DNA from: a virus | Lineage: Duplodnaviria; Caudoviricetes | Virus record (IMG/VR): IMGVR_UViG_3300029288_000111 | Span: 37,093-101,092 of that record | DNA length: 64,000 nucleotides | Strand: one strand, 5' to 3' | Program-made: the position numbers and the translations under genes | The notes under the pieces: model-generated | The model's input: only the letters and a program-made list of their open reading frames with translations | Database searches by the model: none | Told to the model about the DNA's origin: nothing | Part shown: in pieces, positions 1-64,000 of the stretch | How the letters are laid out: each line of letters starts with the position of its first letter | Numbering within the stretch: position 1 is the stretch's first letter

Positions 1-662
1 GGTGTGAAGCCGTCAGACCATCCGGGGTAGGTGGGGCTCACCATGCGCGCCTGGACATCCAGCGGTGGGTAAGGCCGCCCCTTCCCCCATACTGCGCGGT
101 TCAGGTCAACGGCTTCCAGCAACGGTTCCATGCTGACGAATTTCACCGCCGCGTTAACCCGGAGCAGGTCCGGGATCCGCTCGTCGGCGCCCTTCTGCGT
201 GCCAGCAGTCGTACCCACCCACAGATGTGCCGGCAGCTCCTCTCTGACGAGGAGCCGCGCCAGCCGCGCCGGCCTCTTCGTGAGGATCTGCCAGTCTACA
301 TCCGTTCTCAGGGTCAAGACTCCCAGCGCCCGCCGGATGAACTCGTCCGGCACGTTCGGGTGGCACAGGTCCCCCATATCGCACACGAAGCACAGCGGCC
401 GGCTGCCCGGCCCCCGGCGATACGCCTCCCCACCATCCTTCGGCTCCCAGCGGGAGAGCGCGATCAACTTCTCGACGGAGTAGGTGGTGTGTTCGCCCGC
501 CGCATTGGAACGCAGTAGGATGGCGCGAGCGTAACAGTGCTCACACTCCGGCGAGCACTCGCAGTCGCCCGCGGCGGTGCCGCGCAGCACGAAGTTCGCG
601 CAGCCGCCGCTGTAATCGGTCCAGCCGATGGACGAGCGTTTCGGGTTCGCAAGTCGGCTCAT
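1..662 (-). CDS. Gp37/Gp68 (DUF5131) family phage protein, runs off window edge
   Basis: Manual translation from ATG 662 (absent from ORF track): SIGWTD, CECSPECEHCYA, FVCDMGDLCH, WQILTKRP, FVSMEPLL motifs. Confidence 0.85.
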   Translation of the reverse strand, partial: MSRLANPKRSSIGWTDYSGGCANFVLRGTAAGDCECSPECEHCYARAILLRSNAAGEHTTYSVEKLIALSRWEPKDGGEAYRRGPGSRPLCFVCDMGDLCHPNVPDEFIRRALGVLTLRTDVDWQILTKRPARLARLLVREELPAHLWVGTTAGTQKGADERIPDLLRVNAAVKFVSMEPLLEAVDLNRAVWGKGRPYPPLDVQARMVSPTYPGWSDGFT

Positions 663-1573
663 GATCCCGTTCCTTCCAGCCACTCCCGCGTCAGCTTCTC
701 CGCCTCCAGGGTGACTCCGGCCTCCAGGGTGGTGAGCCAGGCGACGGCGTAGGTGACAGACAGTTCGGAATCGTCGTCCTCCCAGTCCTCGGGCAGGTCC
801 ACGCCGTGATCCAGGTCGGACCGCGCCCCCGGCCGCGTGAACCGGCGATACTCTCGCTCCTGGATGTATTCGAGGCACAGCCTATCCCGATCAACCTCGA
901 AGACGTAGCGGCCCGACCGCAGCGCCTCCAACACGAACTCCGTGATCCCGAACTCGGAGCACCAGTGAATCACGTGCTCGCGGAACGTCTCCGGGTCATC
1001 CTCCGTGCTACCAACTCCGGTGAAGTCGAGGCCATCCACATACCGCAGATGACGGCAGACGCAATCCTCCTGGTTCAGAAACACCCCCGGTGTGCAGATG
1101 TTGCAATAGGCGAACCCCCCATCCGACTCCGCGGAGACCAGAAACGGGTTGCGCGTGTCCTCAATGGGATACGCCTGCTCCATCCACAAGCGCCGGTGCC
1201 TCTTCAGATCGAGGGGCTTCCGCAGCAGGCGATGCCCCAGTGCTCGCGCCGCACGCCGGGTGATCGGCTGATAGACGCCATCCACCCACCGTCGCAGGGG
1301 CACGCCGGGAGCGACCCAGATGCGCGCATGGCTACCGTCAAAGAGGGTGGCATCGAGGCTTCCTGAGCCGCTGGAGTGACGATAGAGAGCGCCCCCGTTC
1401 ACCACCTCGAAGTTCCACCAATCCATGGACTCGTAGGTCTCGGCGGGGCTATTCCATCTGGGAGTTTCCGTCGCGGTGATCGCCTCGAACGGGATGCCAT
1501 CGTCCGCGTAACGGATCATCAGCACCCGGCGCAGACGGCCATCAAACAACTTGTACTCCACACAAGCATTCAC
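659..1573 (-). CDS. hypothetical protein
   Basis: ORF 659..1693; likely GTG start 1573 overlapping the upstream stop (GTGA); stop overlaps next ATG. Confidence 0.7.
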   Translation of the reverse strand: MNACVEYKLFDGRLRRVLMIRYADDGIPFEAITATETPRWNSPAETYESMDWWNFEVVNGGALYRHSSGSGSLDATLFDGSHARIWVAPGVPLRRWVDGVYQPITRRAARALGHRLLRKPLDLKRHRRLWMEQAYPIEDTRNPFLVSAESDGGFAYCNICTPGVFLNQEDCVCRHLRYVDGLDFTGVGSTEDDPETFREHVIHWCSEFGITEFVLEALRSGRYVFEVDRDRLCLEYIQEREYRRFTRPGARSDLDHGVDLPEDWEDDDSELSVTYAVAWLTTLEAGVTLEAEKLTREWLEGTGS

Positions 1574-2088
1574 AGGTGCCCTCCTCTCTTCAGCATCTCC
1601 TCCACCTCCGCCGGCAACTGCCACGTCCACAACCCCTGTGCGCCGCGCGCCGGGATCGGCGGCTCTAGGCGCAGGACCGGGCGCGTGATCCACCCGTAGC
1701 GGCCGGGAGCGTAGTTACCCAGGTCCGCCTCACACTCTCGCCAGAAAGGGCTGCTCCGGATGTGCGTCGTCGGCCAGGCGTCCCGGTACTGCACGATGGT
1801 CCGGACCACGCCTAGCGGGAGGTTCCATCGCTCCTCGCCGCGTCTCGTGATCTCGTGGCGATACCCGGCCGCCTCCAGATAGGATCGGATCGGCTCGCGG
1901 CAACACTCGCGCAGGCCATCCTCGCTTTTCGAGGCGTGGATGCCCAACAGATCCCCGGGCCGCAGTTGACCGGAAAGCGGCTTCCAACTCCGCGTTTCGA
2001 TGCACTTCCACGGCAACTCGTCCGGGCCGAGGATCGACATCAGCGTCGCCCACGGCTCCCAGAGGGTCACACACCAGATCCAGGCCAT
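1570..2088 (-). CDS. ASCH domain protein
   Basis: TLWEPWATL..KCIETRSW..GIHASK..GRYGW..PIPARGAQGLW motifs; ATG 2088 with RBS. Confidence 0.85.
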   Translation of the reverse strand: MAWIWCVTLWEPWATLMSILGPDELPWKCIETRSWKPLSGQLRPGDLLGIHASKSEDGLRECCREPIRSYLEAAGYRHEITRRGEERWNLPLGVVRTIVQYRDAWPTTHIRSSPFWRECEADLGNYAPGRYGWITRPVLRLEPPIPARGAQGLWTWQLPAEVEEMLKRGGHL

Positions 2089-2093
2089 GTCAG

Positions 2094-2513
2094 CTACCTC
2101 CTTCCCTGACCGCCTGCAGCGCCGCCAACACCAGGCATGGTCGCCAAGCCATCGTAGGGCATGGCGAGTTCGCGCACACACCTCACCGCCACCCGGCACA
2201 CCGCCTCCATGAGCGTGGTGCCCGGCGATTGGTAGCCCGGGCGGCCATTCCAGCCTGCCCAGCCCTGCGCCGTCAACCCGGCCCAGTAGGTGTCGCCCGG
2301 CGCGAACGGTGTCAGCAGGCGCCAGTGGTGGGTGCGCTCCATGTGCTCGATCACGTGATCAAGGCATCTCCACCACTCAGAGACAGGCGTGACCATCCCG
2401 CCTGTGAACCCGAGCGCCTCCCATACCAGCAGGTTCAGTTGCGGCCCTGCCGGCAGGGCGTCCACCTCCTCGGCGGTGGGCTGCCAGCCGATCTCGATCG
2501 TCACTAGCGGCAC
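2094..2513 (-). CDS. hypothetical phage protein
   Basis: ORF with GGAGG RBS in a tightly packed operon. Confidence 0.65.
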   Translation of the reverse strand: MPLVTIEIGWQPTAEEVDALPAGPQLNLLVWEALGFTGGMVTPVSEWWRCLDHVIEHMERTHHWRLLTPFAPGDTYWAGLTAQGWAGWNGRPGYQSPGTTLMEAVCRVAVRCVRELAMPYDGLATMPGVGGAAGGQGRR

Positions 2514-2531
2514 TTCCGTCCTCCCGTTCTC

Positions 2532-2708
2532 CTACAGCGGCAGCGCGAGCTGCTCCACCCGCCCCCGGCGGGGTTCCGCCGGGGGCGGTGGCTCAACAGC
2601 AGGCGCGGCCGGTCCTTTCAGCTTCCTGCCGCAGTGCGTGCAGTAGGCCTCCCCCGGCACGCACAGCTCGATCTCCCGCGTGCACCGGGGGCAGGCCACT
2701 CTCCCCAC
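2532..2708 (-). CDS. small zinc-ribbon protein
   Basis: CPRC..CTHC pairs; GTG 2708 after GAGGGAG. Confidence 0.55.
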   Translation of the reverse strand: MGRVACPRCTREIELCVPGEAYCTHCGRKLKGPAAPAVEPPPPAEPRRGRVEQLALPL

Positions 2709-2715
2709 GTCTCCC

Positions 2716-2994
2716 TCACGACGAGACCGGCGCATACGCTCGCTCCTCGCCCGCGTAGGCCAGCATCCGGCCAGTGAGCTCGCGCCGTACCAGCTTCTCG
2801 GCGGCCTCCATCGCGACCCGATGGAGGTCGGCCATCAACCCCAGCGCGGCGACCCGGTCCTCGCTGCACGCGCGCCTCAATATCTCCTGCAGGCGCTCCA
2901 GACCCTCCTCAGCCTCTGCCAGCGCCGTCTCGTGCGTGCCCCGGCAGAGATTGGCCCCCGCCACGTCCAGGTTCGCCCGTGCTCTCTCCATCAC
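2716..2994 (-). CDS. hypothetical protein, first gene of leftward operon
   Basis: GGAGGGAGGAG RBS directly downstream of promoter 3017-3042. Confidence 0.7.
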   Translation of the reverse strand: MMERARANLDVAGANLCRGTHETALAEAEEGLERLQEILRRACSEDRVAALGLMADLHRVAMEAAEKLVRRELTGRMLAYAGEERAYAPVSS

Positions 2995-3016
2995 TCCTCC
3001 TCCCTCCTGCCACTGC

Positions 3017-3042
3017 TAACGATCCAAACCGGTCAGCGTTCC
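3017..3042 (-). promoter_or_regulatory. ECF-type promoter GGAAC-N16-CGTTA (leftward)
   Basis: GGAAC gctgaccggtttggat CGTTAGC. Confidence 0.8.
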
Positions 3043-3078
3043 CGGAATCTGCACCCGTTCATCGGAGTCGAGATTCCG

Positions 3079-3104
3079 GGAACGCTCGGCCCCCTCGCGC
3101 GTTA
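3079..3104 (+). promoter_or_regulatory. ECF-type promoter GGAAC-N16-CGTTA (rightward, divergent pair)
   Basis: GGAAC gctcggccccctcgcg CGTTAGC, then GGGAGG RBS and ATG 3126. Confidence 0.8.
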
Positions 3105-3125
3105 GCAGTGGCAGGGAGGAAACGA

Positions 3126-3440
3126 ATGAGCGACGTGGCGAGAGAGTTCCGAAACGCAAGGCGCGTGGATACGGCCAAGGACTCCGCCCTTCTCGGGCCG
3201 CGCGGCCTTCCCGACTACGACCGCATGGCGACCGTGTCGGCGTTCGGGCGCGCGCTGGATTACCTCTGCCAACTGTCGGAAAGCCGGCGGACGGCCCTCG
3301 TCTGCAGCGAGGGCGACCCGATGCAGTGCCACCGGGAGAAGTTGCTGGCCCGCGAGCTACGCGCCCGCGGCGTGGAAGTGCGGCACATCCTGAGGGATGG
3401 GAGCATCGCCCCGCCGCCTGCACAGGGAGCCCTGCTATGA
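3126..3440 (+). CDS. DUF488-like protein (C-terminal half)
   Basis: ALVCSEGDPMQCHR..LL..G.EVRHI motif. Confidence 0.7.
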   Translation: MSDVAREFRNARRVDTAKDSALLGPRGLPDYDRMATVSAFGRALDYLCQLSESRRTALVCSEGDPMQCHREKLLARELRARGVEVRHILRDGSIAPPPAQGALL

Positions 3441-3461
3441 AGAAGAAGGAGAAGACCGACA

Positions 3462-3722
3462 ATGGGCACACATGACACCCCTCCGAGCGGCGGATCGCAC
3501 GTCCGCTCACTCACGCTCTCTCACACCTTCGTCGTCGGCGACGGCGAGGACGCCCGCCTGCACTGCGACCACTGCGGTGAGGAAGTTCCGATGCCCTACG
3601 GGGTCGTCACCTGGGTCTGTGGCGTAATCGACGCCTTCAATGCCGCTCACTGCCGCTGCCACCCAGGCGACGAACCCTTTGGCCGCACCCGCTTTGCCGG
3701 AGAAAGGAATCCCGATGCCTGA
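3462..3722 (+). CDS. hypothetical protein with CxxC
   Basis: RBS AGGAG; ORF fits operon. Confidence 0.55.
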   Translation: MGTHDTPPSGGSHVRSLTLSHTFVVGDGEDARLHCDHCGEEVPMPYGVVTWVCGVIDAFNAAHCRCHPGDEPFGRTRFAGERNPDA

Positions 3723-4482
3723 GACGATCACCCCCGCGCCGGAGCCGGACGTCGAGGAACTCAACGCCGACCGCTGCCCGATGACGCTGCCCCTCTCCAT
3801 GTGGCAACTCCTCGCCAAACTGTCCTGGCCCGACGGCCTCTCGAAGCGCCTTCGCAAAGCGGTGGCCGAGGCGGACATCAAGGATGTCATGCTCACCCTC
3901 TGGCCGAACCCCGGGGAGTATTTCGTCCTCGCCCCGACGGCGTTCGCCCTCCTCAATACCGAGATCGACCGCCTGAAAGGGCACGCCGAGTCGGTGATCA
4001 CCGACCTGCGACTGCGGAGCCAGGAGGTCAAGGACGGCAAGTTCTGCCTGAATGTCGAAACCCGGCACGAGCTGATGACCGTCCTGGCTGCGAGTCTGGC
4101 GAACATCCTGTCATCAGCAGGCGCATCGAACTACGTCGAGTTCACGGTGGCGCACCCAGACTTCGGCCCGCTCACCCTCACCCTTCAGCGCCAGCAGGGC
4201 AAGACGCCTGGACAAGTCGCCGCCGAGGTGATCGCCGAGCGCGATGCCGCCCGCGCCGAGGTGAGTGCGGCTTGCTGCTTTAAGTTCGTCGGACCGGGCG
4301 GAAGGTGGGTGGCAAGTAGTATCCCGGACGGCAAGTGGATCTGTTACCGGAACGATGGGCCGCTCGCACTGCGGTTGCCGTGGACGGACCACGCCACCCA
4401 GGCCGAGGCCGTCGCCCATGCGCGCGCTGAGGCCGCTGTCTACGACGCCGCGCTGAAGGAGCAGGAGAACGCCAATGTCTGA
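3715..4482 (+). CDS. hypothetical protein
   Basis: ATG 3715 with AAAGGA RBS; high GC3. Confidence 0.7.
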   Translation: MPETITPAPEPDVEELNADRCPMTLPLSMWQLLAKLSWPDGLSKRLRKAVAEADIKDVMLTLWPNPGEYFVLAPTAFALLNTEIDRLKGHAESVITDLRLRSQEVKDGKFCLNVETRHELMTVLAASLANILSSAGASNYVEFTVAHPDFGPLTLTLQRQQGKTPGQVAAEVIAERDAARAEVSAACCFKFVGPGGRWVASSIPDGKWICYRNDGPLALRLPWTDHATQAEAVAHARAEAAVYDAALKEQENANV

Positions 4483-4672
4483 GACGCACTCCGTATACCG
4501 CGCCGGCCAGGAGCGCGAGCCACTCAAGGTGGGCGACCGCGTTCGCGTGGAGGGCGTCGTGACTAACATAGGACACTGGAGCGCGGCGATCCGCCTGGAG
4601 ACCGGCGATTTCGTTTTCATATCGCTACCTACCGCCAACCGCCTGCCGAAGATCCAGGAGGTGCAGGAATGA
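4475..4672 (+). CDS. hypothetical protein
   Basis: Translationally coupled ORF. Confidence 0.55.
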   Translation: MSETHSVYRAGQEREPLKVGDRVRVEGVVTNIGHWSAAIRLETGDFVFISLPTANRLPKIQEVQE

Positions 4673-6081
4673 CCACCGCGCAGGAGCGCCGGCATCCACA
4701 CACCCTGGGCAGCGGAGAAGGTCAGCAGGTGAGCTACCAGATCCTTCAGGGTGACTGCTGCGAGGTGCTGGTGGGCCTGCCGGACGGGCACTTCCAGACC
4801 TGCATTACGTCGCCGCCCTACTACAACCTGCGATCCTATAATGCGGGCGACCGCGAGATAGGGCAGGAGAGCACCCCGGAAGCCTATGTGGCGCGCCTGG
4901 TGACCGTGTTCGCCGAAGTGCGTCGGGTGCTGCACGATACCGGGGTACTGTGGGTCAATCTTGGCGATAGCTATGCGAACTGCGGCGGCCCCGAACCGGC
5001 GCTGCCAGCGGGCAACCTCCTTGGCATTCCCTGGCGGTTCGCCTTCGCGATGCAGCAGGACGGGTGGCTCTTGCGTTCGTCTGTGGTGTGGGCTAAGGCG
5101 GTGAGCTATAACCCTGGCTACAGCGGGTCGGTGATGCCCGAATCAGTAAGGGGGTGGATATGGGGACGGTGCCGGGTGAAGGCGGAGGGGCGCCCGTACC
5201 GGCAGCATCAAAGCGTTGCCGGGGAAACGTGGACAGGAGACGTATCGCGCAAGCTGACTGCCACGTACAGTGACTGCCCCGGATGCGAACGCTGCCTTCC
5301 CAACGGCGGCTACGTCCTTCGCCGGGGTTCCTGGCGGCCCACCAGCGCCCACGAGATGGTGTTCATGTTCACGAAGGGTGGTGATTACTTCTGCGACAGC
5401 ACGGCAGTGGCGGAGGTGGGAAGTGGGCGTGTACCAGGAAATGTGAAGCCACAGAAAGGTGTGGGGGATAAAGGATTTGAGATTCGCGGAGGGCTACTCG
5501 CTTCACAGCAGCAGCCACAGATGACCCGCAACCCACGGAACGTGTGGGATATACCCCTAGAAACCGACGTGCTGAAGCTGAGCCCGCGTGGGTCATCGCT
5601 TCCCCACTACGCTTTGTTCCCGCCCGACCTGGTACGCCCGATGATCCGGGCGGCAACCGGCGGCAGAGAACATCCGGGTGTGTGTAGCTCCTGCGGGATG
5701 CCGTGGAGCCCTGTAGTGGAAACACAGCGAGGGTTCCGCGTTGACCGCCCGGCGGTCAACGCGGAACAGACCGGACGTTCTGATGGGTTCACACCACCAC
5801 CTGCTTCCAAGGATATATACCAAAAGCACGTTTCATCCTACCGCCCATCCTGCCCCCACGCCGACGCCCCGGCGCGGCCGGCGCGCGTCCTAGACCCCTT
5901 CTCGGGCATGGGCACCACCTGCCTGGTGGCTATCCAGGAGGGTTGCGACGCCACCGGGATCGAGCTGAACACGGATTACGCCCGCATGTCCGAGGAGCGC
6001 ATAGATCGTGAGGGGGTGATCGGCCCCCGCGCCTACGACCGGCAGCAGGCCGGGCAGTTGCGACTCATGGAGGTAGGCTGA
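4669..6081 (+). CDS. site-specific DNA amino-methyltransferase (N4C/N6A, beta order) with Cys-rich insertions
   Basis: Catalytic TSPPY precedes SAM-binding VLDPFSGMGTT; GIELN; HYALFP. Confidence 0.92.
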   Translation: MTTAQERRHPHTLGSGEGQQVSYQILQGDCCEVLVGLPDGHFQTCITSPPYYNLRSYNAGDREIGQESTPEAYVARLVTVFAEVRRVLHDTGVLWVNLGDSYANCGGPEPALPAGNLLGIPWRFAFAMQQDGWLLRSSVVWAKAVSYNPGYSGSVMPESVRGWIWGRCRVKAEGRPYRQHQSVAGETWTGDVSRKLTATYSDCPGCERCLPNGGYVLRRGSWRPTSAHEMVFMFTKGGDYFCDSTAVAEVGSGRVPGNVKPQKGVGDKGFEIRGGLLASQQQPQMTRNPRNVWDIPLETDVLKLSPRGSSLPHYALFPPDLVRPMIRAATGGREHPGVCSSCGMPWSPVVETQRGFRVDRPAVNAEQTGRSDGFTPPPASKDIYQKHVSSYRPSCPHADAPARPARVLDPFSGMGTTCLVAIQEGCDATGIELNTDYARMSEERIDREGVIGPRAYDRQQAGQLRLMEVG

Positions 6082-6085
6082 CACA

Positions 6086-6603
6086 GTGCAACTCGTGCCG
6101 CTGAAACTATCCGACGCTAACGCCCTGGTGGCCCGCTACCACCGACACAACAAGCCTGTGGTGGGCTCCCGCTTTTCTATTGGTCTAGTGTTCGGCGGCC
6201 AGTTGGTCGGCGCGGCCATTGTCGGACGGCCAGTAGCTCGACACCTGGACGACCTCATGACCGCTGAAGTGACACGGGTGTGCGTGACGCCGGAAGCGCC
6301 GAGGAATGCGAACTCTTGTCTCTATGGTGCCTGCTGGCGGGCATGGCGGGCGATGGGCGGCAGGCGCATGGTGACGTACACGCCACGCGGGAGAGCGGTG
6401 CGTCCCTGCGTGGGGCGGGGTGGCGGTGCGTTAGCGACGTGCGTGCTGATGAATGGTCTTGCAAGAGCCGGCCGCGTCAAACACAAACTGTCTACGGCGA
6501 GACGAAGTACCGTTGGCAGGTAGGGGAAGATTCGCCGGAAGTGCCGACGTGGGAAACGAGTGACCGGCAGCTGGCCGGGCAACTTGCCCTGTTGGAAACC
6601 TGA
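6086..6603 (+). pseudogene. XF1762 / Mom-like family protein, frameshifted near 6385
   Basis: HRHNKP..GRPVAR.LDD..EVTR..LYGA..TYT in one frame; ESGASLRGAGW..KYRW in another. Confidence 0.75.
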
Positions 6604-6618
6604 GAGGAACTGAACACC

Positions 6619-6942
6619 ATGGACTCGCGTGAACAAGCTGAAGACCGCCCCGTTTTCGACGAGTGGGCCGTTGTCGAACTCCTCGGCCACACCACCCTCG
6701 CCGGCCGCTGCACCGAGGAAACCATCGCCGGCGCGGGCGTCCTGCGGATCGAGGTGCCCGCGACGAACGACACTCCCGCCTTCCGCCGCTATGTCGGCCC
6801 GAAGGCGCTCTACTCCATCACGCCTTGCTCGGAATACGAGGCGTACCGGCTGGCCGCCCGGCTGAAGGCCGACCGCCTCCCATTCGGCTTCGAGCGCCCG
6901 GAGGCCGGCGGCGAACCCGAGGACCCCTGCGAGAGGGAGTAA
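6619..6942 (+). CDS. conserved phage hypothetical protein
   Basis: WAVVELLGH..AG..LRIEVP..ALYSITP motif; RBS GAGGA. Confidence 0.75.
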   Translation: MDSREQAEDRPVFDEWAVVELLGHTTLAGRCTEETIAGAGVLRIEVPATNDTPAFRRYVGPKALYSITPCSEYEAYRLAARLKADRLPFGFERPEAGGEPEDPCERE

Positions 6943-6979
6943 GCACAAGAGTCAAGATTCCGAGAAAGGGAAAGAAGCG

Positions 6980-7267
6980 ATGAAGAGAACCCCAGAACAG
7001 ATCCGCGCAGAGTTGAGCGAGGTGTCGAGGATACATGCCCAACTGGAATCCCTGGTCAAGAATGCGAATACGTTCTTCCGGTCGAGTGCGGAAGAAGGAT
7101 GCGACTCCAGCGTCTTGGAGTGCAGACGAAGCTTGTGTAGAGACTACCAGCGGGCAGCCCAGGTGTTGGACACGGTCACGACCATGCTGACCTATGAACT
7201 AAACGACTCGGTGCGGCTCACCCGTGGGGCCAAACAGGAGGACGCCCCGAACGCAGCATCCTCGTAA
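6980..7267 (+). CDS. hypothetical protein (lower GC)
   Basis: ORF with purine-rich RBS; last gene before hairpin. Confidence 0.55.
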   Translation: MKRTPEQIRAELSEVSRIHAQLESLVKNANTFFRSSAEEGCDSSVLECRRSLCRDYQRAAQVLDTVTTMLTYELNDSVRLTRGAKQEDAPNAASS

Positions 7268-7363
7268 CCCCGCACCCGCCAACCGGGCGAGCACTTTGGC
7301 CGTTTCGGTCGTTCCGACCACAAACGGGAGGAGATAGGAGGGCGTCATGTAGCCCGTACACGC

Positions 7364-7401
7364 GAAGAGGCCCGGGCAGGTTTCCCCACCCGGGCCTCTT
7401 C
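7364..7401. terminator. inverted repeat between convergent operons
   Basis: GAAGAGGCCCGGG...CCCGGGCCTCTTC 13-bp stem. Confidence 0.65.
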
Positions 7402-7450
7402 TCTCCGCCCGCCTGAAAATCAACCGCCGCAAAATGCGCGAGAGACAGGT

Positions 7451-8008
7451 TCAGCTACCCAGCGCCCGCAGCCGCTTTGCCAACTCTGCCGCGAACCGCA
7501 CCCGCGTCTCCCGCGCCGCGATGATCCGCCGGTCCCTCGGGCAGGTGAGATACCCCACCTCCACCAGCGCGCAGGGGCCGCGAAAGTCCATCACCGCCAG
7601 CCGATGCACTGCGGTCTCCCGCTCGTTCCGCACGCCCCTGTCCCTCAGCCCGGTGGCTCGCAGGCAGGCAGCATGAACGATACAGGCGAACTTCTGATCC
7701 TCACCGTCGCGGAAGAACGTCTCCACCCCGCTGGTCAGGATGCTCCCGGCGTTGGCGTGGATGCTCAGGAAGTGCGTGCAGCCCGCCGCGCGGGCACGCT
7801 CGTCGCGGTTGCCTACCGGCGCGGCGTCGCGGTCGTCGGCGCGAGAGAGCCAGCAGGCGATCCCTGCCTGCACCAGTGCCCACTTCAGCGTCAGCGCCCA
7901 CTGGAGCGCCAGGTCCGCTTCCTGGATGCCCCCCGCACACGCGCCGCAATCGTACGAGCCGGAAGTCTTATTCGAGAACCCATGTCCGGGATCAAGGGCG
8001 AGTTTCAT
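7451..8008 (-). CDS. N-acetylmuramoyl-L-alanine amidase (Amidase_3) endolysin
   Basis: LDPGHG, E, LSIHAN, VEVGY zinc/catalytic motifs. Confidence 0.92.
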   Translation of the reverse strand: MKLALDPGHGFSNKTSGSYDCGACAGGIQEADLALQWALTLKWALVQAGIACWLSRADDRDAAPVGNRDERARAAGCTHFLSIHANAGSILTSGVETFFRDGEDQKFACIVHAACLRATGLRDRGVRNERETAVHRLAVMDFRGPCALVEVGYLTCPRDRRIIAARETRVRFAAELAKRLRALGS

Positions 8009-8213
8009 CGATCCACCCCCCGTCCGGGTCCTCGTCCATCTCCGGCACGGCCGGCGACTTAGGCCACGGCACGATCAGCGGAACCGACCCCCCCTTCAGT
8101 TCAGGATCGGTCGGCGGCGCCTTCTCCCGCCGCCGCAGCCACGCCCCGATCCGCACGACGAGTTGCCAGCCCTTCACCGTCACGATGATCTTCTCCGGGA
8201 TCGGCAGCTTCAC
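7992..8213 (-). CDS. small hypothetical protein, lysis region
   Basis: GTG 8213 after AAAGGAG; overlaps neighbours. Confidence 0.55.
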   Translation of the reverse strand: MKLPIPEKIIVTVKGWQLVVRIGAWLRRREKAPPTDPELKGGSVPLIVPWPKSPAVPEMDEDPDGGWIDETRP

Positions 8214-8521
8214 GGCGCTTCTCCTTTCGCCCGCAGCCGCTTCAGCGCGGCCTGCACCAGCGCCTTCGCCCGCCGGCAGGCCCGCCGCACCAGCGCCCGC
8301 ACCAGCGCATCCGGCAGGAGCCGCCCGAACCGATGGGCACGGATCCATGTCACCGCCGTGTCTTCGAGGACCCGCTCCAACTCCTCCTCACTAAGGCAGG
8401 AGTCGGGATCCACCCGCGCTGTCTTCTCCGCCTGCCGAACCGCCAACGCGGTCCGCTCCTCCACCGCCTTCAGGCCCGCCAGCAGCGCCGCGGCGATGGC
8501 TAGGCCCGTTTCGAGGTTCAC
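8210..8521 (-). CDS. hypothetical protein, lysis region
   Basis: Coupled ORF with hydrophobic N-terminus. Confidence 0.6.
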   Translation of the reverse strand: MNLETGLAIAAALLAGLKAVEERTALAVRQAEKTARVDPDSCLSEEELERVLEDTAVTWIRAHRFGRLLPDALVRALVRRACRRAKALVQAALKRLRAKGEAP

Positions 8522-8838
8522 TCTTCGGTTCCCTTCCTACCGACCATCAGGTGCTCTATCGTGCTCCTCATGCGGTCGATCTGCGCATGCAGCGTTTCGA
8601 TTTCCGCCAACGCCTGCGAGAGCCGGGAGTTTACCAGCGTATGGATCTCGGCACTTGCTTCTGCTTGCGACAGAGCAATCTTCTTCGCGTTCCCAGCCTG
8701 TACCTCGGCGGCATTCTTGGCCTCCCGTGCCATTCGGAGTGCTGTCCGCTGTTGGACAATCAGGGTGAGGATGCCCCCGAGCAATCCTACCAGCGCCACT
8801 CCCACAGCGCCCAGTGCAGTCCACATCGCGTCAGTCAT
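8518..8838 (-). CDS. membrane protein (one TM + coiled coil), holin-like
   Basis: WTALGAVGVALVGLLGGILTLIV TM segment upstream of amidase. Confidence 0.65.
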   Translation of the reverse strand: MTDAMWTALGAVGVALVGLLGGILTLIVQQRTALRMAREAKNAAEVQAGNAKKIALSQAEASAEIHTLVNSRLSQALAEIETLHAQIDRMRSTIEHLMVGRKGTEE

Positions 8839-9106
8839 GGCGTTTACAATGCTCCATCAGCGCCCCGATGGCCAGGCGCAGTTCGACGAGGGCCTTCGTG
8901 TTCTCCGAGAGACTTCCACGAAGCAACGTATAGAGGAGCATGAATGCAGTGATCGGGAACCCTACGTCCCTGATCCCGGCCCACACGTCATAACCTCCCT
9001 GCACCGCTATTGCCGCAACGGGCGCCTGGCCCCCTGCCAACGTGGCAGCCAGAACCGCGGTCGCCGCCGATAGAACCATCACCAAACTGAAACGGATCAG
9101 TGTCAT
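8831..9106 (-). CDS. membrane protein, holin-like
   Basis: Two hydrophobic segments, DVGFPI motif; ATG 9106 with AGGAAGGAG RBS. Confidence 0.6.
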   Translation of the reverse strand: MTLIRFSLVMVLSAATAVLAATLAGGQAPVAAIAVQGGYDVWAGIRDVGFPITAFMLLYTLLRGSLSENTKALVELRLAIGALMEHCKRHD

Positions 9107-9141
9107 CAGGCTCCTTCCTGGCTCACGGGGCCAGCCGAATC

Positions 9142-10197
9142 CTATGGCAGCGCGTGTGTGCGCGCCACCAGTGCCGATAGGTCCGGGGTTCGCAGGGCCG
9201 TCTCTACGGCGTCCGCATAGTCGGCCTGCATCGGGCTGCCGACCCCCCGCCAACGCGGCGTCTGGTTGTACAGCCAGACGATGCCGTTCTCCTCACTGCT
9301 CATCCCCCATGCCTGGCGGATGGAATACGCCAGTTCCTGCGGTGCGAACCAGTTGTTCGAGAGATCGACGGCATCCCAGGGGTAGACGCCATTCTGGTTG
9401 TCGAGCCATATCCCTTTCCCCTGCGCCATCTGCGCCGCCGCCACGGCCGCCGCCGCTGGGGAGAAGGCGCTAATGGGCAGCGCCAAGGCGGTATCTCTCG
9501 CCGCGCGGAACTGCGCGCAGGTGCGGTAGCCGTAGGACGGCTCAAACCCCTCGATCAGTCGGGTGCCCGAGTCCATCGTCTCCAACATCCCTTCGAAGAA
9601 CTCGAAGGCCAGTCCATAGAGCGCGTCCTCTGGGTTCGCTTCCTGCGTCCGGCGATACGCCGGGAAGTAGGGGCCATAGGGACAGAAAACGTGAATGGCT
9701 GGGAACTCCGCGTTGAGCGCAGCCATGAACGCCGCCCCCTGCACCTTCGCCTGCGCCTGGTATTCACCGAACGTGTGCGCGGCCTTGCGCCCGGCGTCGA
9801 AGCTGCTGTAAGTCCAGAGAACCGTGCCATACTCCTCGATGTCGAAACAGATCCCCCGGCAGCCCCCGAGGTAGGCCGTGCGCGCCATCAGACCGGCGTT
9901 GGCGAGTGTCGGCACCCAGTTTCCGAACAGATCAACGGCGTTGAGGATGTTGACGCGAGGGAAGTTGCTATCCCACCTCAGCCAGACCGTCGCCTGCAGA
10001 TCAGCCAGCGCCGCCGCGTAGTCTCCCTCTACCTGCGTTGTGGACGAGAGCACGTAGTTCCCGAGGTTGGTCGCGCCGTCCATCACCCAGAACACCACGC
10101 CCTGGAATGGCTCGCTCGCCTCCATCGCGAGGGAGTTGGCCCGCAGGTAGGCCGTGTCCTGGGTGTCAAAACCCCATTGTATGATGCGCCTTCTCAC
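9142..10197 (-). CDS. putative glycoside-hydrolase-like (TIM barrel) protein
   Basis: PFQGVVF, GCRGICFDIEEY, VWLYNQ..W pattern; aromatic-rich. Confidence 0.5.
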   Translation of the reverse strand: MRRRIIQWGFDTQDTAYLRANSLAMEASEPFQGVVFWVMDGATNLGNYVLSSTTQVEGDYAAALADLQATVWLRWDSNFPRVNILNAVDLFGNWVPTLANAGLMARTAYLGGCRGICFDIEEYGTVLWTYSSFDAGRKAAHTFGEYQAQAKVQGAAFMAALNAEFPAIHVFCPYGPYFPAYRRTQEANPEDALYGLAFEFFEGMLETMDSGTRLIEGFEPSYGYRTCAQFRAARDTALALPISAFSPAAAAVAAAQMAQGKGIWLDNQNGVYPWDAVDLSNNWFAPQELAYSIRQAWGMSSEENGIVWLYNQTPRWRGVGSPMQADYADAVETALRTPDLSALVARTHALP

Positions 10198-10199
10198 AT

Positions 10200-10421
10200 C
10201 TACTCCAAATCCTCAACCCAGACGAAACGCCCGTCGGCCTTCATAATCGCTATGGTTGCGGGCGGCGCGTCTACCTCCACGCGCATTGGTGCAGCCGGGC
10301 TTTCGAGGAGCGTTGCGCTGCCGCGAAGCTGGCCCTCATCGTCTATGTATGCCAACTGGACGCCGCCCCCGTAGGCAGGCGGTAGGTCATCCATGCTCGT
10401 CACCTCGAAGATCGATCTCAT
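10200..10421 (-). CDS. small hypothetical protein
   Basis: ATG 10421 with GAGGGG RBS. Confidence 0.55.
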   Translation of the reverse strand: MRSIFEVTSMDDLPPAYGGGVQLAYIDDEGQLRGSATLLESPAAPMRVEVDAPPATIAIMKADGRFVWVEDLE

Positions 10422-10432
10422 GCTAGCCCCTC

Positions 10433-12526
10433 TCAGGCGAACTGATTCAGGCCGTCCTCGTGCTCGCCGCTGGCCCCACCGGGCCACACCTCGAAATCAT
10501 CCAGAGTGTTCCCCTGGTAAGTGGAGAACACGCCCGCAAGCCGTGCGCTCGCGATGTCGGCATCTGCGATAGTACTGGCCGCGCCAACGGGCGTGCCGTT
10601 GTAGAACGCTCGGTAGGAGTTGTCGCGCCGGTGGACTTCGACGGCGGAACCGGCCACGTAGGTGATTGCGGATGGCACGATCACCGTTGACCACGAGCCC
10701 GCGACACACTTCCTGAGCGTGAGCGTGTAGTTCCCGGCTCCATCACTCACGATGGACGCCAACACGAGATTGGCTGGCGCCGCTGCGCTGTCCAGGGAGA
10801 TCGCCACGCCCGCCGGGTGCGTCGGGTCGGTAGCGTCGAGAGTGACTTTCGCTGAGACAATCACATCGCGGGTGGCCGGGTTGACCGATGAGAAGAGCTC
10901 ACTCAGGGTGAGCGGCTTCAGGGAGGCATCGTCTATCGTCACGTCGCAGGCCGCCGTGCGCACAAGGATCACGTCCGCATGACTGGCCAAGAACGAAGCC
11001 GACCGGACCCCGGTGGCGCCGAGCCGCCGGATGGCGGTGGCGTTGTTGAGGATGTCCAGTGTTCCCGTGGTGAGCGCCTTCACGTCCACACTCACCCGGT
11101 GCCAGGTATCTACGACGGCGACGGCCTGCTTGACTCCCATCGCCTTGCCGTTGTCAGACACGATCTGCGCCTGCCCCGCCGGATTCTCGGAGACGTAGTT
11201 CGTGCCGTCCTCCACGGCGTTGAGCGTCCAGTTGTCCGGGTCGCCCCCCGTCCATGCCGCGAAGTTCCCGTTGACGAGTGCCTCCGCGCCCGGCGTCGGG
11301 GTATTCAGCACCGCCCCCGCGCCGTTGAGCGTCCAAAGCCCGTCGTCAGTCCATGCCATGCCCGCCCCGCCGTTTGCCTCCGCGTGCCCCTCACCGTCGC
11401 TGAGGCGGCCGTTCAGGACCCCCGCCAGCCCCCCGAACGCATCACTCACCAGCGGCTGGGGGAGCCACAGCGTCAGGGTACTGGAACTCTTGAGGTTGTC
11501 AGCGGTGAGACCCGTGGCGACGGTGGCGGAGATGTAGGCGGTGGCACCGAGGTACATCGTCGCGGTTGTGCCGATTCGACAGACGTACACCAGGGTCCAC
11601 TTTGCGAATGCGCCTCCACGGACGAAGAAGAACGCACCAGTGCTCCGAAGGACAATGGCAACCCGGTACGTCGCGGCTGCATAGGTGGCGGCGGTCTTGT
11701 TGCCGCTGCCGGAAATCATGCAACGCAGGTCCGCAGCGGAGTCTAACCACAAGGCGTAGGGAGTGCCCAGGATCCCGGGGTTGGATGCGGCAAATCCGAA
11801 CCGCTGTTCCTGGTTCGTTGCCGCGGGCGTGAGATCGGCACAAGCTACAAACCCCGCCCGGCGAGTGATTGCCCGGTCGTACCAGAGTCCGGGGTTCTCC
11901 CACGACGCCGGGTTGCCCGCGTCCGCCGCCTTGGAGAACGTCAGCTTCCCGGCGGCCACCGAGAGCGCGTTGACAGTATCCACCACGTTTCTGGTATCCG
12001 CACTTCCGTCCGAGGCCGTGCCATCCACCGAACCGGCGCCGTGGGCGGTCGTGAAGGCATCCACAAACGCCGTCAGGGTCGCCAACAGGTCCACTCCGCT
12101 GGCGATCACCAGCGCCTTCAGGGACTCCAGTTCGGCGCGCAGGCCCAGGATGTAGTTCGCCACGTCTTCGCCGTAGGTCACGGCGCTGAAGACCCGTTTG
12201 TGTTCTCCCGGGGGCAGCGATGACGAGCGACCGGAGGCGCTGAGGCCCGAACGCGCCGCCGCTGCCGTGGACGCTCCGGTGCCACCGTCGGCAACGGCCA
12301 GGTCGGTGATGCCCGTGACCGTGCCCCCGGCGATGGCCACGGTGGCGCCGATGATCGACCACAGGTCCGCCAGGGCGGCACAGGCGAGGGTCGTTACCGA
12401 GAAGTCCGTGACAGGGAGCCCCTCGAACTTGCGCAGCGCGGCGTTGAAGCGGGGGAAGTCATCGTCGGCGAAAGTGGACGGGTCTACCCGTAACTGCTGG
12501 GCCGTTGTCGTCGGGATGGATGGCAT
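10433..12526 (-). CDS. tail fibre / receptor-binding protein with CBM- or lectin-like domains
   Basis: 697 aa Ala/Gly/Thr-rich; ITDLAVADGGTGAS fibre motif; LVNGNF..W CBM-like start. Confidence 0.7.
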   Translation of the reverse strand: MPSIPTTTAQQLRVDPSTFADDDFPRFNAALRKFEGLPVTDFSVTTLACAALADLWSIIGATVAIAGGTVTGITDLAVADGGTGASTAAAARSGLSASGRSSSLPPGEHKRVFSAVTYGEDVANYILGLRAELESLKALVIASGVDLLATLTAFVDAFTTAHGAGSVDGTASDGSADTRNVVDTVNALSVAAGKLTFSKAADAGNPASWENPGLWYDRAITRRAGFVACADLTPAATNQEQRFGFAASNPGILGTPYALWLDSAADLRCMISGSGNKTAATYAAATYRVAIVLRSTGAFFFVRGGAFAKWTLVYVCRIGTTATMYLGATAYISATVATGLTADNLKSSSTLTLWLPQPLVSDAFGGLAGVLNGRLSDGEGHAEANGGAGMAWTDDGLWTLNGAGAVLNTPTPGAEALVNGNFAAWTGGDPDNWTLNAVEDGTNYVSENPAGQAQIVSDNGKAMGVKQAVAVVDTWHRVSVDVKALTTGTLDILNNATAIRRLGATGVRSASFLASHADVILVRTAACDVTIDDASLKPLTLSELFSSVNPATRDVIVSAKVTLDATDPTHPAGVAISLDSAAAPANLVLASIVSDGAGNYTLTLRKCVAGSWSTVIVPSAITYVAGSAVEVHRRDNSYRAFYNGTPVGAASTIADADIASARLAGVFSTYQGNTLDDFEVWPGGASGEHEDGLNQFA

Positions 12527-14097
12527 CAGAGCGTTCCTTTCACGTCCAGGACAATGACATCGCCAGCGACGAGATCGTTGACGCCGTCATTCACGAACTC
12601 AACCTGGCCGTTCGCATCCGACGTGGAGCCGTCGAACATGCCCGGATCGATGTCCGCGTGCCAGCGACGGATGTCACTCAGGCCGGTGATGATCACCACG
12701 CGCCCCCATGCCACCTCGGCGGCTGTCACGGTGTGCTGGACTGTATATTCGTACAGGACGGCGGGTACCAGCTCGTCCGCATTGTCCTGCGCGGCCACCT
12801 CAGCCGGGTGGCTGCTCGTCAGCGTCATTGTCGCGCCGGGCTCAACCGTGGCGATGTCGATGTAGGCGGTATCGGTGGGATGGACGGCCGAGTTCAGCAC
12901 CGTGCCCTGGTTCGCGACGATGGCTGCGCGAAGCGCCGTAGCGGTCAGCGCCGCCGTGCCCCCGATCAGCACCTGCACGTTCCCCGCGCCCACGCCTCCG
13001 CCGTCGTCGAACTCATAGACGACGCTGCTGAGGACTCCCCCGGGTGGCGTCACGTCGATCTGGAGGGTACGCCCGTCGGCGGGGTTCGAGAGGATGCCGA
13101 GGAAGCCTGTGGCTGGACGCCCGGCATCGAGGATCGTGTTGACGAGCGCGAACGTCGGATTACCAGCAACCCCAGCCGGGTTGGTAATGCCAAAGCCATC
13201 CGATGGCGCGGTCAACGTGCGCAGAGCCCAGGTGTTTCCTGCCGTCCTGGTGGCGATGCCCGTTGTAGCTAGTGCCGCCACCGCATCGAGGTCATCATCG
13301 TGCGCCTGCACGTCCACGCCGATCTCGGCGTCCAGCGGCACGATGTTCGTGGCATCGCACCATACGACCATCGCCGACCCCTGCGTCACCTCCACGCCCG
13401 TGCCGGCCGCTGTCTTGACCGTGACCGTGAAGGCGCCCGTGGTGTCGTTCTTGACCCAGAGGAAACGGCCCGACAAGGTCTCCAGGATCACGTTGCGGTT
13501 GCCGGTCAGAAGGCCGGTCAGAGTCAAGACTCCGGTGTCGAACTCCCCGGCGATGAGCGTCACGTCGCCCGGCCCACCCGCGATGCTGACCGACGTTCCC
13601 TCGGCCATCAGTCGCCGCGCCGCTACCAGCGCACTCCCCAGGTGCGTCCTCCCCGCGGGCGCGTCGTCAATACTCGTCACCTCCGTGCCGTCCGTGACGC
13701 AGGTGAGCAGGAGACATGAGTCGGCGGGCGCGACCCCCGTCACGTTCGCGACGATGTTCAGCCCCGTTACCGGGTCCGCCTCTTGGAGCAGGTAGAGGTA
13801 GTTCGTATCGCTCGCGGTGAGGTTCAGCACCTTCACGGCGGCCGCGTTCCAGACGATCTTCTTCGCCCCGGCCGCCCCTGGGAAGCCGATGCCGGTGGCG
13901 ATCTGGATGCTCAGTTCTCCCGCCACGATGGACCCCGCGAAGTCCGTCGGGCTGCGCACCGTCGCCCCGAGGAGATCGGCCAGCAACACCAGCACCGACT
14001 CCAACGAGTCGCTCCAGTTGTTCACGTCGCTCGGGTTCAGGTACGAAAGCGGCGAGAGCGTTTTTCCGTTCGCGAACCTCCAGACTGTCGTTGACAT
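12526..14097 (-). CDS. tail fibre protein
   Basis: LTGLLTGNRNV..NDTTGAFTVTVK and IGVDVQAHDDDLDA fibre motifs. Confidence 0.75.
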   Translation of the reverse strand: MSTTVWRFANGKTLSPLSYLNPSDVNNWSDSLESVLVLLADLLGATVRSPTDFAGSIVAGELSIQIATGIGFPGAAGAKKIVWNAAAVKVLNLTASDTNYLYLLQEADPVTGLNIVANVTGVAPADSCLLLTCVTDGTEVTSIDDAPAGRTHLGSALVAARRLMAEGTSVSIAGGPGDVTLIAGEFDTGVLTLTGLLTGNRNVILETLSGRFLWVKNDTTGAFTVTVKTAAGTGVEVTQGSAMVVWCDATNIVPLDAEIGVDVQAHDDDLDAVAALATTGIATRTAGNTWALRTLTAPSDGFGITNPAGVAGNPTFALVNTILDAGRPATGFLGILSNPADGRTLQIDVTPPGGVLSSVVYEFDDGGGVGAGNVQVLIGGTAALTATALRAAIVANQGTVLNSAVHPTDTAYIDIATVEPGATMTLTSSHPAEVAAQDNADELVPAVLYEYTVQHTVTAAEVAWGRVVIITGLSDIRRWHADIDPGMFDGSTSDANGQVEFVNDGVNDLVAGDVIVLDVKGTL

Positions 14098-14100
14098 CCT

Positions 14101-14349
14101 CTACTCCTCCGGCCCGAGGGCGTAATCCGTATCGCCCAGGGGCGAGAACCCCAGCGCGAACCAGATCGTCGCCCGCGCCCCGCCGAACCCCCCGCTCACC
14201 GCCGTGGCGCCACTCAGGCGGATCGGCCCCGATACGTCGCCCCCGACCACCCGCTGCACCATCGCCGCGCTCGTCTCGCTGTCCAGTTCGCTCGTGGCCG
14301 CCCCGGAGAACTCCTGCTCGCCGGCAGCGGCGAAGTTCACCTTCGCCAT
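14101..14349 (-). CDS. small tail-region protein
   Basis: Packed ORF with RBS. Confidence 0.6.
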   Translation of the reverse strand: MAKVNFAAAGEQEFSGAATSELDSETSAAMVQRVVGGDVSGPIRLSGATAVSGGFGGARATIWFALGFSPLGDTDYALGPEE

Positions 14350-14352
14350 CGA

Positions 14353-15177
14353 CTAACTCCAGGTCCAGGGGAGTTCCCATGCGAGTTCTCCCACCGGCAG
14401 CGCCGGCTCGTTCGTGGCGACGAAACTCTTCGCCGTGGCCAGCACCGCCGCCAGCAGCAGGTTGCCCGCCGCCGCGGCGTCCATCAGCGCCAGGTGCGTC
14501 ACCGGACCGACGGGGCCCGCCAGCGCCGCCCAGGCCACCTCCGCCGCGTTTGCCAGGATCCGTCCGTAAGTGGTGGGGAAGATCGCCGTACTCACGTCTA
14601 CCCGCGCCACCCCTGCGGGCTCCGAGAGGCCGCTGCCGTCCTGATCCGGGTCCGCCAGGGAGAGCGCCAGGTGGAGTGCCGCCGGCATCGCCCAGGCCCC
14701 CTGCCCCAACAGGTGCGCCAGGAGGGCGTTCGCCACGTCGTCGCTCGCTCCTCCGAGGGTTGCATCCCAGGGGAGAGAGAAGTCCAACTCCCCCGCGGGG
14801 ATCTTCAGCGTGCCGCCGATCCCCACCGTCACGGCCGGCGCGAGCGCGTGGCTCGTCCAGTACTCGCTCCCCGCCGAGGCCGAGGCGTAGGGAGAGGTGA
14901 AGTAGTAGCCGATCTCTCCCCAGGCGGCCGTTGCCTTCGCGAAGCTGATGATGCCGCTGTTCGTCGCCGCCCGCGCGGCCGCCGCCCCCATCGAGGCGGT
15001 GATGTTCACTCGCGCGTAGGCGGCATCGGTCGGCTCGCTAATCCCGCTGCCGTCCGGGAGCGGGTCCGTCACCGAAGCCCCCAGGTAGATCGACCCGGGC
15101 AGCGCCCACGTCGCCTTGCGCGCGAGGTGGTTCCAGACGCGCTGGCAGAGCGCGTCGCTGAAACCTGTACTGGCCAT
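14353..15177 (-). CDS. minor tail protein with two homologous domains
   Basis: Internal duplication: DP..DGSG.SEP..ARV..N..F/W..P.GEL twice. Confidence 0.75.
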   Translation of the reverse strand: MASTGFSDALCQRVWNHLARKATWALPGSIYLGASVTDPLPDGSGISEPTDAAYARVNITASMGAAAARAATNSGIISFAKATAAWGEIGYYFTSPYASASAGSEYWTSHALAPAVTVGIGGTLKIPAGELDFSLPWDATLGGASDDVANALLAHLLGQGAWAMPAALHLALSLADPDQDGSGLSEPAGVARVDVSTAIFPTTYGRILANAAEVAWAALAGPVGPVTHLALMDAAAAGNLLLAAVLATAKSFVATNEPALPVGELAWELPWTWS

Positions 15178-15662
15178 CAGTATCCCTTCATCGCCGGGTT
15201 GCGGATCGCCGGCGTCAGCGTCTCACCCTCGGCCCACACCGGCCCGCCGCACCCCGGACACGCCTTCCCGCCGCTCTCCGGGGCGCACCGGGCGCACCAG
15301 TGCCTGCCGCACCCGAGACAGCGCCGGTCGGCCGCTCCGCCGCACCGGCAGGTAGGCCCCGCCGGTTCCGCTCGCGGCGCTTCCGTGCCCCACGCCCACC
15401 GCCGCCGCTGCAGTTCGCGCAGCTCCCGGTGCGCCTCCACCAGCCGGCGGCCCTCGGGGGTATTCGCTTCGGGATCCCCCTGCCGGAGCCCATCCATCGC
15501 TGCCTGGAACTCCGCTTCCGCCGCCTGCTCCAGCTCGGGGAAGGAGCGCAGCGGTGCCATCTCGTCGAGGAAGCCGAACAGCGCCGCCGTCTGCGTCAGA
15601 TCAAGAACCGGCCCGTGATCTGGCTCGTCATGTCCTGCGGCCCCTGTGGGGAGAGCGTCCAT
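15177..15662 (-). CDS. hypothetical Cys-rich protein (start uncertain)
   Basis: 3' part of ORF 15177..16145 fills the gap; CRC..CLGC..CARC..CPGC. Confidence 0.45.
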   Translation of the reverse strand: MDALPTGAAGHDEPDHGPVLDLTQTAALFGFLDEMAPLRSFPELEQAAEAEFQAAMDGLRQGDPEANTPEGRRLVEAHRELRELQRRRWAWGTEAPRAEPAGPTCRCGGAADRRCLGCGRHWCARCAPESGGKACPGCGGPVWAEGETLTPAIRNPAMKGY

Positions 15663-18034
15663 GAGTTGGTCATCTCCATGATGTAGAACGGCACGAGCGC
15701 CGCGCCCGAGCGCAACTCGCTCACCCAGATCGTGTCCATCGGATAGAGCTGCGGCTGCATCCAGGTCTCGATCTGCACCTCCCACTCGGGGATCCGCAGC
15801 ATCGCGAGGAGGCGGTTGGCGGCGCTGCTGGCGAACGGGAGACTGGCGAATCGGCTGTCCACCCAGACGAGCGGTGCCCGGTAGCCGACGTAGTTCGACG
15901 GCTCCGCCCCCGGCGCGGCCAGGATACTGGCGGCGTCCTCCCGCTTGCTGATGATCGGGTTCCAGCCGTTGGAGAAGACATCGATCCCGATCAGGAGGAT
16001 CACGTTGCGAACGTTCTCCACCGAGGTGCGGAACCGGAAGTGGCGGAACTCCGCCAGGTCCTTTCCCCAGTCCGAAGCGCCGCTGCCCCCCTTGGGATCC
16101 TCGTAGAACGTCTTGACCGCCGTGCCGCGTGTCTCCGGGATCCACCGCTCGTACCGGAAGTAGGCCTGCGCGTCAATGTAGAACAGCCAGGCGCGCACCC
16201 GCCGGATGTACTCGATCAGGTCGCGCCCGGTCATCATCCGGTTGCGCGGCGTCCAGGCGTTGATGCCATACCCCATCGGCAGGAAGTATGGCTCCGGGTC
16301 TCCCGGCGCACTGCTGTAGGGATCGCTGGGGATCAGCGCCTGGAACGCCATCATCGAGCGGGGAATGCCGCACTTCTCCAGTACCCAGGCGATGGCCGCG
16401 TAGTGATTCCACCCGTCCATCACCGGCACGCTCCCCATCGCCTGATTGAGCACCGGCATCAGGTCGGTGCAGCAGATCGAGAGCGTTGCCCGGTTCGCCT
16501 CCATCTTCTCGAAGTCGAACGTGCGCGCCATGCCGGTGAAGCGCCGGTACATGTTCCCCGGGCGGTTCGGCGCCGGCGAGCCCTTCACGTAATCAAGCGT
16601 CGCCGGGCTCGCGTACCCCAGGTCGAGGCTGATGGCGCGCGCCCCGCTCATTCCCGCCCACTGTCCATACCAGTTGTCGACGTTGAACTCCAGGCTGTGG
16701 TGCACGGTGAGGGCGTTCGGGTCGAACCGGATCCGCTCCACCACGCGGTTCTTCGGGATCAGGTTCCGCCCCATCGCCGGGGAGGCCACCCAGATCCCGT
16801 CCGTGCGCACGTCCACCCGCGTCGCCACCGCCGTCAGGTCGGCGAAGTCAACGCCCTCGTACTCCCCCGAGATGTCACTGCTCTGCTCGTTCGTCAGGTC
16901 CAGCTTGTAATTGTGCTCGCTCGTCACCCAGGAACCGTAGGCGGAGCACTTCAGGATGCTCCCCGAGGGAAAGTTGACGTGCCACTCCTGCCCTGAGGCG
17001 AGTTTCTGCACGCCCGAGGCCCCCATCAGCGTGTAGTACGGCTGCGTCTCCGGAATGAACCCCAGGGAGATCGGCATCCCGCGCAGCCAACTCGCCGTGG
17101 CCCAGCGGTGCAGGAACACATCCCCCCGCAACCGCCAGAAGTAGGCGCCTCGCAGGTGGATCTCGCTGATCAACGGCCAGGTGTTGTTGTACCCGGCCAC
17201 CGGCGTCACGTCCACCAGCGTGTCGGTGCTCGGATGGGGCACCGAGAAGTTCGCCGTGGCGCCGCCGGCGCTGATCTGCACGATCCCGTTCAGGAAGCGC
17301 ACGTCGAGCGGGAAACTCCCCTTCGCCCCGTGATTGTTCGTGATGATCGCCGTGTCACCGGCCAACTTCAGGTTCATCGCCAGCGTCACCGCGCCGGACC
17401 CCCACACCGAGCCGTCGTTCGTCGCCCGCTGCACCGTGACGTACTCGGCGTTGCCGAAGATCACGCTGTAGAGGTAACTCCCGATCACGAACTGGACGGC
17501 GAACCAGGGCGCCACCGTCTTCGAGAGGTTCGTCGGCAGACTCCGCTCCAGGAGCACCAGGAACCCCTGCGCTTTCACTAGGAACGGCTGCGGGTCCTCG
17601 GTGCTATCGGTGTCTCGGAAGTAGATGCTGCCGGAGAAGGTGGTGTCGGTGTCGTTTCCCGTGCCATTCCACAGTACGTCGAAATACTGCTGCCCCCAGG
17701 GCACCCCGCGGAAGAAGTGGATCAGGGCGTTCGCCGAGAGGGCGACATCCTCCCACTCCAGTGCCGGCAGGTCGGCATTCACCCAGTCATCTTCGTCTAC
17801 CACCTGCGCGCCGAGGCCGTGCCCTGCCTTCAACTTCTGGTGGAACGGCACCAGTACCTGCTTCGCGTGCACGCACCCGGCGATGGGGTCTACCCGCAGC
17901 CACGACATTCCCTGCGAGGTGGACCCGGAGTAGCGCGCCAACAGGTCCGGAATGCAGCTCTGGGCTTGCCGCTGGTAGGGGAACATCGAGTGCAGCGGCG
18001 TCATCTCGATCCGACCGGCCGCTTCGACTTGCAT
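15596..18034 (-). CDS. tail tip / baseplate hub-like protein
   Basis: 812 aa downstream of tape measure; assigned by position and composition only. Confidence 0.65.
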   Translation of the reverse strand: MQVEAAGRIEMTPLHSMFPYQRQAQSCIPDLLARYSGSTSQGMSWLRVDPIAGCVHAKQVLVPFHQKLKAGHGLGAQVVDEDDWVNADLPALEWEDVALSANALIHFFRGVPWGQQYFDVLWNGTGNDTDTTFSGSIYFRDTDSTEDPQPFLVKAQGFLVLLERSLPTNLSKTVAPWFAVQFVIGSYLYSVIFGNAEYVTVQRATNDGSVWGSGAVTLAMNLKLAGDTAIITNNHGAKGSFPLDVRFLNGIVQISAGGATANFSVPHPSTDTLVDVTPVAGYNNTWPLISEIHLRGAYFWRLRGDVFLHRWATASWLRGMPISLGFIPETQPYYTLMGASGVQKLASGQEWHVNFPSGSILKCSAYGSWVTSEHNYKLDLTNEQSSDISGEYEGVDFADLTAVATRVDVRTDGIWVASPAMGRNLIPKNRVVERIRFDPNALTVHHSLEFNVDNWYGQWAGMSGARAISLDLGYASPATLDYVKGSPAPNRPGNMYRRFTGMARTFDFEKMEANRATLSICCTDLMPVLNQAMGSVPVMDGWNHYAAIAWVLEKCGIPRSMMAFQALIPSDPYSSAPGDPEPYFLPMGYGINAWTPRNRMMTGRDLIEYIRRVRAWLFYIDAQAYFRYERWIPETRGTAVKTFYEDPKGGSGASDWGKDLAEFRHFRFRTSVENVRNVILLIGIDVFSNGWNPIISKREDAASILAAPGAEPSNYVGYRAPLVWVDSRFASLPFASSAANRLLAMLRIPEWEVQIETWMQPQLYPMDTIWVSELRSGAALVPFYIMEMTNSWTLSPQGPQDMTSQITGRFLI

Positions 18035-19435
18035 CTACGCCCAGCTCCCCGTGCCGTCGTTCGAGACCGCCCGGCACTTCACGATCTGCACGTCCTGGCT
18101 GGTGTCAATGTAGGCGAACGCCAGCACGTCTTCGCCCTCCTCACTCACCACGAACGACCCCTTGCCGCTCGGGCTCGTCAGCGCCATGCTCACCTCGCCG
18201 CTCCACACACCGTCATCCGGCTTCACCCGGCACACCCAGGCCGTGCCGTTCCACCCGGCGAACACCCGCCGCCGCTTCTGCCTCACGCTGCTCTGCGCCG
18301 TGTAGCTGCCCGCGATGCTCACCAAGGTCCAGGTCCTCCCGTGATCGTAACTGCGCGCCACGTAGGCGGTGCTCCCTCGCAGGTAGCTCCCCTCAATGAG
18401 CGGTGCCTCCGCCTGCTGGAAGCTCGGCCAGGTGCAACCCGCGTTCCCGTCAATGGTGAAGTCGGCAGGGCTGGCGTCGTCGGGGTCGTAGACACTGGCG
18501 ATCAGGTGCCCGCTGGTGTCGACGTGGACGACGACGAGCCGCTCGGCCCAGGTGCGGAAGGCGGAGAGACTCCCGGCGCCGCTCCCCGGTCCGATCAGCC
18601 AGTAGCGGAAGCCGTAGCCCTCCACCTGCTCGTAAGCGGAACCGGCCCAGGATCCGTCAATGCTCGCGGCGTGCGCGTGCGGCCCCGGTGCGGCGTAGTC
18701 CTCCTGGGAGATGGCGTAGGCTATCGCCTGCGCACCCCGGAACTGCCAGAAGTAGAGCCATGGTACGAAAGGGGCGTCCCTCACGTCGGCGCCCGAGGAG
18801 AGCAGCGTCAGCGTCGGAATGTCGGCCGCCGCCGAGACCACCGGGGGCGCCGGGGGCGGAACCGCGCCCCCGGTGATGGCCGCCACGCCTACCCGGTGAA
18901 CGAGCAGGCACATCACCACGTCATCCCAGTTCGCGGTTTCCGCCGCGTCGGGCGTCATGTCCTCGCTCTCGGAGACGCTCCCGCCCGCGCTCGGCCCGTA
19001 GTCCGCGTACAGGGACAGGGGCACCGCCGTCAACGTCCACCCCGACAGACCGTCGAGCCGGATGTTGCCGTCCGCGCTCCGCAGCGTGATCGCCACCGCC
19101 TTCGCCCACCACGTGGAGACGCAAGCGCCGCTCACCGTGAAGGCACCCGCGGCGTCTCCCGCGCGCACATCCCAGGCCCGGAAGTCCTGATACCGGCTGG
19201 CCGGCGAGGTGAACCGCAACCGACCATCGGCCGCGAACGTGACGCCCGAGGAGGGCATCATCCACCAGGGCGGAGGATAGTCGTGTACCTGGGCGGTGAT
19301 GTTGTAACACACGTACAGGCACACCAGGTCGCCAACCTGCGTGTCTACGTGCGGCGTGATGGTGAAGGAGATCGCCCCGGCCACCCCGGTCTGCTCTACC
19401 TCCACCACGCCGACCACTGTCGGGGGGCGAGACAT
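18035..19435 (-). CDS. tail structural protein
   Basis: 466 aa, RBS GGAGGG, first structural ORF after tape measure. Confidence 0.65.
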   Translation of the reverse strand: MSRPPTVVGVVEVEQTGVAGAISFTITPHVDTQVGDLVCLYVCYNITAQVHDYPPPWWMMPSSGVTFAADGRLRFTSPASRYQDFRAWDVRAGDAAGAFTVSGACVSTWWAKAVAITLRSADGNIRLDGLSGWTLTAVPLSLYADYGPSAGGSVSESEDMTPDAAETANWDDVVMCLLVHRVGVAAITGGAVPPPAPPVVSAAADIPTLTLLSSGADVRDAPFVPWLYFWQFRGAQAIAYAISQEDYAAPGPHAHAASIDGSWAGSAYEQVEGYGFRYWLIGPGSGAGSLSAFRTWAERLVVVHVDTSGHLIASVYDPDDASPADFTIDGNAGCTWPSFQQAEAPLIEGSYLRGSTAYVARSYDHGRTWTLVSIAGSYTAQSSVRQKRRRVFAGWNGTAWVCRVKPDDGVWSGEVSMALTSPSGKGSFVVSEEGEDVLAFAYIDTSQDVQIVKCRAVSNDGTGSWA

Positions 19436-19456
19436 GGACTATCCCTCCGATTTCCG

Positions 19457-19482
19457 GGAACGTTTTCCACCCTCGTGCGTTA
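19457..19482 (+). promoter_or_regulatory. ECF-type promoter GGAAC-N16-CGTTA
   Basis: GGAAC gttttccaccctcgtg CGTTAGC. Confidence 0.8.
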
Positions 19483-19525
19483 GCAGTGGTAGCGGACGAC
19501 TTCGGCCGCCGAAAGGAGAAGAACT

Positions 19526-20011
19526 GTGTGCGCTAACCGAGAAACATCCGAAGAGGTGCCTGCCACGACCCCCGCGTTCTGCTGGAAGGAGAGCCTGGAT
19601 CAGGACCCGCCATCCGAACAGGAGACGTTCTGGGGCATACGCCGCATGGGATTCGCGCGTGCCAAGCTGGACCCGGAGAAGTACGACCTCGCGGCCATCT
19701 ACATCGGTTCGCATGGACAGATGGTGGAACACGACCCGGAAGTCCATCGATATCGCCCCGTCCTGGAGGGAGTCATCCGCGGCTGTAACGACGACTCCGG
19801 GGAGATGCACACCCTGAAGACCGCGCTGGGCCTGTACCCGGTCGCCGTGCCCAAAGGCCAATCCTTGCGTCAGTTCTTGTCCTCCTGGACCGGCGTCAAC
19901 ACGTTCGAACTTTCCAATGCCCCGGAAGATCGCGTCGTCTGGGGCAATCCCCCGGAACTGGTTGAGCGCGCTCGCCAACTGGCGCTGTCCTGGCAGAAGC
20001 AGAAGCCCTAG
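19526..20011 (+). CDS. hypothetical protein, counter-oriented accessory cassette
   Basis: AAAGGAG RBS, own promoter, inserted in the tail operon. Confidence 0.75.
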   Translation: MCANRETSEEVPATTPAFCWKESLDQDPPSEQETFWGIRRMGFARAKLDPEKYDLAAIYIGSHGQMVEHDPEVHRYRPVLEGVIRGCNDDSGEMHTLKTALGLYPVAVPKGQSLRQFLSSWTGVNTFELSNAPEDRVVWGNPPELVERARQLALSWQKQKP

Positions 20012-22842
20012 CCCTTCGCCTGCTCGGAAGCCTGGTATCTCACATTGAGGTCGTGGAGCAACTCGTCCAGCGGACCCATGATGTCTTCCGCTATCTTCCC
20101 CTGGCGGCTCGTGCCCTGCTCCGCCTGCGACGCCATCCTGGACACCTCCTGCGCCGCGTCCGCCAGGTTCGCCATCGCCGCCGCGAAGCTGCCCGGTGTT
20201 CCCCGCCCCCGGCCCGCCGACGCGCCTCCACCTGCCACGCCCGCCCGCGGCCCCGCCGTCTCGATCCCCGGCCCCGCGCTCATCGCCGCCCCCACAATCG
20301 GCGCCGCGCCCCACACCCCGGGGCCCCCCGTGCCGGGCCAGTTCCGCACCCCGGGCATGACGGGCTGGCCCACGAGCTGTGCCATCCGCAGGAACCAGGG
20401 GAGCTGCGCCGCATTCGCCCCCATCATCGGGTTTGCGATCCCCCAGCCTGAGACGGCATCCGCAATCGCGAAGCCGCGCGCCTGAACGTCGAACGAGCCG
20501 GGCATCCCGAGGGCCTGCGAGACGAGCCGGTTCTCCCAACCATACGAGAGTTCAGTGAAGGTCTGAAACTGGCGCGTCGCCACATCCTGCCGCCGCTGCT
20601 GGATGATGAACTGCTGCTCCGGCGTGATCCCGCCCGGCTGCCGCCGCAGACCGGCCTCAATCGCCTCGATCTGGTAGCCCTCCTGCTCCAGGGTGCCCAT
20701 CACGCCCCGCAACGCCTGGCGCACGCTGCCGTAGCTGCCGGGCACCCGCGAGAGAATACCCGCCGAGAACACCGCCGCCGACTCCCGCATCTGCAACCCG
20801 ATGTCTACCGGCGCCCGCGCTGCGTTCGCTCGCGCCTCGACGGCCGCCGACTCCGCCTGCTCCCAGGCGAGGCGGTACTGCTCCAACTCCGGCCCCTCCA
20901 GCGTGCCGATTTTCGACTCGTAGCGCGCCCTGGCGCTCTGCGCGGCAATGTCGCTCTGACTGATCGCCCCGCCCAACTCTCCCATCCGCGCCTGGATCCC
21001 TGCTCCCGTCGCCCACATCCGGCCGGCGCGCGTCATACCGATCTGGGCACCCAACTCCGCCTCCCGCTGGGCGCCACCGTACCGCGCCTCCGATGCCTGA
21101 ACGCGGGCATACGTCTCCTGCTGGTGGAGAGAGTAGGTTTGGGTCTCCAACTCCGCGAGGATCCGGTCGAGCACCGAAACCGTCGCATCGTCGCCTTTGG
21201 CGACCGCTTGACTCCGCTGAAACTCCTTGATGTTGATGAGCCCCTCAAGCTCCATCCGCTCCTCGTGGGTGGCGCCGCGCGCCCGCCGCCACTGCTCTCC
21301 TGCCGTGGCGTAGGCGCCGATAGAGGTGTAGTATCCGGCCCCCGCGCGTGCGCGACCCGCCTGCGCGCCCGCGATCCCCCCAAACGTCGTGTACGTCGCC
21401 TCGCCACCCCGGAAGGCACCCGCCATCATCTGGCCCTGATACCGCTCGGTGTCGTCCTCGCTCATTCCGAAGAGCTGCCACGCCGCCGCATAGTCGCCCC
21501 GCGCCATCGCCTGCCGCGCGGCGTCCGCGAACGACGGCGTGCCGTTCATTGGCCACCAGGTCATCGTTTCGGGCGTGAACCGCTGCTGCAGATAGGTCTG
21601 GATGATGCTGCCCTGCAGCGGCACCGGTACGCCGCCGTTCTCCGGCGTGCGCCCGAACCGTGTCCATGCCTCGCGGGGAAGAGTCGCGCCGCCGAGGAGC
21701 GCCTGGCCGAGACCAGGGAAGATGGATTTGTTGGTGTTGATGAGATCCCATTCCCCACCAACAATGCCCTCCGGCACAATGCCCGCCCGGTCGATCCCCA
21801 TGAATGCGCCGACCTGGGTTGCATTCAGCCAGTCCGAAATTTTCTCCATCGGCGGACGCCAGATGGGAGCGAGGAACGGCGCCAAGATCCCCATGAGCCC
21901 CGAAGAGCGCTGAGCGGCGTTCATCGAGGTGGCGTTCAGCCCCACATCCACGCCCGTGCCGATGGCCTGAACCGCCTGCTGCGCCGCCTGCACGGCCGCG
22001 ACGCCCGCAACCGCCCCGATCGCTCCCTGGATGCCACCCGAAGCGAGACCACCGAGCATCTGATTCCAGGTGCCCCCACCCCTGGATGGCTGCTGGTAGC
22101 CCATGTAGGTCGCGAACCCGCCACTTGCGTCTCCGGTGGCCACCGCCGCCTGCCATCTCTCGTGGTGAACCGACATCCAGTCGGCGCGCGGCAGCACATA
22201 CTCCGGCCCGACGGCCCCCGTGGTGTGGGTCCGGTACGCCTCGTACTGCTTCCGGAAGAATCTCTCTTCCCCGGTCATATCGGCGCCGGCCATCCGCCGG
22301 AACGTCGCATCCTCGTGCTCGCGCACCCGCTGCTGCAGCAGGTCGAGGTTCAGTTCCGCCCGCTGCTGAGATGCCATGACGATGGCGTCGGCCGCCGCTT
22401 GGCGCACTTCGGGGGTGGCATACCGGCCCGGCTGGAAATACCCCCCGCGCCCCCAACCTGCCCCACCGCCATCCCCACCTGCCGCGCCCGGCACAATGCC
22501 GCCCTGCGCGTTGACCACGACCGTGGCCGTCGTCACGGTCACGCTCTGCGCGCTGATGGTGATCGACTGGGCCGTGATGGATGAGGAGAACGAGGTGCCG
22601 CTCTGAGGCCCCTGGGCGAACCAGGGAGTCGTCTGCGACTGCGGCCCGGCAGGAGAGCCGTAGGGGGCGAATGAGGCGGGCGGCCCGCCGATGTTCGAGA
22701 GGGCGACCGAGCCGCCGGCGGCGTTCCCGTTGGGCGCCAGGATCTCGCGGATCTGGCTGCTGACCGAACGCAGGTCCGAAATCAGCGCGTCGCGATTGGT
22801 CAGTTCGAACTCGATCCCGACCTTGGCAGATTGCTGCAGCAT
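20008..22842 (-). CDS. tape measure-like protein
   Basis: 944 aa Ala/Gly/Gln-rich, helical; lies after tube/chaperone and before tail tip genes. Confidence 0.7.
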   Translation of the reverse strand: MLQQSAKVGIEFELTNRDALISDLRSVSSQIREILAPNGNAAGGSVALSNIGGPPASFAPYGSPAGPQSQTTPWFAQGPQSGTSFSSSITAQSITISAQSVTVTTATVVVNAQGGIVPGAAGGDGGGAGWGRGGYFQPGRYATPEVRQAAADAIVMASQQRAELNLDLLQQRVREHEDATFRRMAGADMTGEERFFRKQYEAYRTHTTGAVGPEYVLPRADWMSVHHERWQAAVATGDASGGFATYMGYQQPSRGGGTWNQMLGGLASGGIQGAIGAVAGVAAVQAAQQAVQAIGTGVDVGLNATSMNAAQRSSGLMGILAPFLAPIWRPPMEKISDWLNATQVGAFMGIDRAGIVPEGIVGGEWDLINTNKSIFPGLGQALLGGATLPREAWTRFGRTPENGGVPVPLQGSIIQTYLQQRFTPETMTWWPMNGTPSFADAARQAMARGDYAAAWQLFGMSEDDTERYQGQMMAGAFRGGEATYTTFGGIAGAQAGRARAGAGYYTSIGAYATAGEQWRRARGATHEERMELEGLINIKEFQRSQAVAKGDDATVSVLDRILAELETQTYSLHQQETYARVQASEARYGGAQREAELGAQIGMTRAGRMWATGAGIQARMGELGGAISQSDIAAQSARARYESKIGTLEGPELEQYRLAWEQAESAAVEARANAARAPVDIGLQMRESAAVFSAGILSRVPGSYGSVRQALRGVMGTLEQEGYQIEAIEAGLRRQPGGITPEQQFIIQQRRQDVATRQFQTFTELSYGWENRLVSQALGMPGSFDVQARGFAIADAVSGWGIANPMMGANAAQLPWFLRMAQLVGQPVMPGVRNWPGTGGPGVWGAAPIVGAAMSAGPGIETAGPRAGVAGGGASAGRGRGTPGSFAAAMANLADAAQEVSRMASQAEQGTSRQGKIAEDIMGPLDELLHDLNVRYQASEQAKG

Positions 22843-22944
22843 GGCACCCCCCGAATCAGAAGGGGCGCCTCCAACGGCGCCCCGTACATGCGAAAGGCCG
22901 GGTCTAGACCCGGCCTATACTATACTCAGAGTCAAGACTCCAGA

Positions 22945-23427
22945 TTACTGCCTCGTGAAGACCACGTCAAAGCGATCCAGGGGAGAGGTTGACTCGCCAC
23001 GCACGAGCGATCCCTGCAAACTCGATCCGCTGACAGACCCTTGGAGCCGCCAAACGTCGGCGATGAGATCCACCCGTGAGCCGCGCAGATAGCCGGTCTG
23101 GATCTGATAGCGGTCACGCCATGGCACCACCACCAGCGTTCCCTTCACCTGGTTCGCAGACTGGACAAGAACGAGTTCGAACATCCGCTGGCCATTGCGC
23201 CAGCACACCCAGCTCCCCGTCACATCCACCGCCCCGGCCGGCGGTGTACTCGCCGCTGCCGGCGGCTCCACCGCGGGAGGAGCATCGGGTGCGGGTTGCA
23301 CCGGCGTTACCGGCGCCACCCGCTGCCCCGGCGTTACCGGCATCACCGGCTGCGTCCGCACCCTCTCGCAACCGGCCAGCAGCACGAGCAGACATATCCC
23401 GACCCAGAGCAAACGAGTGTTCACCAT
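22945..23427 (-). CDS. lipoprotein
   Basis: Signal peptide with lipobox LLAG-C, Pro-rich linker, beta-rich C-terminal domain. Confidence 0.75.
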   Translation of the reverse strand: MVNTRLLWVGICLLVLLAGCERVRTQPVMPVTPGQRVAPVTPVQPAPDAPPAVEPPAAASTPPAGAVDVTGSWVCWRNGQRMFELVLVQSANQVKGTLVVVPWRDRYQIQTGYLRGSRVDLIADVWRLQGSVSGSSLQGSLVRGESTSPLDRFDVVFTRQ

Positions 23428-23452
23428 CCGCGTAACCCCTTCCGCTATAGGA

Positions 23453-23659
23453 CTACGCGGAGGCCTGAGATGTTCCCGCTCGGGCCTCCCGGCGTGCGGC
23501 AGCGATCTCCCGCTCGATCTCCTCGGGCGAGAGCCCGGAACGCCGTGCGTTCGCCCAGGCGCGTTCGACGATCTCCTGGAGGCCCTCCCACGCCTGTTCA
23601 CGCTCCCGTGGGAGAGAGTTTGATATCACAATCTGTGATTTCAAAACATCCTCTTTCAT
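23453..23659 (-). CDS. small hypothetical protein with palindrome-encoded LKSQIVISN motif
   Basis: GAGGGG RBS; helical 68 aa. Confidence 0.55.
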   Translation of the reverse strand: MKEDVLKSQIVISNSLPREREQAWEGLQEIVERAWANARRSGLSPEEIEREIAAARREARAGTSQASA

Positions 23660-23700
23660 GTTCGCCCCTCGCGTTCACCGGCTCCCGACGAACACTGTAC

Positions 23701-25089
23701 TCATACCCGTCCACCCGCTGCACGACGCGGATCTCCTTCTGGCTCCTCGGGCTGTAACTGCGCTTCGTGCCATCGGGATAGGAGACGATCCCCTTGCCCG
23801 CCCGTCGCCTCCAACCTGGAAACCCGCCCACACCGGCCCCGGAACAGCACCATATCGCCGGTGCCGAAGTGGAAGCGCCGCTTCCACCGCCTGGCCGTCA
23901 TCGGCAGGCCGTCCTTCCCCAGACGGGGAAAACCGGGAGCGCGATACCGCCGCAGTCCGCGGTCTCCATGCCCCTTGGCAGTCGCGAAGAGAACCCACAC
24001 CTCCCGCGCCCCTCGCTTGACCGACAGGAGCGGCGCCTCGCTCCAGGCATACGCCGAGCGACCGACACAAAGAGCATCCAGCGAATGTGTCTTCGCCAAG
24101 CGGAACTGATCCCGAACGAAGTGCGTCATCCCGCCCGAGCCGGTTTCCAGGGGCAAGCCCATGCGCCGGATCCGGGCACAGAGATCGGTCCGCGCCGAGT
24201 TTACCGCCGCCGCGTCTTTATACGACTTACCCACCTGCGCTTGCACATCGGGGTGCCCAAACTCTACCGCCGTCCGGTTCTTCTTGGCCTGGTTGCACGG
24301 TCCGCAGGCGATGGTGAGATTGCTCACCCGATTGGTTCCGTCCCTGCCTTTCGGAATGATGTGCTCCACCTGAAGCGGCCCCGGAAACTTCTTGTTGCAG
24401 TAGGAGCAGCGGTGGTGGAACTTGTAGAGAAGATACTGCTTCAACTCGTAGCCGGCGAGGGTGCCGCGTTGATACTCCATCCCCTTGATGTCCGGCTTCT
24501 CCATCTTCTGGGTGTCGAAGCGCACCGCCTCGACCGATATTCCCGTCACCGGCGCCCACCGGCACAACCGCTCAATCCACGAAACCTGCGAAAGGACCCG
24601 CGCCTTCACCGCCGGAGACAGCCAGCGCCCGCGCGTGTCCTCGCCGTTGTGCCGCACGCCCTTGTGGCGCCAGCACCAGTCCTTGCCACTTCTGGCGTTC
24701 TGCCCGCAGATGTGGCACTTCACGCGCGGGCGGTTCCTGAAGCGCCGGGGGCGGTAGCGGCGATACTTGTTGCGGCGCATCCGGCGCCAGTTCCGACGCT
24801 GCTGCATCTTCTTGTGAATGCCCCGGCGGTGCTCAATCTCCATCAGCGCCAGGGCGCGCGGTCGGTTCCCGCCTTCTCGGACGACGGCCAGTCCAGTTGC
24901 CTTCGATCCCGGATCCAGCTTCACCCGCACCGACTGCAACTCGCTCTCTTCCACCGTTCGGTCCGCCAACCGGATCACGAAGGGGGAGCGGCGGTGAACA
25001 CGCGCCCGGCCCCTCTCCAGGAGGAGTCGCGCCCGCTTCTCCGTGCAGGGCATCAGCGGATTCTGATGTTTGTCCAGAACGTAGACCAT
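23701..25089 (-). CDS. iscB: IscB RNA-guided endonuclease (C-terminus appears frameshifted)
   Basis: PLMP, RuvC-I LDPGS, Arg-rich bridge helix, RuvC-II VEAVRFD, HNH CSYC..EHIIP..GTN..NL..C..CN, RuvC-III HSLDA. Confidence 0.95.
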   Translation of the reverse strand: MVYVLDKHQNPLMPCTEKRARLLLERGRARVHRRSPFVIRLADRTVEESELQSVRVKLDPGSKATGLAVVREGGNRPRALALMEIEHRRGIHKKMQQRRNWRRMRRNKYRRYRPRRFRNRPRVKCHICGQNARSGKDWCWRHKGVRHNGEDTRGRWLSPAVKARVLSQVSWIERLCRWAPVTGISVEAVRFDTQKMEKPDIKGMEYQRGTLAGYELKQYLLYKFHHRCSYCNKKFPGPLQVEHIIPKGRDGTNRVSNLTIACGPCNQAKKNRTAVEFGHPDVQAQVGKSYKDAAAVNSARTDLCARIRRMGLPLETGSGGMTHFVRDQFRLAKTHSLDALCVGRSAYAWSEAPLLSVKRGAREVWVLFATAKGHGDRGLRRYRAPGFPRLGKDGLPMTARRWKRRFHFGTGDMVLFRGRCGRVSRLEATGGQGDRLLSRWHEAQLQPEEPEGDPRRAAGGRV

Positions 25090-25091
25090 CT

Positions 25092-25398
25092 TCTTGTCCT
25101 TACGGACCTTGTGACGGTGGCGGTTGGCATCCCGCCACGCTCACCACGCCCATGTCAACCGGCAGTCCGGCATTGAGCCATGTCGCGTTCCGTTTCGTGG
25201 CCTCTCAACCATTGTCTACAAGTACCTTTCGGTACGAACGCGACTTCGAGAGGGTCAGGCTGGTGAAGCACCGACCGTCGGTTTTAGACATCCGGCCAAC
25301 GTAGCTCACGGCCCGAAGGCCGCTTCAGCGGTTGTTACTCCCGCCTCCTCATCTGCCTTGCCATCGGCATCGGTGGCTCGGGCTAGTTCGCAGTTGAC
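25092..25398 (-). ncRNA. omegaRNA (HEARO-like) scaffold; 5' boundary uncertain
   Basis: Non-coding interval 5' of iscB with CTACGTT, TGCTTCACCAGC pairing to GGCGTGGTGAGC, GACATGG, GTCAAC at 25398, several hairpins. Confidence 0.85.
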
Positions 25399-25447
25399 AG
25401 ACTTTTCAGCCCGCGCGCTTCAACTCGGAATCCGCATCGCGCAAGGA

Positions 25448-25820
25448 GTCGCAACGGACTCCGAATAGAAGCGGAGAGTGCGACGTTCTGGCGGGATGCA
25501 CGCCCCGAAGATCCTCCGTCGCAACGGACTCCGAATAGAAGCGGAGAGTGCGACGTTTCACGCCGCCGCTCCGATCCTGACCGGGCGAGTCGCAACGGAC
25601 TCCGAATAGAAGCGGAGAGTGCGACCCTCGTTTCATGCCGATACCGGCAGGTGCCGGCTGTCGCAACGGACTCCGAATAGAAGCGGAGAGTGCGACTCGG
25701 CGCTGTGATCGTGCCGCCCCTCCTGCCGGCGTCGCAACGGACTCCGAATAGAATCGGAGAGTGCGACTCCCAACCGTTCTGGCGTCGCAACGGACTCCGA
25801 ATCGGAACGAAGAGTGCGAC
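25448..25820. CRISPR. CRISPR mini-array: 6 x 37-bp repeats, 5 spacers (33, 34, 34, 34, 16 bp)
   Basis: GTCGCAACGGACTCCGAATAGAAGCGGAGAGTGCGAC at 25448, 25518, 25589, 25660; variants at 25731 and 25784; unique spacers; no cas1/cas2/cas6 recognised in window. Confidence 0.95.
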
Positions 25821-25855
25821 TGACACTCACCGCCGTTATCCCCTTCCACCCTAGA

Positions 25856-25881
25856 TAACGCTCGATGGCCGCGAGCGTTCC
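25856..25881 (-). promoter_or_regulatory. ECF-type promoter pointing into CRISPR array and iscB
   Basis: GGAAC gctcgcggccatcgag CGTTATC. Confidence 0.8.
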
Positions 25882-25900
25882 CACTTTTTTTCAAGGCGTT

Positions 25901-25969
25901 TTGAGATGCCGATTTGGCACCTCAAAGGTGACAATCTGTTACCTTTGAGGTCACAATCTGTGACCTCAA
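25901..25969. repeat. three interlocked 25-27-bp palindromes (related copy at 23620-23644)
   Basis: TTGAGATGCC-GATTT-GGCACCTCAA; TCAAAGGTGAC-AATCT-GTTACCTTTGA; TTGAGGTCAC-AATCT-GTGACCTCAA. Confidence 0.8.
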
Positions 25970-26140
25970 GATTCAGCGTGGCCTGCCGCCGTCGTTCCCA
26001 CCCGCCGCGACCCGGCGGGCCGGCCGTCAACGTGGGCTTCCCCGGTCGTTTGAGTGACTCGCACACGAATACGTCGCGTGCTGATCCCACGCGGCATACG
26101 CTCGGCGCGGGGGCGGGCTCCCACCGCCAGGCGGCCACGC

Positions 26141-26353
26141 TCAGACCTCCCGCACCCGCCGCAGCGTCCTCCCCGGCACCACGACGAACGATCCGTCACC
26201 GAACTCCACCAGCACGTTCCGAGGCCCGGGCCCGCCGCTCCAGACCACCGCACGGCACTCCTGGCCGTAACGGCCGTTCCCCAGCGGGAAACTCGGATCC
26301 CAGGACGAGCGCCCGGCGCGGGCCACGTAACGGTAACGGCGATCAGGTTCCAT
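26141..26353 (-). CDS. small hypothetical protein
   Basis: Coupled ORF; RNVLVEFGDG..VVVP. Confidence 0.6.
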   Translation of the reverse strand: MEPDRRYRYVARAGRSSWDPSFPLGNGRYGQECRAVVWSGGPGPRNVLVEFGDGSFVVVPGRTLRRVREV

Positions 26354-26792
26354 CGTCTTCCGGGAACCCCGGCAGGAGCCGCGCCTTCGCGAAATCCCGC
26401 CGCCATCCCTTGAGCATCCCGAACCGCTCCCAGTACTCCACGACCTCCAGATCCTCGCAGTTCATCGAATCGCCGGTGCAGCCGTGGGCAGGCGGGTCGC
26501 CGTAGTGGATGCCGTCTTGGTACACGCCGCCCTTCGCGATCTGCTCCGCGAGGGTCGGGAACGGCTTGTCGGATTCCGCCCACTGGACTTTCTGCATCAA
26601 CCCCCAGGAAATCGCCACGAGGAACTCCTGCAGGCACGCCTGGCAGCGAATCCGCACCAGGGCGATCTCGTCGCAGTAGATATCATGGGCCATCGCAGGC
26701 TCGAATGGAGCATAGCGCGGCACCCCGGCCTCGTCGTACCAGTCGGGTTTCCGGTCCGTCAGCGCCTTGATGTCCTCGTAGAGAGCGTTCAC
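26343..26792 (-). CDS. conserved phage hypothetical protein
   Basis: WYDEAGVPRYAPF, CQAC, HYGDPP.H.C; own promoter and RBS. Confidence 0.75.
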   Translation of the reverse strand: MNALYEDIKALTDRKPDWYDEAGVPRYAPFEPAMAHDIYCDEIALVRIRCQACLQEFLVAISWGLMQKVQWAESDKPFPTLAEQIAKGGVYQDGIHYGDPPAHGCTGDSMNCEDLEVVEYWERFGMLKGWRRDFAKARLLPGFPEDDGT

Positions 26793-26814
26793 TCGGTCTC
26801 CCCTTCCTCCTCTG

Positions 26815-27741
26815 CTAACGCTCCACTCGCCGAATCGTTCCCGCTCCCTTCGCCCGGGCCACCTTCCGCATCGCCATCGCGAAATCCCACGCCGCCATCG
26901 CCTTGACTTCCTCCTTGGTCCACGTATCGGGGTCCTTGGAGATGCACGCCGGCCGCGGCGGCACCGGCGGCAGCGGCGGCGGCAGCGCCTTTCGCAGGTG
27001 CATCTCCTCGCGGATCTCGGGGAGCTTGCGCAGCAGCAGATCGCGCGCCCGGAACAGCCGAGTGCGCACGGTCGCGGGCGAGACGCCGATCCTCTCGGCT
27101 GCCTCCGACGGCTCCAGCCCCTCCATCCACACCAGCCGTGCCGTCTGGCGGAACGGCTCCGGAAACGCGGAGACGGCCCGCATGATCGCCGTCATCATCT
27201 CACGGCTCACCACGTGCTGCTCGGGGGTCATCCCGGCCGCTGCCAGGATGTCACTCAGCACGCCCCCATCCTCGCCCCCGAGCGGCGCGTCGAGGCTCTC
27301 CAGGGATGGCTGCCGGTTCCGCTGTCTCCCCAAGTCGCGCCATTTGTTCCTCGCAATCGTGAACGTCCACGCGCGGAAGTTCCTCACTTCGGCATCCTCC
27401 TCGCTCTCATCCTCTTTCTGGCTGGCGAGCGGGTCGAACTGCTCCAGCCCGCCCCACGCCGCGGCGAGGGTATCCTGCACCAGGTCGGCGGCATCATCCT
27501 CGCTCAGGCCGTGCTTGCGCGCCCAGCCGAACAGTTCCTGTTCCACCGCCTCATGCCACTCCTCGAACCGCCGCGTGCGCTCCGCGTCGGAGACGTGCCG
27601 CCAGTAGCCCTCGGCACCCGGCTCGCGAGTCCATTGCCCGCCCTCCGCGCTGCCCTTCGGCACGCGCGGCTCCTCACGCCATCCCTTCAACAGCCGCGAC
27701 GCCAGGATGTCACACGCAATCGCCTTCGCCAATCGGCTCAT
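26815..27741 (-). CDS. ECF-type RNA polymerase sigma factor with N- and C-terminal extensions
   Basis: Region 2 DAADLVQDT..F..W.FTIARNKWRD; region 4 FRQTARL..EGL..EAAERIGVSPATVRTRLFRAR. Confidence 0.92.
   Translation of the reverse strand: MSRLAKAIACDILASRLLKGWREEPRVPKGSAEGGQWTREPGAEGYWRHVSDAERTRRFEEWHEAVEQELFGWARKHGLSEDDAADLVQDTLAAAWGGLEQFDPLASQKEDESEEDAEVRNFRAWTFTIARNKWRDLGRQRNRQPSLESLDAPLGGEDGGVLSDILAAAGMTPEQHVVSREMMTAIMRAVSAFPEPFRQTARLVWMEGLEPSEAAERIGVSPATVRTRLFRARDLLLRKLPEIREEMHLRKALPPPLPPVPPRPACISKDPDTWTKEEVKAMAAWDFAMAMRKVARAKGAGTIRRVER
26816..26841 (-). promoter_or_regulatory. ECF-type promoter overlapping the sigma gene stop codon
   Basis: GGAAC gattcggcgagtggag CGTTAGC. Confidence 0.75.
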
Positions 27742-27757
27742 GGCTCTCTCCTATAGA

Positions 27758-27783
27758 TAACGACGAAACGCGCGGAGCGTTCC
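27758..27783 (-). promoter_or_regulatory. ECF-type promoter upstream of the sigma gene
   Basis: GGAAC gctccgcgcgtttcgt CGTTATC, then AGGAG and ATG 27741. Confidence 0.82.
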
Positions 27784-27789
27784 CGGAAT

Positions 27790-28011
27790 CTACTGCCAGC
27801 CGTACAGCGGCAGCCGCTTCACCGGCCGGGCGCACCGGACGTAGCCGGCGTGGATGTGTTTCAGCGAGAGGGAAATCTGGCAGGGGAGATCGTGGAGCGC
27901 GATCGGTTGGAGGCCGTCGCGCCACTCGGTGTAGAGGTGCGCTTCCGGCACGCAGTAGCGGTCCTCAAGGTTCCCCTCAGTCGTCGCCAGCGCCTCGCCG
28001 ATCTCCTCGAA
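27790..28011 (-). CDS. putative frameshift extension of tail assembly chaperone (GT-like)
   Basis: 73-codon high-GC3 frame (FEEIGEALATTEGNLEDRYC..YGWQ) with no start codon at its 5' end, entered by +1 slip at TTC TTT CGA. Confidence 0.6.
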   Translation of the reverse strand, partial: FEEIGEALATTEGNLEDRYCVPEAHLYTEWRDGLQPIALHDLPCQISLSLKHIHAGYVRCARPVKRLPLYGWQ

Positions 28012-28693
28012 AGAAACGGGCGAGCTGGGGGTCCAGCCCGTTACTGCTCCACATCCTGCTGTTCAGCGTGCGCACGATCATCGGCTCCCATTCCTCGGGG
28101 TCGGCCAACGGCAGCACCTTCGCCCCCGGCATCTCCTGCCCGGGCTCCCAGCCCGCCAGACCCCACACCCGCGGGTCCGTCTCCGCTTCCAGGAGATACC
28201 GCCCTTTCACCGCCGCGCGCAGCAACTCCAGGTCGCGCTCGCTCTCGTCCACCGTGCGCACGTTCGTCTTCGCGTTCACCTCGGTGTGCGCGCTCTCCGC
28301 CCGCCGCATCATCCCGTAGGTGAACGGCGCCAGGACGTAGGCTTCGCGGTACAGCGGCAGTCCTCCCAGGGCGAGCGCGTCCTGCATCTGCGAGAGAGCC
28401 AGTTCGCCGGCCGCGATCCGCGCGCTCAGGATCTCCCAGCGCGCCGTCCGCTCCGTCCGGTCCGCCCCGATGGTCTGCTCCGCCTCGGCGCGCTTCCCCT
28501 CGTCGCCGCTGTCCAGGGACAGTTTCGCCAGCTTCACCGGCGGCGGCAGCGACCCCTCCTCGAACAGCTTGTCACGGGCGTTCTGCAGACTGGCGATCTC
28601 CGCCCGCCGCAGGGCGATGTCTACCTCGTCCGGGCGCAGGATCTTCGCCCGCCCGCAGATGTGCATCTCGATGATCTCAACGTAGTGTTCCAC
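27977..28693 (-). CDS. tail assembly chaperone
   Basis: Directly follows tail tube; ends at a slippery site. Confidence 0.65.
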   Translation of the reverse strand: MEHYVEIIEMHICGRAKILRPDEVDIALRRAEIASLQNARDKLFEEGSLPPPVKLAKLSLDSGDEGKRAEAEQTIGADRTERTARWEILSARIAAGELALSQMQDALALGGLPLYREAYVLAPFTYGMMRRAESAHTEVNAKTNVRTVDESERDLELLRAAVKGRYLLEAETDPRVWGLAGWEPGQEMPGAKVLPLADPEEWEPMIVRTLNSRMWSSNGLDPQLARFFRGDRRGAGDD

Positions 28694-28699
28694 AGAGAC

Positions 28700-29113
28700 T
28701 GCGGCAGGGAGCCGCCGACTTCAGGCGGCGGAGGAATGCCGCACCTGCTTCGGAAGCAGGTGGAACTCCCTGCCTACTCCTTTCCATCAGATAGTTGACG
28801 GCAACCGCCAGTATGTTGATCCGCCAGTACTCCGCGAACAAGGCGCAGGAGTACTCCCTGGCAATCGCCGAAGTGGAGCCGCGCGGCACGAGCAAGAACT
28901 GCTCGCGTTGTGGACTTGCCGGTAAGCGCCGCCGTCACCAGTTCACCTGCCCGTCCTGTGGTCATGCGGAGCACGCCGATGTCAACGCGGCGCGCAACAT
29001 CCGCAACCGCTATACCGTGTCACGGCACGGTGGGGATCCGTCAGTATCCCCCGAAGCCCGGAACCCCTCGGGGAACGCGGGCAAGCTGCTGCCTTCAGGC
29101 AGCAGTCACTGAC
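28700..29113 (+). mobile_element. tnpB: internally deleted IS200/IS605-family element carrying a tnpB 3' fragment
   Basis: Subterminal hairpins GCCGCC-GACTTCA-GGCGGC and CTGCTGCC-TTCA-GGCAGCAG; TSKNCSRCG..FTCPSCG..ADVNAARNI; ends TGAC. Confidence 0.85.
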
Positions 29114-29116
29114 CTC

Positions 29117-29986
29117 TTACGTGGCGCTGATCGTCATCGGGTAGGCCGCCGTCGTCGCCAGCCCCCGGTAGCGCAGGTCCCTCAGCACCCGCTGGTTCGG
29201 GTCCTGCACGCTCTTGGCGTTCGGGTTCGCCAGCAGCAGCGAGGTGAACGAGAACGTCGTGTACGTCGCCACCCCGATCTTGACGCTGAGGGTTGCGTCC
29301 GTGACCGCCGTCACGGTGTTGTCGTCGGTGAGACCAGGGATCGTCACCGCCGTCTCGGGGTAGACCTGGAGGTTCACGCTCAGGTTCGGGATCCCGGCGT
29401 TGTGTTCGCTTGGGTAATGGCTGCCGTTCATGTCCTCCAGGGGCGTCAAGCCGGTGTTCCACTGGATGCTCCCCGAGCGGATCTTCACCGTCGAGAAGGA
29501 GCCTCCGAAGCTCACCTCCGCGTAGGAGAGCGGTGCGGTATTCACGAATGCCGGCGCGGCATCGGCGGTATCCAGCGCCGTGCCGTGGAACTGCATCCCC
29601 ATCGTCAGGATCGCCTGCCCGGCCGAGAAGTTGAGGCTGAACCCCGCGCCCTTCGGGGAAAGGATCTTGTGCTTCCCGAGGGTGCTCTCGTAGAAGTTCA
29701 GGTTCCCCGCGATCGCCGTCAGGTCGAACGGCGCGGCGCCGCCGCGGGTGCAGAACCAGGCGTTCAGGTTCGCCGCCGTAAACCACGAGGCGTGCAGCAC
29801 CGCGTTCAGCGAGACCGCCGGGAATCTCATTCCCTGGCTGTAGTTCACCCCGCCGTAGCGGTTCCCCACCGGCTGCGGCACCTGTTCGCCCAACGGCCGG
29901 TCCATGTTCGAGCCGGGGATCAACATCGCCACCGCCGTGCCGATCTTGCACCCCCCGCTGTAGCCGTAATCTCCCGCGAACGGCAT
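29117..29986 (-). CDS. major tail (tube) protein
   Basis: 289 aa beta-rich, Thr/Ser/Ala-rich; between neck genes and chaperone; strong RBS. Confidence 0.7.
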   Translation of the reverse strand: MPFAGDYGYSGGCKIGTAVAMLIPGSNMDRPLGEQVPQPVGNRYGGVNYSQGMRFPAVSLNAVLHASWFTAANLNAWFCTRGGAAPFDLTAIAGNLNFYESTLGKHKILSPKGAGFSLNFSAGQAILTMGMQFHGTALDTADAAPAFVNTAPLSYAEVSFGGSFSTVKIRSGSIQWNTGLTPLEDMNGSHYPSEHNAGIPNLSVNLQVYPETAVTIPGLTDDNTVTAVTDATLSVKIGVATYTTFSFTSLLLANPNAKSVQDPNQRVLRDLRYRGLATTAAYPMTISAT

Positions 29987-30045
29987 CTCTCACCTCCAGA
30001 AATGCGAAAGGCCCGGCTGTCACCAGCCAGGCCCGGAATCTCTCT

Positions 30046-30420
30046 TCAGATGTGCGCCCGCACCTGCCGTGCGTGCGTCTCTTCCCAGCCCCGTCGCGCC
30101 GCGGCGATCTCCTCGGGCGTCACCGCCACCCGCTCTCTGTCGTGAACGCGCGCATACAGCGCCGGCACGCCGCACCCCTGCAGCGCCGCCTTCTCCTCGT
30201 CGCCTCGGAACATCTCCCGCAGCAGGCGCGAGCAGAAGAGACGCGAGCCGTCTTCGTTCAGGCTCGTGAAGCCGCAGCAGTCAATGCACCCGTGCCCGAG
30301 CACGAGCGCCACCCGGGCGCTGTGTTCCTGCCCCGCCCGAATCCGCTCCTCCGGGGGGTGCTCCCCCCACTCCCGCTTGTTGACGGCCTCCGGCTCGGTG
30401 TCCAGCCCTACCAGCCTCAT
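30046..30420 (-). CDS. hypothetical protein
   Basis: ATG 30420 overlapping upstream stop (ATGA). Confidence 0.55.
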   Translation of the reverse strand: MRLVGLDTEPEAVNKREWGEHPPEERIRAGQEHSARVALVLGHGCIDCCGFTSLNEDGSRLFCSRLLREMFRGDEEKAALQGCGVPALYARVHDRERVAVTPEEIAAARRGWEETHARQVRAHI

Positions 30421-31100
30421 GTGCCCGACATCCTTTCCAGCACCCACGTCCGCGCCCGCGCGCCGATGGCCTCCAGGTCCTCGTCCTGGATCACTCCCAC
30501 CGGCCGCGCCGGCATCTTGCTCGTGCCCGCCTCGTGGAACGCTGCCAGCGGAACCCGCGCCGATGCTCTCCCGCGGCGCCGCAACTCCCGCTGCGCCTTC
30601 TTCGTCAGCAGGTGATACGGCCGCACCTGCTCGGGCGTCACCGTGCGCTCGATGGTGAGCTGGCTGCCGAAGAACGCCCCGTCGGCCGTGACCTCGCTCA
30701 CGTTGCCGCGCGCGCCCTTCTGCACCCACGAGTCGCGCAGGGTACCGCTGCGGATCAGGATCGTTCGCGCCGAGAACCCCATCCCGCCCGTCACCGGGTC
30801 GCGCTGCTGCAGCCGCGGCGGGATCTTCCCCGCCGGGGTGTGCTTCGGGATCGCCCGCGCCGCCAACATCCGCGACCGCTGGCGCACCGTGCTCTCCGCC
30901 AACGGCCGCCACGCCGGCCGGCCCCCCTCGGCGAAGTTCTTCCCGTAGGAGGCGCGCACGATCCTCCCGATCTCCTCCAACAGGCCCTGCGGCGCCTGCA
31001 CCGCGCCCTGGACCCGCGCGACGAGCTCCTCCAACGCGCGCGTGTCCATCCGCACCCGCACCCCGAGCGGCCCCCAGAGCGGGAAGAGCACCTCGCTCAT
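30417..31100 (-). CDS. phage virion morphogenesis (Mu gpG-like / neck) protein
   Basis: F..GG.P.WRPLAEST, IL..SGTLRDS, FHEAGTSKMPARP motifs. Confidence 0.85.
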   Translation of the reverse strand: MSEVLFPLWGPLGVRVRMDTRALEELVARVQGAVQAPQGLLEEIGRIVRASYGKNFAEGGRPAWRPLAESTVRQRSRMLAARAIPKHTPAGKIPPRLQQRDPVTGGMGFSARTILIRSGTLRDSWVQKGARGNVSEVTADGAFFGSQLTIERTVTPEQVRPYHLLTKKAQRELRRRGRASARVPLAAFHEAGTSKMPARPVGVIQDEDLEAIGARARTWVLERMSGT

Positions 31101-31891
31101 GTCGTCATCCCGCGGTTGTAGGCGGTCTGGCAGGTCCACATCACGGTCGCCGAGGTGAGCGTCCAGTTCTGCTGCAGGTCTATCTCTTCCGTCTCCAACG
31201 AGCGCGGCGAGCAGTTCTTCACGGTGAGGCCGCAGTCGAGGACCATGATGTTGTACTGATTCTGAGCCAGCACGTCGAAGACGGCGCTGCCAAGTGACTC
31301 GATGGCGCTCTCCCACGGCACGCGCGCCTGGTGAACGGCGTAGGCGAGGATCGTCGCCGTCAAGTTCACGCTGGCGCCCTTCGGCACGGCGTACCAGTCC
31401 TCTTGCCGCGAGTGGCAGGAGACTGCTACTATCGGATAGGACCCCTCGCCCTGCACGTTCGGCACGTCCAGGACGACCCGCGCCTGCGCCGCTTCCCCGT
31501 TCGGCCAGGTGCCTCCAATCTGGTGATACAGCGCCCGATCAATGGCGTTCAGGTTCAGCGTCAGCACCTCGTGTACCAGGCTCGCCGTCTGGCGCACGAT
31601 GGAGAGGAGCGAGGTGTCGGCCAGCCACTCGCAGACCGCGCTCCCCTGGCCGGTATTGTCCTCTGCCGTGATGTAGTACGGATACCGCACCGGCGAGGCC
31701 GCCGCACGCACCGTCAGGGTGTACTCCCCGACGCCCGGCCCCGCCACGTAGGAGACCGACGACCCGAGCACCGACGGATCGCGCGAGGCATAGAACTTCA
31801 GCGTGCCCACCGGCGCCGCTGCCGGCTTCGCGATCAGGTGCAGGCCGTCCGGCGTCGCCGGGTTCACGACCGAGGTCAGTTGCAGGGCCAC
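31097..31891 (-). CDS. tail terminator-like structural protein
   Basis: Position; YPIVAV and C-terminal alpha/beta pattern; GGAGG RBS. Confidence 0.55.
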   Translation of the reverse strand: MALQLTSVVNPATPDGLHLIAKPAAAPVGTLKFYASRDPSVLGSSVSYVAGPGVGEYTLTVRAAASPVRYPYYITAEDNTGQGSAVCEWLADTSLLSIVRQTASLVHEVLTLNLNAIDRALYHQIGGTWPNGEAAQARVVLDVPNVQGEGSYPIVAVSCHSRQEDWYAVPKGASVNLTATILAYAVHQARVPWESAIESLGSAVFDVLAQNQYNIMVLDCGLTVKNCSPRSLETEEIDLQQNWTLTSATVMWTCQTAYNRGMTT

Positions 31892-31926
31892 GAGAACCTC
31901 CGAGAGAAAACAGAGTCAAGATTCCG

Positions 31927-31952
31927 GGAACGCTGGCGCGCGGCCGTCGTTA
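31927..31952 (+). promoter_or_regulatory. ECF-type promoter
   Basis: GGAAC gctggcgcgcggccgt CGTTATC. Confidence 0.82.
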
Positions 31953-31977
31953 TCTAGGGTGGAGAAAGGAGAAGACG

Positions 31978-32226
31978 ATGAAGTACTGGGTTGTCGCTAC
32001 CGAGGAGCCGGTGCCGGAGCACGCGCCGATGTTCAACCGCGCCACCAACCTGCGCCACTACCTCGCGGAACACCCCGAGGAACCCGGCGCGCTGCTCTAC
32101 TGGTGGTATGGCGAAGACCTCGTCGAGGTGGCCTTCCACTCCCGCGAGGAGATCCTCGCCGGCGGTGCCACGAAGGCGAAGCGCGGTGCCACGCTGGAGT
32201 GGCTCTCCGCGAGAGGGATGGTCTGA
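31978..32226 (+). CDS. hypothetical protein (accessory cassette)
   Basis: AAAGGAG RBS directly after promoter. Confidence 0.75.
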   Translation: MKYWVVATEEPVPEHAPMFNRATNLRHYLAEHPEEPGALLYWWYGEDLVEVAFHSREEILAGGATKAKRGATLEWLSARGMV

Positions 32227-32270
32227 TATACGGGGGCGCCCCGCCAGCCCCCTTCCGAAAGGAGACTCTG

Positions 32271-32540
32271 ATGAAAAAGGATGATTTGGATATCGCGAAT
32301 GCCGCCGAGATAGCTTGGGAAGGCGCTCACGCCACTCTTGCCGAGCACGGCATAGAAGTCACGTGGGAGCGCCACGGAAAGACGAAGTGGGTGTGCTACT
32401 ATGAGCACACCGACCACATGAAGCAGTTCAACCCGGGCAAGCACGTGCTCATATCTGGCGTCAACCTCAAGGACGCAGAGAGACTCATGAGCTTCTGTGC
32501 CATCCTCCTGACGACGCCCAGGCGAGACGAAGAGGGATAG
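32271..32540 (+). CDS. hypothetical protein
   Basis: GAAAGGAGACTCTG-ATG. Confidence 0.7.
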   Translation: MKKDDLDIANAAEIAWEGAHATLAEHGIEVTWERHGKTKWVCYYEHTDHMKQFNPGKHVLISGVNLKDAERLMSFCAILLTTPRRDEEG

Positions 32541-32559
32541 AACCCGAAAGGAGACTCCG

Positions 32560-32758
32560 ATGCCCACCCTTGCACCCGAACCGCCGCGCCCGTCTCCTGC
32601 GGGATGCCGCCTTCTGGCGCAACGCCGCCGCCAGCGCCGAGGCCACCGCCGCCCGCACCCGGCACAGACCCCGTTCCTCTGCCTTCGCCGAGGTGATGGA
32701 ATCGCGAGCCTCCGAATACCGGCGCATCGCCGAACACTACGCCCGAGCGGCTTGCTGA
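32560..32758 (+). CDS. hypothetical protein, possible +1 indel just after start
   Basis: RBS-supported ATG 32560 is out of frame with the coding-like frame 32570..32758. Confidence 0.45.
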
Positions 32759-32790
32759 ACCGCCGCGCACCCCCAAGGAGAGCAACCGTG

Positions 32791-33006
32791 ATGCTATGGA
32801 AAGCCTACATCCCTGGAGACTCGGACTACGCGTCGGAACGCGCCGACTCGGAAGAGGAAGCCAAGAAGACCTTCGTCCGATGGTTCAAGGGAGTGGCCAA
32901 ATCCTTCGAGCGCCAGAACATGCCCACCGCCGCCAAGGAGATGCTCAAGTACCTCAAGCACTGGCAGGAAGCTGGCAGCCATGTACGGCCAGTCGAGGAT
33001 GAATGA
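32791..33006 (+). CDS. hypothetical protein
   Basis: AAGGAG RBS; GTG/ATG start at 32788/32791. Confidence 0.65.
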   Translation: MLWKAYIPGDSDYASERADSEEEAKKTFVRWFKGVAKSFERQNMPTAAKEMLKYLKHWQEAGSHVRPVEDE

Positions 33007-33008
33007 AC

Positions 33009-33263
33009 CTACATCCCCCGGTTGGAGAGTTCGGATACCAGGAAGCGTATCCGGGATGCCGACCGCGCCGGACCCTCAAGCCCCAGGCAGTAGGCCCTCA
33101 CCAGGCCCGCCGCGTATCGGCGCTCCGCCCGGTGCAGCCAACCCTTCAGGAGCTGGAGATACCGGCCGTCGTGGTGGCTGTGCCCGCCGATGAGCCGCCC
33201 CGAGGTCGCCACCCGGCGCGTATCCCAGCGGTTCCACCTGCCGCCCCCCTTCCGGTTCGCCAT
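33009..33263 (-). CDS. small basic hypothetical protein
   Basis: ATG overlaps upstream TGA; AAGGAG RBS. Confidence 0.45.
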   Translation of the reverse strand: MANRKGGGRWNRWDTRRVATSGRLIGGHSHHDGRYLQLLKGWLHRAERRYAAGLVRAYCLGLEGPARSASRIRFLVSELSNRGM

Positions 33264-33949
33264 CAGTACGCTCCTTCGGCCATGTCCGTGGGCGCCTGCG
33301 CCCAGATCCGCATCACCACCCGGTAGGGGAAGAGGTCGCCATCTGTCGCCTCCACCCGGCGGTGGAACGACCCGCTCACGATGAACAGCGTCGGGTAATA
33401 CCAGTAGCTCACCGTGTAGACGCTGCCCGCCGCCGGCCCGCTGGTCCAGGTGATGCCGCGCTCGTCGGTGCTCACCGCGAACCCGGTCGTTACCTCTCCG
33501 GTGCTCTTGTACACCGCCTGAATCCGCGTCACCGGCCAGTGCTTCAGCGTGTCGCTGGCGCCACTCCCCCGCAGGAGCTGCTGGGTGAAGCGCACCTCGC
33601 GCGTGTCGAGGATGATCCGGTCGCCCTCCTCGAACGGGTACTCCGTGTGCAGGTAGGTGCAGTACACATCCCCGTCCTGGAGCAGGATCGGCGCCTTCAC
33701 CTTCACGAGCTGCGCGTTCTGCAGGACGAGCTTCCCCCCCGTCGGCCCGGTCGTCGGCAGCGTCATCTGCTTCCAGAGGACCCCGACGCCGCCGCATACG
33801 GTGCACGCCGGGTTCAGCGAGAACCCCGTGCGCGGATGGTGGCACACCGGGCACTCCCCCTCGAAGCGCAACCAGTATGCCGGCACCTCGCCATACGACT
33901 CGATCAGGTGCTCGAAGTGCTCCGTACGCAGTTGACCCAGGGTGCCCAT
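33263..33949 (-). CDS. head closure / neck protein with zinc-finger insertion
   Basis: I..YG..W..CPVC..CTVCGG.G, GDRII, YTVSY pattern; position. Confidence 0.7.
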   Translation of the reverse strand: MGTLGQLRTEHFEHLIESYGEVPAYWLRFEGECPVCHHPRTGFSLNPACTVCGGVGVLWKQMTLPTTGPTGGKLVLQNAQLVKVKAPILLQDGDVYCTYLHTEYPFEEGDRIILDTREVRFTQQLLRGSGASDTLKHWPVTRIQAVYKSTGEVTTGFAVSTDERGITWTSGPAAGSVYTVSYWYYPTLFIVSGSFHRRVEATDGDLFPYRVVMRIWAQAPTDMAEGAY

Positions 33950-33963
33950 GCAGTGCTCCTACT

Positions 33964-34389
33964 TCAAGCAGGCTTCAGTTCTCCCGATGCCCAGCGGTAG
34001 TAGATGTGCCCTTCTACCCATTCGACGCCCACGATACAGTGAGTGGGCTTTGCCAGCCATCCATCCCGAGGCTTCCTTGGGGAGAAGAGCGGGAGATCCG
34101 AGGACCTGATCGGCTGGGGCGCCTGTTCCGGCACCCGAGCCACCCGGATCGCTCCACGGCGGCTGGACCGACAGGCGACCACCTGCGCGTTGGACGCACG
34201 CAGACTGCTCCGAGCATCGCACCCCATTGCCAAGCCGTCGATGCCACACTCCCACAGTTCCGCGAAGCACAACGTGTGAGTGTGAACCGTGCGCGACCCG
34301 CGCCCGCGCAGGCGAACACTGTCGCTATACAATCGATGCTTCTGTCTCGGCTCCTCCGGTACCAGCAGACTCTCTTCCGTAGTGCCCAT
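33964..34389 (-). CDS. hypothetical protein (atypical codon usage)
   Basis: ATG with AGGAG RBS after methyltransferase. Confidence 0.45.
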   Translation of the reverse strand: MGTTEESLLVPEEPRQKHRLYSDSVRLRGRGSRTVHTHTLCFAELWECGIDGLAMGCDARSSLRASNAQVVACRSSRRGAIRVARVPEQAPQPIRSSDLPLFSPRKPRDGWLAKPTHCIVGVEWVEGHIYYRWASGELKPA

Positions 34390-34398
34390 GCGCTGCTC

Positions 34399-35601
34399 CT
34401 ACCGATCGGACTGAAGGGCGCCAGCCGCCGCCATGATCGCCAGCCCCACGGCGTATGCCACCTGCGGCGGGTTGGCGTTGCCCAACGCCTTCAGGGCGCG
34501 GCGGTTGTGGACACGCGCCAGCCTCACTTTGTTGTGCCGCCACCACGCTTTGGCTTCAGCAGCAGGCCAACCAGTTCGCTCTCGGATAGCACGCACCAGT
34601 CCGGGGGCAGGCCCATGAGTTCCGAGACCCAGGCCGCGTTGAGTGATCCTCGGGGCTTCCCAGGGGTGCTGGGGTTCGCCGGGTCCAGCGGGCCACTCAC
34701 CACACCAGGTATATGCACGTCCGTCCTCAAACTGCTGTGCTGCCCGCCTCCGTGGCTCCCTGGGCAGTGCGCTGTGCACGGCGTCGCCCAACTCCGCCGC
34801 GTCGCACTCGTCAGCGTATCCGGGGTGCCCGAGTGCGCCCCTGTCTGTTCGCTGTCCTCCGCTCGCGGCGTCAGCCACTGGCGGGAAACCGCGCTCGGTA
34901 AGTCGTCGTCGCATGGCGGGCGTCTCCCCTGCGGCTGGCTCTCGCCCTTCCAGTCCGTTGCGCCCGGCGTTGGCCAGTTCGCCCTCACTGCCTCCCGAAG
35001 ATTGAATCCGCCGCTGCCCCGCGCCGCCTTCGTCTCCCGGCTCTCCGGACCGCGCTTGCCGTTGCGTGCGTTCGGCGTCGGCCAGGCCGACGCAGCGGCT
35101 TGCCACGATCCACACCCGTTTCCTTCGGTGCGGTGCGCCCACGTCTTCAGCACCCACCAGGAGCGGCCAGACGGTGTAGCCGATTTCCTCCAGGCTGCCG
35201 GCAATCCGGTCATAGCCGCGAGTGCGGAGACAAGGAACGTTCTCAGCGAGGATCCAACGGGGTCGGAGGTCTCGCACGAGCCGCCACATCTCCCACCACA
35301 GACCAGACACGTCTGTTGGCTCCTCCAGTGTTCCAATGCCTTCGCCGCGCCCGGCGACGCTGATCTGCTGGCATGGGAAACCGCCCGTGATGAGGTCAAC
35401 CCTCCCACATCGAACCCGAACAGACTCGGCTGTGACATCGCGCACGTTCTCCCATCGGGGCAGGCCCAGCCAGTGCTTCTCCAACACGGCGCGGCAGTAC
35501 GGGTCGCTCTCACATTGGCCCACGATAGTCATCCCGGCCCATTCCAACCCTAGGTCGTGTGCGCCGATACCGGAGAAGAGTGAGAGCGTATTCATCGTCA
35601 C
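34399..35601 (-). CDS. C5-cytosine DNA methyltransferase, alpha chain
   Basis: Motifs I SLFSGIG, IV GGFPCQ, VI ENV, VIII HRRKR, X LKALGN. Confidence 0.92.
   Translation of the reverse strand: MTMNTLSLFSGIGAHDLGLEWAGMTIVGQCESDPYCRAVLEKHWLGLPRWENVRDVTAESVRVRCGRVDLITGGFPCQQISVAGRGEGIGTLEEPTDVSGLWWEMWRLVRDLRPRWILAENVPCLRTRGYDRIAGSLEEIGYTVWPLLVGAEDVGAPHRRKRVWIVASRCVGLADAERTQRQARSGEPGDEGGAGQRRIQSSGGSEGELANAGRNGLEGREPAAGETPAMRRRLTERGFPPVADAASGGQRTDRGALGHPGYADECDAAELGDAVHSALPREPRRRAAQQFEDGRAYTWCGEWPAGPGEPQHPWEAPRITQRGLGLGTHGPAPGLVRAIRERTGWPAAEAKAWWRHNKVRLARVHNRRALKALGNANPPQVAYAVGLAIMAAAGALQSDR
34524..35438 (-). CDS. nested alternative-frame beta chain of the C5 methyltransferase
   Basis: W(P/L/A)TP repeats x4 and LNAAWVSELMGLPPDW (motif IX-like) in a second open frame. 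Confidence 0.75.
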   Translation of the reverse strand: MSQPSLFGFDVGGLTSSRAVSHASRSASPGAAKALEHWRSQQTCLVCGGRCGGSCETSDPVGSSLRTFLVSALAAMTGLPAAWRKSATPSGRSWWVLKTWAHRTEGNGCGSWQAAASAWPTPNARNGKRGPESRETKAARGSGGFNLREAVRANWPTPGATDWKGESQPQGRRPPCDDDLPSAVSRQWLTPRAEDSEQTGAHSGTPDTLTSATRRSWATPCTAHCPGSHGGGQHSSLRTDVHIPGVVSGPLDPANPSTPGKPRGSLNAAWVSELMGLPPDWCVLSESELVGLLLKPKRGGGTTK

Positions 35602-35607
35602 TCTTGC

Positions 35608-35633
35608 TAACGCGCGAAACCTCGATCCGTTCC
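35608..35633 (-). promoter_or_regulatory. ECF-type promoter of methyltransferase (leaderless or very short 5' UTR)
   Basis: GGAAC ggatcgaggtttcgcg CGTTAGC, 6 nt before GTG 35601. Confidence 0.78.
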
Positions 35634-35641
35634 CGCTTTCT

Positions 35642-36490
35642 TCAGATCACCACCATCACCGGACCGCGCTGCTGATCTCTCACCCGGTTCGCCCAGGCCA
35701 TCGCCGCGTCGCTCATCTTCTGCGCCCGCTGATCCATCACCCCTGGGTTGATGCTCTCCGACATCCCATCAATCGCGGCCGAGACGCCGCCGGCATCGAG
35801 GGCGTTGCCGAGCTGCCACATCCACTTCGCCGCTGCCAGCCGCGCGATGGCGCTCTGGTAGGCCACCACCTCCATCTGCCCCCACGAGGTGCTCTTCGCC
35901 GCCGCGTCGGGGTCGTAGGCCGTCCGCGAGACGAGGCCCGCCGTGTACTGCAGGTGCAGCACCGCCGGCAGAATGCCCGCCATCATCCCCGGCTGGTAGA
36001 ACGGAAAGAGGGTGATCAGGTTGAAATACACCGGGTTGCCTCCGTAGGCGATGGTGTGCACCTGCCCCTGGCGGGCCACCACGTTCAACCACTCGTCGGG
36101 AAGATCCGCGATCTTGTTGTCGTGCAGGGCGAAGCGCACCCGGGTGAGCGTGCTCACCGGCGTGTACCGGAAGTCTAACTCCCCGGTGTTGAAGCGCCAC
36201 GCCTCGATCTCGTAGGGCACCGGATCGATCAGCTCGTCGTAATCGGTATCCAACACCAACGCCTCGGCCGTCGCCACTTCCCCAGTGACGAAACGGGTAG
36301 AGAAGAAAGGCATGCCGCACGCTTCGCGCAGTTCATACTGCGCCGTCAGGATGTGCTCGCGGGCGATGTCTGCCGAAGAGAGGAGCGGCGAGAGCGCCTG
36401 CACATCCTCTTCCTGCGCGTCGATCAGCGGCCCCAGCCGGGTCATCTGCCGCCGCACCCACTGCTCGCTCACTGCTAGGGGTTCTGCCAT
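35642..36490 (-). CDS. head-tail adaptor protein
   Basis: Position after capsid; LQYTAG, GVSAAIDGMSES motifs. Confidence 0.7.
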   Translation of the reverse strand: MAEPLAVSEQWVRRQMTRLGPLIDAQEEDVQALSPLLSSADIAREHILTAQYELREACGMPFFSTRFVTGEVATAEALVLDTDYDELIDPVPYEIEAWRFNTGELDFRYTPVSTLTRVRFALHDNKIADLPDEWLNVVARQGQVHTIAYGGNPVYFNLITLFPFYQPGMMAGILPAVLHLQYTAGLVSRTAYDPDAAAKSTSWGQMEVVAYQSAIARLAAAKWMWQLGNALDAGGVSAAIDGMSESINPGVMDQRAQKMSDAAMAWANRVRDQQRGPVMVVI

Positions 36491-36570
36491 CGCCGCCTCC
36501 TCGGGCGTACTCCACTATGCCGCCACTGCCGGAGACACAGTGGAGTACGCCGACGCCACTCCCACGCTCT

Positions 36571-36867
36571 CTACGTGCCCCACGCCCGGAACACGAGGTT
36601 CACCACCGTCGAGAGGTTCGTGCCGTTCCCCACCTGCGTGGCCGTGGCCGTGTAGGCCAGCAGCTTGTTGTTCGCGGCATCGAACCGATACCAGCGGGTG
36701 CCGTCGAACCCCACCTCCATCCCCTCCACCTCGTGCATCCCCTCTGCGGTCAGCGCGTCCAGCACGTCATAGCCGCCGGTGGTGTAGGAGGAGTCCAGAT
36801 CGAGCTGCCCGAACACCTCCACCTTGCGCCCCGTGAACTCCTTCGTCGCATCATGGATCGTAATCAT
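36571..36867 (-). CDS. small virion (head decoration-like) protein
   Basis: DSSYTTGG, NKLLAY, NGTNLS motif. Confidence 0.65.
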   Translation of the reverse strand: MITIHDATKEFTGRKVEVFGQLDLDSSYTTGGYDVLDALTAEGMHEVEGMEVGFDGTRWYRFDAANNKLLAYTATATQVGNGTNLSTVVNLVFRAWGT

Positions 36868-37454
36868 CCCTCATCATCACCCTTCTTCGCCCGCCGGCCT
36901 TGCCGGGGCGGCCGCGGCGCGGCCGGCGCCGGCGCCTCCTCCTCATCGAGGATGTGCTCGTCCTCTTCCAGGTCGCCGGGCAGCACCATGCCGTAGTTCG
37001 GATCGGCCTCCGCGGCGGTAGGTGTCTGCGCCGCCACCGGCAGGGGCACGGTACCGTCATAAGCCCCCAGGTTCTGGAAGCCGGGCACCTCCGCCAACCC
37101 GCAGTTCTCGGGCGCCGCAAAGCGCCCCTGCGCGTCCATCAGGCACGCCAACCCGCTCGGGCAGGTGACCTGCTGCCCCGCCACCGGGCGGTCCTTGCGG
37201 ATCGCCTGCGGCGGCGCCTGCCACAACACCAGCGGCCCATCCGGCGCCCGCACCTCACCTTCCACCTGCACGACCTCGGCGGGGGTACCATCCACCACGT
37301 TCCATCCGGGCACCAGGTGGATCGGGCAGGTCACGGGCACCTGCGCCTTCCCTTCGGCATCGGTGTCGAACTGTACCGCCGGCTGGCTCCCCAGCGAGGG
37401 CGCCACCACGTGCTGCCGCCGCACCTCCTGGTTCTGCACCGTCATCATCTGCAT
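36864..37454 (-). CDS. hypothetical protein downstream of capsid
   Basis: ORF with RBS, high GC3. Confidence 0.6.
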   Translation of the reverse strand: MQMMTVQNQEVRRQHVVAPSLGSQPAVQFDTDAEGKAQVPVTCPIHLVPGWNVVDGTPAEVVQVEGEVRAPDGPLVLWQAPPQAIRKDRPVAGQQVTCPSGLACLMDAQGRFAAPENCGLAEVPGFQNLGAYDGTVPLPVAAQTPTAAEADPNYGMVLPGDLEEDEHILDEEEAPAPAAPRPPRQGRRAKKGDDEG

Positions 37455-37533
37455 TGGAGTTCCCCTCTCTTCTCTGTTCCCGGAAAGGTGAGGGGTGACG
37501 GCTCACCCCTCACCGACACGCCAGCGCCCGTTC

Positions 37534-39027
37534 TCAGGCCGACACGGCCGCCACACCGGTGCGGCGCAGGCGCCCGATGTTCTTCACGTAGATGTTCTTC
37601 TCCGGCTCGGTCATGATCGGCGTGTGAATGAGGATCAGCGCGAAGGGATCCACCATCATCCCCGGCGGCAGCACGCGCTTCATGACCGGGCAGTACTGCG
37701 CGACGTAGGTCTGGTTGTCATCCATCGAGAGCGCGCACCCCTGATAGGTGTCGGGCTCCCAATAGCGGTCGTCATAGAACGTGGTGGTAGCACCGGTCGT
37801 GGTGCGGGCGACGGAGCAGAGGTGGCGCCGGTTGCCCGCCACGCTGCCATCGTCCGTGACTTTGTTCCGGAAGATGTGGAAGTAGATCACGTTGGCGTCG
37901 TTGCAGGTGATCGTCAGCGTGATTCGCTGCCCTGCCGTCGCCGTGATCGCCGCCGAGGTGGCGGCGGTGCTCATGCCGCCACGGCTGACAGCGCACACGT
38001 CGTAGTAGTAGGTGCCGGCCACCAGGCCGCGCCGGCTGTCGGTGGCGGTGTGCGCCCCGCCCGAGCCGGTGACACTCGTCGGTGCTGGCGGACTGTTCGG
38101 ACCTCCCACCAGGGGCGCCACGCGCGGCATCCCCATCGAAACGCCGGGGCGCAGCATGTGCACCCCCTTGACCTTCAGGTACTCGGGGTCGCCATCGAGA
38201 CTGGCCACGACGATCTCCCGGAACATCGCGCCCAACTGCCCCGCCCGCAGGTTCTCGTCCGCACGCTGCTCGGGGAACAGACTGCGCTGCAGATCGTTGA
38301 TCGCCCCGAACGGCAGGTAGACCCGCGACAGGTCGCAGTTGTTCTGCTCGGCGATGTCGGCCAGTACGGTGAGGCTCTCCTTGTCGAGCGGCGCGTTGCG
38401 CATATCCCACATGATGTTGTTGTCGGCCGTCGCCGCCGCCTCGATCTGGCAGAAGTAGCCATCGTGCTGAAGGCTGCTCACGGCGCTGCGGTCGAAGAAG
38501 AGACTGCGCTCGCAGTGGATGAGGAGTTCGCGCATCTTGAGCTGCTCCAACGTCTGCGTGATGTTCCGGCCGACGCCGTTGAACCCCACGCTGCGCTGAA
38601 GCTGCGCGATCAACTCCGCCTCCGCCTTGACGTACTTCGCCTTGACCGACTTTCCGGCACGCCGGAAGGTCGGGTCACTCACCACCCCCACGTCGGAGAA
38701 CCCGGCGGAGCCATCCATGCCGTAGGCGCCGAACCCGGTGTGCACGGCATACTCCACCATGATAGAGCCAGTCGGAATCTTCGTCACGTCGCGCCACGCC
38801 ACGAGCTGGCGCTGCTTCACCTCGACGCTACGCAGAGTGCCGTCGAGGTACTCCACGCCCAGTTGGGTAGCGCTGGTGGCGCCCCCCGCCGTGGTGCGCG
38901 GGATGGTGGAATCGGCAGTGATAGCCTTGCGCACCTCTTCCGTGATCAGGTTCACCTCGTTATCGAGATCGGAGCCGCCGCCATTCGGGAAGAAGGCATC
39001 CGGCCCCAGCACACTTGCGAACTCCAT
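37534..39027 (-). CDS. major capsid protein (SPO1/Twort-like, with Ig/FN3-like insertion)
   Basis: VRKAIT..L.VEYLD.TL, ERSLFF..Q.DG, DMRN, GTYYY.V.AV; follows protease and scaffold. Confidence 0.85.
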   Translation of the reverse strand: MEFASVLGPDAFFPNGGGSDLDNEVNLITEEVRKAITADSTIPRTTAGGATSATQLGVEYLDGTLRSVEVKQRQLVAWRDVTKIPTGSIMVEYAVHTGFGAYGMDGSAGFSDVGVVSDPTFRRAGKSVKAKYVKAEAELIAQLQRSVGFNGVGRNITQTLEQLKMRELLIHCERSLFFDRSAVSSLQHDGYFCQIEAAATADNNIMWDMRNAPLDKESLTVLADIAEQNNCDLSRVYLPFGAINDLQRSLFPEQRADENLRAGQLGAMFREIVVASLDGDPEYLKVKGVHMLRPGVSMGMPRVAPLVGGPNSPPAPTSVTGSGGAHTATDSRRGLVAGTYYYDVCAVSRGGMSTAATSAAITATAGQRITLTITCNDANVIYFHIFRNKVTDDGSVAGNRRHLCSVARTTTGATTTFYDDRYWEPDTYQGCALSMDDNQTYVAQYCPVMKRVLPPGMMVDPFALILIHTPIMTEPEKNIYVKNIGRLRRTGVAAVSA

Positions 39028-39130
39028 GGTCGTCCCTCCAAACGCAGAGGGGCCGACCCTCGAATGGGCCAGCCCCCGCTCGTTATCCGCTCGGGCCGCC
39101 AGCGGCCCGCTTCGCTCTTGTCTGCTTCCG

Positions 39131-39964
39131 TCACTCCTGGAGACAGTTCTCCAGCACCATCTCCGGCGTCATCTCGGAGTCGGCGGGATGATCCACCGCC
39201 CAGCACGCATCGTCGAAGGCGGCCCCGTCGATCTTGCCGTCGAGGTATGCCTTCTGGAGGCGATCCAGCACCACGCCCTTCGTCAGTCTCCGAAGCGCCG
39301 GCGACTCCGCCTTGCGCAGCAGCCTCCGGGGGTGCGGGCTGGAGGGGCGGCCGGCCGCGGTCTCCGACATCTCCTCCAACTGGCCGACGAGCACGTCCAT
39401 CTTGTCGGCCAGCCCCTTCATCACCCGGCGCGCCGCCGCGTCTTCCGGGCTATCAGCGGCCGGCTCGGCCGCTGCCGGACGCGCCGCTACCGCCTTCTGC
39501 AGCTTCGCCACGTCCCTGCGCAGCGTGCCCAGGCCCTTCGTCAGCCCCTCCAGGTGATCGGCCACCGCCTTCAGGTAGGGCACGGCATCGAAAATCAACT
39601 CGTTACCCCCGGCCGCCTTCAGGAGGGTCTCGTGGAGGTCGTCGGCATCCACATCCGGCGTCGAGACGCTCTTGCGCACCTTGCGCGGGGGCGCCTCCTC
39701 CTCCTCCTCCTCCGACTCGTCCTCTTCCTCCGGCTCCGGCTCTGGCTCCGGCTCCTCCTCCTCCTCCGACTCCTCTTCCTCGTCGTCGGGAGCAGGGGCG
39801 GCCGCCGGCTTCCGCTTGCGCTCCTTGCGGATCTCCTCGGCCAGCGCGGCCGGGTTCTCCTCCAGCGCCTTCACCAGCGGCAGCGCCTGGTCCAACTCAT
39901 CCTCAGTGGCGGTGCCCGCTCGCAGGCGCCCCACGAACTGCTTCATCTCAGTCAGTAGAGACAT
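39131..39964 (-). CDS. capsid scaffolding protein
   Basis: Acidic low-complexity tract, coiled coil, many hydrophobic-x-K[AGS] sites. Confidence 0.75.
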   Translation of the reverse strand: MSLLTEMKQFVGRLRAGTATEDELDQALPLVKALEENPAALAEEIRKERKRKPAAAPAPDDEEEESEEEEEPEPEPEPEEEDESEEEEEEAPPRKVRKSVSTPDVDADDLHETLLKAAGGNELIFDAVPYLKAVADHLEGLTKGLGTLRRDVAKLQKAVAARPAAAEPAADSPEDAAARRVMKGLADKMDVLVGQLEEMSETAAGRPSSPHPRRLLRKAESPALRRLTKGVVLDRLQKAYLDGKIDGAAFDDACWAVDHPADSEMTPEMVLENCLQE

Positions 39965-39983
39965 CTCTCTCCTCCTTGCGCCC

Positions 39984-40784
39984 TCAAGCAGCGCGTTCCG
40001 CCGCCTCGATCAGCGCGTCAATACGGTCGGCCCACAGCGCCCCCAGCGCCTTCTGGACCGGCGTCGGCTTGCGGCGCTTCTTCTTCGCCGCCTGGCCTTC
40101 CTCACAGTGACCCTCGATCTGCTCCACCCCGAGCGCGCTGACCGTTGGCCCCACGTGCGGCAGCGCCGCGCTGGCGGTGATCGCCTTGATACAGGGCAGC
40201 TCGCTCACGAGCTCGGGGATGATCGGAAACTGAATCTCCTCGAATGGCAGGTCCGACCGGAGTGCCTTCGCGAAGGCGATGGTGCCCACGTTCCGGCTCT
40301 GGATCGGCCGGGCGGTGATTCCCACCGTCGAAATGAACGGAACTACCTTCGACCCCAGCCGCTTCTTCACGCACCCGGCCACCGAGTAGCCGTACTTCCG
40401 GCCGTGCGCCAGGCCGTCCACCATCTGATCGGCCCATTTGGTGCCCTTGAGGAGATTGGTCCGCAGCCACGGCACATCCACCCCACTCTGGGGATGGGGC
40501 GCCCGGTAACGCTCGATGCCGTACCCCATGATGTAGTTGTCATCGAGGGTGCGCTCGTAGAGGTGCTCGTGATCGACGATCTGACCCAGGCGGTCGAACC
40601 CCTCCTCCAGGCCCTTCTCGAACTCCTGCGAACAGTCCATCTCGTCGCCTTCAAGATCGGCCGTCGGCTCCGTCAGCGGCCCCTCCACGATCCAGGTCTT
40701 GCCGTCCGCCGACGCCGCCGCTTTCTCAATCGGCACGTAGAACGAGAACGGCTTGACCAGTTCCTCTGCTACCACGGCGCTCAC
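39984..40784 (-). CDS. prohead maturation protease
   Basis: IEKA..VEG..DLEGD, DHEH..IMG, GYSVAG, IT.RP motifs. Confidence 0.8.
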   Translation of the reverse strand: MSAVVAEELVKPFSFYVPIEKAAASADGKTWIVEGPLTEPTADLEGDEMDCSQEFEKGLEEGFDRLGQIVDHEHLYERTLDDNYIMGYGIERYRAPHPQSGVDVPWLRTNLLKGTKWADQMVDGLAHGRKYGYSVAGCVKKRLGSKVVPFISTVGITARPIQSRNVGTIAFAKALRSDLPFEEIQFPIIPELVSELPCIKAITASAALPHVGPTVSALGVEQIEGHCEEGQAAKKKRRKPTPVQKALGALWADRIDALIEAAERAA

Positions 40785-40864
40785 CTCCTCGCGGGTGCCT
40801 CACGCGAAAGGCGGCTCTCTCCCCAATGGCGAGAACCGCCTTTCACCACTCAGTCAGCGACCGC

Positions 40865-41710
40865 TCAGGCTGCGTTCTGCAGCCCGCACTCGAACAGACT
40901 GAACACCACGGCGCCCGCCACCGGCGCGGCGGCGTTCAGGAAGAAGAAGAACGGAACCACTTCCTCACCCGAGTCGAACGAGAACGCTGCCACCGTCGTT
41001 GGCGCCGCATCGTCGATCTCATAGGTGACAACCCCGGTCGCAGACACCTTCACACAGAGCGTGTGGGTCTCCGTGTCCGCCCAGTTGTCGGTGGTGTCCG
41101 TCGTGGTCGTCGCGGCGCCGTTCAGGATCGTCTCGATCTTGATGTCGCCCGAGATCACGTTCAGGCAGGCCAGCTCGTCATAGTCATCAATGTTCGCCTG
41201 ATAGGCCTCCGCCTTGCGGAAGCCGATGGCGCAGTCGTCCGTGCCGCTGACGTTGGCGATGGAGAAGGTCGCCTTGAAGTAGAAGGCGCCGTCAGTCCCC
41301 ACCTTGAACGAGTGCGGCGCGCCAGCCCGGTAGAGGATCCCGGCGGTGATCTCGATGCCGTCATCCTCGGTCTGATCCATGTTGACGTCGAGGCCGGTGG
41401 CCGCCGTCTTCGGCGCGAGGATCGTCTGGGTGCCCTTGGGGCTCCACTCCAGGCAGACGGCCGGCTTGTTGCCGTAGCCGTAGCCCCCCACGATCATCAA
41501 GTCCTCGTCACCGCCCGCGCCGGTGGCCGCCCCGCCCAGCTTCTTGGAGGTCACGATCCCTCCCATGAAGTCGGTCTGGATGGATCGCTGGAAGTTGGCG
41601 ATGTTGCGCAGCGCCCCCTCGACCGTATCGAAGCGGTCGCCGAATCCCTCAATGTCGCCGTGATAGTTCAGGGCGGCTTTCTCACCCGTCGTCAGTGCTG
41701 GTTTGAGCAT
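40865..41710 (-). CDS. virion structural protein (beta-sandwich)
   Basis: 281 aa beta-rich, strong codon bias. Confidence 0.6.
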   Translation of the reverse strand: MLKPALTTGEKAALNYHGDIEGFGDRFDTVEGALRNIANFQRSIQTDFMGGIVTSKKLGGAATGAGGDEDLMIVGGYGYGNKPAVCLEWSPKGTQTILAPKTAATGLDVNMDQTEDDGIEITAGILYRAGAPHSFKVGTDGAFYFKATFSIANVSGTDDCAIGFRKAEAYQANIDDYDELACLNVISGDIKIETILNGAATTTTDTTDNWADTETHTLCVKVSATGVVTYEIDDAAPTTVAAFSFDSGEEVVPFFFFLNAAAPVAGAVVFSLFECGLQNAA

Positions 41711-41844
41711 GCTCTTCTGCCTTTCTCCCGCCGTGATGGCGGAATCAGAAGGGGCCGCCCCGCTTCCGGCGCGAGCGGCCCCCGAATCGAAAAGGCCAGC
41801 CCCGAGAGGGACCGGCCTTCGGTGTTGTGCTATTCAGTTGTCAC

Positions 41845-43035
41845 TCAGAGAAACGTTGGGTCTATCTCGTGCAGGAACGCAAACCGATCCGGTGCTGCCG
41901 CGAACCTGTGTCCGATAACACCAGCACCGCCCGGGAGGATGACATTGTTCCGGCTCCAGTCATCCCCATCGGCGCCATTGTTCACTAGCAACCAGATGTG
42001 CTCTCGGTCGCCTTCGACCAAGAACTCTTCTCCGGTTCCGTAGATAGTGAATCCGCCGTGGTACTTCACTCGTCGACCATCCGGCAGCGGAACGTTCAAT
42101 GGGTGTTCCGCATCTCCTGGGTTGAAGAGAGACGCCTTGCGCTGGGCGAGCATCTTGTCTGCCGAGTTCCTCTGCTCGACCTCACGCCGAGCCTTCTCAG
42201 CGCGCTCCGTGCAGGCTTTCGTATCGCGGCAGAATACGTGCCACCCAGGTCGAGCACCGAACCCGAGGTGATCGTCCACGTCATCCTCGTCATAGTGAAC
42301 GAGGCTTCCTTCACCCGCTGGCACCATTCTGCCGCATGTAGAACAGTGCTGGGCGCGACGGTTCGTGCGCTTGGGCGCCGCACTTGCCTTCGGTGTTGCT
42401 GCGCGTTGGGGCGTCCTCTGCATCGCCAGCGAGCAATGCCTTCGGACACTCTCCTCAGCCTCAGCGGGGAAGACCCACATTTCGTTCACCGGACTCCACT
42501 GACCACCCAGCGCCCGAGCGCCCGACTCGAACGCAGGGTCCCTCAGTATCCACTTTGCCCCAAGCAACCTCGCTGACACAAGTAGCTTCTTGGACCCACG
42601 ACTGGGGAAACGCCCGAGTTCGAACTCGAACATTTCCTCGGGGTTGTACTGCTTCTTTTCCATCGTCGTTTCCCCTTTCCCTGGAGATAACGACGATTTC
42701 GACGCCGCGTTCCCGGAATCTTCCCTCCCAGCGAAGAGATCCGGCCCCGCTTCCTTGACCTTCTCCCGCTTGGTCATGTCCGGCCGCTTCCCCTTCGCCT
42801 TCTCGGGCTTCTTGTCCTCCACCCAGTAGGTCTGGGTGAAGTGCTCGGTCTTCCCGCCCCGCTTGCGGGTGACGCTCTTGCGCTCCTCGTGCAGCCCCTG
42901 GCGGGGCGCGCTGTGGGGCGTGTCACTCTCGCCGAAGCACAGCCACCGCTGCCCGCCCCGCTCCCGCCGGCCGTACTTCGAGAGCGCCTTCTCCAGCAGG
43001 AGTTTCAACGCGATGCACTTCGCCAGCTTACTCAT
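41845..43035 (-). CDS. leader-module fusion protein A; internal restart at ATG 42663
   Basis: MSKLAKCIALKLLLEKA leader, duplicated module, lower-GC cargo with CSTC; GGAGG RBS. Confidence 0.75.
   Translation of the reverse strand: MSKLAKCIALKLLLEKALSKYGRRERGGQRWLCFGESDTPHSAPRQGLHEERKSVTRKRGGKTEHFTQTYWVEDKKPEKAKGKRPDMTKREKVKEAGPDLFAGREDSGNAASKSSLSPGKGETTMEKKQYNPEEMFEFELGRFPSRGSKKLLVSARLLGAKWILRDPAFESGARALGGQWSPVNEMWVFPAEAEESVRRHCSLAMQRTPQRAATPKASAAPKRTNRRAQHCSTCGRMVPAGEGSLVHYDEDDVDDHLGFGARPGWHVFCRDTKACTERAEKARREVEQRNSADKMLAQRKASLFNPGDAEHPLNVPLPDGRRVKYHGGFTIYGTGEEFLVEGDREHIWLLVNNGADGDDWSRNNVILPGGAGVIGHRFAAAPDRFAFLHEIDPTFL
42688..42713 (-). promoter_or_regulatory. intragenic ECF-type promoter
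   Basis: GGAAC gcggcgtcgaaatcgt CGTTATC, then AAAGGGG RBS and in-frame ATG. Confidence 0.8.
42709..42991 (-). repeat. 283-bp direct repeat, copy A
   Basis: Gapless, high-identity alignment to 48389-48671 (offset 5680). Confidence 0.9.
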
Positions 43036-43088
43036 CTGAACCTCCGCAGGAAAGACATCAGTGGACACGAAATAGAGTCAAGATTCCG

Positions 43089-43114
43089 GGAACGCTCGCG
43101 CGCGGCCGTCGTTA
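43089..43114 (+). promoter_or_regulatory. ECF-type promoter
   Basis: GGAAC gctcgcgcgcggccgt CGTTATC. Confidence 0.82.
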
Positions 43115-43140
43115 TCTACCGTGGAGAGAGGAACAAGACG

Positions 43141-43551
43141 ATGAACATCAAGACGCTGGAGACGCTGGAATGGAAGTCCGGGCCGGAGTATCTCAGTGAC
43201 GAAGCGAAAGTCGATCATGGCGTCTACTCGATTGACAGCCCCGAGGGTTGCGGCCATAGCAATGTCTGGTACACTCCTCGCGGCGGCACGAAGATCCACC
43301 TCGCTACGGTGAGTGACACGGATTCGGACAGCCGGGCGCACATCCTCGTGGAGTTTGCCGAGGAGACGGTGGCCACCATCCGCGACTGCGACATCAGTGA
43401 ACCCATCTGCGACACCCTCGCAGATCACGACTTTGAAGAGGCGGTGCGGCGATCTTGGGATTATGACGACAACAGCAGGCGCGCCGTCTTCGCCGACTTC
43501 CAAGCATTCCGCACGTTGGTGGTGCGCCTGCTCCACCTCATCACCGCCTAA
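43141..43551 (+). CDS. hypothetical acidic protein
   Basis: ATG 43141 after promoter and GAGAGG RBS. Confidence 0.75.
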   Translation: MNIKTLETLEWKSGPEYLSDEAKVDHGVYSIDSPEGCGHSNVWYTPRGGTKIHLATVSDTDSDSRAHILVEFAEETVATIRDCDISEPICDTLADHDFEEAVRRSWDYDDNSRRAVFADFQAFRTLVVRLLHLITA

Positions 43552-43624
43552 CCCGCCATTGGGAGGAGTCCTGCTCCCCACGCCCCGCCCGCCGGGCCAA
43601 GGCGGGCAGAAGGAGACGGATAAG

Positions 43625-43822
43625 ATGATAGTCGGTTACATCGGACGAAACACACCCAGCAAGCCTGACAGAACTTCGGTCTTGATGGCGCTGGGAGGAC
43701 AGGTGTCACCCGGCGGTGACTTCATCTACTTGCCCGGTGATCAGTTGCCGGCCATGCTCGCGCACCTCGCACACGAGTGGAATCCCGTCACGCGCGAGCC
43801 CGAGTGGTTCATAGCACGATGA
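43625..43822 (+). CDS. small hypothetical protein
   Basis: AAGGAG RBS. Confidence 0.55.
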   Translation: MIVGYIGRNTPSKPDRTSVLMALGGQVSPGGDFIYLPGDQLPAMLAHLAHEWNPVTREPEWFIAR

Positions 43823-43853
43823 CACCCCCGGGGGCGCCCCGCACGCCCCCGTT

Positions 43854-44138
43854 CTACCCCTCCCGCCCGATCTGCTCGTGCGCCATCGCTTCCACCTGCC
43901 GCGCCCGCGCCAGCGTCTGCACCGCCCGCAGGTAAGCGATGCGCGCTTCCCGGCGCTTCACCGGGTCCGGGTCATCCACCAGTGGCGCGAACCGCTCCTG
44001 CGCCGCCAGCGCCTTCTTGATCAGCGCCTCGGCCGCTATCTGGCACTCCCGCGCCCGCAACCGTACCGCGTGGGCACTCTTCTCCGCCCGCGCCAGCGCC
44101 CGCCGCGCCCGCTCCTGGCTCTTGGGGAGGGTTGGCAT
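43854..44138 (-). CDS. hypothetical helical protein
   Basis: Coupled to upstream gene (TGATG). Confidence 0.65.
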   Translation of the reverse strand: MPTLPKSQERARRALARAEKSAHAVRLRARECQIAAEALIKKALAAQERFAPLVDDPDPVKRREARIAYLRAVQTLARARQVEAMAHEQIGREG

Positions 44139-44524
44139 CAGTCCTCGTCATCCCACTCCATCTTGCCGGACAGGGTTGCCCGATGGTGAACCGTAGCAAC
44201 CCGTATGGCACTCTCATGGGATGGCAGAACTGCAATACGCTTCTCCACCCCTCCCGCCTTCTGGTGGTAAGTGAGCCAGTGCCGGCCGTTAGGCGCGCCC
44301 TCAATATAGTAAACACCATGCCCGGCGTCCGCACGATGCACGGGGGCCCCCTTCGCTTCCCTGCTCCCCTGCGAGAAGTGGAGTTGCGGTTTGGCGTCCG
44401 TAGCATCAAAGTCCATGACCCCCTGCCCGGCCTTCTCCGCCCGCTGCTTCCCCGCCGCCGTCAACCCTTTCAGGAGCCGCTCCACCACGATGTTGAGCGC
44501 GATGGACTTGCCCAGTCTACTCAT
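44138..44524 (-). CDS. leader-bearing hypothetical protein
   Basis: MSRLGKSIALNIVVERLLKG. Confidence 0.7.
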   Translation of the reverse strand: MSRLGKSIALNIVVERLLKGLTAAGKQRAEKAGQGVMDFDATDAKPQLHFSQGSREAKGAPVHRADAGHGVYYIEGAPNGRHWLTYHQKAGGVEKRIAVLPSHESAIRVATVHHRATLSGKMEWDDED

Positions 44525-45675
44525 CCCCGTCCCTCCAGCCGCTCCAGGAGCAACTTCAGCGCGATCGCCTTCGCCAGGCGTCCGCCGCGCGTCGCCCGGC
44601 CCCGGATCATCCGCAGGAAGGTGCTCTCGCTCACGCGCGTCGCCTCATGGTCGAACTTCCCCAGGTCCGGCACGTGCTTCCACTGCCCGCGCACCAACAT
44701 CTGCGGCCAGGAAGCGTGCGCCCGCCGGACCGCCGGCTGCCCATCCCACGAGTAGTATCCCGCGGAGAGCGCCGGTCGCCCCCGCCGCGCCACGTCCGGG
44801 TGGTGGAAGTGTGACCGCCGCTTCCCCTGCCCCTTCATCAGCCCGCCCTTCTTCCCCAGCACCGGCGTTCGCCCCTCCATATTCCGCACCGCCTGCCCGT
44901 AGAGGCGGTTGGAGCGCGCGTTCAGGTCCTGATACCGTACCTTCCCCTCCGGCGTCTCCAGGTCCGCCGGCTTCATCGAGCGCATCCCCTCGTAGAGCTT
45001 GTGCCCCGCCGCTTCCCCGCCCAGACCGTGCTGCTTGGCCTGCAGCATGTCGATCGGCATGATCTGCAGTTCTCCAACGTGCCCGGTCTGGGGGTGCTGT
45101 GGGCGCACGGTGATGTCCTGGTAGCCGGCGTCCGTCTTCTTGTAATCCGGGGCGCCCGCCAGCGGCATCCCCGCCTGCCGCAGGTGGTGCGTCACGTGCG
45201 CGATGTCGTCGGGGTGGCTCACGGCGATGGTCGCCCGGCTCACGTCCTTGAGCTGTCGGTAATCGCCTCCCTTTCCCTCGATCTTCTCCTTCGCCCGCTT
45301 CTCGCCCTTGAGCGGCGCCAGGATCACCATCCCGCCCTTGCGGTGCCCCGCCGCATAGTCCTCCGGCGTCGGAGAGTGCCCCTCGACGACGTGCAACCCC
45401 AGTTTCGACGAGAGCCCCTTCTCCCGGTCAATCACGTTGTCCAGCCACTCCTTGTGCGCCGCGGCGTGCTGGTAGAGCGTCGGCAGGTGGCCGCTCTTCT
45501 GGCGCACCTCGTGTTCCGGGGTGGCCGTCATCTCCTCGTGGGTGAAGTGCTCCGTGGCCTCCGGCCCGGTCCGCCGGTGCGCCGATTCCGGGTCGAAGTG
45601 CGGGGCGCCTATCGGCGGGGCCGCCGGGCGCGTGGCAGGAGTCGAGACTCCGGGGCGGGGTTGTGGGTAGATCAT
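44521..45675 (-). CDS. RelA/SpoT-like nucleotidyltransferase domain protein
   Basis: LK..RA.EK, LKDVSRATI, GYQD, ELQI, GHKLYE motifs; leader-like sequence at C-terminus. Confidence 0.75.
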   Translation of the reverse strand: MIYPQPRPGVSTPATRPAAPPIGAPHFDPESAHRRTGPEATEHFTHEEMTATPEHEVRQKSGHLPTLYQHAAAHKEWLDNVIDREKGLSSKLGLHVVEGHSPTPEDYAAGHRKGGMVILAPLKGEKRAKEKIEGKGGDYRQLKDVSRATIAVSHPDDIAHVTHHLRQAGMPLAGAPDYKKTDAGYQDITVRPQHPQTGHVGELQIMPIDMLQAKQHGLGGEAAGHKLYEGMRSMKPADLETPEGKVRYQDLNARSNRLYGQAVRNMEGRTPVLGKKGGLMKGQGKRRSHFHHPDVARRGRPALSAGYYSWDGQPAVRRAHASWPQMLVRGQWKHVPDLGKFDHEATRVSESTFLRMIRGRATRGGRLAKAIALKLLLERLEGRG

Positions 45676-46481
45676 GACCTCTCCGATCCTCTCAGTACCT
45701 TCTGCCGTTCTCCATACTCGGGGTAATCGGCCAGCACTTCCGGCGGCACCGGCTTCCCGTCGTACCGCACCGCATCGCTCACACTCGTCCGGTGCATAGC
45801 CTCAAGATCGTGTTGCACCATCTGCATGTTGAAGCGATGCCCGGGAGCGAGTCCCTTTTCCTCCTGCCGCGTCTGCTCCAGGCCCGCTGTCACGAACTCC
45901 TCCCGCGTCATCTGCCAAGGCTCTCTCTTGGCAGGCTTCTCGCGCTTCGCTCCTGTGCTGCTGCTCCTCCCACCGTCAGGCGCTGCACCCACGCGGGCTT
46001 CCTGCGCCCCCCCAGTCACCGCGGAGAATCTCGGCGTTGGCACGGTCGTAGGTGTGCTGGGTGTCTCCGCCACCCGGGAACCCCATGCGCGCGCCACATC
46101 GCCCGCGAAGTCATCATGACTTTGCCACAGTTTGCTCTGCTCCAGTGGTAGGTTGAAGAATTCGTTGGCAGCAACGTTCCGCACTTGAGTGGCACTGCCC
46201 GAACCATGCAACTGCGTCCGTATGCGCCTAAGCACCACTTCAACCACCTTGGGTTTGCTGTCCGCACCCTCGGCGGCGGCCGCAGGCGTGCTAGGTGCCC
46301 CTCTCCCCTTCGGCACGAACTCCCCGCCCCGGTACTGCCCGGTGGCTCCCTGCTGCGCCCGAGGGTGCTGCTGCTCGAAGTCGAACCCCATCTGCCCGGC
46401 CGCCGCCGCCGCCCGGAAGGCCCGCTTCGAGGCCGCCTTCACCAGGATGTCGAGCGCGATCGCTTTGCCGAGAAGACTCAT
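45672..46481 (-). CDS. leader-bearing protein with polyvalent-protein motifs
   Basis: MSLLGKAIALDILVKA; HPR..GGEF; PWQMTREEF; KPVPPEVLADYP. Confidence 0.7.
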   Translation of the reverse strand: MSLLGKAIALDILVKAASKRAFRAAAAAGQMGFDFEQQHPRAQQGATGQYRGGEFVPKGRGAPSTPAAAAEGADSKPKVVEVVLRRIRTQLHGSGSATQVRNVAANEFFNLPLEQSKLWQSHDDFAGDVARAWGSRVAETPSTPTTVPTPRFSAVTGGAQEARVGAAPDGGRSSSTGAKREKPAKREPWQMTREEFVTAGLEQTRQEEKGLAPGHRFNMQMVQHDLEAMHRTSVSDAVRYDGKPVPPEVLADYPEYGERQKVLRGSERS

Positions 46482-46536
46482 GGCAGGACCCTCTCTCTCT
46501 CAGGGCGAACTCGGAATCTTGACTCTGGAGAACACC

Positions 46537-47076
46537 ATGCACCAGTACGAAGTCGGCAAGCCCTACCACCCGAACCGCCGCTCCTGGCCCGAGCGCGGCG
46601 TCTACGAGTACCGCGGCGGCCAGCACGAGCTGCTCCTCTTCTGGAGCCAACCCACCACGAAAGAGGTCGAGGACGTGAAGCGCGGCCCCGCCGAGTTCGC
46701 CCTCTACACCGAAGGGCCGCTGATCGTCTTCCTCTTCCGCTTCGGCCGAAACACCCCCTGGAGCGATTCCCCCTACACCATCCACCTGACGCTGCCCGAC
46801 GAGCGCACCCTGCCGCCGCCCGTCGCCTCCACCGAGACGCGCATCCTGCTCCACGTGGTGCTCGTGGACGCCGCCACCGGCATCATCCGCGCCCTGCGCG
46901 CCGTCACTCTCTCGCCCGAGTTCACCGCCGCCCTCCAGGACGCCATCCGCGCCCAGAGCGAACAGCCGTTCCACCCCGCTGCCTATGACGCCGCCATCGC
47001 AGGCATCTACCGCCGCTTCCCCCACAGCGACCGCCTGGCCGCCGCCGCGTCGGTGAAGTGCATCGGCGGGGAGTGA
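46537..47076 (+). CDS. conserved hypothetical protein
   Basis: GGAG RBS; W.DSPY..H, LVDA.TGII.ALR motif. Confidence 0.75.
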   Translation: MHQYEVGKPYHPNRRSWPERGVYEYRGGQHELLLFWSQPTTKEVEDVKRGPAEFALYTEGPLIVFLFRFGRNTPWSDSPYTIHLTLPDERTLPPPVASTETRILLHVVLVDAATGIIRALRAVTLSPEFTAALQDAIRAQSEQPFHPAAYDAAIAGIYRRFPHSDRLAAAASVKCIGGE

Positions 47077-47084
47077 AGATTCCG

Positions 47085-47110
47085 GGAACGCTCGCGCGCG
47101 GCCGTCGTTA
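47085..47110 (+). promoter_or_regulatory. ECF-type promoter
   Basis: Identical to the 43089 copy across the promoter and into the leader. Confidence 0.82.
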
Positions 47111-47136
47111 TCTACCGTGGAGAAAGGAGAACGACG

Positions 47137-47475
47137 ATGCCGAGCACGATCGATCTGAAGGACCGGCTGGACACGATGCTCACCGGCGAGCCGAATCCGA
47201 AAGACACCCTCGCCTTGATCAGGGAGATGCTCCCCAACATTGCTTCCAGGATTCCAGCGATGCTGGAGCACGAGGGTGGATCCAACACGGTCTCCGCGCT
47301 CTTGGCGAAGACCCTGGCGAAGACCCCGATGGCGCCCGATGTGCCCGAGGCCGAGAAGGTCGGTTGCACCAACCCGAGCGCGGTGGCCGACTACCTGATC
47401 GTCGCCGCAAGCGACGTGTTCGGCCCGCACATGCGCGCCGTGGCGCTGGCTACCGCCCGGGCCTTCCTCGTCTGA
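47137..47475 (+). CDS. hypothetical protein
   Basis: AAAGGAG RBS after promoter. Confidence 0.75.
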   Translation: MPSTIDLKDRLDTMLTGEPNPKDTLALIREMLPNIASRIPAMLEHEGGSNTVSALLAKTLAKTPMAPDVPEAEKVGCTNPSAVADYLIVAASDVFGPHMRAVALATARAFLV

Positions 47476-47531
47476 TCATCACTTCCGGGGGCGCCCCGCA
47501 CACCCCCGGCGCGTTACCTTCCCACCCATAA

Positions 47532-47565
47532 CAAAGGCCCGGTCGCTCATCCGACCGGGCCTTTG
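47532..47565. terminator. inverted repeat between convergent genes
   Basis: CAAAGGCCCGGTCG-N6-CGACCGGGCCTTTG. Confidence 0.7.
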
Positions 47566-47578
47566 GCGATCCTATGGG

Positions 47579-48724
47579 TCAATCCCACTGATGCCGATTC
47601 GCCTTCTCCTCGCGCTCCTTCTTGATCGCAGCAAGAATCTCGGGGTGCTCCGCGTCGAACTGTGCCAGTCGCTCCCTGGCTTCCTCAGCAGCCTCCACAT
47701 GCTTCGCCCGTTCGTGGTATCCCACATCCACGATGCCGCGATCGTGCGCGCGGTTCACGGCATCATCGGCATCATCCATGTGGCCTGACACCTCGGCCGC
47801 CAGCCGCTGCCGCTCCGCGCGAAGCGTATCCAACTTGCCCGATGGAGTCTGCCGCTCCGCCTCGTCGGCTACCCGGATCGCCTCGATGATCGCCTTGGCC
47901 TCTTCGCTCGTCAAACCGATGGCGGGCTTCGTGTGGCTCAGGTAGTGGGTCGTATCCCCAACCCGCTTGTTGAGTTTGGTAGGATCTCCGGTACCAACGT
48001 ACTTGCCGTCCAGATACGCTTGGGCGACGTGCTGACCCGCGTACCGGTGCAGCTTGATCTCGACGGTTCTCCCGTCCTTTCCTGTCTTCTTGATGACCGC
48101 ATTCATCGTCGTTTCCCCTTTCACTGGAGATAACGACGGGGAGGCGCCAGCGTTCCCGGAATACTTCTCTTCGGAAGAAGCCATCCCCGCTGCCTCTCGA
48201 AAGACCTTGAGGAGTTCTTGCGCCAACTCTAAACTCATGCCGTGTCCTGGATACTCCCCTGTGTCAATCCCGAGTTTGACAGTATAGGCATTATCCACGT
48301 TCCAGGCGACGCTATGACCTGCTGCGGCCGTCTTCATTTGCTCCAACAGCCTTGTTTCTTCCTGGTTCAGGCTTCTCTTCTCCCCAGCGTTCCCGGAATC
48401 TTTTCTCTCGCTGAAGAGGTCCGGTCCCTCATCCTTCGCCTTCTCCCGCTTGCCGAAGTCCGGCCGCTTCCCCTTCGCCTTCTCGGGCTTCTTGTCCTCC
48501 ACCCAATACGTCTGGGTGAAGTGCTCGGTCTTGCCGCCCCGCTTGCGGGTGACGCTCTTGCGCTCCTCGTGCAACCCCTGGCGGGGCGCGCCGTGGGGCG
48601 TGTCACTCTCGCCGAAGCGCAGCCACCGCTGCCCGCCCCGCTCCCGCCGACTGTACTTCGAGAGCGCCTTCAGCACTCGCTCGGTGAGGATGTCAAGCGC
48701 AATCGCTTTCGCCAACCTGCTCAT
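47579..48724 (-). CDS. leader-module fusion protein B; internal restart at ATG 48106
   Basis: MSRLAKAIALDILTERVLKA leader, duplicated module, different cargo; GGAGGT RBS. Confidence 0.75.
   Translation of the reverse strand: MSRLAKAIALDILTERVLKALSKYSRRERGGQRWLRFGESDTPHGAPRQGLHEERKSVTRKRGGKTEHFTQTYWVEDKKPEKAKGKRPDFGKREKAKDEGPDLFSERKDSGNAGEKRSLNQEETRLLEQMKTAAAGHSVAWNVDNAYTVKLGIDTGEYPGHGMSLELAQELLKVFREAAGMASSEEKYSGNAGASPSLSPVKGETTMNAVIKKTGKDGRTVEIKLHRYAGQHVAQAYLDGKYVGTGDPTKLNKRVGDTTHYLSHTKPAIGLTSEEAKAIIEAIRVADEAERQTPSGKLDTLRAERQRLAAEVSGHMDDADDAVNRAHDRGIVDVGYHERAKHVEAAEEARERLAQFDAEHPEILAAIKKEREEKANRHQWD
48131..48156 (-). promoter_or_regulatory. intragenic ECF-type promoter
   Basis: GGAAC gctggcgcctccccgt CGTTATC, RBS, in-frame ATG. 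Confidence 0.8.
48389..48671 (-). repeat. 283-bp direct repeat, copy B
   Basis: Aligns to 42709-42991. Confidence 0.9.
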
Positions 48725-48737
48725 GTGGACCTCCCCA

Positions 48738-49991
48738 TCACACCGCGGGCGAGCGCACCGGCACGCTCTCGACCACGAACACCCCCCGGCCACCCACGGT
48801 GGACACGACCCAGCCGGTGGATGACACCGCACGCACCCCGGTGTCCGCGCCGTTGAGCGTCACCCCCACGGTGCCGAGCGCCGCCGGGTTCCAGGGCGCC
48901 TGCGCCTGCGTCTTGGCGCCGCCGTCCTGATCGGTGTAGCTGACCGTCAGGGTCGCGGCCGCCCCGAAGGCGTTCAGCGCCCGCAGCCGCACGGCCGGCG
49001 AAGTGAACCGCGTGTACTCCGCCCCGACAATCGGCGTGACCGTCAGGGCATCGTTCGCGGTGATCACCCCGATCGCCAACGGCGGCTGCCTCACCCCGAG
49101 GTGCAGCCCGCTGCCGTTCACCGCCGCTGCCGGCACCAGCCGCGCGCACGTCGCCACCGGGGGCGTCACCAGCACGTCGGCGGTCCGCCGGATCGCGATG
49201 TAGTACAGGGGGCTCGTGTCCGCGAAGGCGTTGCCCGCGCGATCCACGTTCGTGCGCCCGATGTCCGTTGGCACCGTCCACGAGAGGATCCCGTGCGCCG
49301 ACAACCCCGTGGAGCCGTCCGTCACTGTCAGCGCCGTCCACGCCGAACCGTTCCAGTAGTAGAAGAGGGGCGTCATCGTCGCGGACGCGAGCGTCGAGAG
49401 ACCGAGTGCCAGGCGAGAGGGCTTCGCCCGCAGCCCCAGATAGAGCATGTGATCATCGGCGGCGAAGAGGTTCACGTCTCCGACATCGGCGTCGCTCAGG
49501 TCGGTCGTCACGTCCACCAGCGCCCCGTCGGCGCCTGCGTAGGCCCGATCCGCGCTCACCACCCCGTACTGCGGCGCGAAGACGTTCGCCGCCGACAGGA
49601 TACTCTCCCCCAGGTGCCTCCGAAACAGTTCCGCCGCCAACGGGTGCAGCACCGCTGAGACCCCGGTACAGTAGGCATCCAGGCTGGCATAGCCGCCGTA
49701 GGTCTTAACCTGACTCTCGATCTGGCGCGCGATGTCGGCGTAGACCGTGCGCCCCAGAAGATCGATGAGGAGGGTCTCAGCGTTCTCCCACAGCGGCGCC
49801 TTGTCAAAGGCGTTCGCGTAGTTCACCAGCGCCCCCTCGATCTCGGGGTCGCCGGTGCCGTCCACGAGCGCGTAGAGGCCGCTGCCGGTGTTCGTCAGGC
49901 CCGCTTCGATGAGGTTGTCGAAGTCCTGCTGCAGCTTCGCCGCGATCCGGTCGCTCACGTTGTGGAATGCCGTCTGCGAAAATGTGCCCAT
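48738..49991 (-). CDS. virion structural protein
   Basis: 417 aa; YYWNGSAW..L.V.DG motif; AGGAG RBS. Confidence 0.65.
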   Translation of the reverse strand: MGTFSQTAFHNVSDRIAAKLQQDFDNLIEAGLTNTGSGLYALVDGTGDPEIEGALVNYANAFDKAPLWENAETLLIDLLGRTVYADIARQIESQVKTYGGYASLDAYCTGVSAVLHPLAAELFRRHLGESILSAANVFAPQYGVVSADRAYAGADGALVDVTTDLSDADVGDVNLFAADDHMLYLGLRAKPSRLALGLSTLASATMTPLFYYWNGSAWTALTVTDGSTGLSAHGILSWTVPTDIGRTNVDRAGNAFADTSPLYYIAIRRTADVLVTPPVATCARLVPAAAVNGSGLHLGVRQPPLAIGVITANDALTVTPIVGAEYTRFTSPAVRLRALNAFGAAATLTVSYTDQDGGAKTQAQAPWNPAALGTVGVTLNGADTGVRAVSSTGWVVSTVGGRGVFVVESVPVRSPAV

Positions 49992-49999
49992 GTGCTCTC

Positions 50000-52900
50000 C
50001 TATGCCGCCCGCCGCATGTGCTGCTGCAGGAGCGCCTCTTCATCCCGCGCGATCCGGTCCGCCAGCCCCGTGTCGTCGAGCAACTCGCTCGCGCGTGTCA
50101 ACATCTCCCGCAACTCCTGCTTCCCCGCCAGGATCTCTCGCCGCCGGTGCTCGTAGGGGGTGTCCGTGGCGAGCGTGTGAACCTCCACATCGTGCTTCTG
50201 CCCCATTCGCAGCACCCGCCCGGTGCGCTGCTTCTGAGTCAGCGCCGTGTAGGGCGTGTCGTACTGGATCACCCGGCTCCCCCGCTGCAGGTTGAGACCC
50301 ACCGCGCCGGCATCCGAGGATACCAGTACGTCATACTCCGCCTCCCCGACGCCCCCGGTCGGCGCGAATCTCTCTTTCGTCTGGTTCCGCTTCCTCGCCC
50401 CGTCCGGGCCTTTGTAGGTCGCAACCCGGTGCCCCGCCGCCTTCAGCGCCCCGGCAATCGCGTCCACCGCTTCCAGTCGGTGCGCGAACACCACCAGCGG
50501 CCGCGCCCGGCTCTCCTCGGGGCTGCCGGCAAGTTCCACCACCTTCTTCAGCTTCGCCGCCTCGGGATGGGTGTTCACCACCCGGTCCAGCGCCGCTTGC
50601 GTCGTCATCCCCAGAGACATCTGCACCCGACGCGCGATCTCCTCGTGCGCCTCTTCCGGCCGCCCCCGGAAGGAGCTGGGCGAGAGCGCCCGGATCGCCT
50701 CGACATCCACCCGCCCCTGCTGCCGCGCCGCCCGTGCCCGCCGGTAGAGCTGCTCCACCCGCGCGTATGCCTCTCGCTCGGCAGGTGACGGCTCCAGCCG
50801 GTGATCCCGCTCCTCGCTCTTCACCCCCGGATCGATGCTCTCGGCGTAGTGGTACGGCGCCATCTCCAGCGCCAGCGCCCGATACGCCGCGTCCGTGCCC
50901 GTCGCATACCGCCGCAGAAACTCCTCGCGGTTCGAGTCGTTGTAGCGGTCCGGGCGGATCTTGGAGAGGAAGTCGAACGCCTCACTGTTGTGATGCCAGA
51001 TGCCCTGCGCCAGATAGTTGTGGTAGACAGGGACCGTCAGATCGTAGACCTCAGCTTCGCCGACCTTGTCAATAATATTGACTTTGTGGTATACTAAGGC
51101 AGCGCTCTCCGAAAGGTGCTCCCATGCGACATAGGATGCGTGACTACGATGCCGAGATACGGCGGATGGCAGCCGAAGGGAAACAGGTCTCCCAGATCGC
51201 CCGCGCGTTGAATATCCCAGCACGCAGCGTCCACGGCTATTGCGAACAGCAGCAGATTGAACACATACGCCAGCGCGGATGCCCCGGGAGCGTCCTTGAT
51301 CCGCATGATTCCCAGATTCGAGCAATGGCTGCCGCAGGTCTGACCCTACGCGAGATGGGAGAAGCCTTCGGAGTGACGGACGGAGCAGTGCGACGATTCT
51401 GCGTGCAACATGGCATCGAGCACTGCCACAAGCGAGGCTGGAGGCCCGGCACACATACCGGACTTGACCATCACTCATGGAAGGGCGGTCGCTATGTATC
51501 TGGTGGCTATGTCTACGTCCTCCGCCCGGAGCACCCAGAATCCGACAGCGATGGTTATGTTCGAGAACACCGGCTCGTCGCTGAGGGGATGTTAGGCCGC
51601 CCCCTTCTCCCATCGGAAGTGGTCCATCACAAGGATGGGAACAAGTCCAACAATGCGCCCGGGAACCTGAGGGTCTATCCATCGAACCGCGAGCACTTCC
51701 TTGATGCACACCCTGGCGAGCCGTGGTCTGAGGAGATTCGCGCCAAGATGATGACCGGCCAGAAACGTGGTCACAAGAAAGGTGTGCCCCACTCAGAAGA
51801 GACGCGCGCGAAGATGAGCGCCGCGAAGAAGGGCAGACCAATGTCTCCTGAAACGAAGGCGAAACTCTCTGCCGCGAAGAAGGGCACGCACCTCTCTCCA
51901 GAAGCGCGGGTTCGCGTTGCAGAAGCTGCTCGGAATCGCGTTGTCTCGGAAGAGACGCGCCAGAAGCGTGCTGCGACGTGGGCGCGCAAGCGAGCAGAGC
52001 GCCTGGGGCAATCTCCCGTAGGTGGCGCCAACCCTCCGGCGTCAGGAACCGATGATTCCCGGCAACCGTGATCTCCGCGCCATTGTCCAGAACGACCCGG
52101 TACATCGGCGCGATACATTTCACGAAGGGTACCGACGCCTGCATCAGCCGCCGCACCCCGGCTGGATCCAGCGTCCATACCCACGGCGCCATGCCCCGCG
52201 CCGTCCACTCTCTCACCGGCATAGCAATCCGGCGCACCGGATCCTCTATGATCGTGTCCGGATGGATGCACCCGTCGTTTCTGATCGGATCGGCGCTCAT
52301 CGAGATATGGTGACTCGTGCCGTCCGTCAGCGCGTCAATGGCGTTCGCCATCTGCGAGCCTTCGGCGCTCCCCCGCCGCAGCAGGTTGTGGCCTTCGTCT
52401 ACCACCGACATCCCGAAATCCCACCCCTTCGCCGCCAACGCCTCCTTCATCGCCCGCTGCCGCTGCCGCCGCGGCGCCGTCTCCAGGTAGCCAATCGCCT
52501 TCTGCCGGTTCCCCCCGAAGCGGTGCTCCGCCAGCGCGTCGATCAGGTCATCCCGGAGCGCCTGGTGCGTCACCACCACCATCCCCAGGTCGGGGTTCGC
52601 GTAGGCCGCCTGCCGCTCCTCGCGCGATGCCCCTGGCTTCGAGTGCCAGGTGATCCCCGCTTCCGGGTCCACAAATCTAATCGCCTCCCCCGAGAACTGG
52701 CCGACCACCCCGCTCGGCACGGCGTAGATCGCCCGCTTCACCTTCCCCTTGGCCCGCTGATCGGTGTAGGCCGCGATGCTCGCCAGCGTCTTGCCGGTTC
52801 CCACGGCCATGCTGTTGCCGATCCGGTGCGCCGCGTCGAACTGACGCAGAAACCGCTGCCGCTTCACCGCATCCCCGGTGGTGAAGTCGGCGTCCGCCGC

Positions 52901-55900
52901 CGGTGCCGGCCGCTCGATGTCGAGGCGGGGCATCATCCCGGCGAGTTCCGCTTCCGCCGCATCCCCGAGGGTCGTCCGGACCATCTCCTGCTGCAGCTCC
53001 TGGCTGCGCCCCTCTTCGCCCCCGAGTTTGAGCTGCTTGCTCTCCTGCGCCGCGGCGATCTCCGCCACCCCGGCCCCGAGGCTCCCTTCGGCGTAGCGCC
53101 CCTGCTTCCGCTCGCGCGCCGGGTCGGCCAGGCTCTGCTGCCTGGCCCGTTCCTTCGCCCGCTGCTCCGCGCTCTGGACGCGCTGCGCGTGCTCCTCGGC
53201 GTAGGTGAGCCGCTTCACCCCCCGCCGCAGCCGCGTGCCGGTCGCCCGCTCCAGGGCCGCCGCGAACTTCCCCGACACCTCCCCGCGCATCTTCTCCAGG
53301 ATGCTCTGGTAGGCCCGGCGCTCTCCTTCCGGCCCCATCGTGAACCCCGAGAGGTAATCCGTCCAGGTCAGGCCGGTCGCTCGCTCCGAGTCGGCGGTGA
53401 CCACCTTGCCCGGGTCGAACTCCCCCGAGACATCCCCGTGCTTCGCCAGCACATCGCCGAAGAGGTTCTGATAGGCCCAGCCCCGCAGCCGCTCCTCGAT
53501 CCGCGCCCGTGCTTCCCGCGCCAGCGCGTCCACGCCCCGGGTTTCTGTCGGGTACAGTTCCGGCGTCAGGGTGCTTCCCGGTTCCCGCGCCATCTCTTCC
53601 AGGCGCGCCGCTTCGGCTCCCAGCCGCGCCGCTTCCTCTCCCTGCGCCCCGGCCGCCTGCCGCCGCAGCCGCGCCGCCTCGAAGGAGACCGCCTCCCGCG
53701 CCACCGGCTGGTATCCCAGTTCCCCGGCGTGCTCCCGCGCCGCCCGCAACACCGCCGCGTCGTCGCTCAGGTCCATCGTGGCGAAGGAGTGCCCCGCCGG
53801 CTTCTCCTCCCCCAGGTCCATCCCGAACATGCCGCCGGAATCGGCCGGCGTCGCCTTCTCGTCGCTCTCGCGCCACTGCTTCTGGATCGCCGCGTAGGCT
53901 TCCCGGCCTTTCCCGAGTCTGGACTCCCACTGCTCCCAAATCGCCCGTTTCGCCCCGGCGTTCTCCCCGGTGAGACCCAGCGGCTCCTGCCCCGCCTCTC
54001 CCACCCGGAAGACGTTCCGGCGTGCCCAGTCGCGCACCGCCTGCCGCCCCTCGCGCCCCAGGTCGCCCACGTCGCCGAAGGCATACTGGAGCGCTGGCTC
54101 GCGCGTCACGATCTGATACGCCAGGTCCCTCGCCTCCTGGCTCCGGGGGATGCTTTGCGCCCCCAGCGGCCCCCCGCCACTCTCCTTCAGCCAGTCGGCA
54201 TGGTAGCCCCGGAAGCGGCGTGCCGTCTCCCGCATGTACTCCTTGGCCGCCTTGCCCCCTTCGGTGCCCCTGGCGGAGTCGGTGTGCAGTGGTGCCACCT
54301 CGGAAAGCGCATCCTCGAACTCGGCGTTCTGGTGCGGCTGCACGCCCGCCTCTGCGCGCACTTGCGGGCTCCACAGCGCGCTCACGATCTGCTCAGGAGA
54401 GTAGCCCACCTCCAGGCGCCGCGCGACGTTCTCCTTCAGGCGCGCGGCCAATTCCTCCTTGCCGTCGAAGGCATCCACCGCCAGCCGGATCTCCTCGGGC
54501 TTCACCCGCTCCGGGTCATACTCGAACGACGGCGGTGCCGGCCGCCGACTGATCCCCTCGGGCAGCCACCCCGGCTCGTCCTGCGTGCCCCGCTGGATGT
54601 CGAGGACCTGCCGCCGCAGCGCCGCTTCCCGCGGGTCCACGTGCAGCCGCGCCGCCAGCTTGTCCATCCCCCTCGCGGTGATCTCCAGGAACTTGTTCGC
54701 CCCGTTGGTGTGGAGGACGTAATCCCCCTCCTGCGCTTCCCGGTAGCCGGTGGGCGAGAACGGGTCCGGCGCCATCACCGACGGCTCGTCGAGGCCCACG
54801 GCGCGCGCCTTCACGATCGCATCCTCGTAAGAGGTCGCCCCGAGGCTGATCTGCAGCCGGTCGCGCGGACTCCCCATCAGCGCCTCGTTCAGCGCCGCCG
54901 CCGCTTCCAGGCGCCCCAGCGCCGTCCCTGCCAGCCGCCGGGCGTCCCTGACCAGCTCCTCGCGCTCGCTGTTCTGGTGCAGCGCCGCGATCAGGCTGAT
55001 CTCGTCGCTCAGAGGGATCAGGTCCGTGTTCTCCGCCGCGTTCATCCGCTCGTGCGCGGCTTCCACGGCCTCCTCGGCCGCCTTCACCTGCCCGGCGATG
55101 TGCGTCTCCCGCAGCGCCCGCGTCGTCGCCTCCAGGCGCACCGGGTCGAGCTGCTGTGCCATCGCCCGCGCCATGACGTTCGCCGTCGCCCACTCGCCCA
55201 GGATGTCCGCGGTCAGCGGGTCCACCCCCGCCCCGCCGAGTGCCACCTGCGCCACCTCGCCGAAGAGGGCGTTGTGCCCGGCCAACCGGTGTTCGCGGAT
55301 CGGCGCCGTCGCCTCCAGGGAGTGAACCGTCTCTACGAGCCCCCGCATCGCCCGCTGCCGCCCCTCTTCGTGCAGGTCCTGCGCCACCTTCCGCAGCGCC
55401 TCCTCGTCGGTTAGGGGTGAGACGCGCAGCACCGCCACCGTCGGCAGCGACCCCACATCCTCGATGCTCTCCATCTCCTTTTCGAGGGTGCGGCTCTCCC
55501 GCTCCAGCGCTTCCAGCTTCTTCGCCGCCTGCGCCAGCGAGATCGCCTGCCCGATATCCATGTTCGCCGCGTCCGTGGGCAGGCCCTCCGCCTTCTCCCG
55601 GATGCCAGCGGCTTCCGCCAGCGCCTTCCGGTCCGCGCGCGATTGCGCCGCCGCCTCCCGCATCGCCGCCAGCGAGGCCAGCGCCGCTTCCGGCTCCTCG
55701 CCCTTCTCCGCCGCTCTCCGCCGCTGGATCTCTTCCTTCTCCCCGGCCAGCAGCTCGGGCGTCACCCCCCGCTCGCGCGCCTTCTCGTCGAGCGCCGCCA
55801 GGTAGCCCTTCCCGGTGTCTCCCATTGTGGAATGGACGAGATCCCCGAGGCCCACGTCCCCCAACTCCCGCCCGGCCAGCTCCTCGTGCGCGTTCAGGAT

Positions 55901-57733
55901 CCGCTCGCTCACCGAGCGCGCCATCTCCCGCACTCTCGAGAGGACGGCATCCTCATGCGCTTGCTCCGTCTGCGCCGCCCGCTTCTCCGAGCGCGCCTGC
56001 GCCCGCTTCTCCACCGTCGCGCGCTGCTTCGCCGTGAGCTGCGCGGCGTCATCGAGGTTCTCCCGCTTCAGCGCCCGCGCGGTCTCCGTCGCCCGCGCCT
56101 GCTCCAGCGCCTGGCTCTTGATCTTCGCCTTCTCGTCGTCGCTCAGGGAGAACTGCTCCGGCTTCCACCCCGCATCCCGCGCGAGCTGCTCCAGGACCTT
56201 CTGCTGCTGCTCCTTCTTCAGGCTCTGCACGTGCGCGATCCGCTCCTGCTTCGCCTGCTCTACCTGCCGGGCCTCGCCCGCCGCCCGCTTCGTCGCTTCG
56301 AGGGAGGCCTCCTCGCCCTTCAGCCCCTCCGTCTTCGCCGCTTCGAGGTGCCGCTCATACCGCTCCTGGTGCTCCTTGTCCTGCGCCTCCCGCCGCTGCT
56401 GGGCCTTCGCCTTCGCTCGCCGCTTCGCCTCCTCGCGGTGTTCCGCCATGGTCCGCACCCCGGTCAGCCGCAGGCCGTTCAGCGCCCCGCCGGCGCCCCC
56501 GATCACCGTGTGCGTGCCGTCGGGGTTTTCCTTGATCAGGACCGGATGCCCCTCCTCGTCATCCCCGTTCGGGTGCACCGTGATCCAGTGTTCCCCGGTG
56601 CCCAGCTTCGAGGGCGCCGCCTTCTTCTCCGGCTGCTGCTCGTCGGCGCCGACCGCCTTGCGGATGTCGGGGTCGCTCGGATCGAAGGTACCTCGGTTGC
56701 CGATGGCCGACTTGATCTGCTCGGGATAGAATACGGCGTAAGTAGTCGCTCCCTGCTCGCGCGCTTCAATGCCATCATACCCGAGTGACTTCAGTTCTAT
56801 AGCAACCCCCGGAAGCCGGAGAATCTCATAGATCGGCATCCTGGTGGATAACGTGTCACGAGCAACACCCACAAACGCAGAGCGACGAGATCGTGCACTT
56901 ACAGCGTACTCATGTGCTCGTATCGCGTCCACCTGCTCCTGCGTTGGAACATGCTCATCCTCTAGCCAACCCAGATTCCAGTCATAAGGACGCCCCTCCA
57001 AGTCCGTGTACCGCATACCGGTCGGAGCGTCTGGCACATATCGAACGCCAACAGCCAATAATGCCCCAACGAGGCGATCCAGTTCCGCTTTTGTGGGGAT
57101 GCGGATGTCACGGTCAAGGACGAAACCCCCCGCCACTGCATTGGCGAGACGCAGACGTGGCACGCTCGTCAGCTCGGCCACCTCTGCAACAGACGCCTCT
57201 TCTTCGATATTCCGCCCGATTCGCAGTGGGCGCTCCACTCGCAGATAGACAGGATACACTCCATGAGCACCACCCTCGCGCCCCACCGCTTCGGAGTATG
57301 TGTCCGCATATCTTGGCGCGTCGGTGAACCATGAGGGACCAAACTGTGTGCGGAACTGAGAGAAGCCAGATCCGGGAGTGCCGTGGTAGACCACCAGCGG
57401 CTTCCCATGCTCGTCCACCACCTTGCTGTCGCCGAACCACCGCTTGAACTCGGGCGTCTCCGTCTGCTCCGGCTTCCTCCCCTTGATCCGCACCCCGAAC
57501 GTCACTTTGCCGCTGGCATGATGGATCGGCACCTTCTCCCGGCGCTGATACGGCTGCTGCGCCTTCAGCAGCGGCTCCACGGGCTGCCCGTGATACCGGA
57601 TCGTATGGCAGAGCGGGCACCACGACGCGCTTCTCCCGCGCCGGCTCCGGTCCTCCCGCACCCACACCCGCAGGCTCGTCTCATCCGAGCACTCGCACTT
57701 CGGGCGCCTGCCTTTGAAGATCGCTCGCAGCAT
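50000..57733 (-). CDS. large polyvalent protein: ART-PolyVal-like domain, helical region, SF2/SNF2-like helicase, with intein
   Basis: FKRWFGDSKVVD..VVYHGT..GYDG..QIKSA.GN.GTF; helicase VGTGKT, DEGH, SADP, GLNLQ, QRTGRVLRMGQ. Confidence 0.88.
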   Translation of the reverse strand: MLRAIFKGRRPKCECSDETSLRVWVREDRSRRGRSASWCPLCHTIRYHGQPVEPLLKAQQPYQRREKVPIHHASGKVTFGVRIKGRKPEQTETPEFKRWFGDSKVVDEHGKPLVVYHGTPGSGFSQFRTQFGPSWFTDAPRYADTYSEAVGREGGAHGVYPVYLRVERPLRIGRNIEEEASVAEVAELTSVPRLRLANAVAGGFVLDRDIRIPTKAELDRLVGALLAVGVRYVPDAPTGMRYTDLEGRPYDWNLGWLEDEHVPTQEQVDAIRAHEYAVSARSRRSAFVGVARDTLSTRMPIYEILRLPGVAIELKSLGYDGIEAREQGATTYAVFYPEQIKSAIGNRGTFDPSDPDIRKAVGADEQQPEKKAAPSKLGTGEHWITVHPNGDDEEGHPVLIKENPDGTHTVIGGAGGALNGLRLTGVRTMAEHREEAKRRAKAKAQQRREAQDKEHQERYERHLEAAKTEGLKGEEASLEATKRAAGEARQVEQAKQERIAHVQSLKKEQQQKVLEQLARDAGWKPEQFSLSDDEKAKIKSQALEQARATETARALKRENLDDAAQLTAKQRATVEKRAQARSEKRAAQTEQAHEDAVLSRVREMARSVSERILNAHEELAGRELGDVGLGDLVHSTMGDTGKGYLAALDEKARERGVTPELLAGEKEEIQRRRAAEKGEEPEAALASLAAMREAAAQSRADRKALAEAAGIREKAEGLPTDAANMDIGQAISLAQAAKKLEALERESRTLEKEMESIEDVGSLPTVAVLRVSPLTDEEALRKVAQDLHEEGRQRAMRGLVETVHSLEATAPIREHRLAGHNALFGEVAQVALGGAGVDPLTADILGEWATANVMARAMAQQLDPVRLEATTRALRETHIAGQVKAAEEAVEAAHERMNAAENTDLIPLSDEISLIAALHQNSEREELVRDARRLAGTALGRLEAAAALNEALMGSPRDRLQISLGATSYEDAIVKARAVGLDEPSVMAPDPFSPTGYREAQEGDYVLHTNGANKFLEITARGMDKLAARLHVDPREAALRRQVLDIQRGTQDEPGWLPEGISRRPAPPSFEYDPERVKPEEIRLAVDAFDGKEELAARLKENVARRLEVGYSPEQIVSALWSPQVRAEAGVQPHQNAEFEDALSEVAPLHTDSARGTEGGKAAKEYMRETARRFRGYHADWLKESGGGPLGAQSIPRSQEARDLAYQIVTREPALQYAFGDVGDLGREGRQAVRDWARRNVFRVGEAGQEPLGLTGENAGAKRAIWEQWESRLGKGREAYAAIQKQWRESDEKATPADSGGMFGMDLGEEKPAGHSFATMDLSDDAAVLRAAREHAGELGYQPVAREAVSFEAARLRRQAAGAQGEEAARLGAEAARLEEMAREPGSTLTPELYPTETRGVDALAREARARIEERLRGWAYQNLFGDVLAKHGDVSGEFDPGKVVTADSERATGLTWTDYLSGFTMGPEGERRAYQSILEKMRGEVSGKFAAALERATGTRLRRGVKRLTYAEEHAQRVQSAEQRAKERARQQSLADPARERKQGRYAEGSLGAGVAEIAAAQESKQLKLGGEEGRSQELQQEMVRTTLGDAAEAELAGMMPRLDIERPAPAADADFTTGDAVKRQRFLRQFDAAHRIGNSMAVGTGKTLASIAAYTDQRAKGKVKRAIYAVPSGVVGQFSGEAIRFVDPEAGITWHSKPGASREERQAAYANPDLGMVVVTHQALRDDLIDALAEHRFGGNRQKAIGYLETAPRRQRQRAMKEALAAKGWDFGMSVVDEGHNLLRRGSAEGSQMANAIDALTDGTSHHISMSADPIRNDGCIHPDTIIEDPVRRIAMPVREWTARGMAPWVWTLDPAGVRRLMQASVPFVKCIAPMYRVVLDNGAEITVAGNHRFLTPEGWRHLREIAPGALLACAPTSQHASGASLPRQRDSEQLLQREPALLERGACPSSRQRVSPSFQETLVCPSSRRSSSRASLLSGAHLSCDHVSGRSSSWRESPQTTARQGVHQGSARGSMDRPSGSRAHCWTCSHPCDGPLPMGEGGGLTSPQRRAGVLEHNHRCRILGAPGGGRRHSHQIHSDRPSMSDGQVRYVCRASSLACGSARCHVARRIVALLRPSLRRLLPSRVGSDLRQPLLESGNHADQGRSRGIRAGVCVQSAAVRNSRGRCVLGYSTRGRSGRPVSLRLPSAVSRHRSHASYVAWEHLSESAALVYHKVNIIDKVGEAEVYDLTVPVYHNYLAQGIWHHNSEAFDFLSKIRPDRYNDSNREEFLRRYATGTDAAYRALALEMAPYHYAESIDPGVKSEERDHRLEPSPAEREAYARVEQLYRRARAARQQGRVDVEAIRALSPSSFRGRPEEAHEEIARRVQMSLGMTTQAALDRVVNTHPEAAKLKKVVELAGSPEESRARPLVVFAHRLEAVDAIAGALKAAGHRVATYKGPDGARKRNQTKERFAPTGGVGEAEYDVLVSSDAGAVGLNLQRGSRVIQYDTPYTALTQKQRTGRVLRMGQKHDVEVHTLATDTPYEHRRREILAGKQELREMLTRASELLDDTGLADRIARDEEALLQQHMRRAA
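51066..51095 (+). promoter_or_regulatory. sigma70-type promoter for the antisense HNH gene
   Basis: TTGTCA-N18-TATACT with extended -10 TG; RBS AAAGGT; ATG 51124. Confidence 0.7.
51124..52071 (+). CDS. HNH homing endonuclease (2x HTH, HNH, NUMOD3-like repeats), antisense inside the intein
   Basis: WKGGR..GY, EHRLVAE..LGR.L..EVVHHKDGNKSNN..NL; HSEETRAKMS/PETKAKLS repeats. Confidence 0.92.
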   Translation: MRHRMRDYDAEIRRMAAEGKQVSQIARALNIPARSVHGYCEQQQIEHIRQRGCPGSVLDPHDSQIRAMAAAGLTLREMGEAFGVTDGAVRRFCVQHGIEHCHKRGWRPGTHTGLDHHSWKGGRYVSGGYVYVLRPEHPESDSDGYVREHRLVAEGMLGRPLLPSEVVHHKDGNKSNNAPGNLRVYPSNREHFLDAHPGEPWSEEIRAKMMTGQKRGHKKGVPHSEETRAKMSAAKKGRPMSPETKAKLSAAKKGTHLSPEARVRVAEAARNRVVSEETRQKRAATWARKRAERLGQSPVGGANPPASGTDDSRQP

Positions 57734-57746
57734 GGTGGAGATTCCT

Positions 57747-57772
57747 GGAACGCTTTGCCCCCTCGCGCGTTA
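57747..57772 (+). promoter_or_regulatory. ECF-type promoter
   Basis: GGAAC gctttgccccctcgcg CGTTAGC. Confidence 0.8.
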
Positions 57773-57795
57773 GCAGTAGCAGGAGGGAAGTACGG

Positions 57796-58179
57796 ATGAA
57801 ACCTGTCAGCACGAATCAGATCGCCGAGGCGCTCCCCATCGTCGCGGAGATCGAGCGTGAACTGTTCGGATCCAACCTGGCCGATGCCATTGCCCGCGAG
57901 GTGAACATTCGCATCCGGGATACGGATTTGTCGCCCAGTGGCCGACAGACAATCGAGTTCGCCCTCGGATATGGGGAGGAATCCCTGATCCGAAAGGCGG
58001 TGCGGTACGTGTTGGAACAGTCGAAAGAGCGCCCCGACCCGGATCCGGCACCCGAGCCGGATCCGGCCCTCAACCCCTGGCGTTCGCTATCCGCCCCCAC
58101 CACCCGGAGAGAGCGCGCCGCGATGCTCCTCGCCGAACGCTTTGCGGACATCCGAGAGAAAGAGACCGAAGATGCCTGA
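57796..58179 (+). CDS. hypothetical protein
   Basis: AGGAGG RBS after promoter. Confidence 0.7.
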   Translation: MKPVSTNQIAEALPIVAEIERELFGSNLADAIAREVNIRIRDTDLSPSGRQTIEFALGYGEESLIRKAVRYVLEQSKERPDPDPAPEPDPALNPWRSLSAPTTRRERAAMLLAERFADIREKETEDA

Positions 58180-58633
58180 ACCGAACCTCACTGAGCGCCA
58201 GCAGCAGATCCTGGACGTGATCTCTGCCCACCTGCGCCGCCACGGCTTCGCCCCCACCGTCCGCGACGTGGGCGACAGCATCGGGCTCTCGTCAAGTGCT
58301 ACCATCCAGAAGCACCTCGACTCCCTGCGCCGGAAGGGCTTGCTCTCGTGGTCGCACCACCGCAACCGCGTGCTCGTGCCGGTCGAGTGGACGAACGCCG
58401 TTCACCTCAGCGCCGAGGATGCCACCCACCTGGCCGATCTGCTGGATCAGGCCCTGCGTTGCGTGCCGGTGGACTCTCTCCTCGGACTCCGACTCTGCCA
58501 CTGGCGCACCTACCTTGCCGACCCCGAAGCGCAGGAATACGAGATCACCCCCGCCGGCCTCAGCGCCCTGGCTACGGAAGAGGATGACCCGGAGAAGCTG
58601 CAGGAGCTGGACGCCCCGGAGAAAGGTGGTTAG
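58172..58633 (+). CDS. LexA-type winged-helix DNA-binding protein lacking the peptidase domain
   Basis: LTERQQQILD.I..GFAPTVRD..IGLSS.ATIQKHL..L..KG. Confidence 0.85.
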   Translation: MPEPNLTERQQQILDVISAHLRRHGFAPTVRDVGDSIGLSSSATIQKHLDSLRRKGLLSWSHHRNRVLVPVEWTNAVHLSAEDATHLADLLDQALRCVPVDSLLGLRLCHWRTYLADPEAQEYEITPAGLSALATEEDDPEKLQELDAPEKGG

Positions 58634-58634
58634 G

Positions 58635-59528
58635 ATGCCGGTCGAAATGGTTAAGATCGCGGACATCATCTACCCACGATTCCAACTGCCGCGCGTGGGC
58701 ATCTCCGAGGAGACGGTTGAGGAGTATGCCGAGGCGATGCGTGCCGGCGCGGAGTTCCCGCCGGTCACACTCTACTGCGACGGCGACCGCCTCTGGCTGA
58801 GTGACGGCCTGCACCGCAAGCTGGCCCGCACGATGGCCGGGCATGACGACATTGCCGCCGATGTTCGCGAAGGCACCCGTCTGGAATCGATCCTCCACGC
58901 CGTAGGCGCCAATGCCGAGCACGGCCTGCGCCGCACCAACGCCGACAAGCGGAAGTGCGTGGAGATCATGCTCCGTGATCCCGAGTGGCAGCAGTGGTCC
59001 GACCGCCGCATTGCCGAAGCATGCTGGGTGAGCCACACTTTTGTGGATGAAATGCGAAAGAAGGTTGGCAACGCTGCCACCTGCGACGAGGAGCACGATT
59101 GGAACCGCATCGGCCGCGATGGCAAGACCTACTCGGAGCGCCGGAAGGAGCAGCAGCGCACAGCGGAGGAGGAGGACGGCGAGTGGACCCTCGAACCGGA
59201 CCGTCAGCCCAGGGAGCGCACGCCGCGCGATCACACGCCGCCTCCGCCGCCCGTGTCTCCTGCCGAGCCCGCCGACGCGCCCACGCCCCAACCGGCTGCC
59301 GATGAGCAGCCCGGCGTGCCGAACCTCGATGAGCTGGTGGAACGCTACCTGCAGGAGAGGCTGCGGATAGATATTGACACCCCCGGGGTGAGGGAGCGCG
59401 TCAAGGTGCTCCTGCGAAAGGCGATGCTGGCCGCCACCGAGCTGCTGCGCGATGCGCTGACCGCTGTTACCGCCGAGCGCGACGCCGCACTACTTGAGAT
59501 CGCGCGCACGCAGGAGGTCGGGAAATGA
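58635..59528 (+). CDS. ParB N-terminal domain protein
   Basis: YAEAM..G..FPP, DGLHR, AN..HGL.RT..DK, SDRRIA. Confidence 0.85.
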   Translation: MPVEMVKIADIIYPRFQLPRVGISEETVEEYAEAMRAGAEFPPVTLYCDGDRLWLSDGLHRKLARTMAGHDDIAADVREGTRLESILHAVGANAEHGLRRTNADKRKCVEIMLRDPEWQQWSDRRIAEACWVSHTFVDEMRKKVGNAATCDEEHDWNRIGRDGKTYSERRKEQQRTAEEEDGEWTLEPDRQPRERTPRDHTPPPPPVSPAEPADAPTPQPAADEQPGVPNLDELVERYLQERLRIDIDTPGVRERVKVLLRKAMLAATELLRDALTAVTAERDAALLEIARTQEVGK

Positions 59529-59911
59529 GTGACAAGCACCAACCGGAAACCCTGAGAATGCGCCCGTTGACGCTGGAAGACCTGTGCAACCCGGATATGA
59601 TCCGCTGGCACGTTCGGTGCCCCAGCGGCATCATGGACCCTAGCGATCTCTCGACGATCATCGCCTCCCTGGGAACGCAACTCACCGAGCAAATCATTCA
59701 CGATTCACGGTCCGCTGCCGATGTCAGGAGAGACCTGGATGCCCTCGCCACCCGCATCGCCTCCCTGGAGGCCGCCGAGACCCTCGGCCGCCGCGTGCAG
59801 GAGGTGGAGGAGCGGATCAAGGCGCTGGAGAAACCGGAGCCGACGCCCGAGGCGGACCCCGGTGAGGCCCCGCAGGAGGAACCGAACCGGACAGCGCCGG
59901 CGGCAGAATGA
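59525..59911 (+). CDS. hypothetical coiled-coil protein
   Basis: AGGAGGT RBS; ATGA overlap. Confidence 0.65.
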   Translation: MSDKHQPETLRMRPLTLEDLCNPDMIRWHVRCPSGIMDPSDLSTIIASLGTQLTEQIIHDSRSAADVRRDLDALATRIASLEAAETLGRRVQEVEERIKALEKPEPTPEADPGEAPQEEPNRTAPAAE

Positions 59912-60037
59912 CCGCCACGGGGGCACCCGCCACGCAGGACCGTCGAAACGATGCCCGGACGAGTAGAGGGTGCCCCCCGCGCCGGAAAGGCCCCTCTACG
60001 ACGTTCGCCGGAGTCGAGATTCTGAGGAACCGGCTCC

Positions 60038-60289
60038 CTATCGCGACTCACCCTCCGGCGCCTCCTCATACCGGGCATCCGCGCGCATGGCCGCGAGCGT
60101 CTCCTCGCTGGTATCCACCACGACGCGTACACGCGCGTCGGGAACCTGGCCCTGCGCGAGCCACCAGCCGCCGCCGCCGGGGTAGAATATCTGCACCCCG
60201 CCTTCATCCCCCTGGAGCGGCGGCAGGTCCGGCCCCCCGCCCTGGGATGGATCGCCCCGCCACGGAACGTTGAACGTTGCCTGCGGCAT
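60038..60289 (-). CDS. small hypothetical protein
   Basis: Coupled to upstream gene (TAATG). Confidence 0.6.
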   Translation of the reverse strand: MPQATFNVPWRGDPSQGGGPDLPPLQGDEGGVQIFYPGGGGWWLAQGQVPDARVRVVVDTSEETLAAMRADARYEEAPEGESR

Positions 60290-61329
60290 TAGCCACCTCC
60301 GATGCGCTCACACTGGAATCGAGTGAAGGGCGCTCCCCCCATGCTCCAGATTCCGACGCGCGTATTAGCAAGCAGGCCGGCAGGACAGGTCTGCGCCGCC
60401 CCTATCGCCACGCCGTTGTAGAATCCCTGGCACTTGCTACCCCAGGTCCGCAGGTCGAAAGGCGCCCCGGCCACCGCGGCCACGTTGGCCGTCGCCAATG
60501 TGGAAGGCACCCCGGCCACCACCTGCCGGAAGGTCGCGGTGCTCACTCCATCGTGGTTCAGAACGAGGTAGGAGTTGCGGTCGGCGCTGGCGCGGGCCAC
60601 GACCCCACCAGGACGCCAACGCGACAGTGTCGCCCAGGCGCGCACGCGATGGTCCGACCGGTGAACGTCAGAGACGAGCGGCAGATCGGTGGCCGTGATC
60701 GCCTTGAGACTCACATCATCGAACAACAGCTTGCGCCCCGGGCAGTTGGCACTCCTCCCGAAGATGATCGTGCCGTGCGTTGCCAGCACTCCGGCGACAG
60801 ACTGGGCGTACGCAGCGGTGAAGGGCTCCCAGTGCAGGAAGTAGGCGGGGCTGGCAGATCCATCGTAAACCGAGAACTGCGGTCCTCCGAGGATGCTATC
60901 CGCCTTCGACCACAGCGTGAGCAGATAGTAGTTGTTCGCTGCCATCACGGCCTGGGAAACAGACCCGTTGGAGTTCACAGCGTCCACGTTGATGGCGCAG
61001 GAGTGCGCGCCCGCGTAAACGTCGACCACCTCGTCGCTGATCGTGGTAGCACCGGCGATGGTCTCTGACCAGTTCAGGAAGACGTCGGCGCCACCCCCAC
61101 CCGCGTCCTCGAATCCAGGACTCTGGATCAGGTTGGGGATGCCGAGCGCGGGGGAGTGCCCCGCCGTGTTCCCCGTGATCGTCCATCCCGCCGCGCCCTC
61201 CCAGGCAGACTTGAAGCGGCTCAGGTTGGGTGTGTGCGCGGTCAGGAGCGCGCCATCAGCGCCCGTGAACGTGTCGAGCAGCAGAAGCCGGCCCGAAACC
61301 GGCTTCGTGAGTACTGGTAGGATACCCAT
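60289..61329 (-). CDS. virion protein with carbohydrate-binding-like domain
   Basis: DTFTGADG..L.AHTP; NLIQSPGFE..FDDVSL; similar to the 10433-12526 C-terminus. Confidence 0.7.
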   Translation of the reverse strand: MGILPVLTKPVSGRLLLLDTFTGADGALLTAHTPNLSRFKSAWEGAAGWTITGNTAGHSPALGIPNLIQSPGFEDAGGGGADVFLNWSETIAGATTISDEVVDVYAGAHSCAINVDAVNSNGSVSQAVMAANNYYLLTLWSKADSILGGPQFSVYDGSASPAYFLHWEPFTAAYAQSVAGVLATHGTIIFGRSANCPGRKLLFDDVSLKAITATDLPLVSDVHRSDHRVRAWATLSRWRPGGVVARASADRNSYLVLNHDGVSTATFRQVVAGVPSTLATANVAAVAGAPFDLRTWGSKCQGFYNGVAIGAAQTCPAGLLANTRVGIWSMGGAPFTRFQCERIGGG

Positions 61330-61339
61330 CGCCGCCTCC

Positions 61340-61930
61340 TCACGCCAGGGCCAGGTAGGTCAAATCGTCAGTGGCGTTGTCACAGATTAGGTAAAACCTG
61401 TTGAGGTTGTCCGTCGGGATCCAAACGGTGTCATCACCCGGCAGCAGTTCGATGCCCGTGGTGGCATCCGTGGTGCCGTCCGGCTTCGTCACCCCGGCCG
61501 CGCCCAGGTAGACGTTCCCAGTGTTGCTGATGCACGCCTTGAACCGAACCAGGCGACAAGCGATGCTCGGGAGTTGCGTGGCCGCCGCGTTCCCCTGCAC
61601 CTCACCGCTCTTTATGGTGGTGAAGGGCGCCTCCTGCACGGGAACGGCATTGGATGTGCTCACATCCGTGTCGTTCACCTGAAGGTTGGCGTTGGCGCAC
61701 AGGTCATCGTGCGTGCCCTGCCACACCTTGAAGGCGTTCTTGGCGTCCGTCCAGACGTCGGCGAGGATCTTCACGATCCCGCGCAGGTACTGCTGGATCG
61801 TGCCGGCGGCATCCGTCGTCACCGCCGTGCCCGCGGTGATACCCAGCACCGCGTTCGCCGACTCCAACTCGGTGGCCGACCCCTCATCCTGCGTGAGGAG
61901 CTTCCCGTCACGGTAGTTATCCTGGCTCAT
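61340..61930 (-). CDS. virion structural protein
   Basis: NTGNVYLG..V..GIEL.PGD motif; GGAGG RBS. Confidence 0.7.
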   Translation of the reverse strand: MSQDNYRDGKLLTQDEGSATELESANAVLGITAGTAVTTDAAGTIQQYLRGIVKILADVWTDAKNAFKVWQGTHDDLCANANLQVNDTDVSTSNAVPVQEAPFTTIKSGEVQGNAAATQLPSIACRLVRFKACISNTGNVYLGAAGVTKPDGTTDATTGIELLPGDDTVWIPTDNLNRFYLICDNATDDLTYLALA

Positions 61931-61960
61931 TCGCTTCCTCCCTGTCCGCCCGGCGCCGAC

Positions 61961-64000
61961 TCAGGACGCGCTCCAGTCCACGTCCAGCGAGGCTCCCGTG
62001 CCCGCGATCCGCTCCACCAGCAGCGCCATCTCCGCCGACCCCCGGCACTCGCACCGCAACCGACGCTTCAACGCCCCGTACTCCCCCGAGAGACCGCCGA
62101 ACGAGGGGATGATCGGGCTGTCGGCATACCAGCCACTGTTCCGGGAGTTCTTGTACCAGGGAGTCACCCACAACAGGGGCGCCACGGCGTCCCCCGTTCT
62201 CGAGAAGAGCAGGTCGAACTCCACGTACTGGTAGCCGTCCGTCTCGATGGTCGTCGCCGGAATCACGTAAGCCGTGTTCGCCACCGGTGCCACCTGCCCG
62301 GTACCCGCTACCTCCACGTCCACGGCCCCCGGAACCGACCCCACTTCGCTCACCGTCACGGCGAGCGTCTTCGGGCTGCTCCCCATGCCGGCCGCCGTCA
62401 CCACCACCTGCACGTTGCCGCTCAGGGTCACATCCCCGACGACCGTCGCCGTCTCCACCTGGAGCACCGGCGCCACGCCGGGCGTCGTATCGGCCGAGGC
62501 GGCCACCGCCACCACGCCACACGCCGCCGCGTTGTCCGAGGCGATGTTCATCGTCGGGTCATCGGCCGCCGCTGTCAGGGCGGTCAGCACGATATCCGCA
62601 CCCGCGCCCCCGACCGTGAAGAAGGCGACCACGTCCGCATCGAGGGCCAACGCCGCCCGGGCCTTCAAGGCGATGTCCTCCTCGTCATCCCCGAGCGCCA
62701 CGGCGAACCGGACGGTCTTCGGACTTCCCCCCATGCCGGCCGCCGTCACCACCACATCGGCATCCCCTGCCACCGTGATCAGCGACGCCGCGTTGATCGT
62801 CGCCGTCTCTACCTGCGCCACGGGGGCGACGCCGGGCGTCGTGTCGGCCGAGGCGGCCACCGCCACCACGCCACACGCAGGAGCCATCCGCCTGCGCGAT
62901 GTTCATCGTGCCATCGTCGGCCGCTGCCGCCAGGGCCGTCAAGACCACATCCGAACCGGCTCCCCCCACGGTGAAGAAGGCGCTCACGTCCGGGTCGAGA
63001 GCCAGCGCCACCTGCGCCTTCGAAGCGATTTCGGCCGGGTCGTCGCCAACCAAAACCGGCACGTTCACTCCCTTGGGGCTATGGGCCATTCCGGCGGCTG
63101 TTACCGTGAAGAGAGCATTCCCCGCGCTGGTGATCGCCGATCCGGCATCCACCGTCGCCGTCTCCACCTGGAGCACCGGCGCCACGCCGGGCGTGGTATC
63201 GGCACTCGCCACTTCGGCGGTGATGCCAGTGGACGCCCCGTCCTGCTGCTCCATGTTCATCGTGGCATCATCGGCCGCCGCTGTCAGGGCGCTCAGAACG
63301 ATGTCCGCAACCGCTCCCCCGACCGTGAAGAAGCCGGTCACATCGGCATCGAGGGCCAACGCCGCGCGGATCTTGCCCGCCACCGCCTCGTCATCATCTG
63401 CCGCGGCGACCGCTACCAGGATCGACTTGGGCGATGCCCCCATGCCGGCCGCCGTCACGATCACCCGGATGTGTCCATCCGAGGTGACAGCCGTGGCCCC
63501 GTCCGTGGTGGCCGTCTCCACCTGGAGCACCGGCGCCACGCCGGGCGTGGTATCGGCACTCGCCACTTCGGCGGTGATGCCAGTGGACGCCCCGTCCTGC
63601 TGCTCCATGTTCATCGTGGCATCATCGGCCGCCGCGGTGATCGCTGTCAGCACGATGTCCGCACCGGCCCCGCCCACCGTGAAGAAGCCGGTCACATCGG
63701 CATCGAGGGCCAGCGCCGCGCGGATCTTGCCCGCCACCGCCTCGTCATCATCTGCCGCGGCGACCGCTACCAGGATCGACTTGGGCGATGCCCCCATGCC
63801 GGCCGCCGTCACGATCACCCGGATGTGTCCATCCAAGGTGACAGCCGTGGCCCCGTCCGTGGTGGCTGTCTCTACCTGGAGCACCGGCGCCACGCCGGGC
63901 GTGGTATCGGCACTCGCCACTTCGGCGGTGATGCCAGTGGACGCCCCGTCCTGCTGCTCCATGTTCATCGTGGCATCATCGGCCGCCGCGGTGATCGCTG
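61961..64000 (-). CDS. large virion protein with 118-aa tandem repeats, 1-nt frameshift near 62880, runs off window edge
   Basis: ORFs 61961..62887 and 62685..>63968 encode the same QVETAT..VTAAGM..SPK..FFTVGG repeat. Confidence 0.75.
62478..64000. repeat. 354-bp tandem repeat, more than 4 units
   Basis: Anchor CCGGGCGT at 62478, 62832, 63187, 63541, 63895 (spacings 354, 355, 354, 354). Confidence 0.9.

What the first reader, a model, noticed from the sequence alone, without database searches (positions are those of the whole stretch)
3017..57772. Window-wide ECF-type promoter regulon: 13 copies of GGAAC-N16-CGTTA
Seen: the motif with an invariant 16-nt spacer at 3017(-), 3079(+), 19457(+), 25856(-), 26816(-), 27758(-), 31927(+), 35608(-), 42688(-), 43089(+), 47085(+), 48131(-), 57747(+). 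Each is followed by an RBS/start codon or the CRISPR array. They head accessory, modification and regulatory genes, never recognisable core structural genes. Two -10 variants occur (CGTTAGC, CGTTATC). Known: GGAAC/CGT bipartite motifs are typical of ECF sigma promoters. Inference: this is the early regulon, probably read by the phage's own ECF sigma.
Basis: partly seen in the sequence, partly recalled or inferred. Interest (0 to 1): 0.85.

Follow-up and report, generated by a model that had tools for sequence, protein, structure and literature searches.

The report
Phage ECF-sigma promoter regulon, two classes
A 101-kb temperate phage, probably of an Armatimonadota bacterium, carries 18 near-perfect copies (13 in this window) of a two-part promoter of the stress-sigma (ECF) type plus two ECF sigma genes of its own, so it most likely runs its post-early transcription itself, a familiar phage strategy in an unusually clean example.

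Summary
GGAAC-N16-CGTTA occurs 13 times in the window (0.02 expected) and 18 times in the 101-kb genome. A profile scan finds no weaker copies: the 18 sites score at least 36.6 bits and nothing else exceeds 8. Sites point at an RBS and start codon 12-43 nt downstream (blind gene calls: 11/18 against a 2.5% background), or at the IscB repeat array.

The motif equals the EcfG-type ECF consensus. The phage encodes two ECF paralogs (39% identical), not one:
- The 308-aa gene in the window sits directly behind a site.
- The 236-aa gene outside the window sits in an operon headed by a perfect TTGACA-N17-TATAAT, next to a LexA-like regulator and an integrase.

The regulon is therefore a middle/late tier, not the early one. 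"Never structural" holds only for the first gene after each site: the capsid module lies behind site 42688 with no other recognisable promoter.

The two -10 variants are real covarying classes (10 GCGTTAGCA, 8 TCGTTATCT). Whether each matches one sigma is open.

No relatives or host genome could be examined. The scan has noted comparable phage ECF-type regulons on other DNA. This is a new member of a known kind.

The parts
3017..3042 (-). ECF-type promoter, class A (GATCGTTAGCAG); start codon 22-25 nt downstream of 92-aa gene 2716-2994(-); the operon runs on to the integrase outside the window
3079..3104 (+). ECF-type promoter, class A, back to back with 3017-3042; ATG 21 nt downstream of DUF488-like gene 3126-3440(+), followed by the DNA methyltransferase 4669-6081(+); an inverted repeat (3065-3077) abuts its -35
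19457..19482 (+). ECF-type promoter, class A; GTG 43 nt downstream of 161-aa gene 19526-20011(+); it lies in a divergent junction with the minus-strand gene starting at 19435
25856..25881 (-). ECF-type promoter, class B (GAGCGTTATCTA); reads into six 37-40-nt direct repeats (25448-25823) and then IscB (RRXRR+HNH) 23701-25089(-)
26816..26841 (-). ECF-type promoter, class A, embedded in the last codons of the sigma gene (its TAG stop is the TAG of CGTTAG); GTG 23 nt downstream of 149-aa gene 26343-26792(-)
27758..27783 (-). ECF-type promoter, class B, 16 nt upstream of the ATG of the 308-aa sigma gene
26815..27741 (-). 308-aa ECF-type sigma factor (sigma-2 about 59-135, sigma-4 about 176-240, N- and C-terminal extensions, 14-aa acidic insertion in the -10 specificity loop)
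   Evidence: PMC6411747
31927..31952 (+). ECF-type promoter, class B, member of the ~68-bp promoter+RBS cassette; ATG 25 nt downstream of 82-aa gene 31978-32226(+); a GC-rich palindrome at 32233 follows the gene; an inverted repeat (31913-31925) abuts the -35
35608..35633 (-). ECF-type promoter, class A; ATG only 12 nt downstream (near-leaderless) of the C5 cytosine methyltransferase 34399-35595(-)
42688..42713 (-). ECF-type promoter, class B, lying in frame inside a longer ORF (41845-43035); ATG 24 nt downstream (272-aa product 41845-42663); the same-strand run continues to the major capsid gene 37534-39027(-)
43089..43114 (+). ECF-type promoter, class B, cassette copy; ATG 26 nt downstream of 136-aa gene 43141-43551(+); GC-rich palindrome at 43831; an inverted repeat (43075-43087) abuts the -35
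47085..47110 (+). ECF-type promoter, class B, cassette copy; ATG 26 nt downstream of 112-aa gene 47137-47475(+); GC-rich palindrome at 47488; a one-mismatch copy of the inverted repeat (47071-47083) abuts the -35
48131..48156 (-). ECF-type promoter, class B, in frame inside a longer ORF (47579-48724); ATG 24 nt downstream (175-aa product 47579-48106)
57747..57772 (+). ECF-type promoter, class A; ATG 23 nt downstream of 127-aa gene 57796-58179(+), followed by a LexA-DNA-binding-domain protein (58172-58633) and a ParB-like protein (58635-59528); it lies in a divergent junction with the 2577-aa polyvalent-protein gene starting at 57733

Best explanation
The 13 window sites (18 in the genome) are promoters of the ECF (group 4 sigma) type. 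They are read by host core RNA polymerase carrying one or both of the phage's own two ECF sigma factors. Proposed sequence of events: after infection or induction, host sigma-70-type holoenzyme fires the perfect consensus promoter at genome 34117(-) in the lysogeny-switch region. That operon contains the 236-aa sigma, which opens the GGAAC-N16-CGTTA sites. One of these drives the 308-aa sigma gene, giving a second, self-reinforcing tier. Together the sites drive replication, DNA-modification, IscB/array and small cassette genes directly, and the capsid and tail modules by read-through. Sigma-4 would read GGAAC. The sigma-2 specificity loop would capture the second T of CGTT as the flipped base, which places the TSS about 8 nt after the A of CGTTA. 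Shown: the motif and its statistics, its coupling to gene starts, the two sigma genes and their domains, and the promoter layout. Inferred: sigma dependence, the TSS, the order of events, and read-through.
For: Motif statistics: 13 sites against 0.02 expected, 18 genome-wide, and no weaker copies. The spacer length is fixed while its sequence varies, and the flanks are asymmetric. The sites are directionally coupled to RBS+start codons. The core is identical to the EcfG-type GGAAC-N16-CGTT promoter (PMC7083833) and close to actinobacterial SigE/SigH GGAAC-N17-18-cGTT (PMC10012870). Both sigma genes score above the TIGR02937 cutoff (67.8 and 65.2 bits against 42.9) and carry Sigma70_r2 and r4_2. 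Their best PDB sequence matches are ECF sigmas: CnrH, SigW, Mtb SigH and E. coli sigma-E for the 308-aa protein; Mtb SigH and SigW for the 236-aa protein. The 308-aa protein's recognition helix TVRTRLFRAR matches TVRSRIFRAR of E. coli sigma-E, which binds GGAAC (PMC10012870 citing 2H27). Three of the four Mtb SigH residues that hold the flipped T of GTT (F72, N77, W81) are conserved (PMC6411747). One site lies 16 nt before the 308-aa sigma gene. The three embedded sites whose CGTTAG supplies the stop codon of the upstream gene share only the ~26-30 nt motif, so the constraint is on the DNA, not the protein. Only five sigma-70-like sites exist in 101 kb. Three cluster at 32.4-34.8 kb beside the LexA-domain regulator, the Xis-like HTH protein and the integrase, and the perfect one heads the operon with the 236-aa sigma. 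The analogous layout in phage 7-11 (2 sigma-70 early promoters plus 8 bipartite phage-sigma promoters) is shown experimentally (PMC8948821).
Against: There are no transcript 5' ends and no biochemistry. There is no comparative support: the phage has no close relatives in the collections I could reach. The host genome could not be scanned, so a host ECF sigma with the same specificity is not excluded. Three sites are recent cassette copies. Intrinsic terminators are not enriched, so operon extents and read-through into structural genes are assumptions. Several large minus-strand operons (starting at 19435, 31891 and 57733) have no forward-oriented site of their own.
Confidence: 0.75

Rival explanations
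1. Two-tier cascade with divided specificity: one paralog reads class A sites (GCGTTAGCAG) and the other reads class B sites (TCGTTATCT), giving separate middle and late programmes. This is a refinement of the best explanation rather than a replacement.
For: There are two sigma paralogs at only 39% identity. There are two covarying -10 classes. Class B sites cluster in the capsid and sigma-2 region, while class A sites precede replication, methylase and partition-type genes. Only the 308-aa sigma has a site (class B) upstream of it. SPO1 gp28/gp34 is a precedent for phage sigma cascades (PMC9429907).
Against: The -35 and the CGTT core are the same in both classes. The class-defining bases fall at about -7, -5 and -4, where Mtb SigH makes few sigma contacts (PMC6411747). 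In the EcfG two-paralog system both sigmas read the same promoters with different efficiency (PMC7083833). Part of the class signal comes from shared ancestry of copied cassettes. The specificity-loop residues of the two paralogs are similar (EVRNFRAW against ARRNFRAY).
Confidence: 0.3
2. The sites are read by a host ECF sigma (a stress regulon mimicked by the phage), and the phage sigmas have another role.
For: GGAAC-N16-CGTT is a widespread bacterial ECF consensus (PMC7083833, PMC10012870). The host could not be examined. An earlier scan note on another phage (e1-5346602, not checked here) reached that reading.
Against: The phage encodes two ECF sigmas that would otherwise have no target. 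One is directly preceded by a site. The extended conserved flanks (ATTCCG upstream, GCAG or TCT downstream) are much more specific than a generic ECF consensus.
Confidence: 0.12
3. The motif is a palindromic operator (AACG-N14-CGTT) for a dimeric DNA-binding protein, or a copied repeat with no promoter role.
For: All 18 sites have G after GGAAC, which makes a perfect 4+4 inverted repeat. Three copies are clearly duplicated cassettes.
Against: The flanks are strongly asymmetric. Orientation is coupled to downstream starts at fixed short distances. The half-site spacing of 18 bp is awkward for a dimer. Most copies have unrelated spacers. Cognate sigma genes are present.
Confidence: 0.04

Closest known systems
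Phage 7-11 sigma gp47 and phiEco32 gp36 regulons (PMC8948821)
   Same: A phage-encoded ECF-like sigma binds host core RNAP. In 7-11, eight bipartite promoters with a 16-nt spacer lie before later genes, and only two host sigma-70 early promoters exist. Here there are 18 bipartite sites and five sigma-70-like sites.
   Different: Their motifs are non-canonical (GTAAtg-16-aCTA, or single-element in phiEco32), whereas this one is the canonical AAC/CGT type. Those are virulent enterobacterial podophages with one sigma. This is a temperate 101-kb phage with two paralogous sigmas and two -10 classes. Homology to gp36/gp47 was not tested.
EcfG general-stress promoters and EcfG1/EcfG2 hierarchy in Sphingopyxis granuli (PMC7083833)
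   Same: The promoter core GGAAC-N16-CGTT is identical. There are two paralogous ECF sigmas. One has no ECF-type promoter and controls the other, which is preceded by the motif.
   Different: That is a cellular stress system with NepR/PhyR partners. No such partners were found next to the phage sigma genes, and no EcfG-specific family scored above its cutoff.
Mtb/Corynebacterium SigH-SigE promoters and the SigH open-complex structure (PMC10012870, PMC6411747)
   Same: A GGAAC -35 and a cGTT -10. The T-holding residues F, N and W of the specificity loop are conserved in the phage sigma.
   Different: The spacer is 1-2 nt shorter here. The phage sigmas carry a 14-aa acidic insertion inside the specificity loop, plus terminal extensions.
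SPO1 gp28 / gp34 sigma cascade (as summarised in PMC9429907)
   Same: Successive phage sigma factors for middle and late genes.
   Different: The SPO1 sigmas are not ECF paralogs of each other and read very different promoters. A cascade is not shown here.

Membership tests
ECF (group 4) sigma-70-family sigma factors (protein 26815-27741 and its paralog) | Sigma-2 and sigma-4 domains present | tested here: met
   Pfam Sigma70_r2 and Sigma70_r4_2 score above cutoff in both proteins.
ECF (group 4) sigma-70-family sigma factors (protein 26815-27741 and its paralog) | Scores above the curated cutoff of the sigma70-ECF superfamily model | tested here: met
   TIGR02937 gives 67.8 and 65.2 bits against a cutoff of 42.9.
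ECF (group 4) sigma-70-family sigma factors (protein 26815-27741 and its paralog) | No sigma-3 or sigma-1.1; short linker between sigma-2 and sigma-4 | tested here: met
   No region 3 or region 1 Pfam hits. The alignment to the 187-218-aa ECF structures covers residues 50-243. The N-terminal ~50 aa and C-terminal ~65 aa of the 308-aa protein are unassigned.
ECF (group 4) sigma-70-family sigma factors (protein 26815-27741 and its paralog) | Assignable to a named ECF subfamily or equivalog | tested here: not met
   All subfamily and equivalog NCBIfam models score far below their cutoffs. The best database homolog is only 33% identical.
ECF (group 4) sigma-70-family sigma factors (protein 26815-27741 and its paralog) | Adjacent cognate anti-sigma factor | tested here: inconclusive
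   The neighbouring genes have no Pfam hits, and the genes after the two sigma genes are unrelated to each other. Many ECF groups lack a recognisable anti-sigma factor.
ECF-type promoters | AAC in the -35 and CGT in the -10, separated by 16-17 nt | tested here: met
   18 of 18 sites are GGAAC-N16-CGTTA. Reference consensus from PMC7083833 and PMC10012870.
ECF-type promoters | A site upstream of the sigma gene itself (autoregulation) | tested here: met
   Site 27758-27783 lies 16 nt before the ATG of the 308-aa sigma. The 236-aa paralog has no such site; it lies behind a sigma-70 consensus promoter.
ECF-type promoters | TSS about 7-9 nt after the -10, and dependence on the sigma | not testable with these tools
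   This needs 5'-end RNA mapping and in vitro or reporter assays.
EcfG / general stress response system | NepR/PhyR partner genes and EcfG-family sequence | tested here: not met
   The neighbouring genes have no family hits, and no EcfG-specific model scores above its cutoff. Only the promoter core matches.
Phage sigma-directed temporal regulons (7-11, phiEco32, SPO1) | A phage-encoded sigma, a multi-copy cognate promoter before phage genes, and a few host-sigma early promoters | tested here: met
   Temporal behaviour itself cannot be tested here.

The most novel reading that the evidence does not exclude
The two ECF paralogs form a true two-tier cascade in a temperate phage. The switch-region sigma-70 promoter makes the 236-aa sigma, which opens one -10 class. 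The 308-aa, self-preceded sigma opens the other class. In addition, because every site is an AACG-N14-CGTT quasi-palindrome that reads AAC-N16-CGT on both strands, the sites at the four divergent junctions (19457, 31927, 43089, 57747) would fire in both directions and so also drive the large minus-strand structural operons that have no promoter of their own. The GGARTC-TT-GACTC inverted repeat abutting some -35 elements would gate them.
Probability: 0.2. Interest if true: 0.6.

Novelty: new member of a known kind. Interest (0 to 1): 0.45.

Why it matters
The result gives a complete, testable promoter map for an orphan temperate phage, probably of Armatimonadota, a phylum with very few cultured members. 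One host-type promoter appears to gate 18 phage-sigma promoters, including the one that expresses a phage-borne IscB and its repeat array. The very tight motif, with no degenerate copies, together with two small sigma genes, would make a compact orthogonal transcription switch if the specificity is confirmed. Conceptually it is the known strategy of phage-encoded sigma factors, and the scan has already recorded similar cases on other DNA, so the general surprise is moderate.

Tried and rejected
1. My error: (viral, genome and metagenome contigs) used ATTCCGGGAACGCT-N14-CGTTA, which gives a 17-nt spacer instead of 16. Their 0, 1 and 6 hits (L003-L009) are chance and irrelevant. The correct pattern was run only on viral contigs: 0 hits. 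A relaxed 15-base version gave 23 single hits, none with a strong profile score or a second site.

2. Relatives for phylogenetic footprinting. The sigma has no relative in viral contigs and its best hit in 5.8 billion proteins is 33% identical. The capsid protein is at most 26% identical to deposited phages and has none in viral contigs.

3. Host scan. The genome search draws no relatives for a virus record and needs a genome handle. I had no Armatimonadota handle.

4. Megablast of 20 kb against deposited phages: no match. Rfam and tRNA scans of the window: nothing.

5. Intrinsic terminators are not enriched over shuffles. The conserved GC-rich element after the three cassette genes folds no better than shuffles.

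6. The genes after the two sigma genes are not paralogs. The 93-aa protein that ends in a promoter is not related to the sigma beyond the 8 aa encoded by the promoter.

7. The 430-aa minus-strand ORF after the site at genome 13896 is a shadow ORF (GC by codon position 0.80/0.49/0.65). The real gene there is on the plus strand.

8. A k-mer search for another promoter motif for the structural operons found only the GGARTC-TT-GACTC inverted repeat and the GC-rich palindrome.
Full report
OBSERVATION

Dinucleotide shuffles give 0.02 +/- 0.14.

The window is bases 37093-101092 of a single 101,092-bp contig. The whole genome carries 18 copies. The spacer preference is sharp: GGAAC-N-CGT gives 23 hits at N16 and 2-8 at N14, N15, N17 and N18.

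Aligning the 18 sites gives an extended, asymmetric consensus, aAGATTCCG-GGAACGct-N8-tcg-n-(g/t)-CGTTA-(GCAG|TCT). The middle of the spacer is variable.

A 40-column profile built from the sites scores all 18 at 36.6-50.4 bits. Nothing else in the genome scores above 8 bits, and random sequence of the same composition reaches at most 9. There are no decayed or intermediate copies.

COUPLING TO GENES

Every window site is followed by a start codon at 12-43 nt, an RBS being detected at all but the near-leaderless 35608. The exception is 25856(-), which reads into six 37-40-nt direct repeats and then an RRXRR+HNH (IscB) gene.

I built gene calls from codon-position GC without using the motif. With these, 11 of 18 sites have a same-strand start 8-50 nt downstream, against 2.45% of all oriented positions (p = 5e-14). 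The seven misses each have a specific cause:
- the RNA array at 25856;
- two in-frame internal starts, at 42688 and 48131. The longer ORFs there share an 81%-identical 120-aa N-terminus and run through the promoter;
- a mis-called start of the C5 methylase;
- an endonuclease gene nested in an intein;
- a plus-strand TnpB-like gene inserted after the site at genome 13896;
- a ~290-nt leader after genome 34509.

Three class-A sites lie inside the last codons of the upstream gene, with the TAG of CGTTAG serving as its stop: the 308-aa sigma, the 236-aa sigma, and a 93-aa protein. The three regions share only the ~26-30 nt of the motif. The constraint therefore acts on the DNA element, not on the proteins.

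WHAT THE ELEMENT IS

The genome is a phage, and a temperate one. Evidence:
- major head protein at 37534-39027 (phrog_752, 5e-38);
- neck and tail-completion, endolysin and head proteins;
- a tyrosine integrase at genome 35558-36673 (phrog_1, 3e-80).

It has no close relatives. The capsid protein is at most 26% identical to deposited phages, and megablast finds nothing. Its sliding clamp is 46-51% identical to proteins named from Armatimonadota MAGs, which is a hint of the host phylum.

THE SIGMA FACTORS

The ORF 26815-27741(-) has Sigma70_r2 and Sigma70_r4_2. It scores 67.8 bits on TIGR02937 (cutoff 42.9). Its best PDB sequence matches are ECF sigmas: CnrH, SigW, Mtb SigH and E. coli sigma-E.

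It is also an ECF-type sigma (65.2 bits) and is 39% identical to the first. Neither reaches any subfamily cutoff. The best homolog among 5.8 billion proteins is 33% identical.

The recognition helix of the 308-aa protein (TVRTRLFRAR) is almost that of E. coli sigma-E (TVRSRIFRAR), whose sigma-4 was crystallised on GGAAC DNA (2H27, as cited in PMC10012870).

In the Mtb SigH open complex, the second T of GTT (T-9) is flipped into the specificity loop and held by F72, T76, N77 and W81 (PMC6411747). The phage protein aligns F, R, N and W at these positions. It carries a 14-residue acidic insertion between the equivalents of R73 and H74, inside that loop. The paralog has the same insertion.

By the SigH numbering, the A of CGTTA is at -8, so the TSS is predicted 8 nt after it. 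That would give a 5-nt leader for the methylase gene at 35595 and a 9-nt leader for the sigma gene.

THE PROMOTER TYPE

GGAAC-N16-CGTT is the experimentally defined EcfG general-stress promoter (PMC7083833). Actinobacterial SigE/SigH promoters are GGAAC-N17-18-cGTT (PMC10012870). In core sequence and geometry the phage motif is a canonical ECF promoter.

TEMPORAL POSITION

A genome-wide scan for TTGACA-N16-18-TATAAT with at most two mismatches finds only five sites. Random sequence of the same composition gives 0-2 per genome, about 0.5 on average. The five are:
- genome 34117(-), perfect 12/12;
- genome 32483(+), perfect 12/12, antisense inside the 236-aa sigma gene;
- genome 34795(+);
- genome 21667(-), upstream of a tRNA-Ile;
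- window 51066(+), in an intein.

The perfect minus-strand promoter at 34117 heads an operon containing two small genes, a 312-aa gene, the 236-aa sigma, a DnaC-like loader and the clamp. The plus-strand promoter at 34795 precedes an 84-aa LexA-DNA-binding-domain protein and an HTH_17 (excisionase-like) protein, next to the integrase. This has the layout of a lysogeny switch.

The ECF-type sites are therefore most likely the tier that follows the host-transcribed early operon, not the early regulon. Phage 7-11 has the same architecture, shown experimentally: two sigma-70 early promoters and eight bipartite promoters read by its own sigma (PMC8948821).

WHAT THE SITES DRIVE

The genes directly after the window sites are:
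- small unknown proteins;
- a DUF488-like protein followed by a methyltransferase;
- a C5 methylase;
- the sigma;
- the IscB array;
- a LexA-domain/ParB-like group.

Outside the window, one site directly precedes the sliding-clamp gene.

The window has no other recognisable promoter apart from the intein-borne site at 51066(+) noted above: sigma-70-like hits are at or below chance, and terminators are not enriched. Site 42688(-) lies 3.6 kb upstream of the capsid gene in an unbroken same-strand run. Sites 27758, 26816 and 25856 lie upstream of the run of large minus-strand genes. So "never core structural genes" is true only of the first gene after each site.

TWO CLASSES

Ten sites read (G)CGTTAGCA and eight read (T)CGTTATCT. 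The base before CGTTA covaries with the base after it (9:1 against 1:7, p = 0.003).

Class B includes the sigma promoter, the array promoter, the site before the capsid module, and three plus-strand cassettes. Those three (31927, 43089, 47085) share a ~68-bp block running from about -45 to the ATG, spacer included, in front of unrelated genes. A conserved GC-rich palindrome lies just after the first gene at 31927 and 47085, and after a further weakly called 39-aa ORF at 43089. It does not fold better than shuffles.

Whether each class belongs to one sigma is open, for three reasons:
- the class-defining bases fall at about -7 to -4, where SigH makes few sigma contacts (PMC6411747);
- in the EcfG two-paralog system both sigmas use the same promoters (PMC7083833);
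- part of the class signal comes from shared ancestry of copied cassettes.

UNEXPLAINED

All 18 sites have G after GGAAC. The core is therefore AACG-N14-CGTT, which reads AAC-N16-CGT on both strands. At four divergent junctions, the minus-strand gene start lies 13-53 nt beyond the reversed site. Three of those four minus-strand genes (starts at 19435, 31891 and 57733) have no forward-oriented site of their own.

A second motif, the inverted repeat GGARTC-TT-GACTC, occurs 10 times in the window against 0.14 expected. It abuts the -35 of sites 3079, 31927, 43089 and 47085. The AGATTCC extension found upstream of many sites is one of its half-sites.

LIMITS

- My first three collection scans used a wrong spacer and are void.
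- The correct motif was run only on viral contigs and found nothing.
- The host could not be scanned.
- No comparative or transcript evidence supports the reading. Sigma dependence is inferred.

VERDICT

It is best read as the cognate promoter set of two phage-encoded ECF sigmas, acting after a host-sigma early operon. This is a clean new member of the known class of phage sigma regulons. The scan has noted comparable cases on other DNA.

Noticed in passing
L002:12483-12511 (+), genome 32483-32511, outside the window: A perfect TTGACA-N17-TATAAT promoter lies antisense inside the 5' part of the 236-aa sigma gene. It could damp the sigma cascade in lysogens, by analogy (from memory) with lambda's antisense PaQ promoter in gene Q.
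   Followed up: no
window 3065-3077, 6949-6961, 13521-13533, 22929-22941, 31913-31925, 43075-43087, 45639-45651, 46513-46525, 47071-47083, 311-323: The inverted repeat GGARTC-TT-GACTC occurs 10 times against 0.14 expected, with more copies outside the window. It lies mostly at gene boundaries and abuts the -35 of four ECF-type promoters. It contains two GANTC sites. It is a candidate operator for a dimeric regulator; the two LexA-domain proteins are candidates.
   Followed up: partly
window 32233-32242, 43831-43840, 47488-47497: A conserved CCGGGGGCGCCCCGC(A/C)...CCCCC element lies shortly downstream of the three class-B plus-strand cassettes (directly after the first gene at 32233 and 47488; after a further weakly called 39-aa ORF at 43831). 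With the shared promoter cassette this gives moron-like promoter-gene-hairpin units. The folding energy is not better than shuffles and there is no T-tract.
   Followed up: partly
window 41845-43035 (-) and 47579-48724 (-): Two long ORFs share an 81%-identical 120-aa N-terminal module and stay open in frame through an ECF-type promoter into unrelated C-terminal parts. Each locus may therefore make a long fusion protein and a short promoter-internal product. The promoter DNA is translated as DSGNA...
   Followed up: partly
window 19435, 31891, 43035, 57733 (minus-strand gene starts): Large minus-strand genes or operons start 13-53 nt beyond the reverse side of a plus-oriented site. At three of them (19435, 31891, 57733) no minus-oriented site lies nearby; at 43035 the nearest is the internal site 42688. 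The quasi-palindromic core (AACG-N14-CGTT) would allow bidirectional use.
   Followed up: partly
L001:12683-13765 (+), genome coordinates, outside the window: A 360-aa plus-strand gene with a TnpB-like N-terminus (my reading of the translation; no family search was run) lies between the class-A site at genome 13896(-) and the minus-strand operon it would drive, as if an insertion element landed behind the promoter.
   Followed up: no
L002:14858-15322 (+) and L002:15558-16673 (-), outside the window: A lysogeny module: an 84-aa protein with only a LexA DNA-binding domain, an HTH_17 (excisionase-like) protein and a tyrosine integrase, beside the cluster of sigma-70 consensus promoters.
   Followed up: partly
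window 50000-57733 (-): A 2577-aa polyvalent protein with an ART-PolyVal domain, helicase domains and an intein. A second polyvalent protein of about 2465 aa lies at genome 846-8243.
   Followed up: no
window 26815-27741 (-), residues about 100-117: A 14-residue acidic insertion (PLASQKEDESEEDA) lies inside the sigma-2 specificity loop that holds the flipped -10 base in Mtb SigH. The paralog has it too (PMC6411747).
   Followed up: partly

Follow-up and report, generated by a model that had tools for sequence, protein, structure and literature searches.

The IscB locus described here lies in a phage genome (Duplodnaviria; Caudoviricetes) represented by the 101-kb record IMGVR_UViG_3300029288_000111, and the window, by which we mean the whole stretch of 64,000 nucleotides that was analysed, corresponds to positions 37,093 to 101,092 of that record. 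Assignment to a phage is supported by a major head protein (phrog_752, E=5e-38), for which a search of 5.8 billion proteins gave just two homologues. An earlier note on this DNA had placed a promoter, a CRISPR array, an omegaRNA and an iscB gene on the minus strand, and all of these parts were recovered in that order (Table 1). Array and iscB share one orientation, with 358 nt separating the array from the start codon of the gene. The absence of adaptation genes and tnpA, also remarked upon earlier, extends to the entire 101-kb record (72% complete by CheckV), in which no Cas1, Cas2, Cas6, Y1 transposase (TnpA) or RNase III was found. Likewise, no transposon end is present at the junction between guide and scaffold, which is occupied by a CRISPR repeat.

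Table 1. Features of the phage IscB cassette and its surroundings, in order of minus-strand transcription (coordinates are those of the window)
Feature	Coordinates	Strand	Remarks
ECF sigma gene	26815-27741	-	adjoins cassette
Palindrome TTGAGGTCACAGATTGTGACCTCAA	25945-25969	-	upstream of promoter; overlapping second hairpin at 25920-25950
ECF-type phage promoter GGAACGCTCGCGGCCATCGAGCGTTA	25856-25881	-	-35 GGAAC, 16-nt spacer, -10 CGTTA; directed into array
Transcribed leader	25821-25855	-	first 11 nt TCTAGGGTGGA equal the 5'UTR behind the promoter copy at 31927-31952
CRISPR array	25448-25820	-	six 37-nt repeats, minus-strand sequence GTCGCACTCTCCGCTTCTATTCGGAGTCCGTTGCGAC
Loop between last repeat and anti-repeat	25435-25447	-	13 nt
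Anti-repeat CGGATTCCGAGTTGAAGCG	25416-25434	-	pairs with repeat nt 12-30; 16/19 Watson-Crick, remainder mostly G-U
GAAA-loop hairpin	25397-25414	-	inserted between anti-repeat halves; arrangement also in L038
UGCGA(AC)	25386-25392	-	pairs with repeat 5' (G)UCGCA; closes first omegaRNA stem (cofold, HEARO alignment)
Probable omegaRNA core, HEARO-like scaffold	25095-25385	-	runs to conserved CGUCACAAGGUCCGUAAGGAC end just before iscB start
iscB ORF as assembled	23701-25089	-	462 aa; RRXRR/RuvC, CxxC..CxxH insert at aa 124-141, HNH
GGGG run	23790-23793	-	likely +1 frame shift site; one extra base relative to homologues
+1-frame continuation	23598-23789	-	conserved IscB C-terminus (..IVSYPDG..IRVVQRVDGYEYSV..); open to stop at 23598
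Second palindrome copy TTTGAAATCACAGATTGTGATATCAAA	23619-23645	-	just beyond iscB, within start of 68-aa ORF (23453-23659)

An ECF-sigma-type phage promoter points into the array and on through the omegaRNA and iscB. Its motif, GGAAC-N16-CGTTA, has 13 exact copies in the window compared with 0.14 expected, and 18 in the 101-kb record, where every other copy lies upstream of a ribosome-binding site and an ATG. In the rightward direction, no phage-type promoter with up to 2 mismatches leads into the array.

Read on the minus strand, the array has spacers of 16, 34, 34, 34 and 33 nt. Five of its six repeats vary by no more than 1 nt, while the promoter-proximal repeat is degenerate (four changes) and is followed by the 16-nt spacer. 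Some resemblance exists among the spacers themselves, with S1 and S5 sharing GCCAGAAC and S3 and S4 sharing CGGC[A/G]TGAAAC, both of which are marginal given 15 spacer comparisons. The earlier note had supposed that the spacers are directed against competitors or the host, and this proposal found no support among the sequences searched. Specifically, the 22-mers at the 3' ends of spacers 2-5 have no target in IMG/VR, the array yields only insignificant partial matches (E of 0.1 or more) by blastn against INPHARED and PLSDB, and the spacers match nothing in the phage's own genome (mismatches allowed; blastn-short).

The stretch of about 49 nt between the array and the omegaRNA is indeed present, as had been noted, but it is not the gap that it was taken for. 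It consists of an anti-repeat and a hairpin that belong to the omegaRNA, and we therefore rejected its interpretation as a final spacer or a native guide. Against the reverse complement of the repeat, the anti-repeat has a local score of 23, which only 2 of 5000 shuffles and none of 3168 genome windows attained, whereas 683 of 5000 shuffles attained the direct-orientation score of 14; a mere degenerate direct repeat was rejected on this basis. Furthermore, the duplex of repeat and anti-repeat has an energy of -43.4 kcal/mol, compared with -23.8 +/- 3.9 for shuffles, and the pairing is retained when 419 nt are folded, in the MFE as well as the centroid structure (z = -4.3). Because the supposed gap contains the anti-repeat, the GAAA hairpin and UGCGA, it rebuilds the first stem of the omegaRNA together with the repeat, much as crRNA and tracrRNA combine for Cas9. 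The first stem is split in this phage: its 5' arm is the repeat, and its 3' arm is the anti-repeat (25434-25416) plus UGCGA (25392-25388), with the stem closure formed by UGCGA(AC) directly preceding the conserved UAGCC core. Pairing between the 5' end of the repeat and the bases immediately preceding the UAGCC/CAGCC core brings the spacer up against the scaffold, in the position of an omegaRNA guide.

The scaffold itself is weakly matched by the Rfam HEARO model (RF02033) at 25134-25398 on the minus strand over the full model length, with 25 bits compared with a gathering score of 83 (E=0.027). The same region aligns with the omegaRNA of a sister locus, L007 (nhmmer E=7e-30), and core motifs are common to L007, L008 and L009. 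The RNA upstream of the L007 gene likewise fails HEARO, so the omegaRNA of the clade is divergent. L007 lacks an array, and a within-transcript hairpin is found there at the place homologous to the repeat and anti-repeat. This comparison provides a concrete view of how a split guide RNA can arise.

The encoded protein matches the Pfam families RRXRR (PF14239, E=5.8e-56) and HNH (PF01844, at aa 228-272) and the NCBIfam model NF040563 for guided_IscB (351 bits compared with a cut-off of 175), as well as IscB entries in the PDB. Its catalytic residues D59, E187, H243, N266 and D338 occupy columns that are invariant, or almost so, in a 30-sequence alignment (A2). It is an IscB without a REC lobe, and Cas9 models score far under their cut-offs (TIGR01865 with 22 bits compared with 100, Cas9d with 36 compared with 375). 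The best database identity is about 49-51%, and the protein forms a separate lineage whose sister is the array-less L007. The CHIC..CWRH zinc-finger insertion highlighted in the earlier note is present, but it is not special to this locus. It is shared with about 10% of relatives and with the TbaIscB structure 9k30, and its use as a marker of CRISPR association was rejected because array-less relatives also carry it. The insert is a clade trait.

Seven other IscB loci share this layout (L038, L170, L143, L166, L117, L019 and L087), although their repeats are unrelated. Each of the seven has an anti-repeat or closing stem that matches the repeat of that locus, and across the eight loci cognate pairing averages 6.4 bp compared with 3.6 bp for non-cognate combinations. 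Array-bearing loci are scattered across the IscB tree, which agrees with the several independent origins of the IscB-CRISPR association that have been described (PMC10734277). Two of the other CRISPR-IscB loci lie on contigs with phage TerL or replication genes (PHROGs), and the Pfam families for HK97 capsid and TerL ATPase found no match on five other CRISPR-IscB contigs. Four of the loci (L143, L166, L170 and L117, all on IMG/VR phage contigs) have repeats of 36-37 nt with a period of about 70-77 nt, followed by an anti-repeat, a HEARO scaffold and iscB, and in each the 5' GU.. of the repeat pairs with ..AC just before the core. They differ from the locus in the 101-kb phage in their unrelated repeats, in IscBs that are 38-41% identical to the one encoded at 25089-23701, and in HEARO scores of 61-129 bits rather than 25. 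The high-GC host background and the ECF promoter, in contrast, are features of the 101-kb phage.

The earlier proposal of one minus-strand unit that provides IscB with several guides gains support from the direction of the phage promoter into the array, the solid anti-repeat and its statistics, the placement of the spacer at the guide position, and the recurrence of the same design with cognate repeats elsewhere. Given this evidence, a minus-strand, IscB-linked reading of the locus is well supported. We consider it quite likely, moreover, that the phage encodes a CRISPR-associated IscB no longer tied to a transposon, for which a small CRISPR array without adaptation genes supplies the guides. 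Within one transcript, folding of the last repeat onto the anti-repeat can produce a complete omegaRNA guided by the last spacer. Repeat-spacer units farther upstream would share this anti-repeat, through pairing in trans or through alternative folds of the one transcript, and might be trimmed by host RNases, possibly RNase III by analogy with Cas9. IscB could thus be loaded with up to five or six guides, each of about 16 nt from the 3' end of a spacer, and the resulting RNP would cut matching DNA beside a TAM, probably DNA from rival mobile elements or from the host.

Several observations must be counted against this reading. There is a single promoter and a single anti-repeat per transcript, the HEARO score is low, and no spacer was matched in INPHARED, PLSDB, IMG/VR or the phage itself. 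A degenerate repeat at the promoter-proximal end is unusual for leader-proximal acquisition, and on the plus strand a terminator-like hairpin and T-run occupy 25857-25879. Also counted here is the break in the iscB frame near 23790-23793, which means that the gene is frameshifted as assembled. The break lies about 39 codons before the stop of the assembled gene, and homology to the relative P0002 stops at aa 425. The +1 frame resumes the match, with VVQRVDGYEYSV aligning to VVQRADGYMYEV at P0002 450-461 (9/12). Therefore, the conserved C-terminal VQRVDGYEY (..QR.DGY.Y), in which the Q and G are nearly invariant in alignment A2, is missing from the assembled frame, as are the last 45 or so conserved residues of the TAM-interacting domain, whose end is not intact in this assembly.

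If this frameshift is real and inactivating, the locus might be a decaying relic of a former CRISPR-guided IscB, with an array and omegaRNA that are unused and drifting. The displacement of the conserved C-terminal motif fits such decay, as do the four changes in the first repeat, the 16-nt spacer that follows it and the lack of spacer targets in our searches. Furthermore, random assembly error is not the likeliest cause of the frameshift, because giant ORFs of 2525 and 2577 aa are intact on the same contig and argue against frequent errors. However, the +1 frame remains open for 77 codons and keeps the motif, and the break must therefore be very recent, or else an error or a minority variant. 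The near-identity of five of the six repeats and the intact anti-repeat, catalytic residues and promoter also speak against drift, and we regard a relic as unlikely.

A different possibility concerns the purpose of the guides and is compatible with the preferred reading of an array-guided phage IscB. The cassette might be a homing or retention device whose guides cleave the empty site, or the alleles of related phages that lack the cassette, after which recombination would copy the cassette in, comparable to transposon IscB/TnpB and to phage homing endonucleases. In its ancestral role, the IscB omegaRNA directs cleavage of the empty donor site (PMC10734277; PMC13565253), and the only two copies of the palindrome core TCACAGATTGTGA in the 101-kb record bracket the cassette. 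On the other hand, the spacers resemble neither the cassette flanks nor any other phage region, and five different spacers exceed the need of a single homing site. In addition, no related phage was found that could reveal an empty site, a 944-aa neighbour protein having no relative in IMG/VR. On balance, a homing function appears improbable.

The earlier note had also suggested looking for the repeat beside cas genes of the host, as a class 1 origin of the array would imply. No array was found in IMG/VR or in 185,579 species genomes when the repeat was sought with a free loop, nor in the species genomes or JGI metagenomes when its stem and handle were sought with a variable loop, a result that applies to these collections rather than to the true host. 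Five single chance matches occurred inside coding sequence (in Pseudonocardia, Mycolicibacterium and an Actinomycetota MAG). A plus-strand class 1 mini-array, in which host Cas6 would cut the CTCCG/CGGAG hairpin, leave the AGTGCGAC handle and feed a host class 1 effector while IscB is merely adjacent, can claim a plus-strand repeat made of a hairpin and then an 8-nt tail, a degenerate repeat that becomes distal and a terminator-like hairpin with T-run after the array, but it is highly improbable because the repeat matches no Rfam CRISPR-DR family, no Cas6 is found in the record, no phage-type promoter enters the array rightward, the array-to-IscB layout recurs with other repeats, and the anti-repeat and its position would be left unexplained.

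IscB is the ancestor of Cas9, and its CRISPR-associated forms are viewed as intermediate between the OMEGA nucleases of transposons and Cas9. To our knowledge, few CRISPR-associated IscBs have been described. Such proteins were reportedly among those presented by Altae-Tran et al. 2021 (Science 374:57). The association is already published, and the 101-kb phage locus is a further example. Its features of interest are the separate IscB lineage, the well-supported phage genome and the identifiable phage promoter. Seen alongside the other phage contigs, the locus suggests that CRISPR-IscB systems regularly reside in phages, which bears on conflicts among phages and between phage and host as well as on the hunt for compact genome editors, even though a single copy that is frameshifted and lacks known targets offers limited insight. 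A more ambitious proposal, which we put forward tentatively and with considerable doubt, is that phages repeatedly and independently convert transposon IscB-omegaRNA into multi-guide, adaptation-free CRISPR-like weapons by splitting the first stem and supplying their own transcription programme (here an ECF-sigma regulon). If true, phage genomes, and not the defence islands of cells, would be where living IscB-to-Cas9 intermediates arise.

Among known systems, the closest parallels are offered by CRISPR-associated IscBs such as DelIscB, whose ncRNA comprises spacer, repeat and anti-repeat and which uses a 16-nt guide (PMC12660989). Both have an IscB-sized effector without a REC lobe (462 aa compared with 457 for DelIscB), an array directly upstream in the same orientation, no cas1 or cas2, and a spacer, repeat and anti-repeat joined to an omegaRNA scaffold. 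Compared with the published description of DelIscB, the phage locus differs in its setting (a 101-kb phage that carries head and tail genes), in its phage ECF-sigma promoter, in its apparently separate lineage with the array-less L007 as sister, and in an iscB that is frameshifted as assembled.

With transposon IscB-omegaRNA of the OMEGA type (IS200/IS605; OgeuIscB, PDB 7xht/7utn; HEARO RF02033), the phage locus shares the protein family, the catalytic residues, a probable omegaRNA core directly before the gene and a guide position 5' of the scaffold. In contrast to those elements, it sits in a phage record without TnpA or a transposon end at the guide/scaffold junction, and it has a split first stem, several putative guides rather than one and a phage promoter. 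Type II CRISPR-Cas9 shares with it the dual-RNA logic, a repeat:anti-repeat duplex beside the guide, an HNH domain inserted in RuvC, and an array and tracr-like RNA that adjoin the effector gene. However, the phage locus has no REC lobe, cas1, cas2 or csn2, and its anti-repeat is fused to a large omegaRNA and co-transcribed with the array.

The stretch of about 49 nt that the earlier note placed between the array and the omegaRNA lies where it was said to lie, as do all the other features of the cassette, but it is more than a gap: judged by complementarity, it is an anti-repeat. Within it, CGGAUUCCGAGUUGAAGCG agrees at 16 of 19 bases with the repeat (positions 12-30) read as reverse complement, with a local alignment score equalled in 2 of 5000 shuffles and in 0 of 3168 windows taken from the phage genome, and its score against the repeat in direct orientation is ordinary (equalled in 683 of 5000 shuffles). 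The repeat:anti-repeat duplex has a predicted energy of -43.4 kcal/mol, compared with -23.8 +/- 3.9 for shuffles, and both the MFE and the centroid fold of the 419-nt transcript running from the last spacer to the omegaRNA retain the pairing (z = -4.3). Farther downstream, UGCGA immediately precedes the conserved UAGCC core, where the alignment to the Rfam HEARO (omegaRNA) model begins. Given the pairings of the anti-repeat and of UGCGA, the repeat forms the 5' arm of the first omegaRNA stem and the gap its 3' arm, and each spacer thereby abuts the scaffold exactly at the omegaRNA guide position.

Layout of the promoter-array-omegaRNA-iscB cassette, in transcription order (all features on the minus strand)
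Feature	Position	Remarks
Promoter GGAACGCTCGCGGCCATCGAGCGTTA	25881-25856	GGAAC-N16-CGTTA motif
Leader		35 nt, between promoter and first repeat
Six 37-nt repeats	25820-25448	first repeat with four changes
Five spacers	within array	16, 34, 34, 34 and 33 nt, in minus-strand order
Segment between last repeat and omegaRNA core		62 nt; contains the next three features
Anti-repeat	25434-25416	13 bases past last repeat
GAAA-loop hairpin	25414-25397	after anti-repeat
UGCGA	25392-25388	complementary to the repeat's 5' UCGCA
omegaRNA core		between 62-nt segment and iscB
iscB	25089-23701	462 aa; Pfam RRXRR and HNH; NCBIfam guided_IscB

The proposal that a phage promoter drives the array on the minus strand is borne out by the abundance of its motif, which occurs 13 times in the window where 0.14 copies are expected, always with a 16-nt spacer, and 18 times across the whole 101-kb record. 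In form this motif is an ECF-sigma promoter, and 1 kb upstream the phage has a gene for an ECF sigma factor (TIGR02937, 67.8 bits; cut-off 42.9). The array copy is directed into the array, and every remaining copy has an RBS and start codon within about 20-30 nt downstream. The first bases transcribed from the array promoter, TCTAGGGTGGA, also follow, unchanged, the promoter at 31927; the cassette has thus acquired the phage's own promoter module. With up to two mismatches permitted, no rightward copy pointing into the array was found. One reservation concerns the array promoter's spacer, an 8-bp dyad (AACGCTCG/CGAGCGTT) that, with an upstream A-run, makes a terminator-like hairpin and T-run on the plus strand (25857-25890). 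This promoter also carries AAAAAAAGTG in place of the GATTCCG usual upstream in the family.

That the arrays serve IscB is argued most strongly by a covariation apparent at the system level among the IscB loci that we sampled for comparison. Arrays lie directly 5' of the omegaRNA in 3 of 80 metagenome loci (L019, L087 and L038) and 4 of 79 IMG/VR loci (L117, L143, L166 and L170), and 3' of iscB in seven further loci of the IMG/VR set. Their repeats are unrelated between loci, yet every locus carries an anti-repeat or closing stem that fits its own repeat, with matches of 20/21 at L170 (equalled in 0 of 300 shuffles) and 15/17 at L143 (1 of 300); at L038 the anti-repeat is split by an inserted GAAA hairpin, as it is here. 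Across eight loci, cognate pre-core bases form a mean of 6.4 bp with the repeat's 5' end, versus 3.6 bp for non-cognate ones. Array-bearing loci are scattered over the tree without clustering (four changes), consistent with a published statement that the IscB-CRISPR association arose several times in evolution (PMC10734277).

Several of these loci have peculiarities of their own. In the arrays of L087 (54-824) and L019 (237-701), repeats of 28-30 nt recur every 61 nt, an I-E-like size; the HEARO match takes its first hairpin from the last repeat, and in L087 another complete HEARO copy lies upstream of the array. In the IMG/VR loci L160-L165 (about 4386-5730) and L099 (1770-2231), an array of 8-19 repeats begins some 280-360 nt downstream of iscB and the HEARO RNA lies upstream of the gene, an order unlike that of our cassette. 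The IMG/VR locus L134 has irregular tandem repeats of ~31-46 nt with spacings of 40-75 nt (1980-2980 and 4516-4678) around two HEARO copies beside iscB, unlike a regular CRISPR array. About 2 kb upstream of its CRISPR-IscB unit, L170 has a c4-2 antisense-RNA-like match (1027-1093) that, at 37.7 bits, is just under the gathering score of 41.

The nearest IscB proteins are only ~49-51% identical to that of the cassette. The sister locus (L007; SH-aLRT 99) has no array within the 156 nt of upstream sequence available, and carries an ordinary within-transcript hairpin at the place homologous to the repeat/anti-repeat. Its omegaRNA aligns with ours (nhmmer E=7e-30), and neither passes the HEARO model, with 25 bits for the cassette and no match for L007 versus 61-150 bits for other relatives; therefore, this pair has a divergent scaffold.

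The alternative raised in the earlier note, a class 1 mini-array on the plus strand, processed by host Cas6, with IscB merely adjacent, now seems very improbable. No array with this repeat was found in 185,579 species genomes (a set that may not include the phage's host), JGI metagenomes or IMG/VR, even when only the stem and handle were specified; the five hits were single matches within genes. No Rfam CRISPR-DR family matches the repeat, and the class 1 reading leaves the anti-repeat without explanation. Neither Cas6, Cas1, Cas2, TnpA nor RNase III was found in the 101,092-bp record.

The iscB product is well supported (RRXRR E=5.8e-56; guided_IscB 351 bits against a cut-off of 175), and its catalytic residues are present in the alignment. 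The zinc-finger (CxxC..CxxH) insertion after the bridge helix is also real, but it is not distinctive: about 10% of relatives have it, including IscBs of array-less loci such as L007/P0002 and L008/P0004, and so does the solved TbaIscB (9k30), which makes it a clade trait rather than a mark of this system. Homology to relatives ends at residue 425, and the conserved end (..IRVVQRVDGYEYSV) is found in the +1 frame, which is open to 23598; the frame most probably shifts in the GGGG run at 23793-23790. Two other reading frames on this contig, of 2525 and 2577 codons, are unbroken, so frequent assembly errors are unlikely; since the out-of-frame motif is preserved, the frame change must be an error, a minority variant or a very recent event. 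In the assembled frame, the last strands of the TAM-interacting domain are missing.

Two palindromes with the core TCACAGATTGTGA, found nowhere else in the 101-kb record, flank the whole unit (TTGAGGTCACAGATTGTGACCTCAA upstream at 25945-25969, overlapped by a second hairpin at 25920-25950; TTTGAAATCACAGATTGTGATATCAAA downstream at 23619-23645). Their stems differ in partly compensatory changes (GG:CC versus AA:TA), and possible roles are those of cassette ends, IS200/IS605-like hairpins or operator sites. A 68-aa ORF (MKEDVLKSQIVISN...LSPEEIEREIAAARREAR...; 23453-23659, minus strand), which immediately follows iscB and has no match in Pfam, PHROG or NCBIfam, contains the downstream copy within its start; the upstream region would read RSQIVTS where this ORF has KSQIVIS.

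The linear record (101,092 bp; 72% complete by CheckV), whose right-hand 64 kb form the window, is, by its gene content, that of a real phage, since it encodes a major head protein (37534-39027, minus strand; phrog_752, E=5e-38), tail-fibre-like proteins, a DNA methyltransferase and the ECF sigma factor. Only two homologues of the head protein (53% and 28% identity) occur among 5.8 billion clustered proteins, and thus the lineage is very isolated and almost unsampled.

The cassette is thus confirmed as an observation, and its interpretation as one unit giving IscB several guides is supported and sharpened. Most likely, one sigma-dependent transcript would comprise the array, the anti-repeat-omegaRNA and the iscB mRNA. 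The last repeat-spacer unit would become a complete guide RNA by folding within this transcript, for earlier units, pairing with the anti-repeat would occur in trans or through alternative folding, and host RNases would trim the duplexes. IscB would thereby be loaded with several guides directed at competing elements or at the host's DNA. The spacer searches, which the earlier note had proposed, gave no match in the phage itself, cultured phages, plasmids or IMG/VR, and we therefore infer the targets, TAM and biological role. Spacer 5 (25485-25517) ends and spacer 1 (25768-25783) begins with GCCAGAAC, such that the two joined would make one 41-nt sequence, and spacers 3 and 4 (25555-25659) share CGGC[A/G]TGAAAC; each likeness has p of about 0.01, uncorrected for 15 comparisons.

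CRISPR-associated IscBs are a published class, to which this cassette belongs; one of them, DelIscB, uses a 16-nt guide (PMC12660989), the length of the first spacer here. Within that class the cassette is a new member of independent origin, here carried by a phage. Between them, the contigs of two IMG/VR array loci carry a large terminase gene (E=2e-116) and phage DNA polymerase, helicase and UvsX genes, and therefore phage carriage is not unique to this record; the phage setting for CRISPR-associated IscBs turns out to be recurrent.

Follow-up and report, generated by a model that had tools for sequence, protein, structure and literature searches.

Can a tailed phage carry an ECF sigma factor in its own particle and release it into the next cell? 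The locus described here raises this question. It lies in a 64,000-nt window (bases 37093-101092) of a 101,092-bp virus record from an uncultured phage, and it encodes a sigma factor, here called sigma2, with unusual additions at both ends. The original prediction held that sigma2 is made late, packaged, trimmed by the prohead protease and injected to start early transcription. The record has a G+C content of 66% and a CheckV completeness of 72%, and nearly all of its genes lie on the minus strand. Its ends fall within a gene bearing 354-bp tandem repeats, and its first 120 bases recur exactly close to the opposite end; therefore, the map is probably closed there.

Few relatives of this phage were found. 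Matches to its major capsid protein in INPHARED were all below 27% identity, and no relative was found in GTDB genomes. In IMG/VR, a single-sequence search returned no match and a two-sequence profile returned one distant locus. An index of 5.8 billion proteins yielded one contig (L009) at 53% identity and one distant phage at 28%. L009, a 5.9-kb contig from run SRR34485632, is the sole relative found, and the lineage is almost unsampled.

Sigma2 is a genuine ECF sigma factor, as had been predicted. Its sigma-2 domain (regions 2.1-2.4) matches PF04542 (Sigma70_r2) at 41.9 bits (cut-off 24), and its sigma-4 domain, with a helix-turn-helix, matches PF08281 (Sigma70_r4_2) at 29.6 bits (cut-off 25.7). 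TIGR02937 (sigma70-ECF) scores 67.8 bits against a cut-off of 42.9 and aligns over model positions 3-165 of 165, at residues 59-240. An AlphaFold model of the monomer, built from an alignment of 42 sequences, has a pLDDT above 90 over residues 41-250; in it, region 1.1 and the sigma-3 domain are lacking and a short linker alone joins the two domains. The best PDB matches of the model are M. tuberculosis SigH, E. coli SigE, AlgU and SigL, and region 4 superposes on E. coli SigE region 4 bound to -35 DNA (2h27) with a TM score of 0.81 and 31% identity. Among the 5.8 billion proteins we found no orthologue of sigma2; the best matches were generic ECF sigmas, at 33% identity and over the core only. 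GC3 of the open reading frame is 0.87, indicating normal coding constraint across its whole length.

The core is flanked by an N-terminal leader and linker and by a C-terminal tail, whose coordinates are listed with those of the other features in Table 1. The ATG start codon is preceded by GGAGAGAG, and the 5' leader RNA contains no structure exceeding that of shuffled controls. Residues 19-42 are modelled at low confidence. The C-terminal helix (residues 276-300) reaches a pLDDT of 66-87, though the alignment gives no coverage there, and no paralogue of the tail was found in the six-frame translation of the genome. The sequence LRK/A and the Pro-rich tail behind it are present where they had been described, and the GGQW-type motif ahead of the core is found in three other leader proteins as well, 27-52 residues from the N-terminus. 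Within the linker, GAGGAG-N6-GTG at codon 28 is a possible internal start.

Table 1. Features of the sigma2 locus, the head-gene region and the wider genome (positions are those of the window unless stated otherwise; a slash marks a candidate cut).
Feature	Position	Strand	Basis or remark
Sigma2, tagged ECF sigma factor, 308 aa	26815..27741	-	Pfam, TIGR02937, AlphaFold model
Sigma2 residues 1-20, leader/tag, predicted helix; matches LAK/A, LLK/G	27682..27741	-	
Sigma2 residues 21-42, flexible linker; VPK/G and GGQW	27616..27681	-	pLDDT <50
Sigma2 residues 43-248, sigma core: paralogue-shared N-extension, sigma-2, sigma-4	26998..27615	-	
Sigma2 residues 249-252, LRK/A, candidate C-terminal processing site	26986..26997	-	directly past last sigma-4 helix
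Sigma2 residues 253-308, Pro-rich linker and C-terminal helix	26818..26985	-	
ECF-type promoter GGAAC-N16-CGTTA, TCT subclass	27758..27783	-	16 nt upstream of sigma2 start codon
Second ECF-type promoter, GCA subclass	26816..26841	-	within last codons of sigma2; drives 149-aa gene (26343-26792)
Large terminase	first recognised gene in minus-strand order	-	
Probable portal gene	after large terminase in minus-strand order	-	weak match
Long block of probable internal/ejected proteins	after portal in minus-strand order		
InPase/2'-5' ligase polyvalent protein	portal-to-protease block	-	
DarB homologue, 2465 aa, with intein	portal-to-protease block	-	
ART-helicase polyvalent protein, 2577 aa, with intein	portal-to-protease block	-	
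Tag copy, N-terminus of protein A (47579-48724)	48665..48724	-	leader HMM
Tag copy, N-terminus of protein B (45672-46481)	46422..46481	-	leader HMM
Tag copy, C-terminus of RelA/SpoT-like protein (44521-45675)	44524..44586	-	leader HMM
Tag copy, N-terminus of protein C (44138-44524)	44465..44524	-	leader HMM
Tag copy, N-terminus of protein D (41845-43035)	42976..43035	-	leader HMM
Probable prohead serine protease	39984..40784	-	S78/S77 look-alikes, conserved His74 and Ser134
Scaffolding protein	39131..39964	-	
Major capsid protein (phrog_752)	37534..39027	-	
Neck and tail genes	beyond major capsid protein in minus-strand order	-	
Sigma1, ECF sigma, 236 aa	L002:13844-14554		outside window

The gene had been placed in the late operon. 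It is on the late strand, but it sits in an accessory island between tail genes, outside the head block and behind its own promoter. The island looks mobile and contains IscB and a TnpB fragment. The 149-aa protein encoded downstream of sigma2 is Cys/His-rich and was compared by family searches, in which it matched phrog_27600 (function unknown) alone; no recognisable anti-sigma partner was found for sigma2.

The leader is shared with candidate internal proteins, as the original prediction had noticed. A leader HMM searched against the six-frame genome (E values of 2e-11 to 5e-8) identified the tag on at least eight unrelated proteins, with one more in L009. Besides sigma2, the carriers in the window are four open reading frames with an N-terminal copy and one with a C-terminal copy. 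Two others lie outside it: a 160-aa open reading frame adjoining the portal-side genes, and the DarB homologue, which is tagged at its N-terminus and compares with P1 DarB at 32% identity in the methylase and collinearly in the helicase. The copy in L009 is C-terminal, on the protein immediately upstream of the head genes. Seven of the eight carriers lie between the probable portal and the probable protease, beside polyvalent ART, helicase and InPase proteins; sigma2 is the only one outside this block. Polyvalent proteins are of a kind predicted to be packaged (PMC5512222). The tag itself is a predicted 20-aa amphipathic helix. Its copies use different codons and the DNA upstream of them is unrelated, and therefore selection acts on the tag peptide.

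Searches for the tag elsewhere found no further family members. An exhaustive HMMER search of 1.84 billion representatives with the 120-aa tag-plus-linker module returned nothing beyond two copies in the present genome and a pair of repeat proteins that are spurious. Searched as a degenerate DNA pattern, the tag had one chance match in IMG/VR, within a head-tail connector, and 71 matches in metagenomes, all unrelated and chiefly from one gut gene family. Among untagged proteins of the phage, the tag profile matched best to residues 225-236 of the scaffold, a conserved stretch towards its C-terminal end, which scored 19.0 against 17.8 for the next match, a small margin. The orthologous segment of the L009 scaffold likewise ranks high. 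This match suggests a mechanism in which the tag may mimic a scaffold helix and thereby bring its carriers into the scaffold core. The variety of unrelated carriers, the placement at either terminus, the presence of a DarB homologue among the carriers and the clustering between portal and protease all support, in silico, a resemblance to a capsid-targeting tag. We consider it probable that the tag is the capsid-targeting signal of this phage, and packaging of the tagged sigma2 is plausible.

If tagged proteins enter the procapsid, they may meet the head maturation protease there. The hydrophobic-x-K-[AGS] pattern that flanks the sigma core had been reported in the capsid protein, scaffold and protease as well, and the three proteins do contain it, with 1, 9 and 5 matches, respectively. 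Nine of the 18 lysines of the scaffold lie in the motif (P = 2.7e-5), as do 9 of the 13 in the L009 scaffold (P = 6.5e-7), against a proteome background of 74/716 (10%). Counted as [LIVMF]-x-K-[AGS], the motif occurs nine times in the scaffold where 0.85 is expected, and controls that place Arg, Glu, Asp or Gln where the Lys stands, or that reverse the pattern, occur 0-2 times. The protease has five matches (1.3 expected), as does that of L009, and one of them, just N-terminal of its C-terminal helix, is conserved in both phages. The single match in the capsid protein, EEV-x-K/AIT at residues 30-37, has a conserved N-terminal position. Indeed, the sites of all three proteins are conserved across the two phages.

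With strong and specific enrichment in both phage scaffolds, the K-[AGS] motif resembles a maturation-protease site. The enrichment fits a Lys-specific prohead protease, which would be expected to degrade its scaffold at numerous points, to process itself and to remove a short propeptide from the capsid protein. The HK97 capsid protein is cut after lysine. Identification of the protease is probable and serves as a lead, given its gene position, its S78/S77 look-alikes by protein language model and structure, and the residues His74 and Ser134, which are also conserved in L009; searches against PDB sequences, Pfam and PHROGs gave no match. More generally, the strong enrichment of the Lys motif in the scaffold indicates that the specificity of a head protease can sometimes be read from sequence alone.

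In sigma2, [LIVMF]-x-K-[AGS] occurs four times where 0.68 is expected, a count barely above background (P = 0.04). Two of these sites are in the tag (residues 4-7 and 17-20), one in the linker (27-30) and one past region 4 (249-252). All four fall outside the core, in linker or low-confidence stretches, and the core contains none.

The promoter that had been recognised upstream of sigma2 is present, and it belongs to a regulon. Exact copies of GGAAC-N16-CGTTA number 13 in the window and 18 in the genome, and allowing at most one mismatch the window contains 14 sites where shuffled sequences predict 1.6. The 18 exact sites have a conserved ATTCCG upstream and split cleanly into two subclasses by the three bases after CGTTA. 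Sites of the GCA class (n = 10) precede, among others, a C5 methylase, the gene for a DnaN-like clamp and, for each of the two sigma factors, the genes immediately downstream of it. Sites of the TCT class (n = 8) precede sigma2, the IscB guide array, three morons on the plus strand and a nuclease overprinted in the DarB intein, and they also lie within the genes for proteins A and D. The sites in A and D precede in-frame internal starts from which the cargo parts would be made without a leader. Cassette duplication has recently generated some of the TCT sites.

Which polymerase would read these promoters? PF00562 and PF04997 were unmatched in the genome (CheckV 72%, as above) while their positive controls were matched, and a scan of the large open reading frames found no Pfam RNA-polymerase domain. 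PF00940 was also unmatched, but its control matched nowhere either, and that search is uninformative. We therefore rejected a phage-encoded polymerase as the partner of the sigma factor, none having been detected in the record, and the host core enzyme is implied instead.

Beyond the window, the genome encodes a second ECF sigma factor, sigma1, which is 39% identical to sigma2 over sigma2 residues 34-240. Sigma1 has no leader, no Pro-rich tail and zero matches to hydrophobic-x-K-[AGS]. The recognition helices of both proteins resemble that of SigE. Sigma1 closes an operon that runs leftward in a lambda-like early region and is headed by a perfect TTGACA-N17-TATAAT promoter, and a sigma-70 promoter matching at 11 of 12 positions points rightward, towards LexA-like and Xis-like genes. 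The host thus uses canonical sigma-70 promoters. No ECF promoter was found ahead of sigma1 with one mismatch allowed, so sigma1 is not autoregulated; it appears to be an ordinary early-made factor. The pair provides a built-in comparison, with one core that carries tag, sites and tail and one that carries none of them.

Sigma-70 early promoters and sigma1 together mean that the phage can start transcription and make an ECF sigma factor without imported protein. A conventional cascade from sigma-70 to sigma1 to the ECF promoters can, to judge from this layout, start by itself, and an injected sigma factor would not be needed. This weakens one part of the original prediction, that sigma2 is the starter of early transcription; packaging stays plausible, and the tag and the motif keep their in silico support as a putative capsid-targeting signal and a putative protease site. 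Two sigma factors and two promoter classes invite a one-to-one assignment. If sigma2 alone reads the TCT class, then its own promoter would need a first dose of sigma2. Read-through late in infection, sigma1 that cross-recognises the promoter, or injected protein could each supply it.

Together, these data suggest the following model. Sigma2 would be a duplicate of the early sigma factor with three gains, namely the tag, a flexible linker and a C-terminal tail, and with hydrophobic-x-K-[AG] sites at their borders. Made late, it would enter procapsids alongside the DarB homologue, the RelA/SpoT-like enzyme and the other tagged proteins, directed by a tag that probably mimics the conserved C-terminal segment of the scaffold. 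There, the prohead protease, putatively Lys-specific and responsible for degrading the scaffold, would cut it at K19 and/or K29, and at K251; with cuts at K29 and K251, a core of some 222 aa would remain, which is nearly as large as sigma1. The trimmed core would be ejected with the DNA and join the host core RNA polymerase on GGAAC-N16-CGTTA promoters, with the TCT subclass as its candidate target. With delivered sigma2, the ECF regulon or its TCT subset would gain a head start that accompanies sigma-70 early transcription rather than replacing it. We infer targeting, cleavage, ejection, promoter specificity and timing from genome sequence, and we assign this chain as a whole, from loading and trimming to a head start for the regulon, a probability of roughly 0.45. 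Active delivery of sigma2, taken as a claim of its own, is held more tentatively. The same caution applies to the fullest version, in which a sigma factor loaded by a scaffold-mimicking tag, trimmed and injected would redirect the host polymerase, before any phage protein synthesis, to a phage promoter class to which its own gene belongs, and leave the conventional early-to-middle switch to its leaderless paralogue; this version is somewhat doubtful.

An alternative that accepts the link to the procapsid but reverses its purpose is that sigma2 is an ordinary second step of the cascade, or a moron regulator, and that the tag serves to bind it to procapsids for removal from the cytoplasm and destruction as heads assemble. 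Assembly would then shut off sigma2 activity, much as export of the anti-sigma factor FlgM couples regulation to assembly. Such a reading gains from the sigma-70 promoters and sigma1, which make delivery unnecessary, from the presence of two promoter subclasses for two sigma factors, and from the promoter of sigma2 on its own gene, which is typical of autoregulated ECF sigmas. The tag itself also contains protease-type sites. The distribution of the motif argues the other way: a scaffold full of sites beside a sigma2 core free of them looks like trimming, not destruction. In addition, the DarB homologue and the RelA-like enzyme belong to kinds of protein for which action in the next host is known or predicted. 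We regard removal as unlikely, although it deserves serious consideration.

Packaging would play no part at all if the leader were a pro-sequence or a membrane-binding amphipathic helix that keeps its carriers inactive or localised until it is cut off. We judge this improbable. The motif at the flanks of sigma2 is the one enriched in the scaffold, a protein processed inside proheads; the carriers cluster with head genes; and the tag is found on a DarB homologue whose P1 counterpart is loaded into the capsid via its N-terminus. These points oppose a set of features that a pro-sequence or membrane anchor would share, namely a predicted amphipathic helix followed by a flexible linker, a position at either terminus, where membrane-targeting helices can also function, and a sigma1-sized core between leader and tail.

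It is very improbable that the sigma2 tag is a functionless by-product of recombination, a module boundary copied when the sigma duplicate entered the island, even though sigma2 is an orphan, the one tagged gene outside the head block, in an island with IscB and a TnpB fragment, and promoter-plus-module cassettes have demonstrably been duplicated in this genome: its tag is intact (37.5 bits with the leader HMM, third among eight copies) and has its own codons, both K sites are kept with a matching site past region 4, and normal coding constraint extends over the whole gene.

The preferred reading, delivery of a trimmed sigma2 from the particle, can be compared with several known systems. The closest for the tag is phage P1, which has a proven signal: 30 residues from the N-terminus of DarB are enough to bring a reporter into its capsids (PMC9024508). 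In P1, a short peptide at the N-terminus sends a large antirestriction methylase-helicase into the head, and here the DarB homologue bears the tag shared with sigma2 at that end. However, no common signal was found among the P1 Dar proteins, whereas here one tag occurs on at least eight proteins, and the P1 capsid protein is cut after Glu where the motif here has Lys. A comparison of the first 30 residues of P1 DarB with the tag gave a four-residue likeness only, with no meaningful similarity.

In T4, unrelated proteins share an N-terminal peptide of about 10-20 aa that ends in a head protease site. The internal cargo is ejected with the DNA, and one such protein, Alt, retunes the host RNA polymerase. 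The capsid targeting sequence of the internal proteins IPI-III and Alt is removed by the prohead protease gp21 (PMC9026906, PMC3012670). T4 differs in head lineage, in protease specificity (L/I-x-E) and in the sequence of its tag; moreover, the tag here can also be C-terminal, and a sigma factor takes the place of a modifying enzyme as cargo. No sequence similarity was found between the tag and the T4 or P1 signals, and we regard the tag as a putative analogue of them in position and role, not a homologue.

Encapsulins offer a parallel for a tag at either end. Their cargo-loading peptides are short terminal helices, on either end of the protein, that dock unrelated cargo in an HK97-fold shell. 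Encapsulins have no DNA, tail or protease processing, and they do not deliver cargo to another cell. The short tag described here, which works from either terminus if the model is correct, is a candidate tool for loading proteins into HK97-type capsids.

Sigma factors with a removable N-terminus are familiar from Bacillus, where pro-sigmaE and pro-sigmaK carry a pro-sequence of about 20-27 aa that must be cut off. Membrane proteases make that cut as a developmental checkpoint. In sigma2, by contrast, the flanks carry the motif for which the capsid scaffold is enriched. As a protein, sigma2 resembles ECF sigma factors such as E. coli SigE, M. tuberculosis SigH and the ECF-like sigmas of the phiEco32/7-11 phage group (PMC4331800) in its sigma-2/sigma-4 architecture, its SigE-like recognition helix and its candidate GGAAC / CGT-type promoter, a copy of which precedes its own gene. 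It differs from them in the N-terminal tag and linker, in the Pro-rich helical tail at the C-terminus, and in having a leaderless paralogue in the same genome.

Several phages carry transcription proteins in the particle. The virion RNA polymerases of N4 and of phiKZ and AR9 are established examples (PMC4496689, PMC7598289). In the virion proteome of Salmonella phage Arash, the sigma factor Gp10 was detected with 24 unique peptides, together with the phage's own RNA polymerase beta/beta' subunits, and the authors allow carry-over as an explanation for Gp10 (PMC10585845). A sigma factor was also detected in preparations of Staphylococcus phage fRuSau02 and dismissed by the authors as carry-over. 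In the literature searched we found no paper describing a packaged ECF sigma factor, in agreement with the original prediction, which knew of none. Arash shows that virion preparations can contain a sigma-family protein. As in N4, phiKZ and Arash, a packaged sigma2 would be a transcription protein in the particle, there to act at once in the next cell. Those phages differ in carrying their own polymerase; none was found here, and a delivered sigma2 would need to commandeer the core polymerase of the host.

The particular assets of this system are its leaderless paralogue, which serves as an internal control, a tag found at either end of its carriers and an unusually clear candidate protease motif. 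Phages are known that bring an entire polymerase with them, as N4 and phiKZ do, or an enzyme that modifies the polymerase of the cell, as T4 does with Alt. If the model is correct, a delivered sigma factor would be a third and much cheaper route to control of the first minutes of infection, by taking over the host core enzyme.

The tagged extracytoplasmic function (ECF) sigma factor, sigma2, carries a GTG at codon 28 behind GAGGAG. This GTG is a possible internal start, from which leaderless sigma2 would be made on the same mRNA. The Cys/His-rich protein encoded directly downstream has a GCA-class promoter of its own; phrog_27600, whose function is unknown, is its sole family match. This protein could be a partner or an anti-sigma.

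Further downstream, a TCT-class ECF promoter at 25856-25881 precedes a short repeat array, and IscB lies downstream of the array. The 238-aa ORF upstream of sigma2 and its overlapping frame resemble a pair of tail chaperones that uses a programmed frameshift. If so, sigma2 and the IscB island would interrupt the usual chaperone-to-tape-measure junction. The TnpB-like ORF looks like a mobile-element remnant adjoining the sigma2-IscB island.

Features in and around the sigma2 and sigma1 genes, in other tagged proteins and in the relative (L001 and L002, same genome outside the window; L009, contig of the relative)
Feature	Position	Strand	Context
IscB (RRXRR plus HNH domains, PLMP start) and repeat array	window 23701-25089 and 25400-25900	minus	
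149-aa Cys/His-rich protein	window 26343-26792	minus	directly downstream of sigma2
GAGGAG, in-frame GTG 6 bases on	window 27655-27680	minus	codon 28 of sigma2
238-aa ORF and overlapping 91-codon frame	window 27790-28693	minus	directly upstream of sigma2
105-aa ORF, TnpB-like C-terminal zinc-ribbon motif	window 28795-29112	plus	antisense between tail genes
Tagged proteins with A-G-Q-x(2,3)-[FLM]-D-F	window 45672-46481, 44138-44524; L001:15123-15605		
Sigma-70-type promoter, 11/12	genome 21639-21667 (L002 about 3639-3667)	minus	just upstream of terminase-side genes
Sigma1, leaderless ECF sigma, 236 aa	L002:13844-14554 (genome 31844-32554), outside window	minus	paralogue of sigma2
TTGACA-N17-TATAAT promoter, 12/12	L002:14483-14511	plus	inside 5' part of sigma1, antisense
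12-bp G+C-rich hairpin, no T-run	genome 32555-32610 (L002 about 14555-14610)		immediately upstream of sigma1 start
Linker peptides ending Q-D-S-G-K	L009:430-500 and 680-760		flank cargo domain and C-terminal tag

The 11/12 sigma-70-type promoter may serve as the start of the long late operon on the minus strand, and this operon may depend on host sigma rather than on the ECF sigmas. The early leftward operon ends with the sigma1 gene. The hairpin before sigma1 sits between a RecT-like gene and the ribosome-binding site of sigma1; it may act as an attenuator or affect processing or stability. The perfect antisense promoter within sigma1 stands in a genome of 66% G+C and may give rise to an antisense RNA controlling sigma1. 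The last codons of sigma1 contain an ECF-type promoter, which would drive the next gene.

A single gene containing 354-bp (118-aa) tandem repeats holds both contig ends (window 63400-64000 and L001:1-756), and this is probably where the assembly closed or broke.

A second short motif, A-G-Q-x(2,3)-[FLM]-D-F, is common to three tagged proteins and lies 25-35 residues from the N-terminus. By sequence it is similar to motifs that bind sliding clamps, and a DnaN-like clamp is encoded by the phage itself (L002:10109-11254). In the relative, the DNA encoding the Q-D-S-G-K linkers resembles the ATTCCGGGAAC promoter box in decayed copies. This arrangement matches the in-frame promoters within the tagged proteins A and D of the phage studied here.
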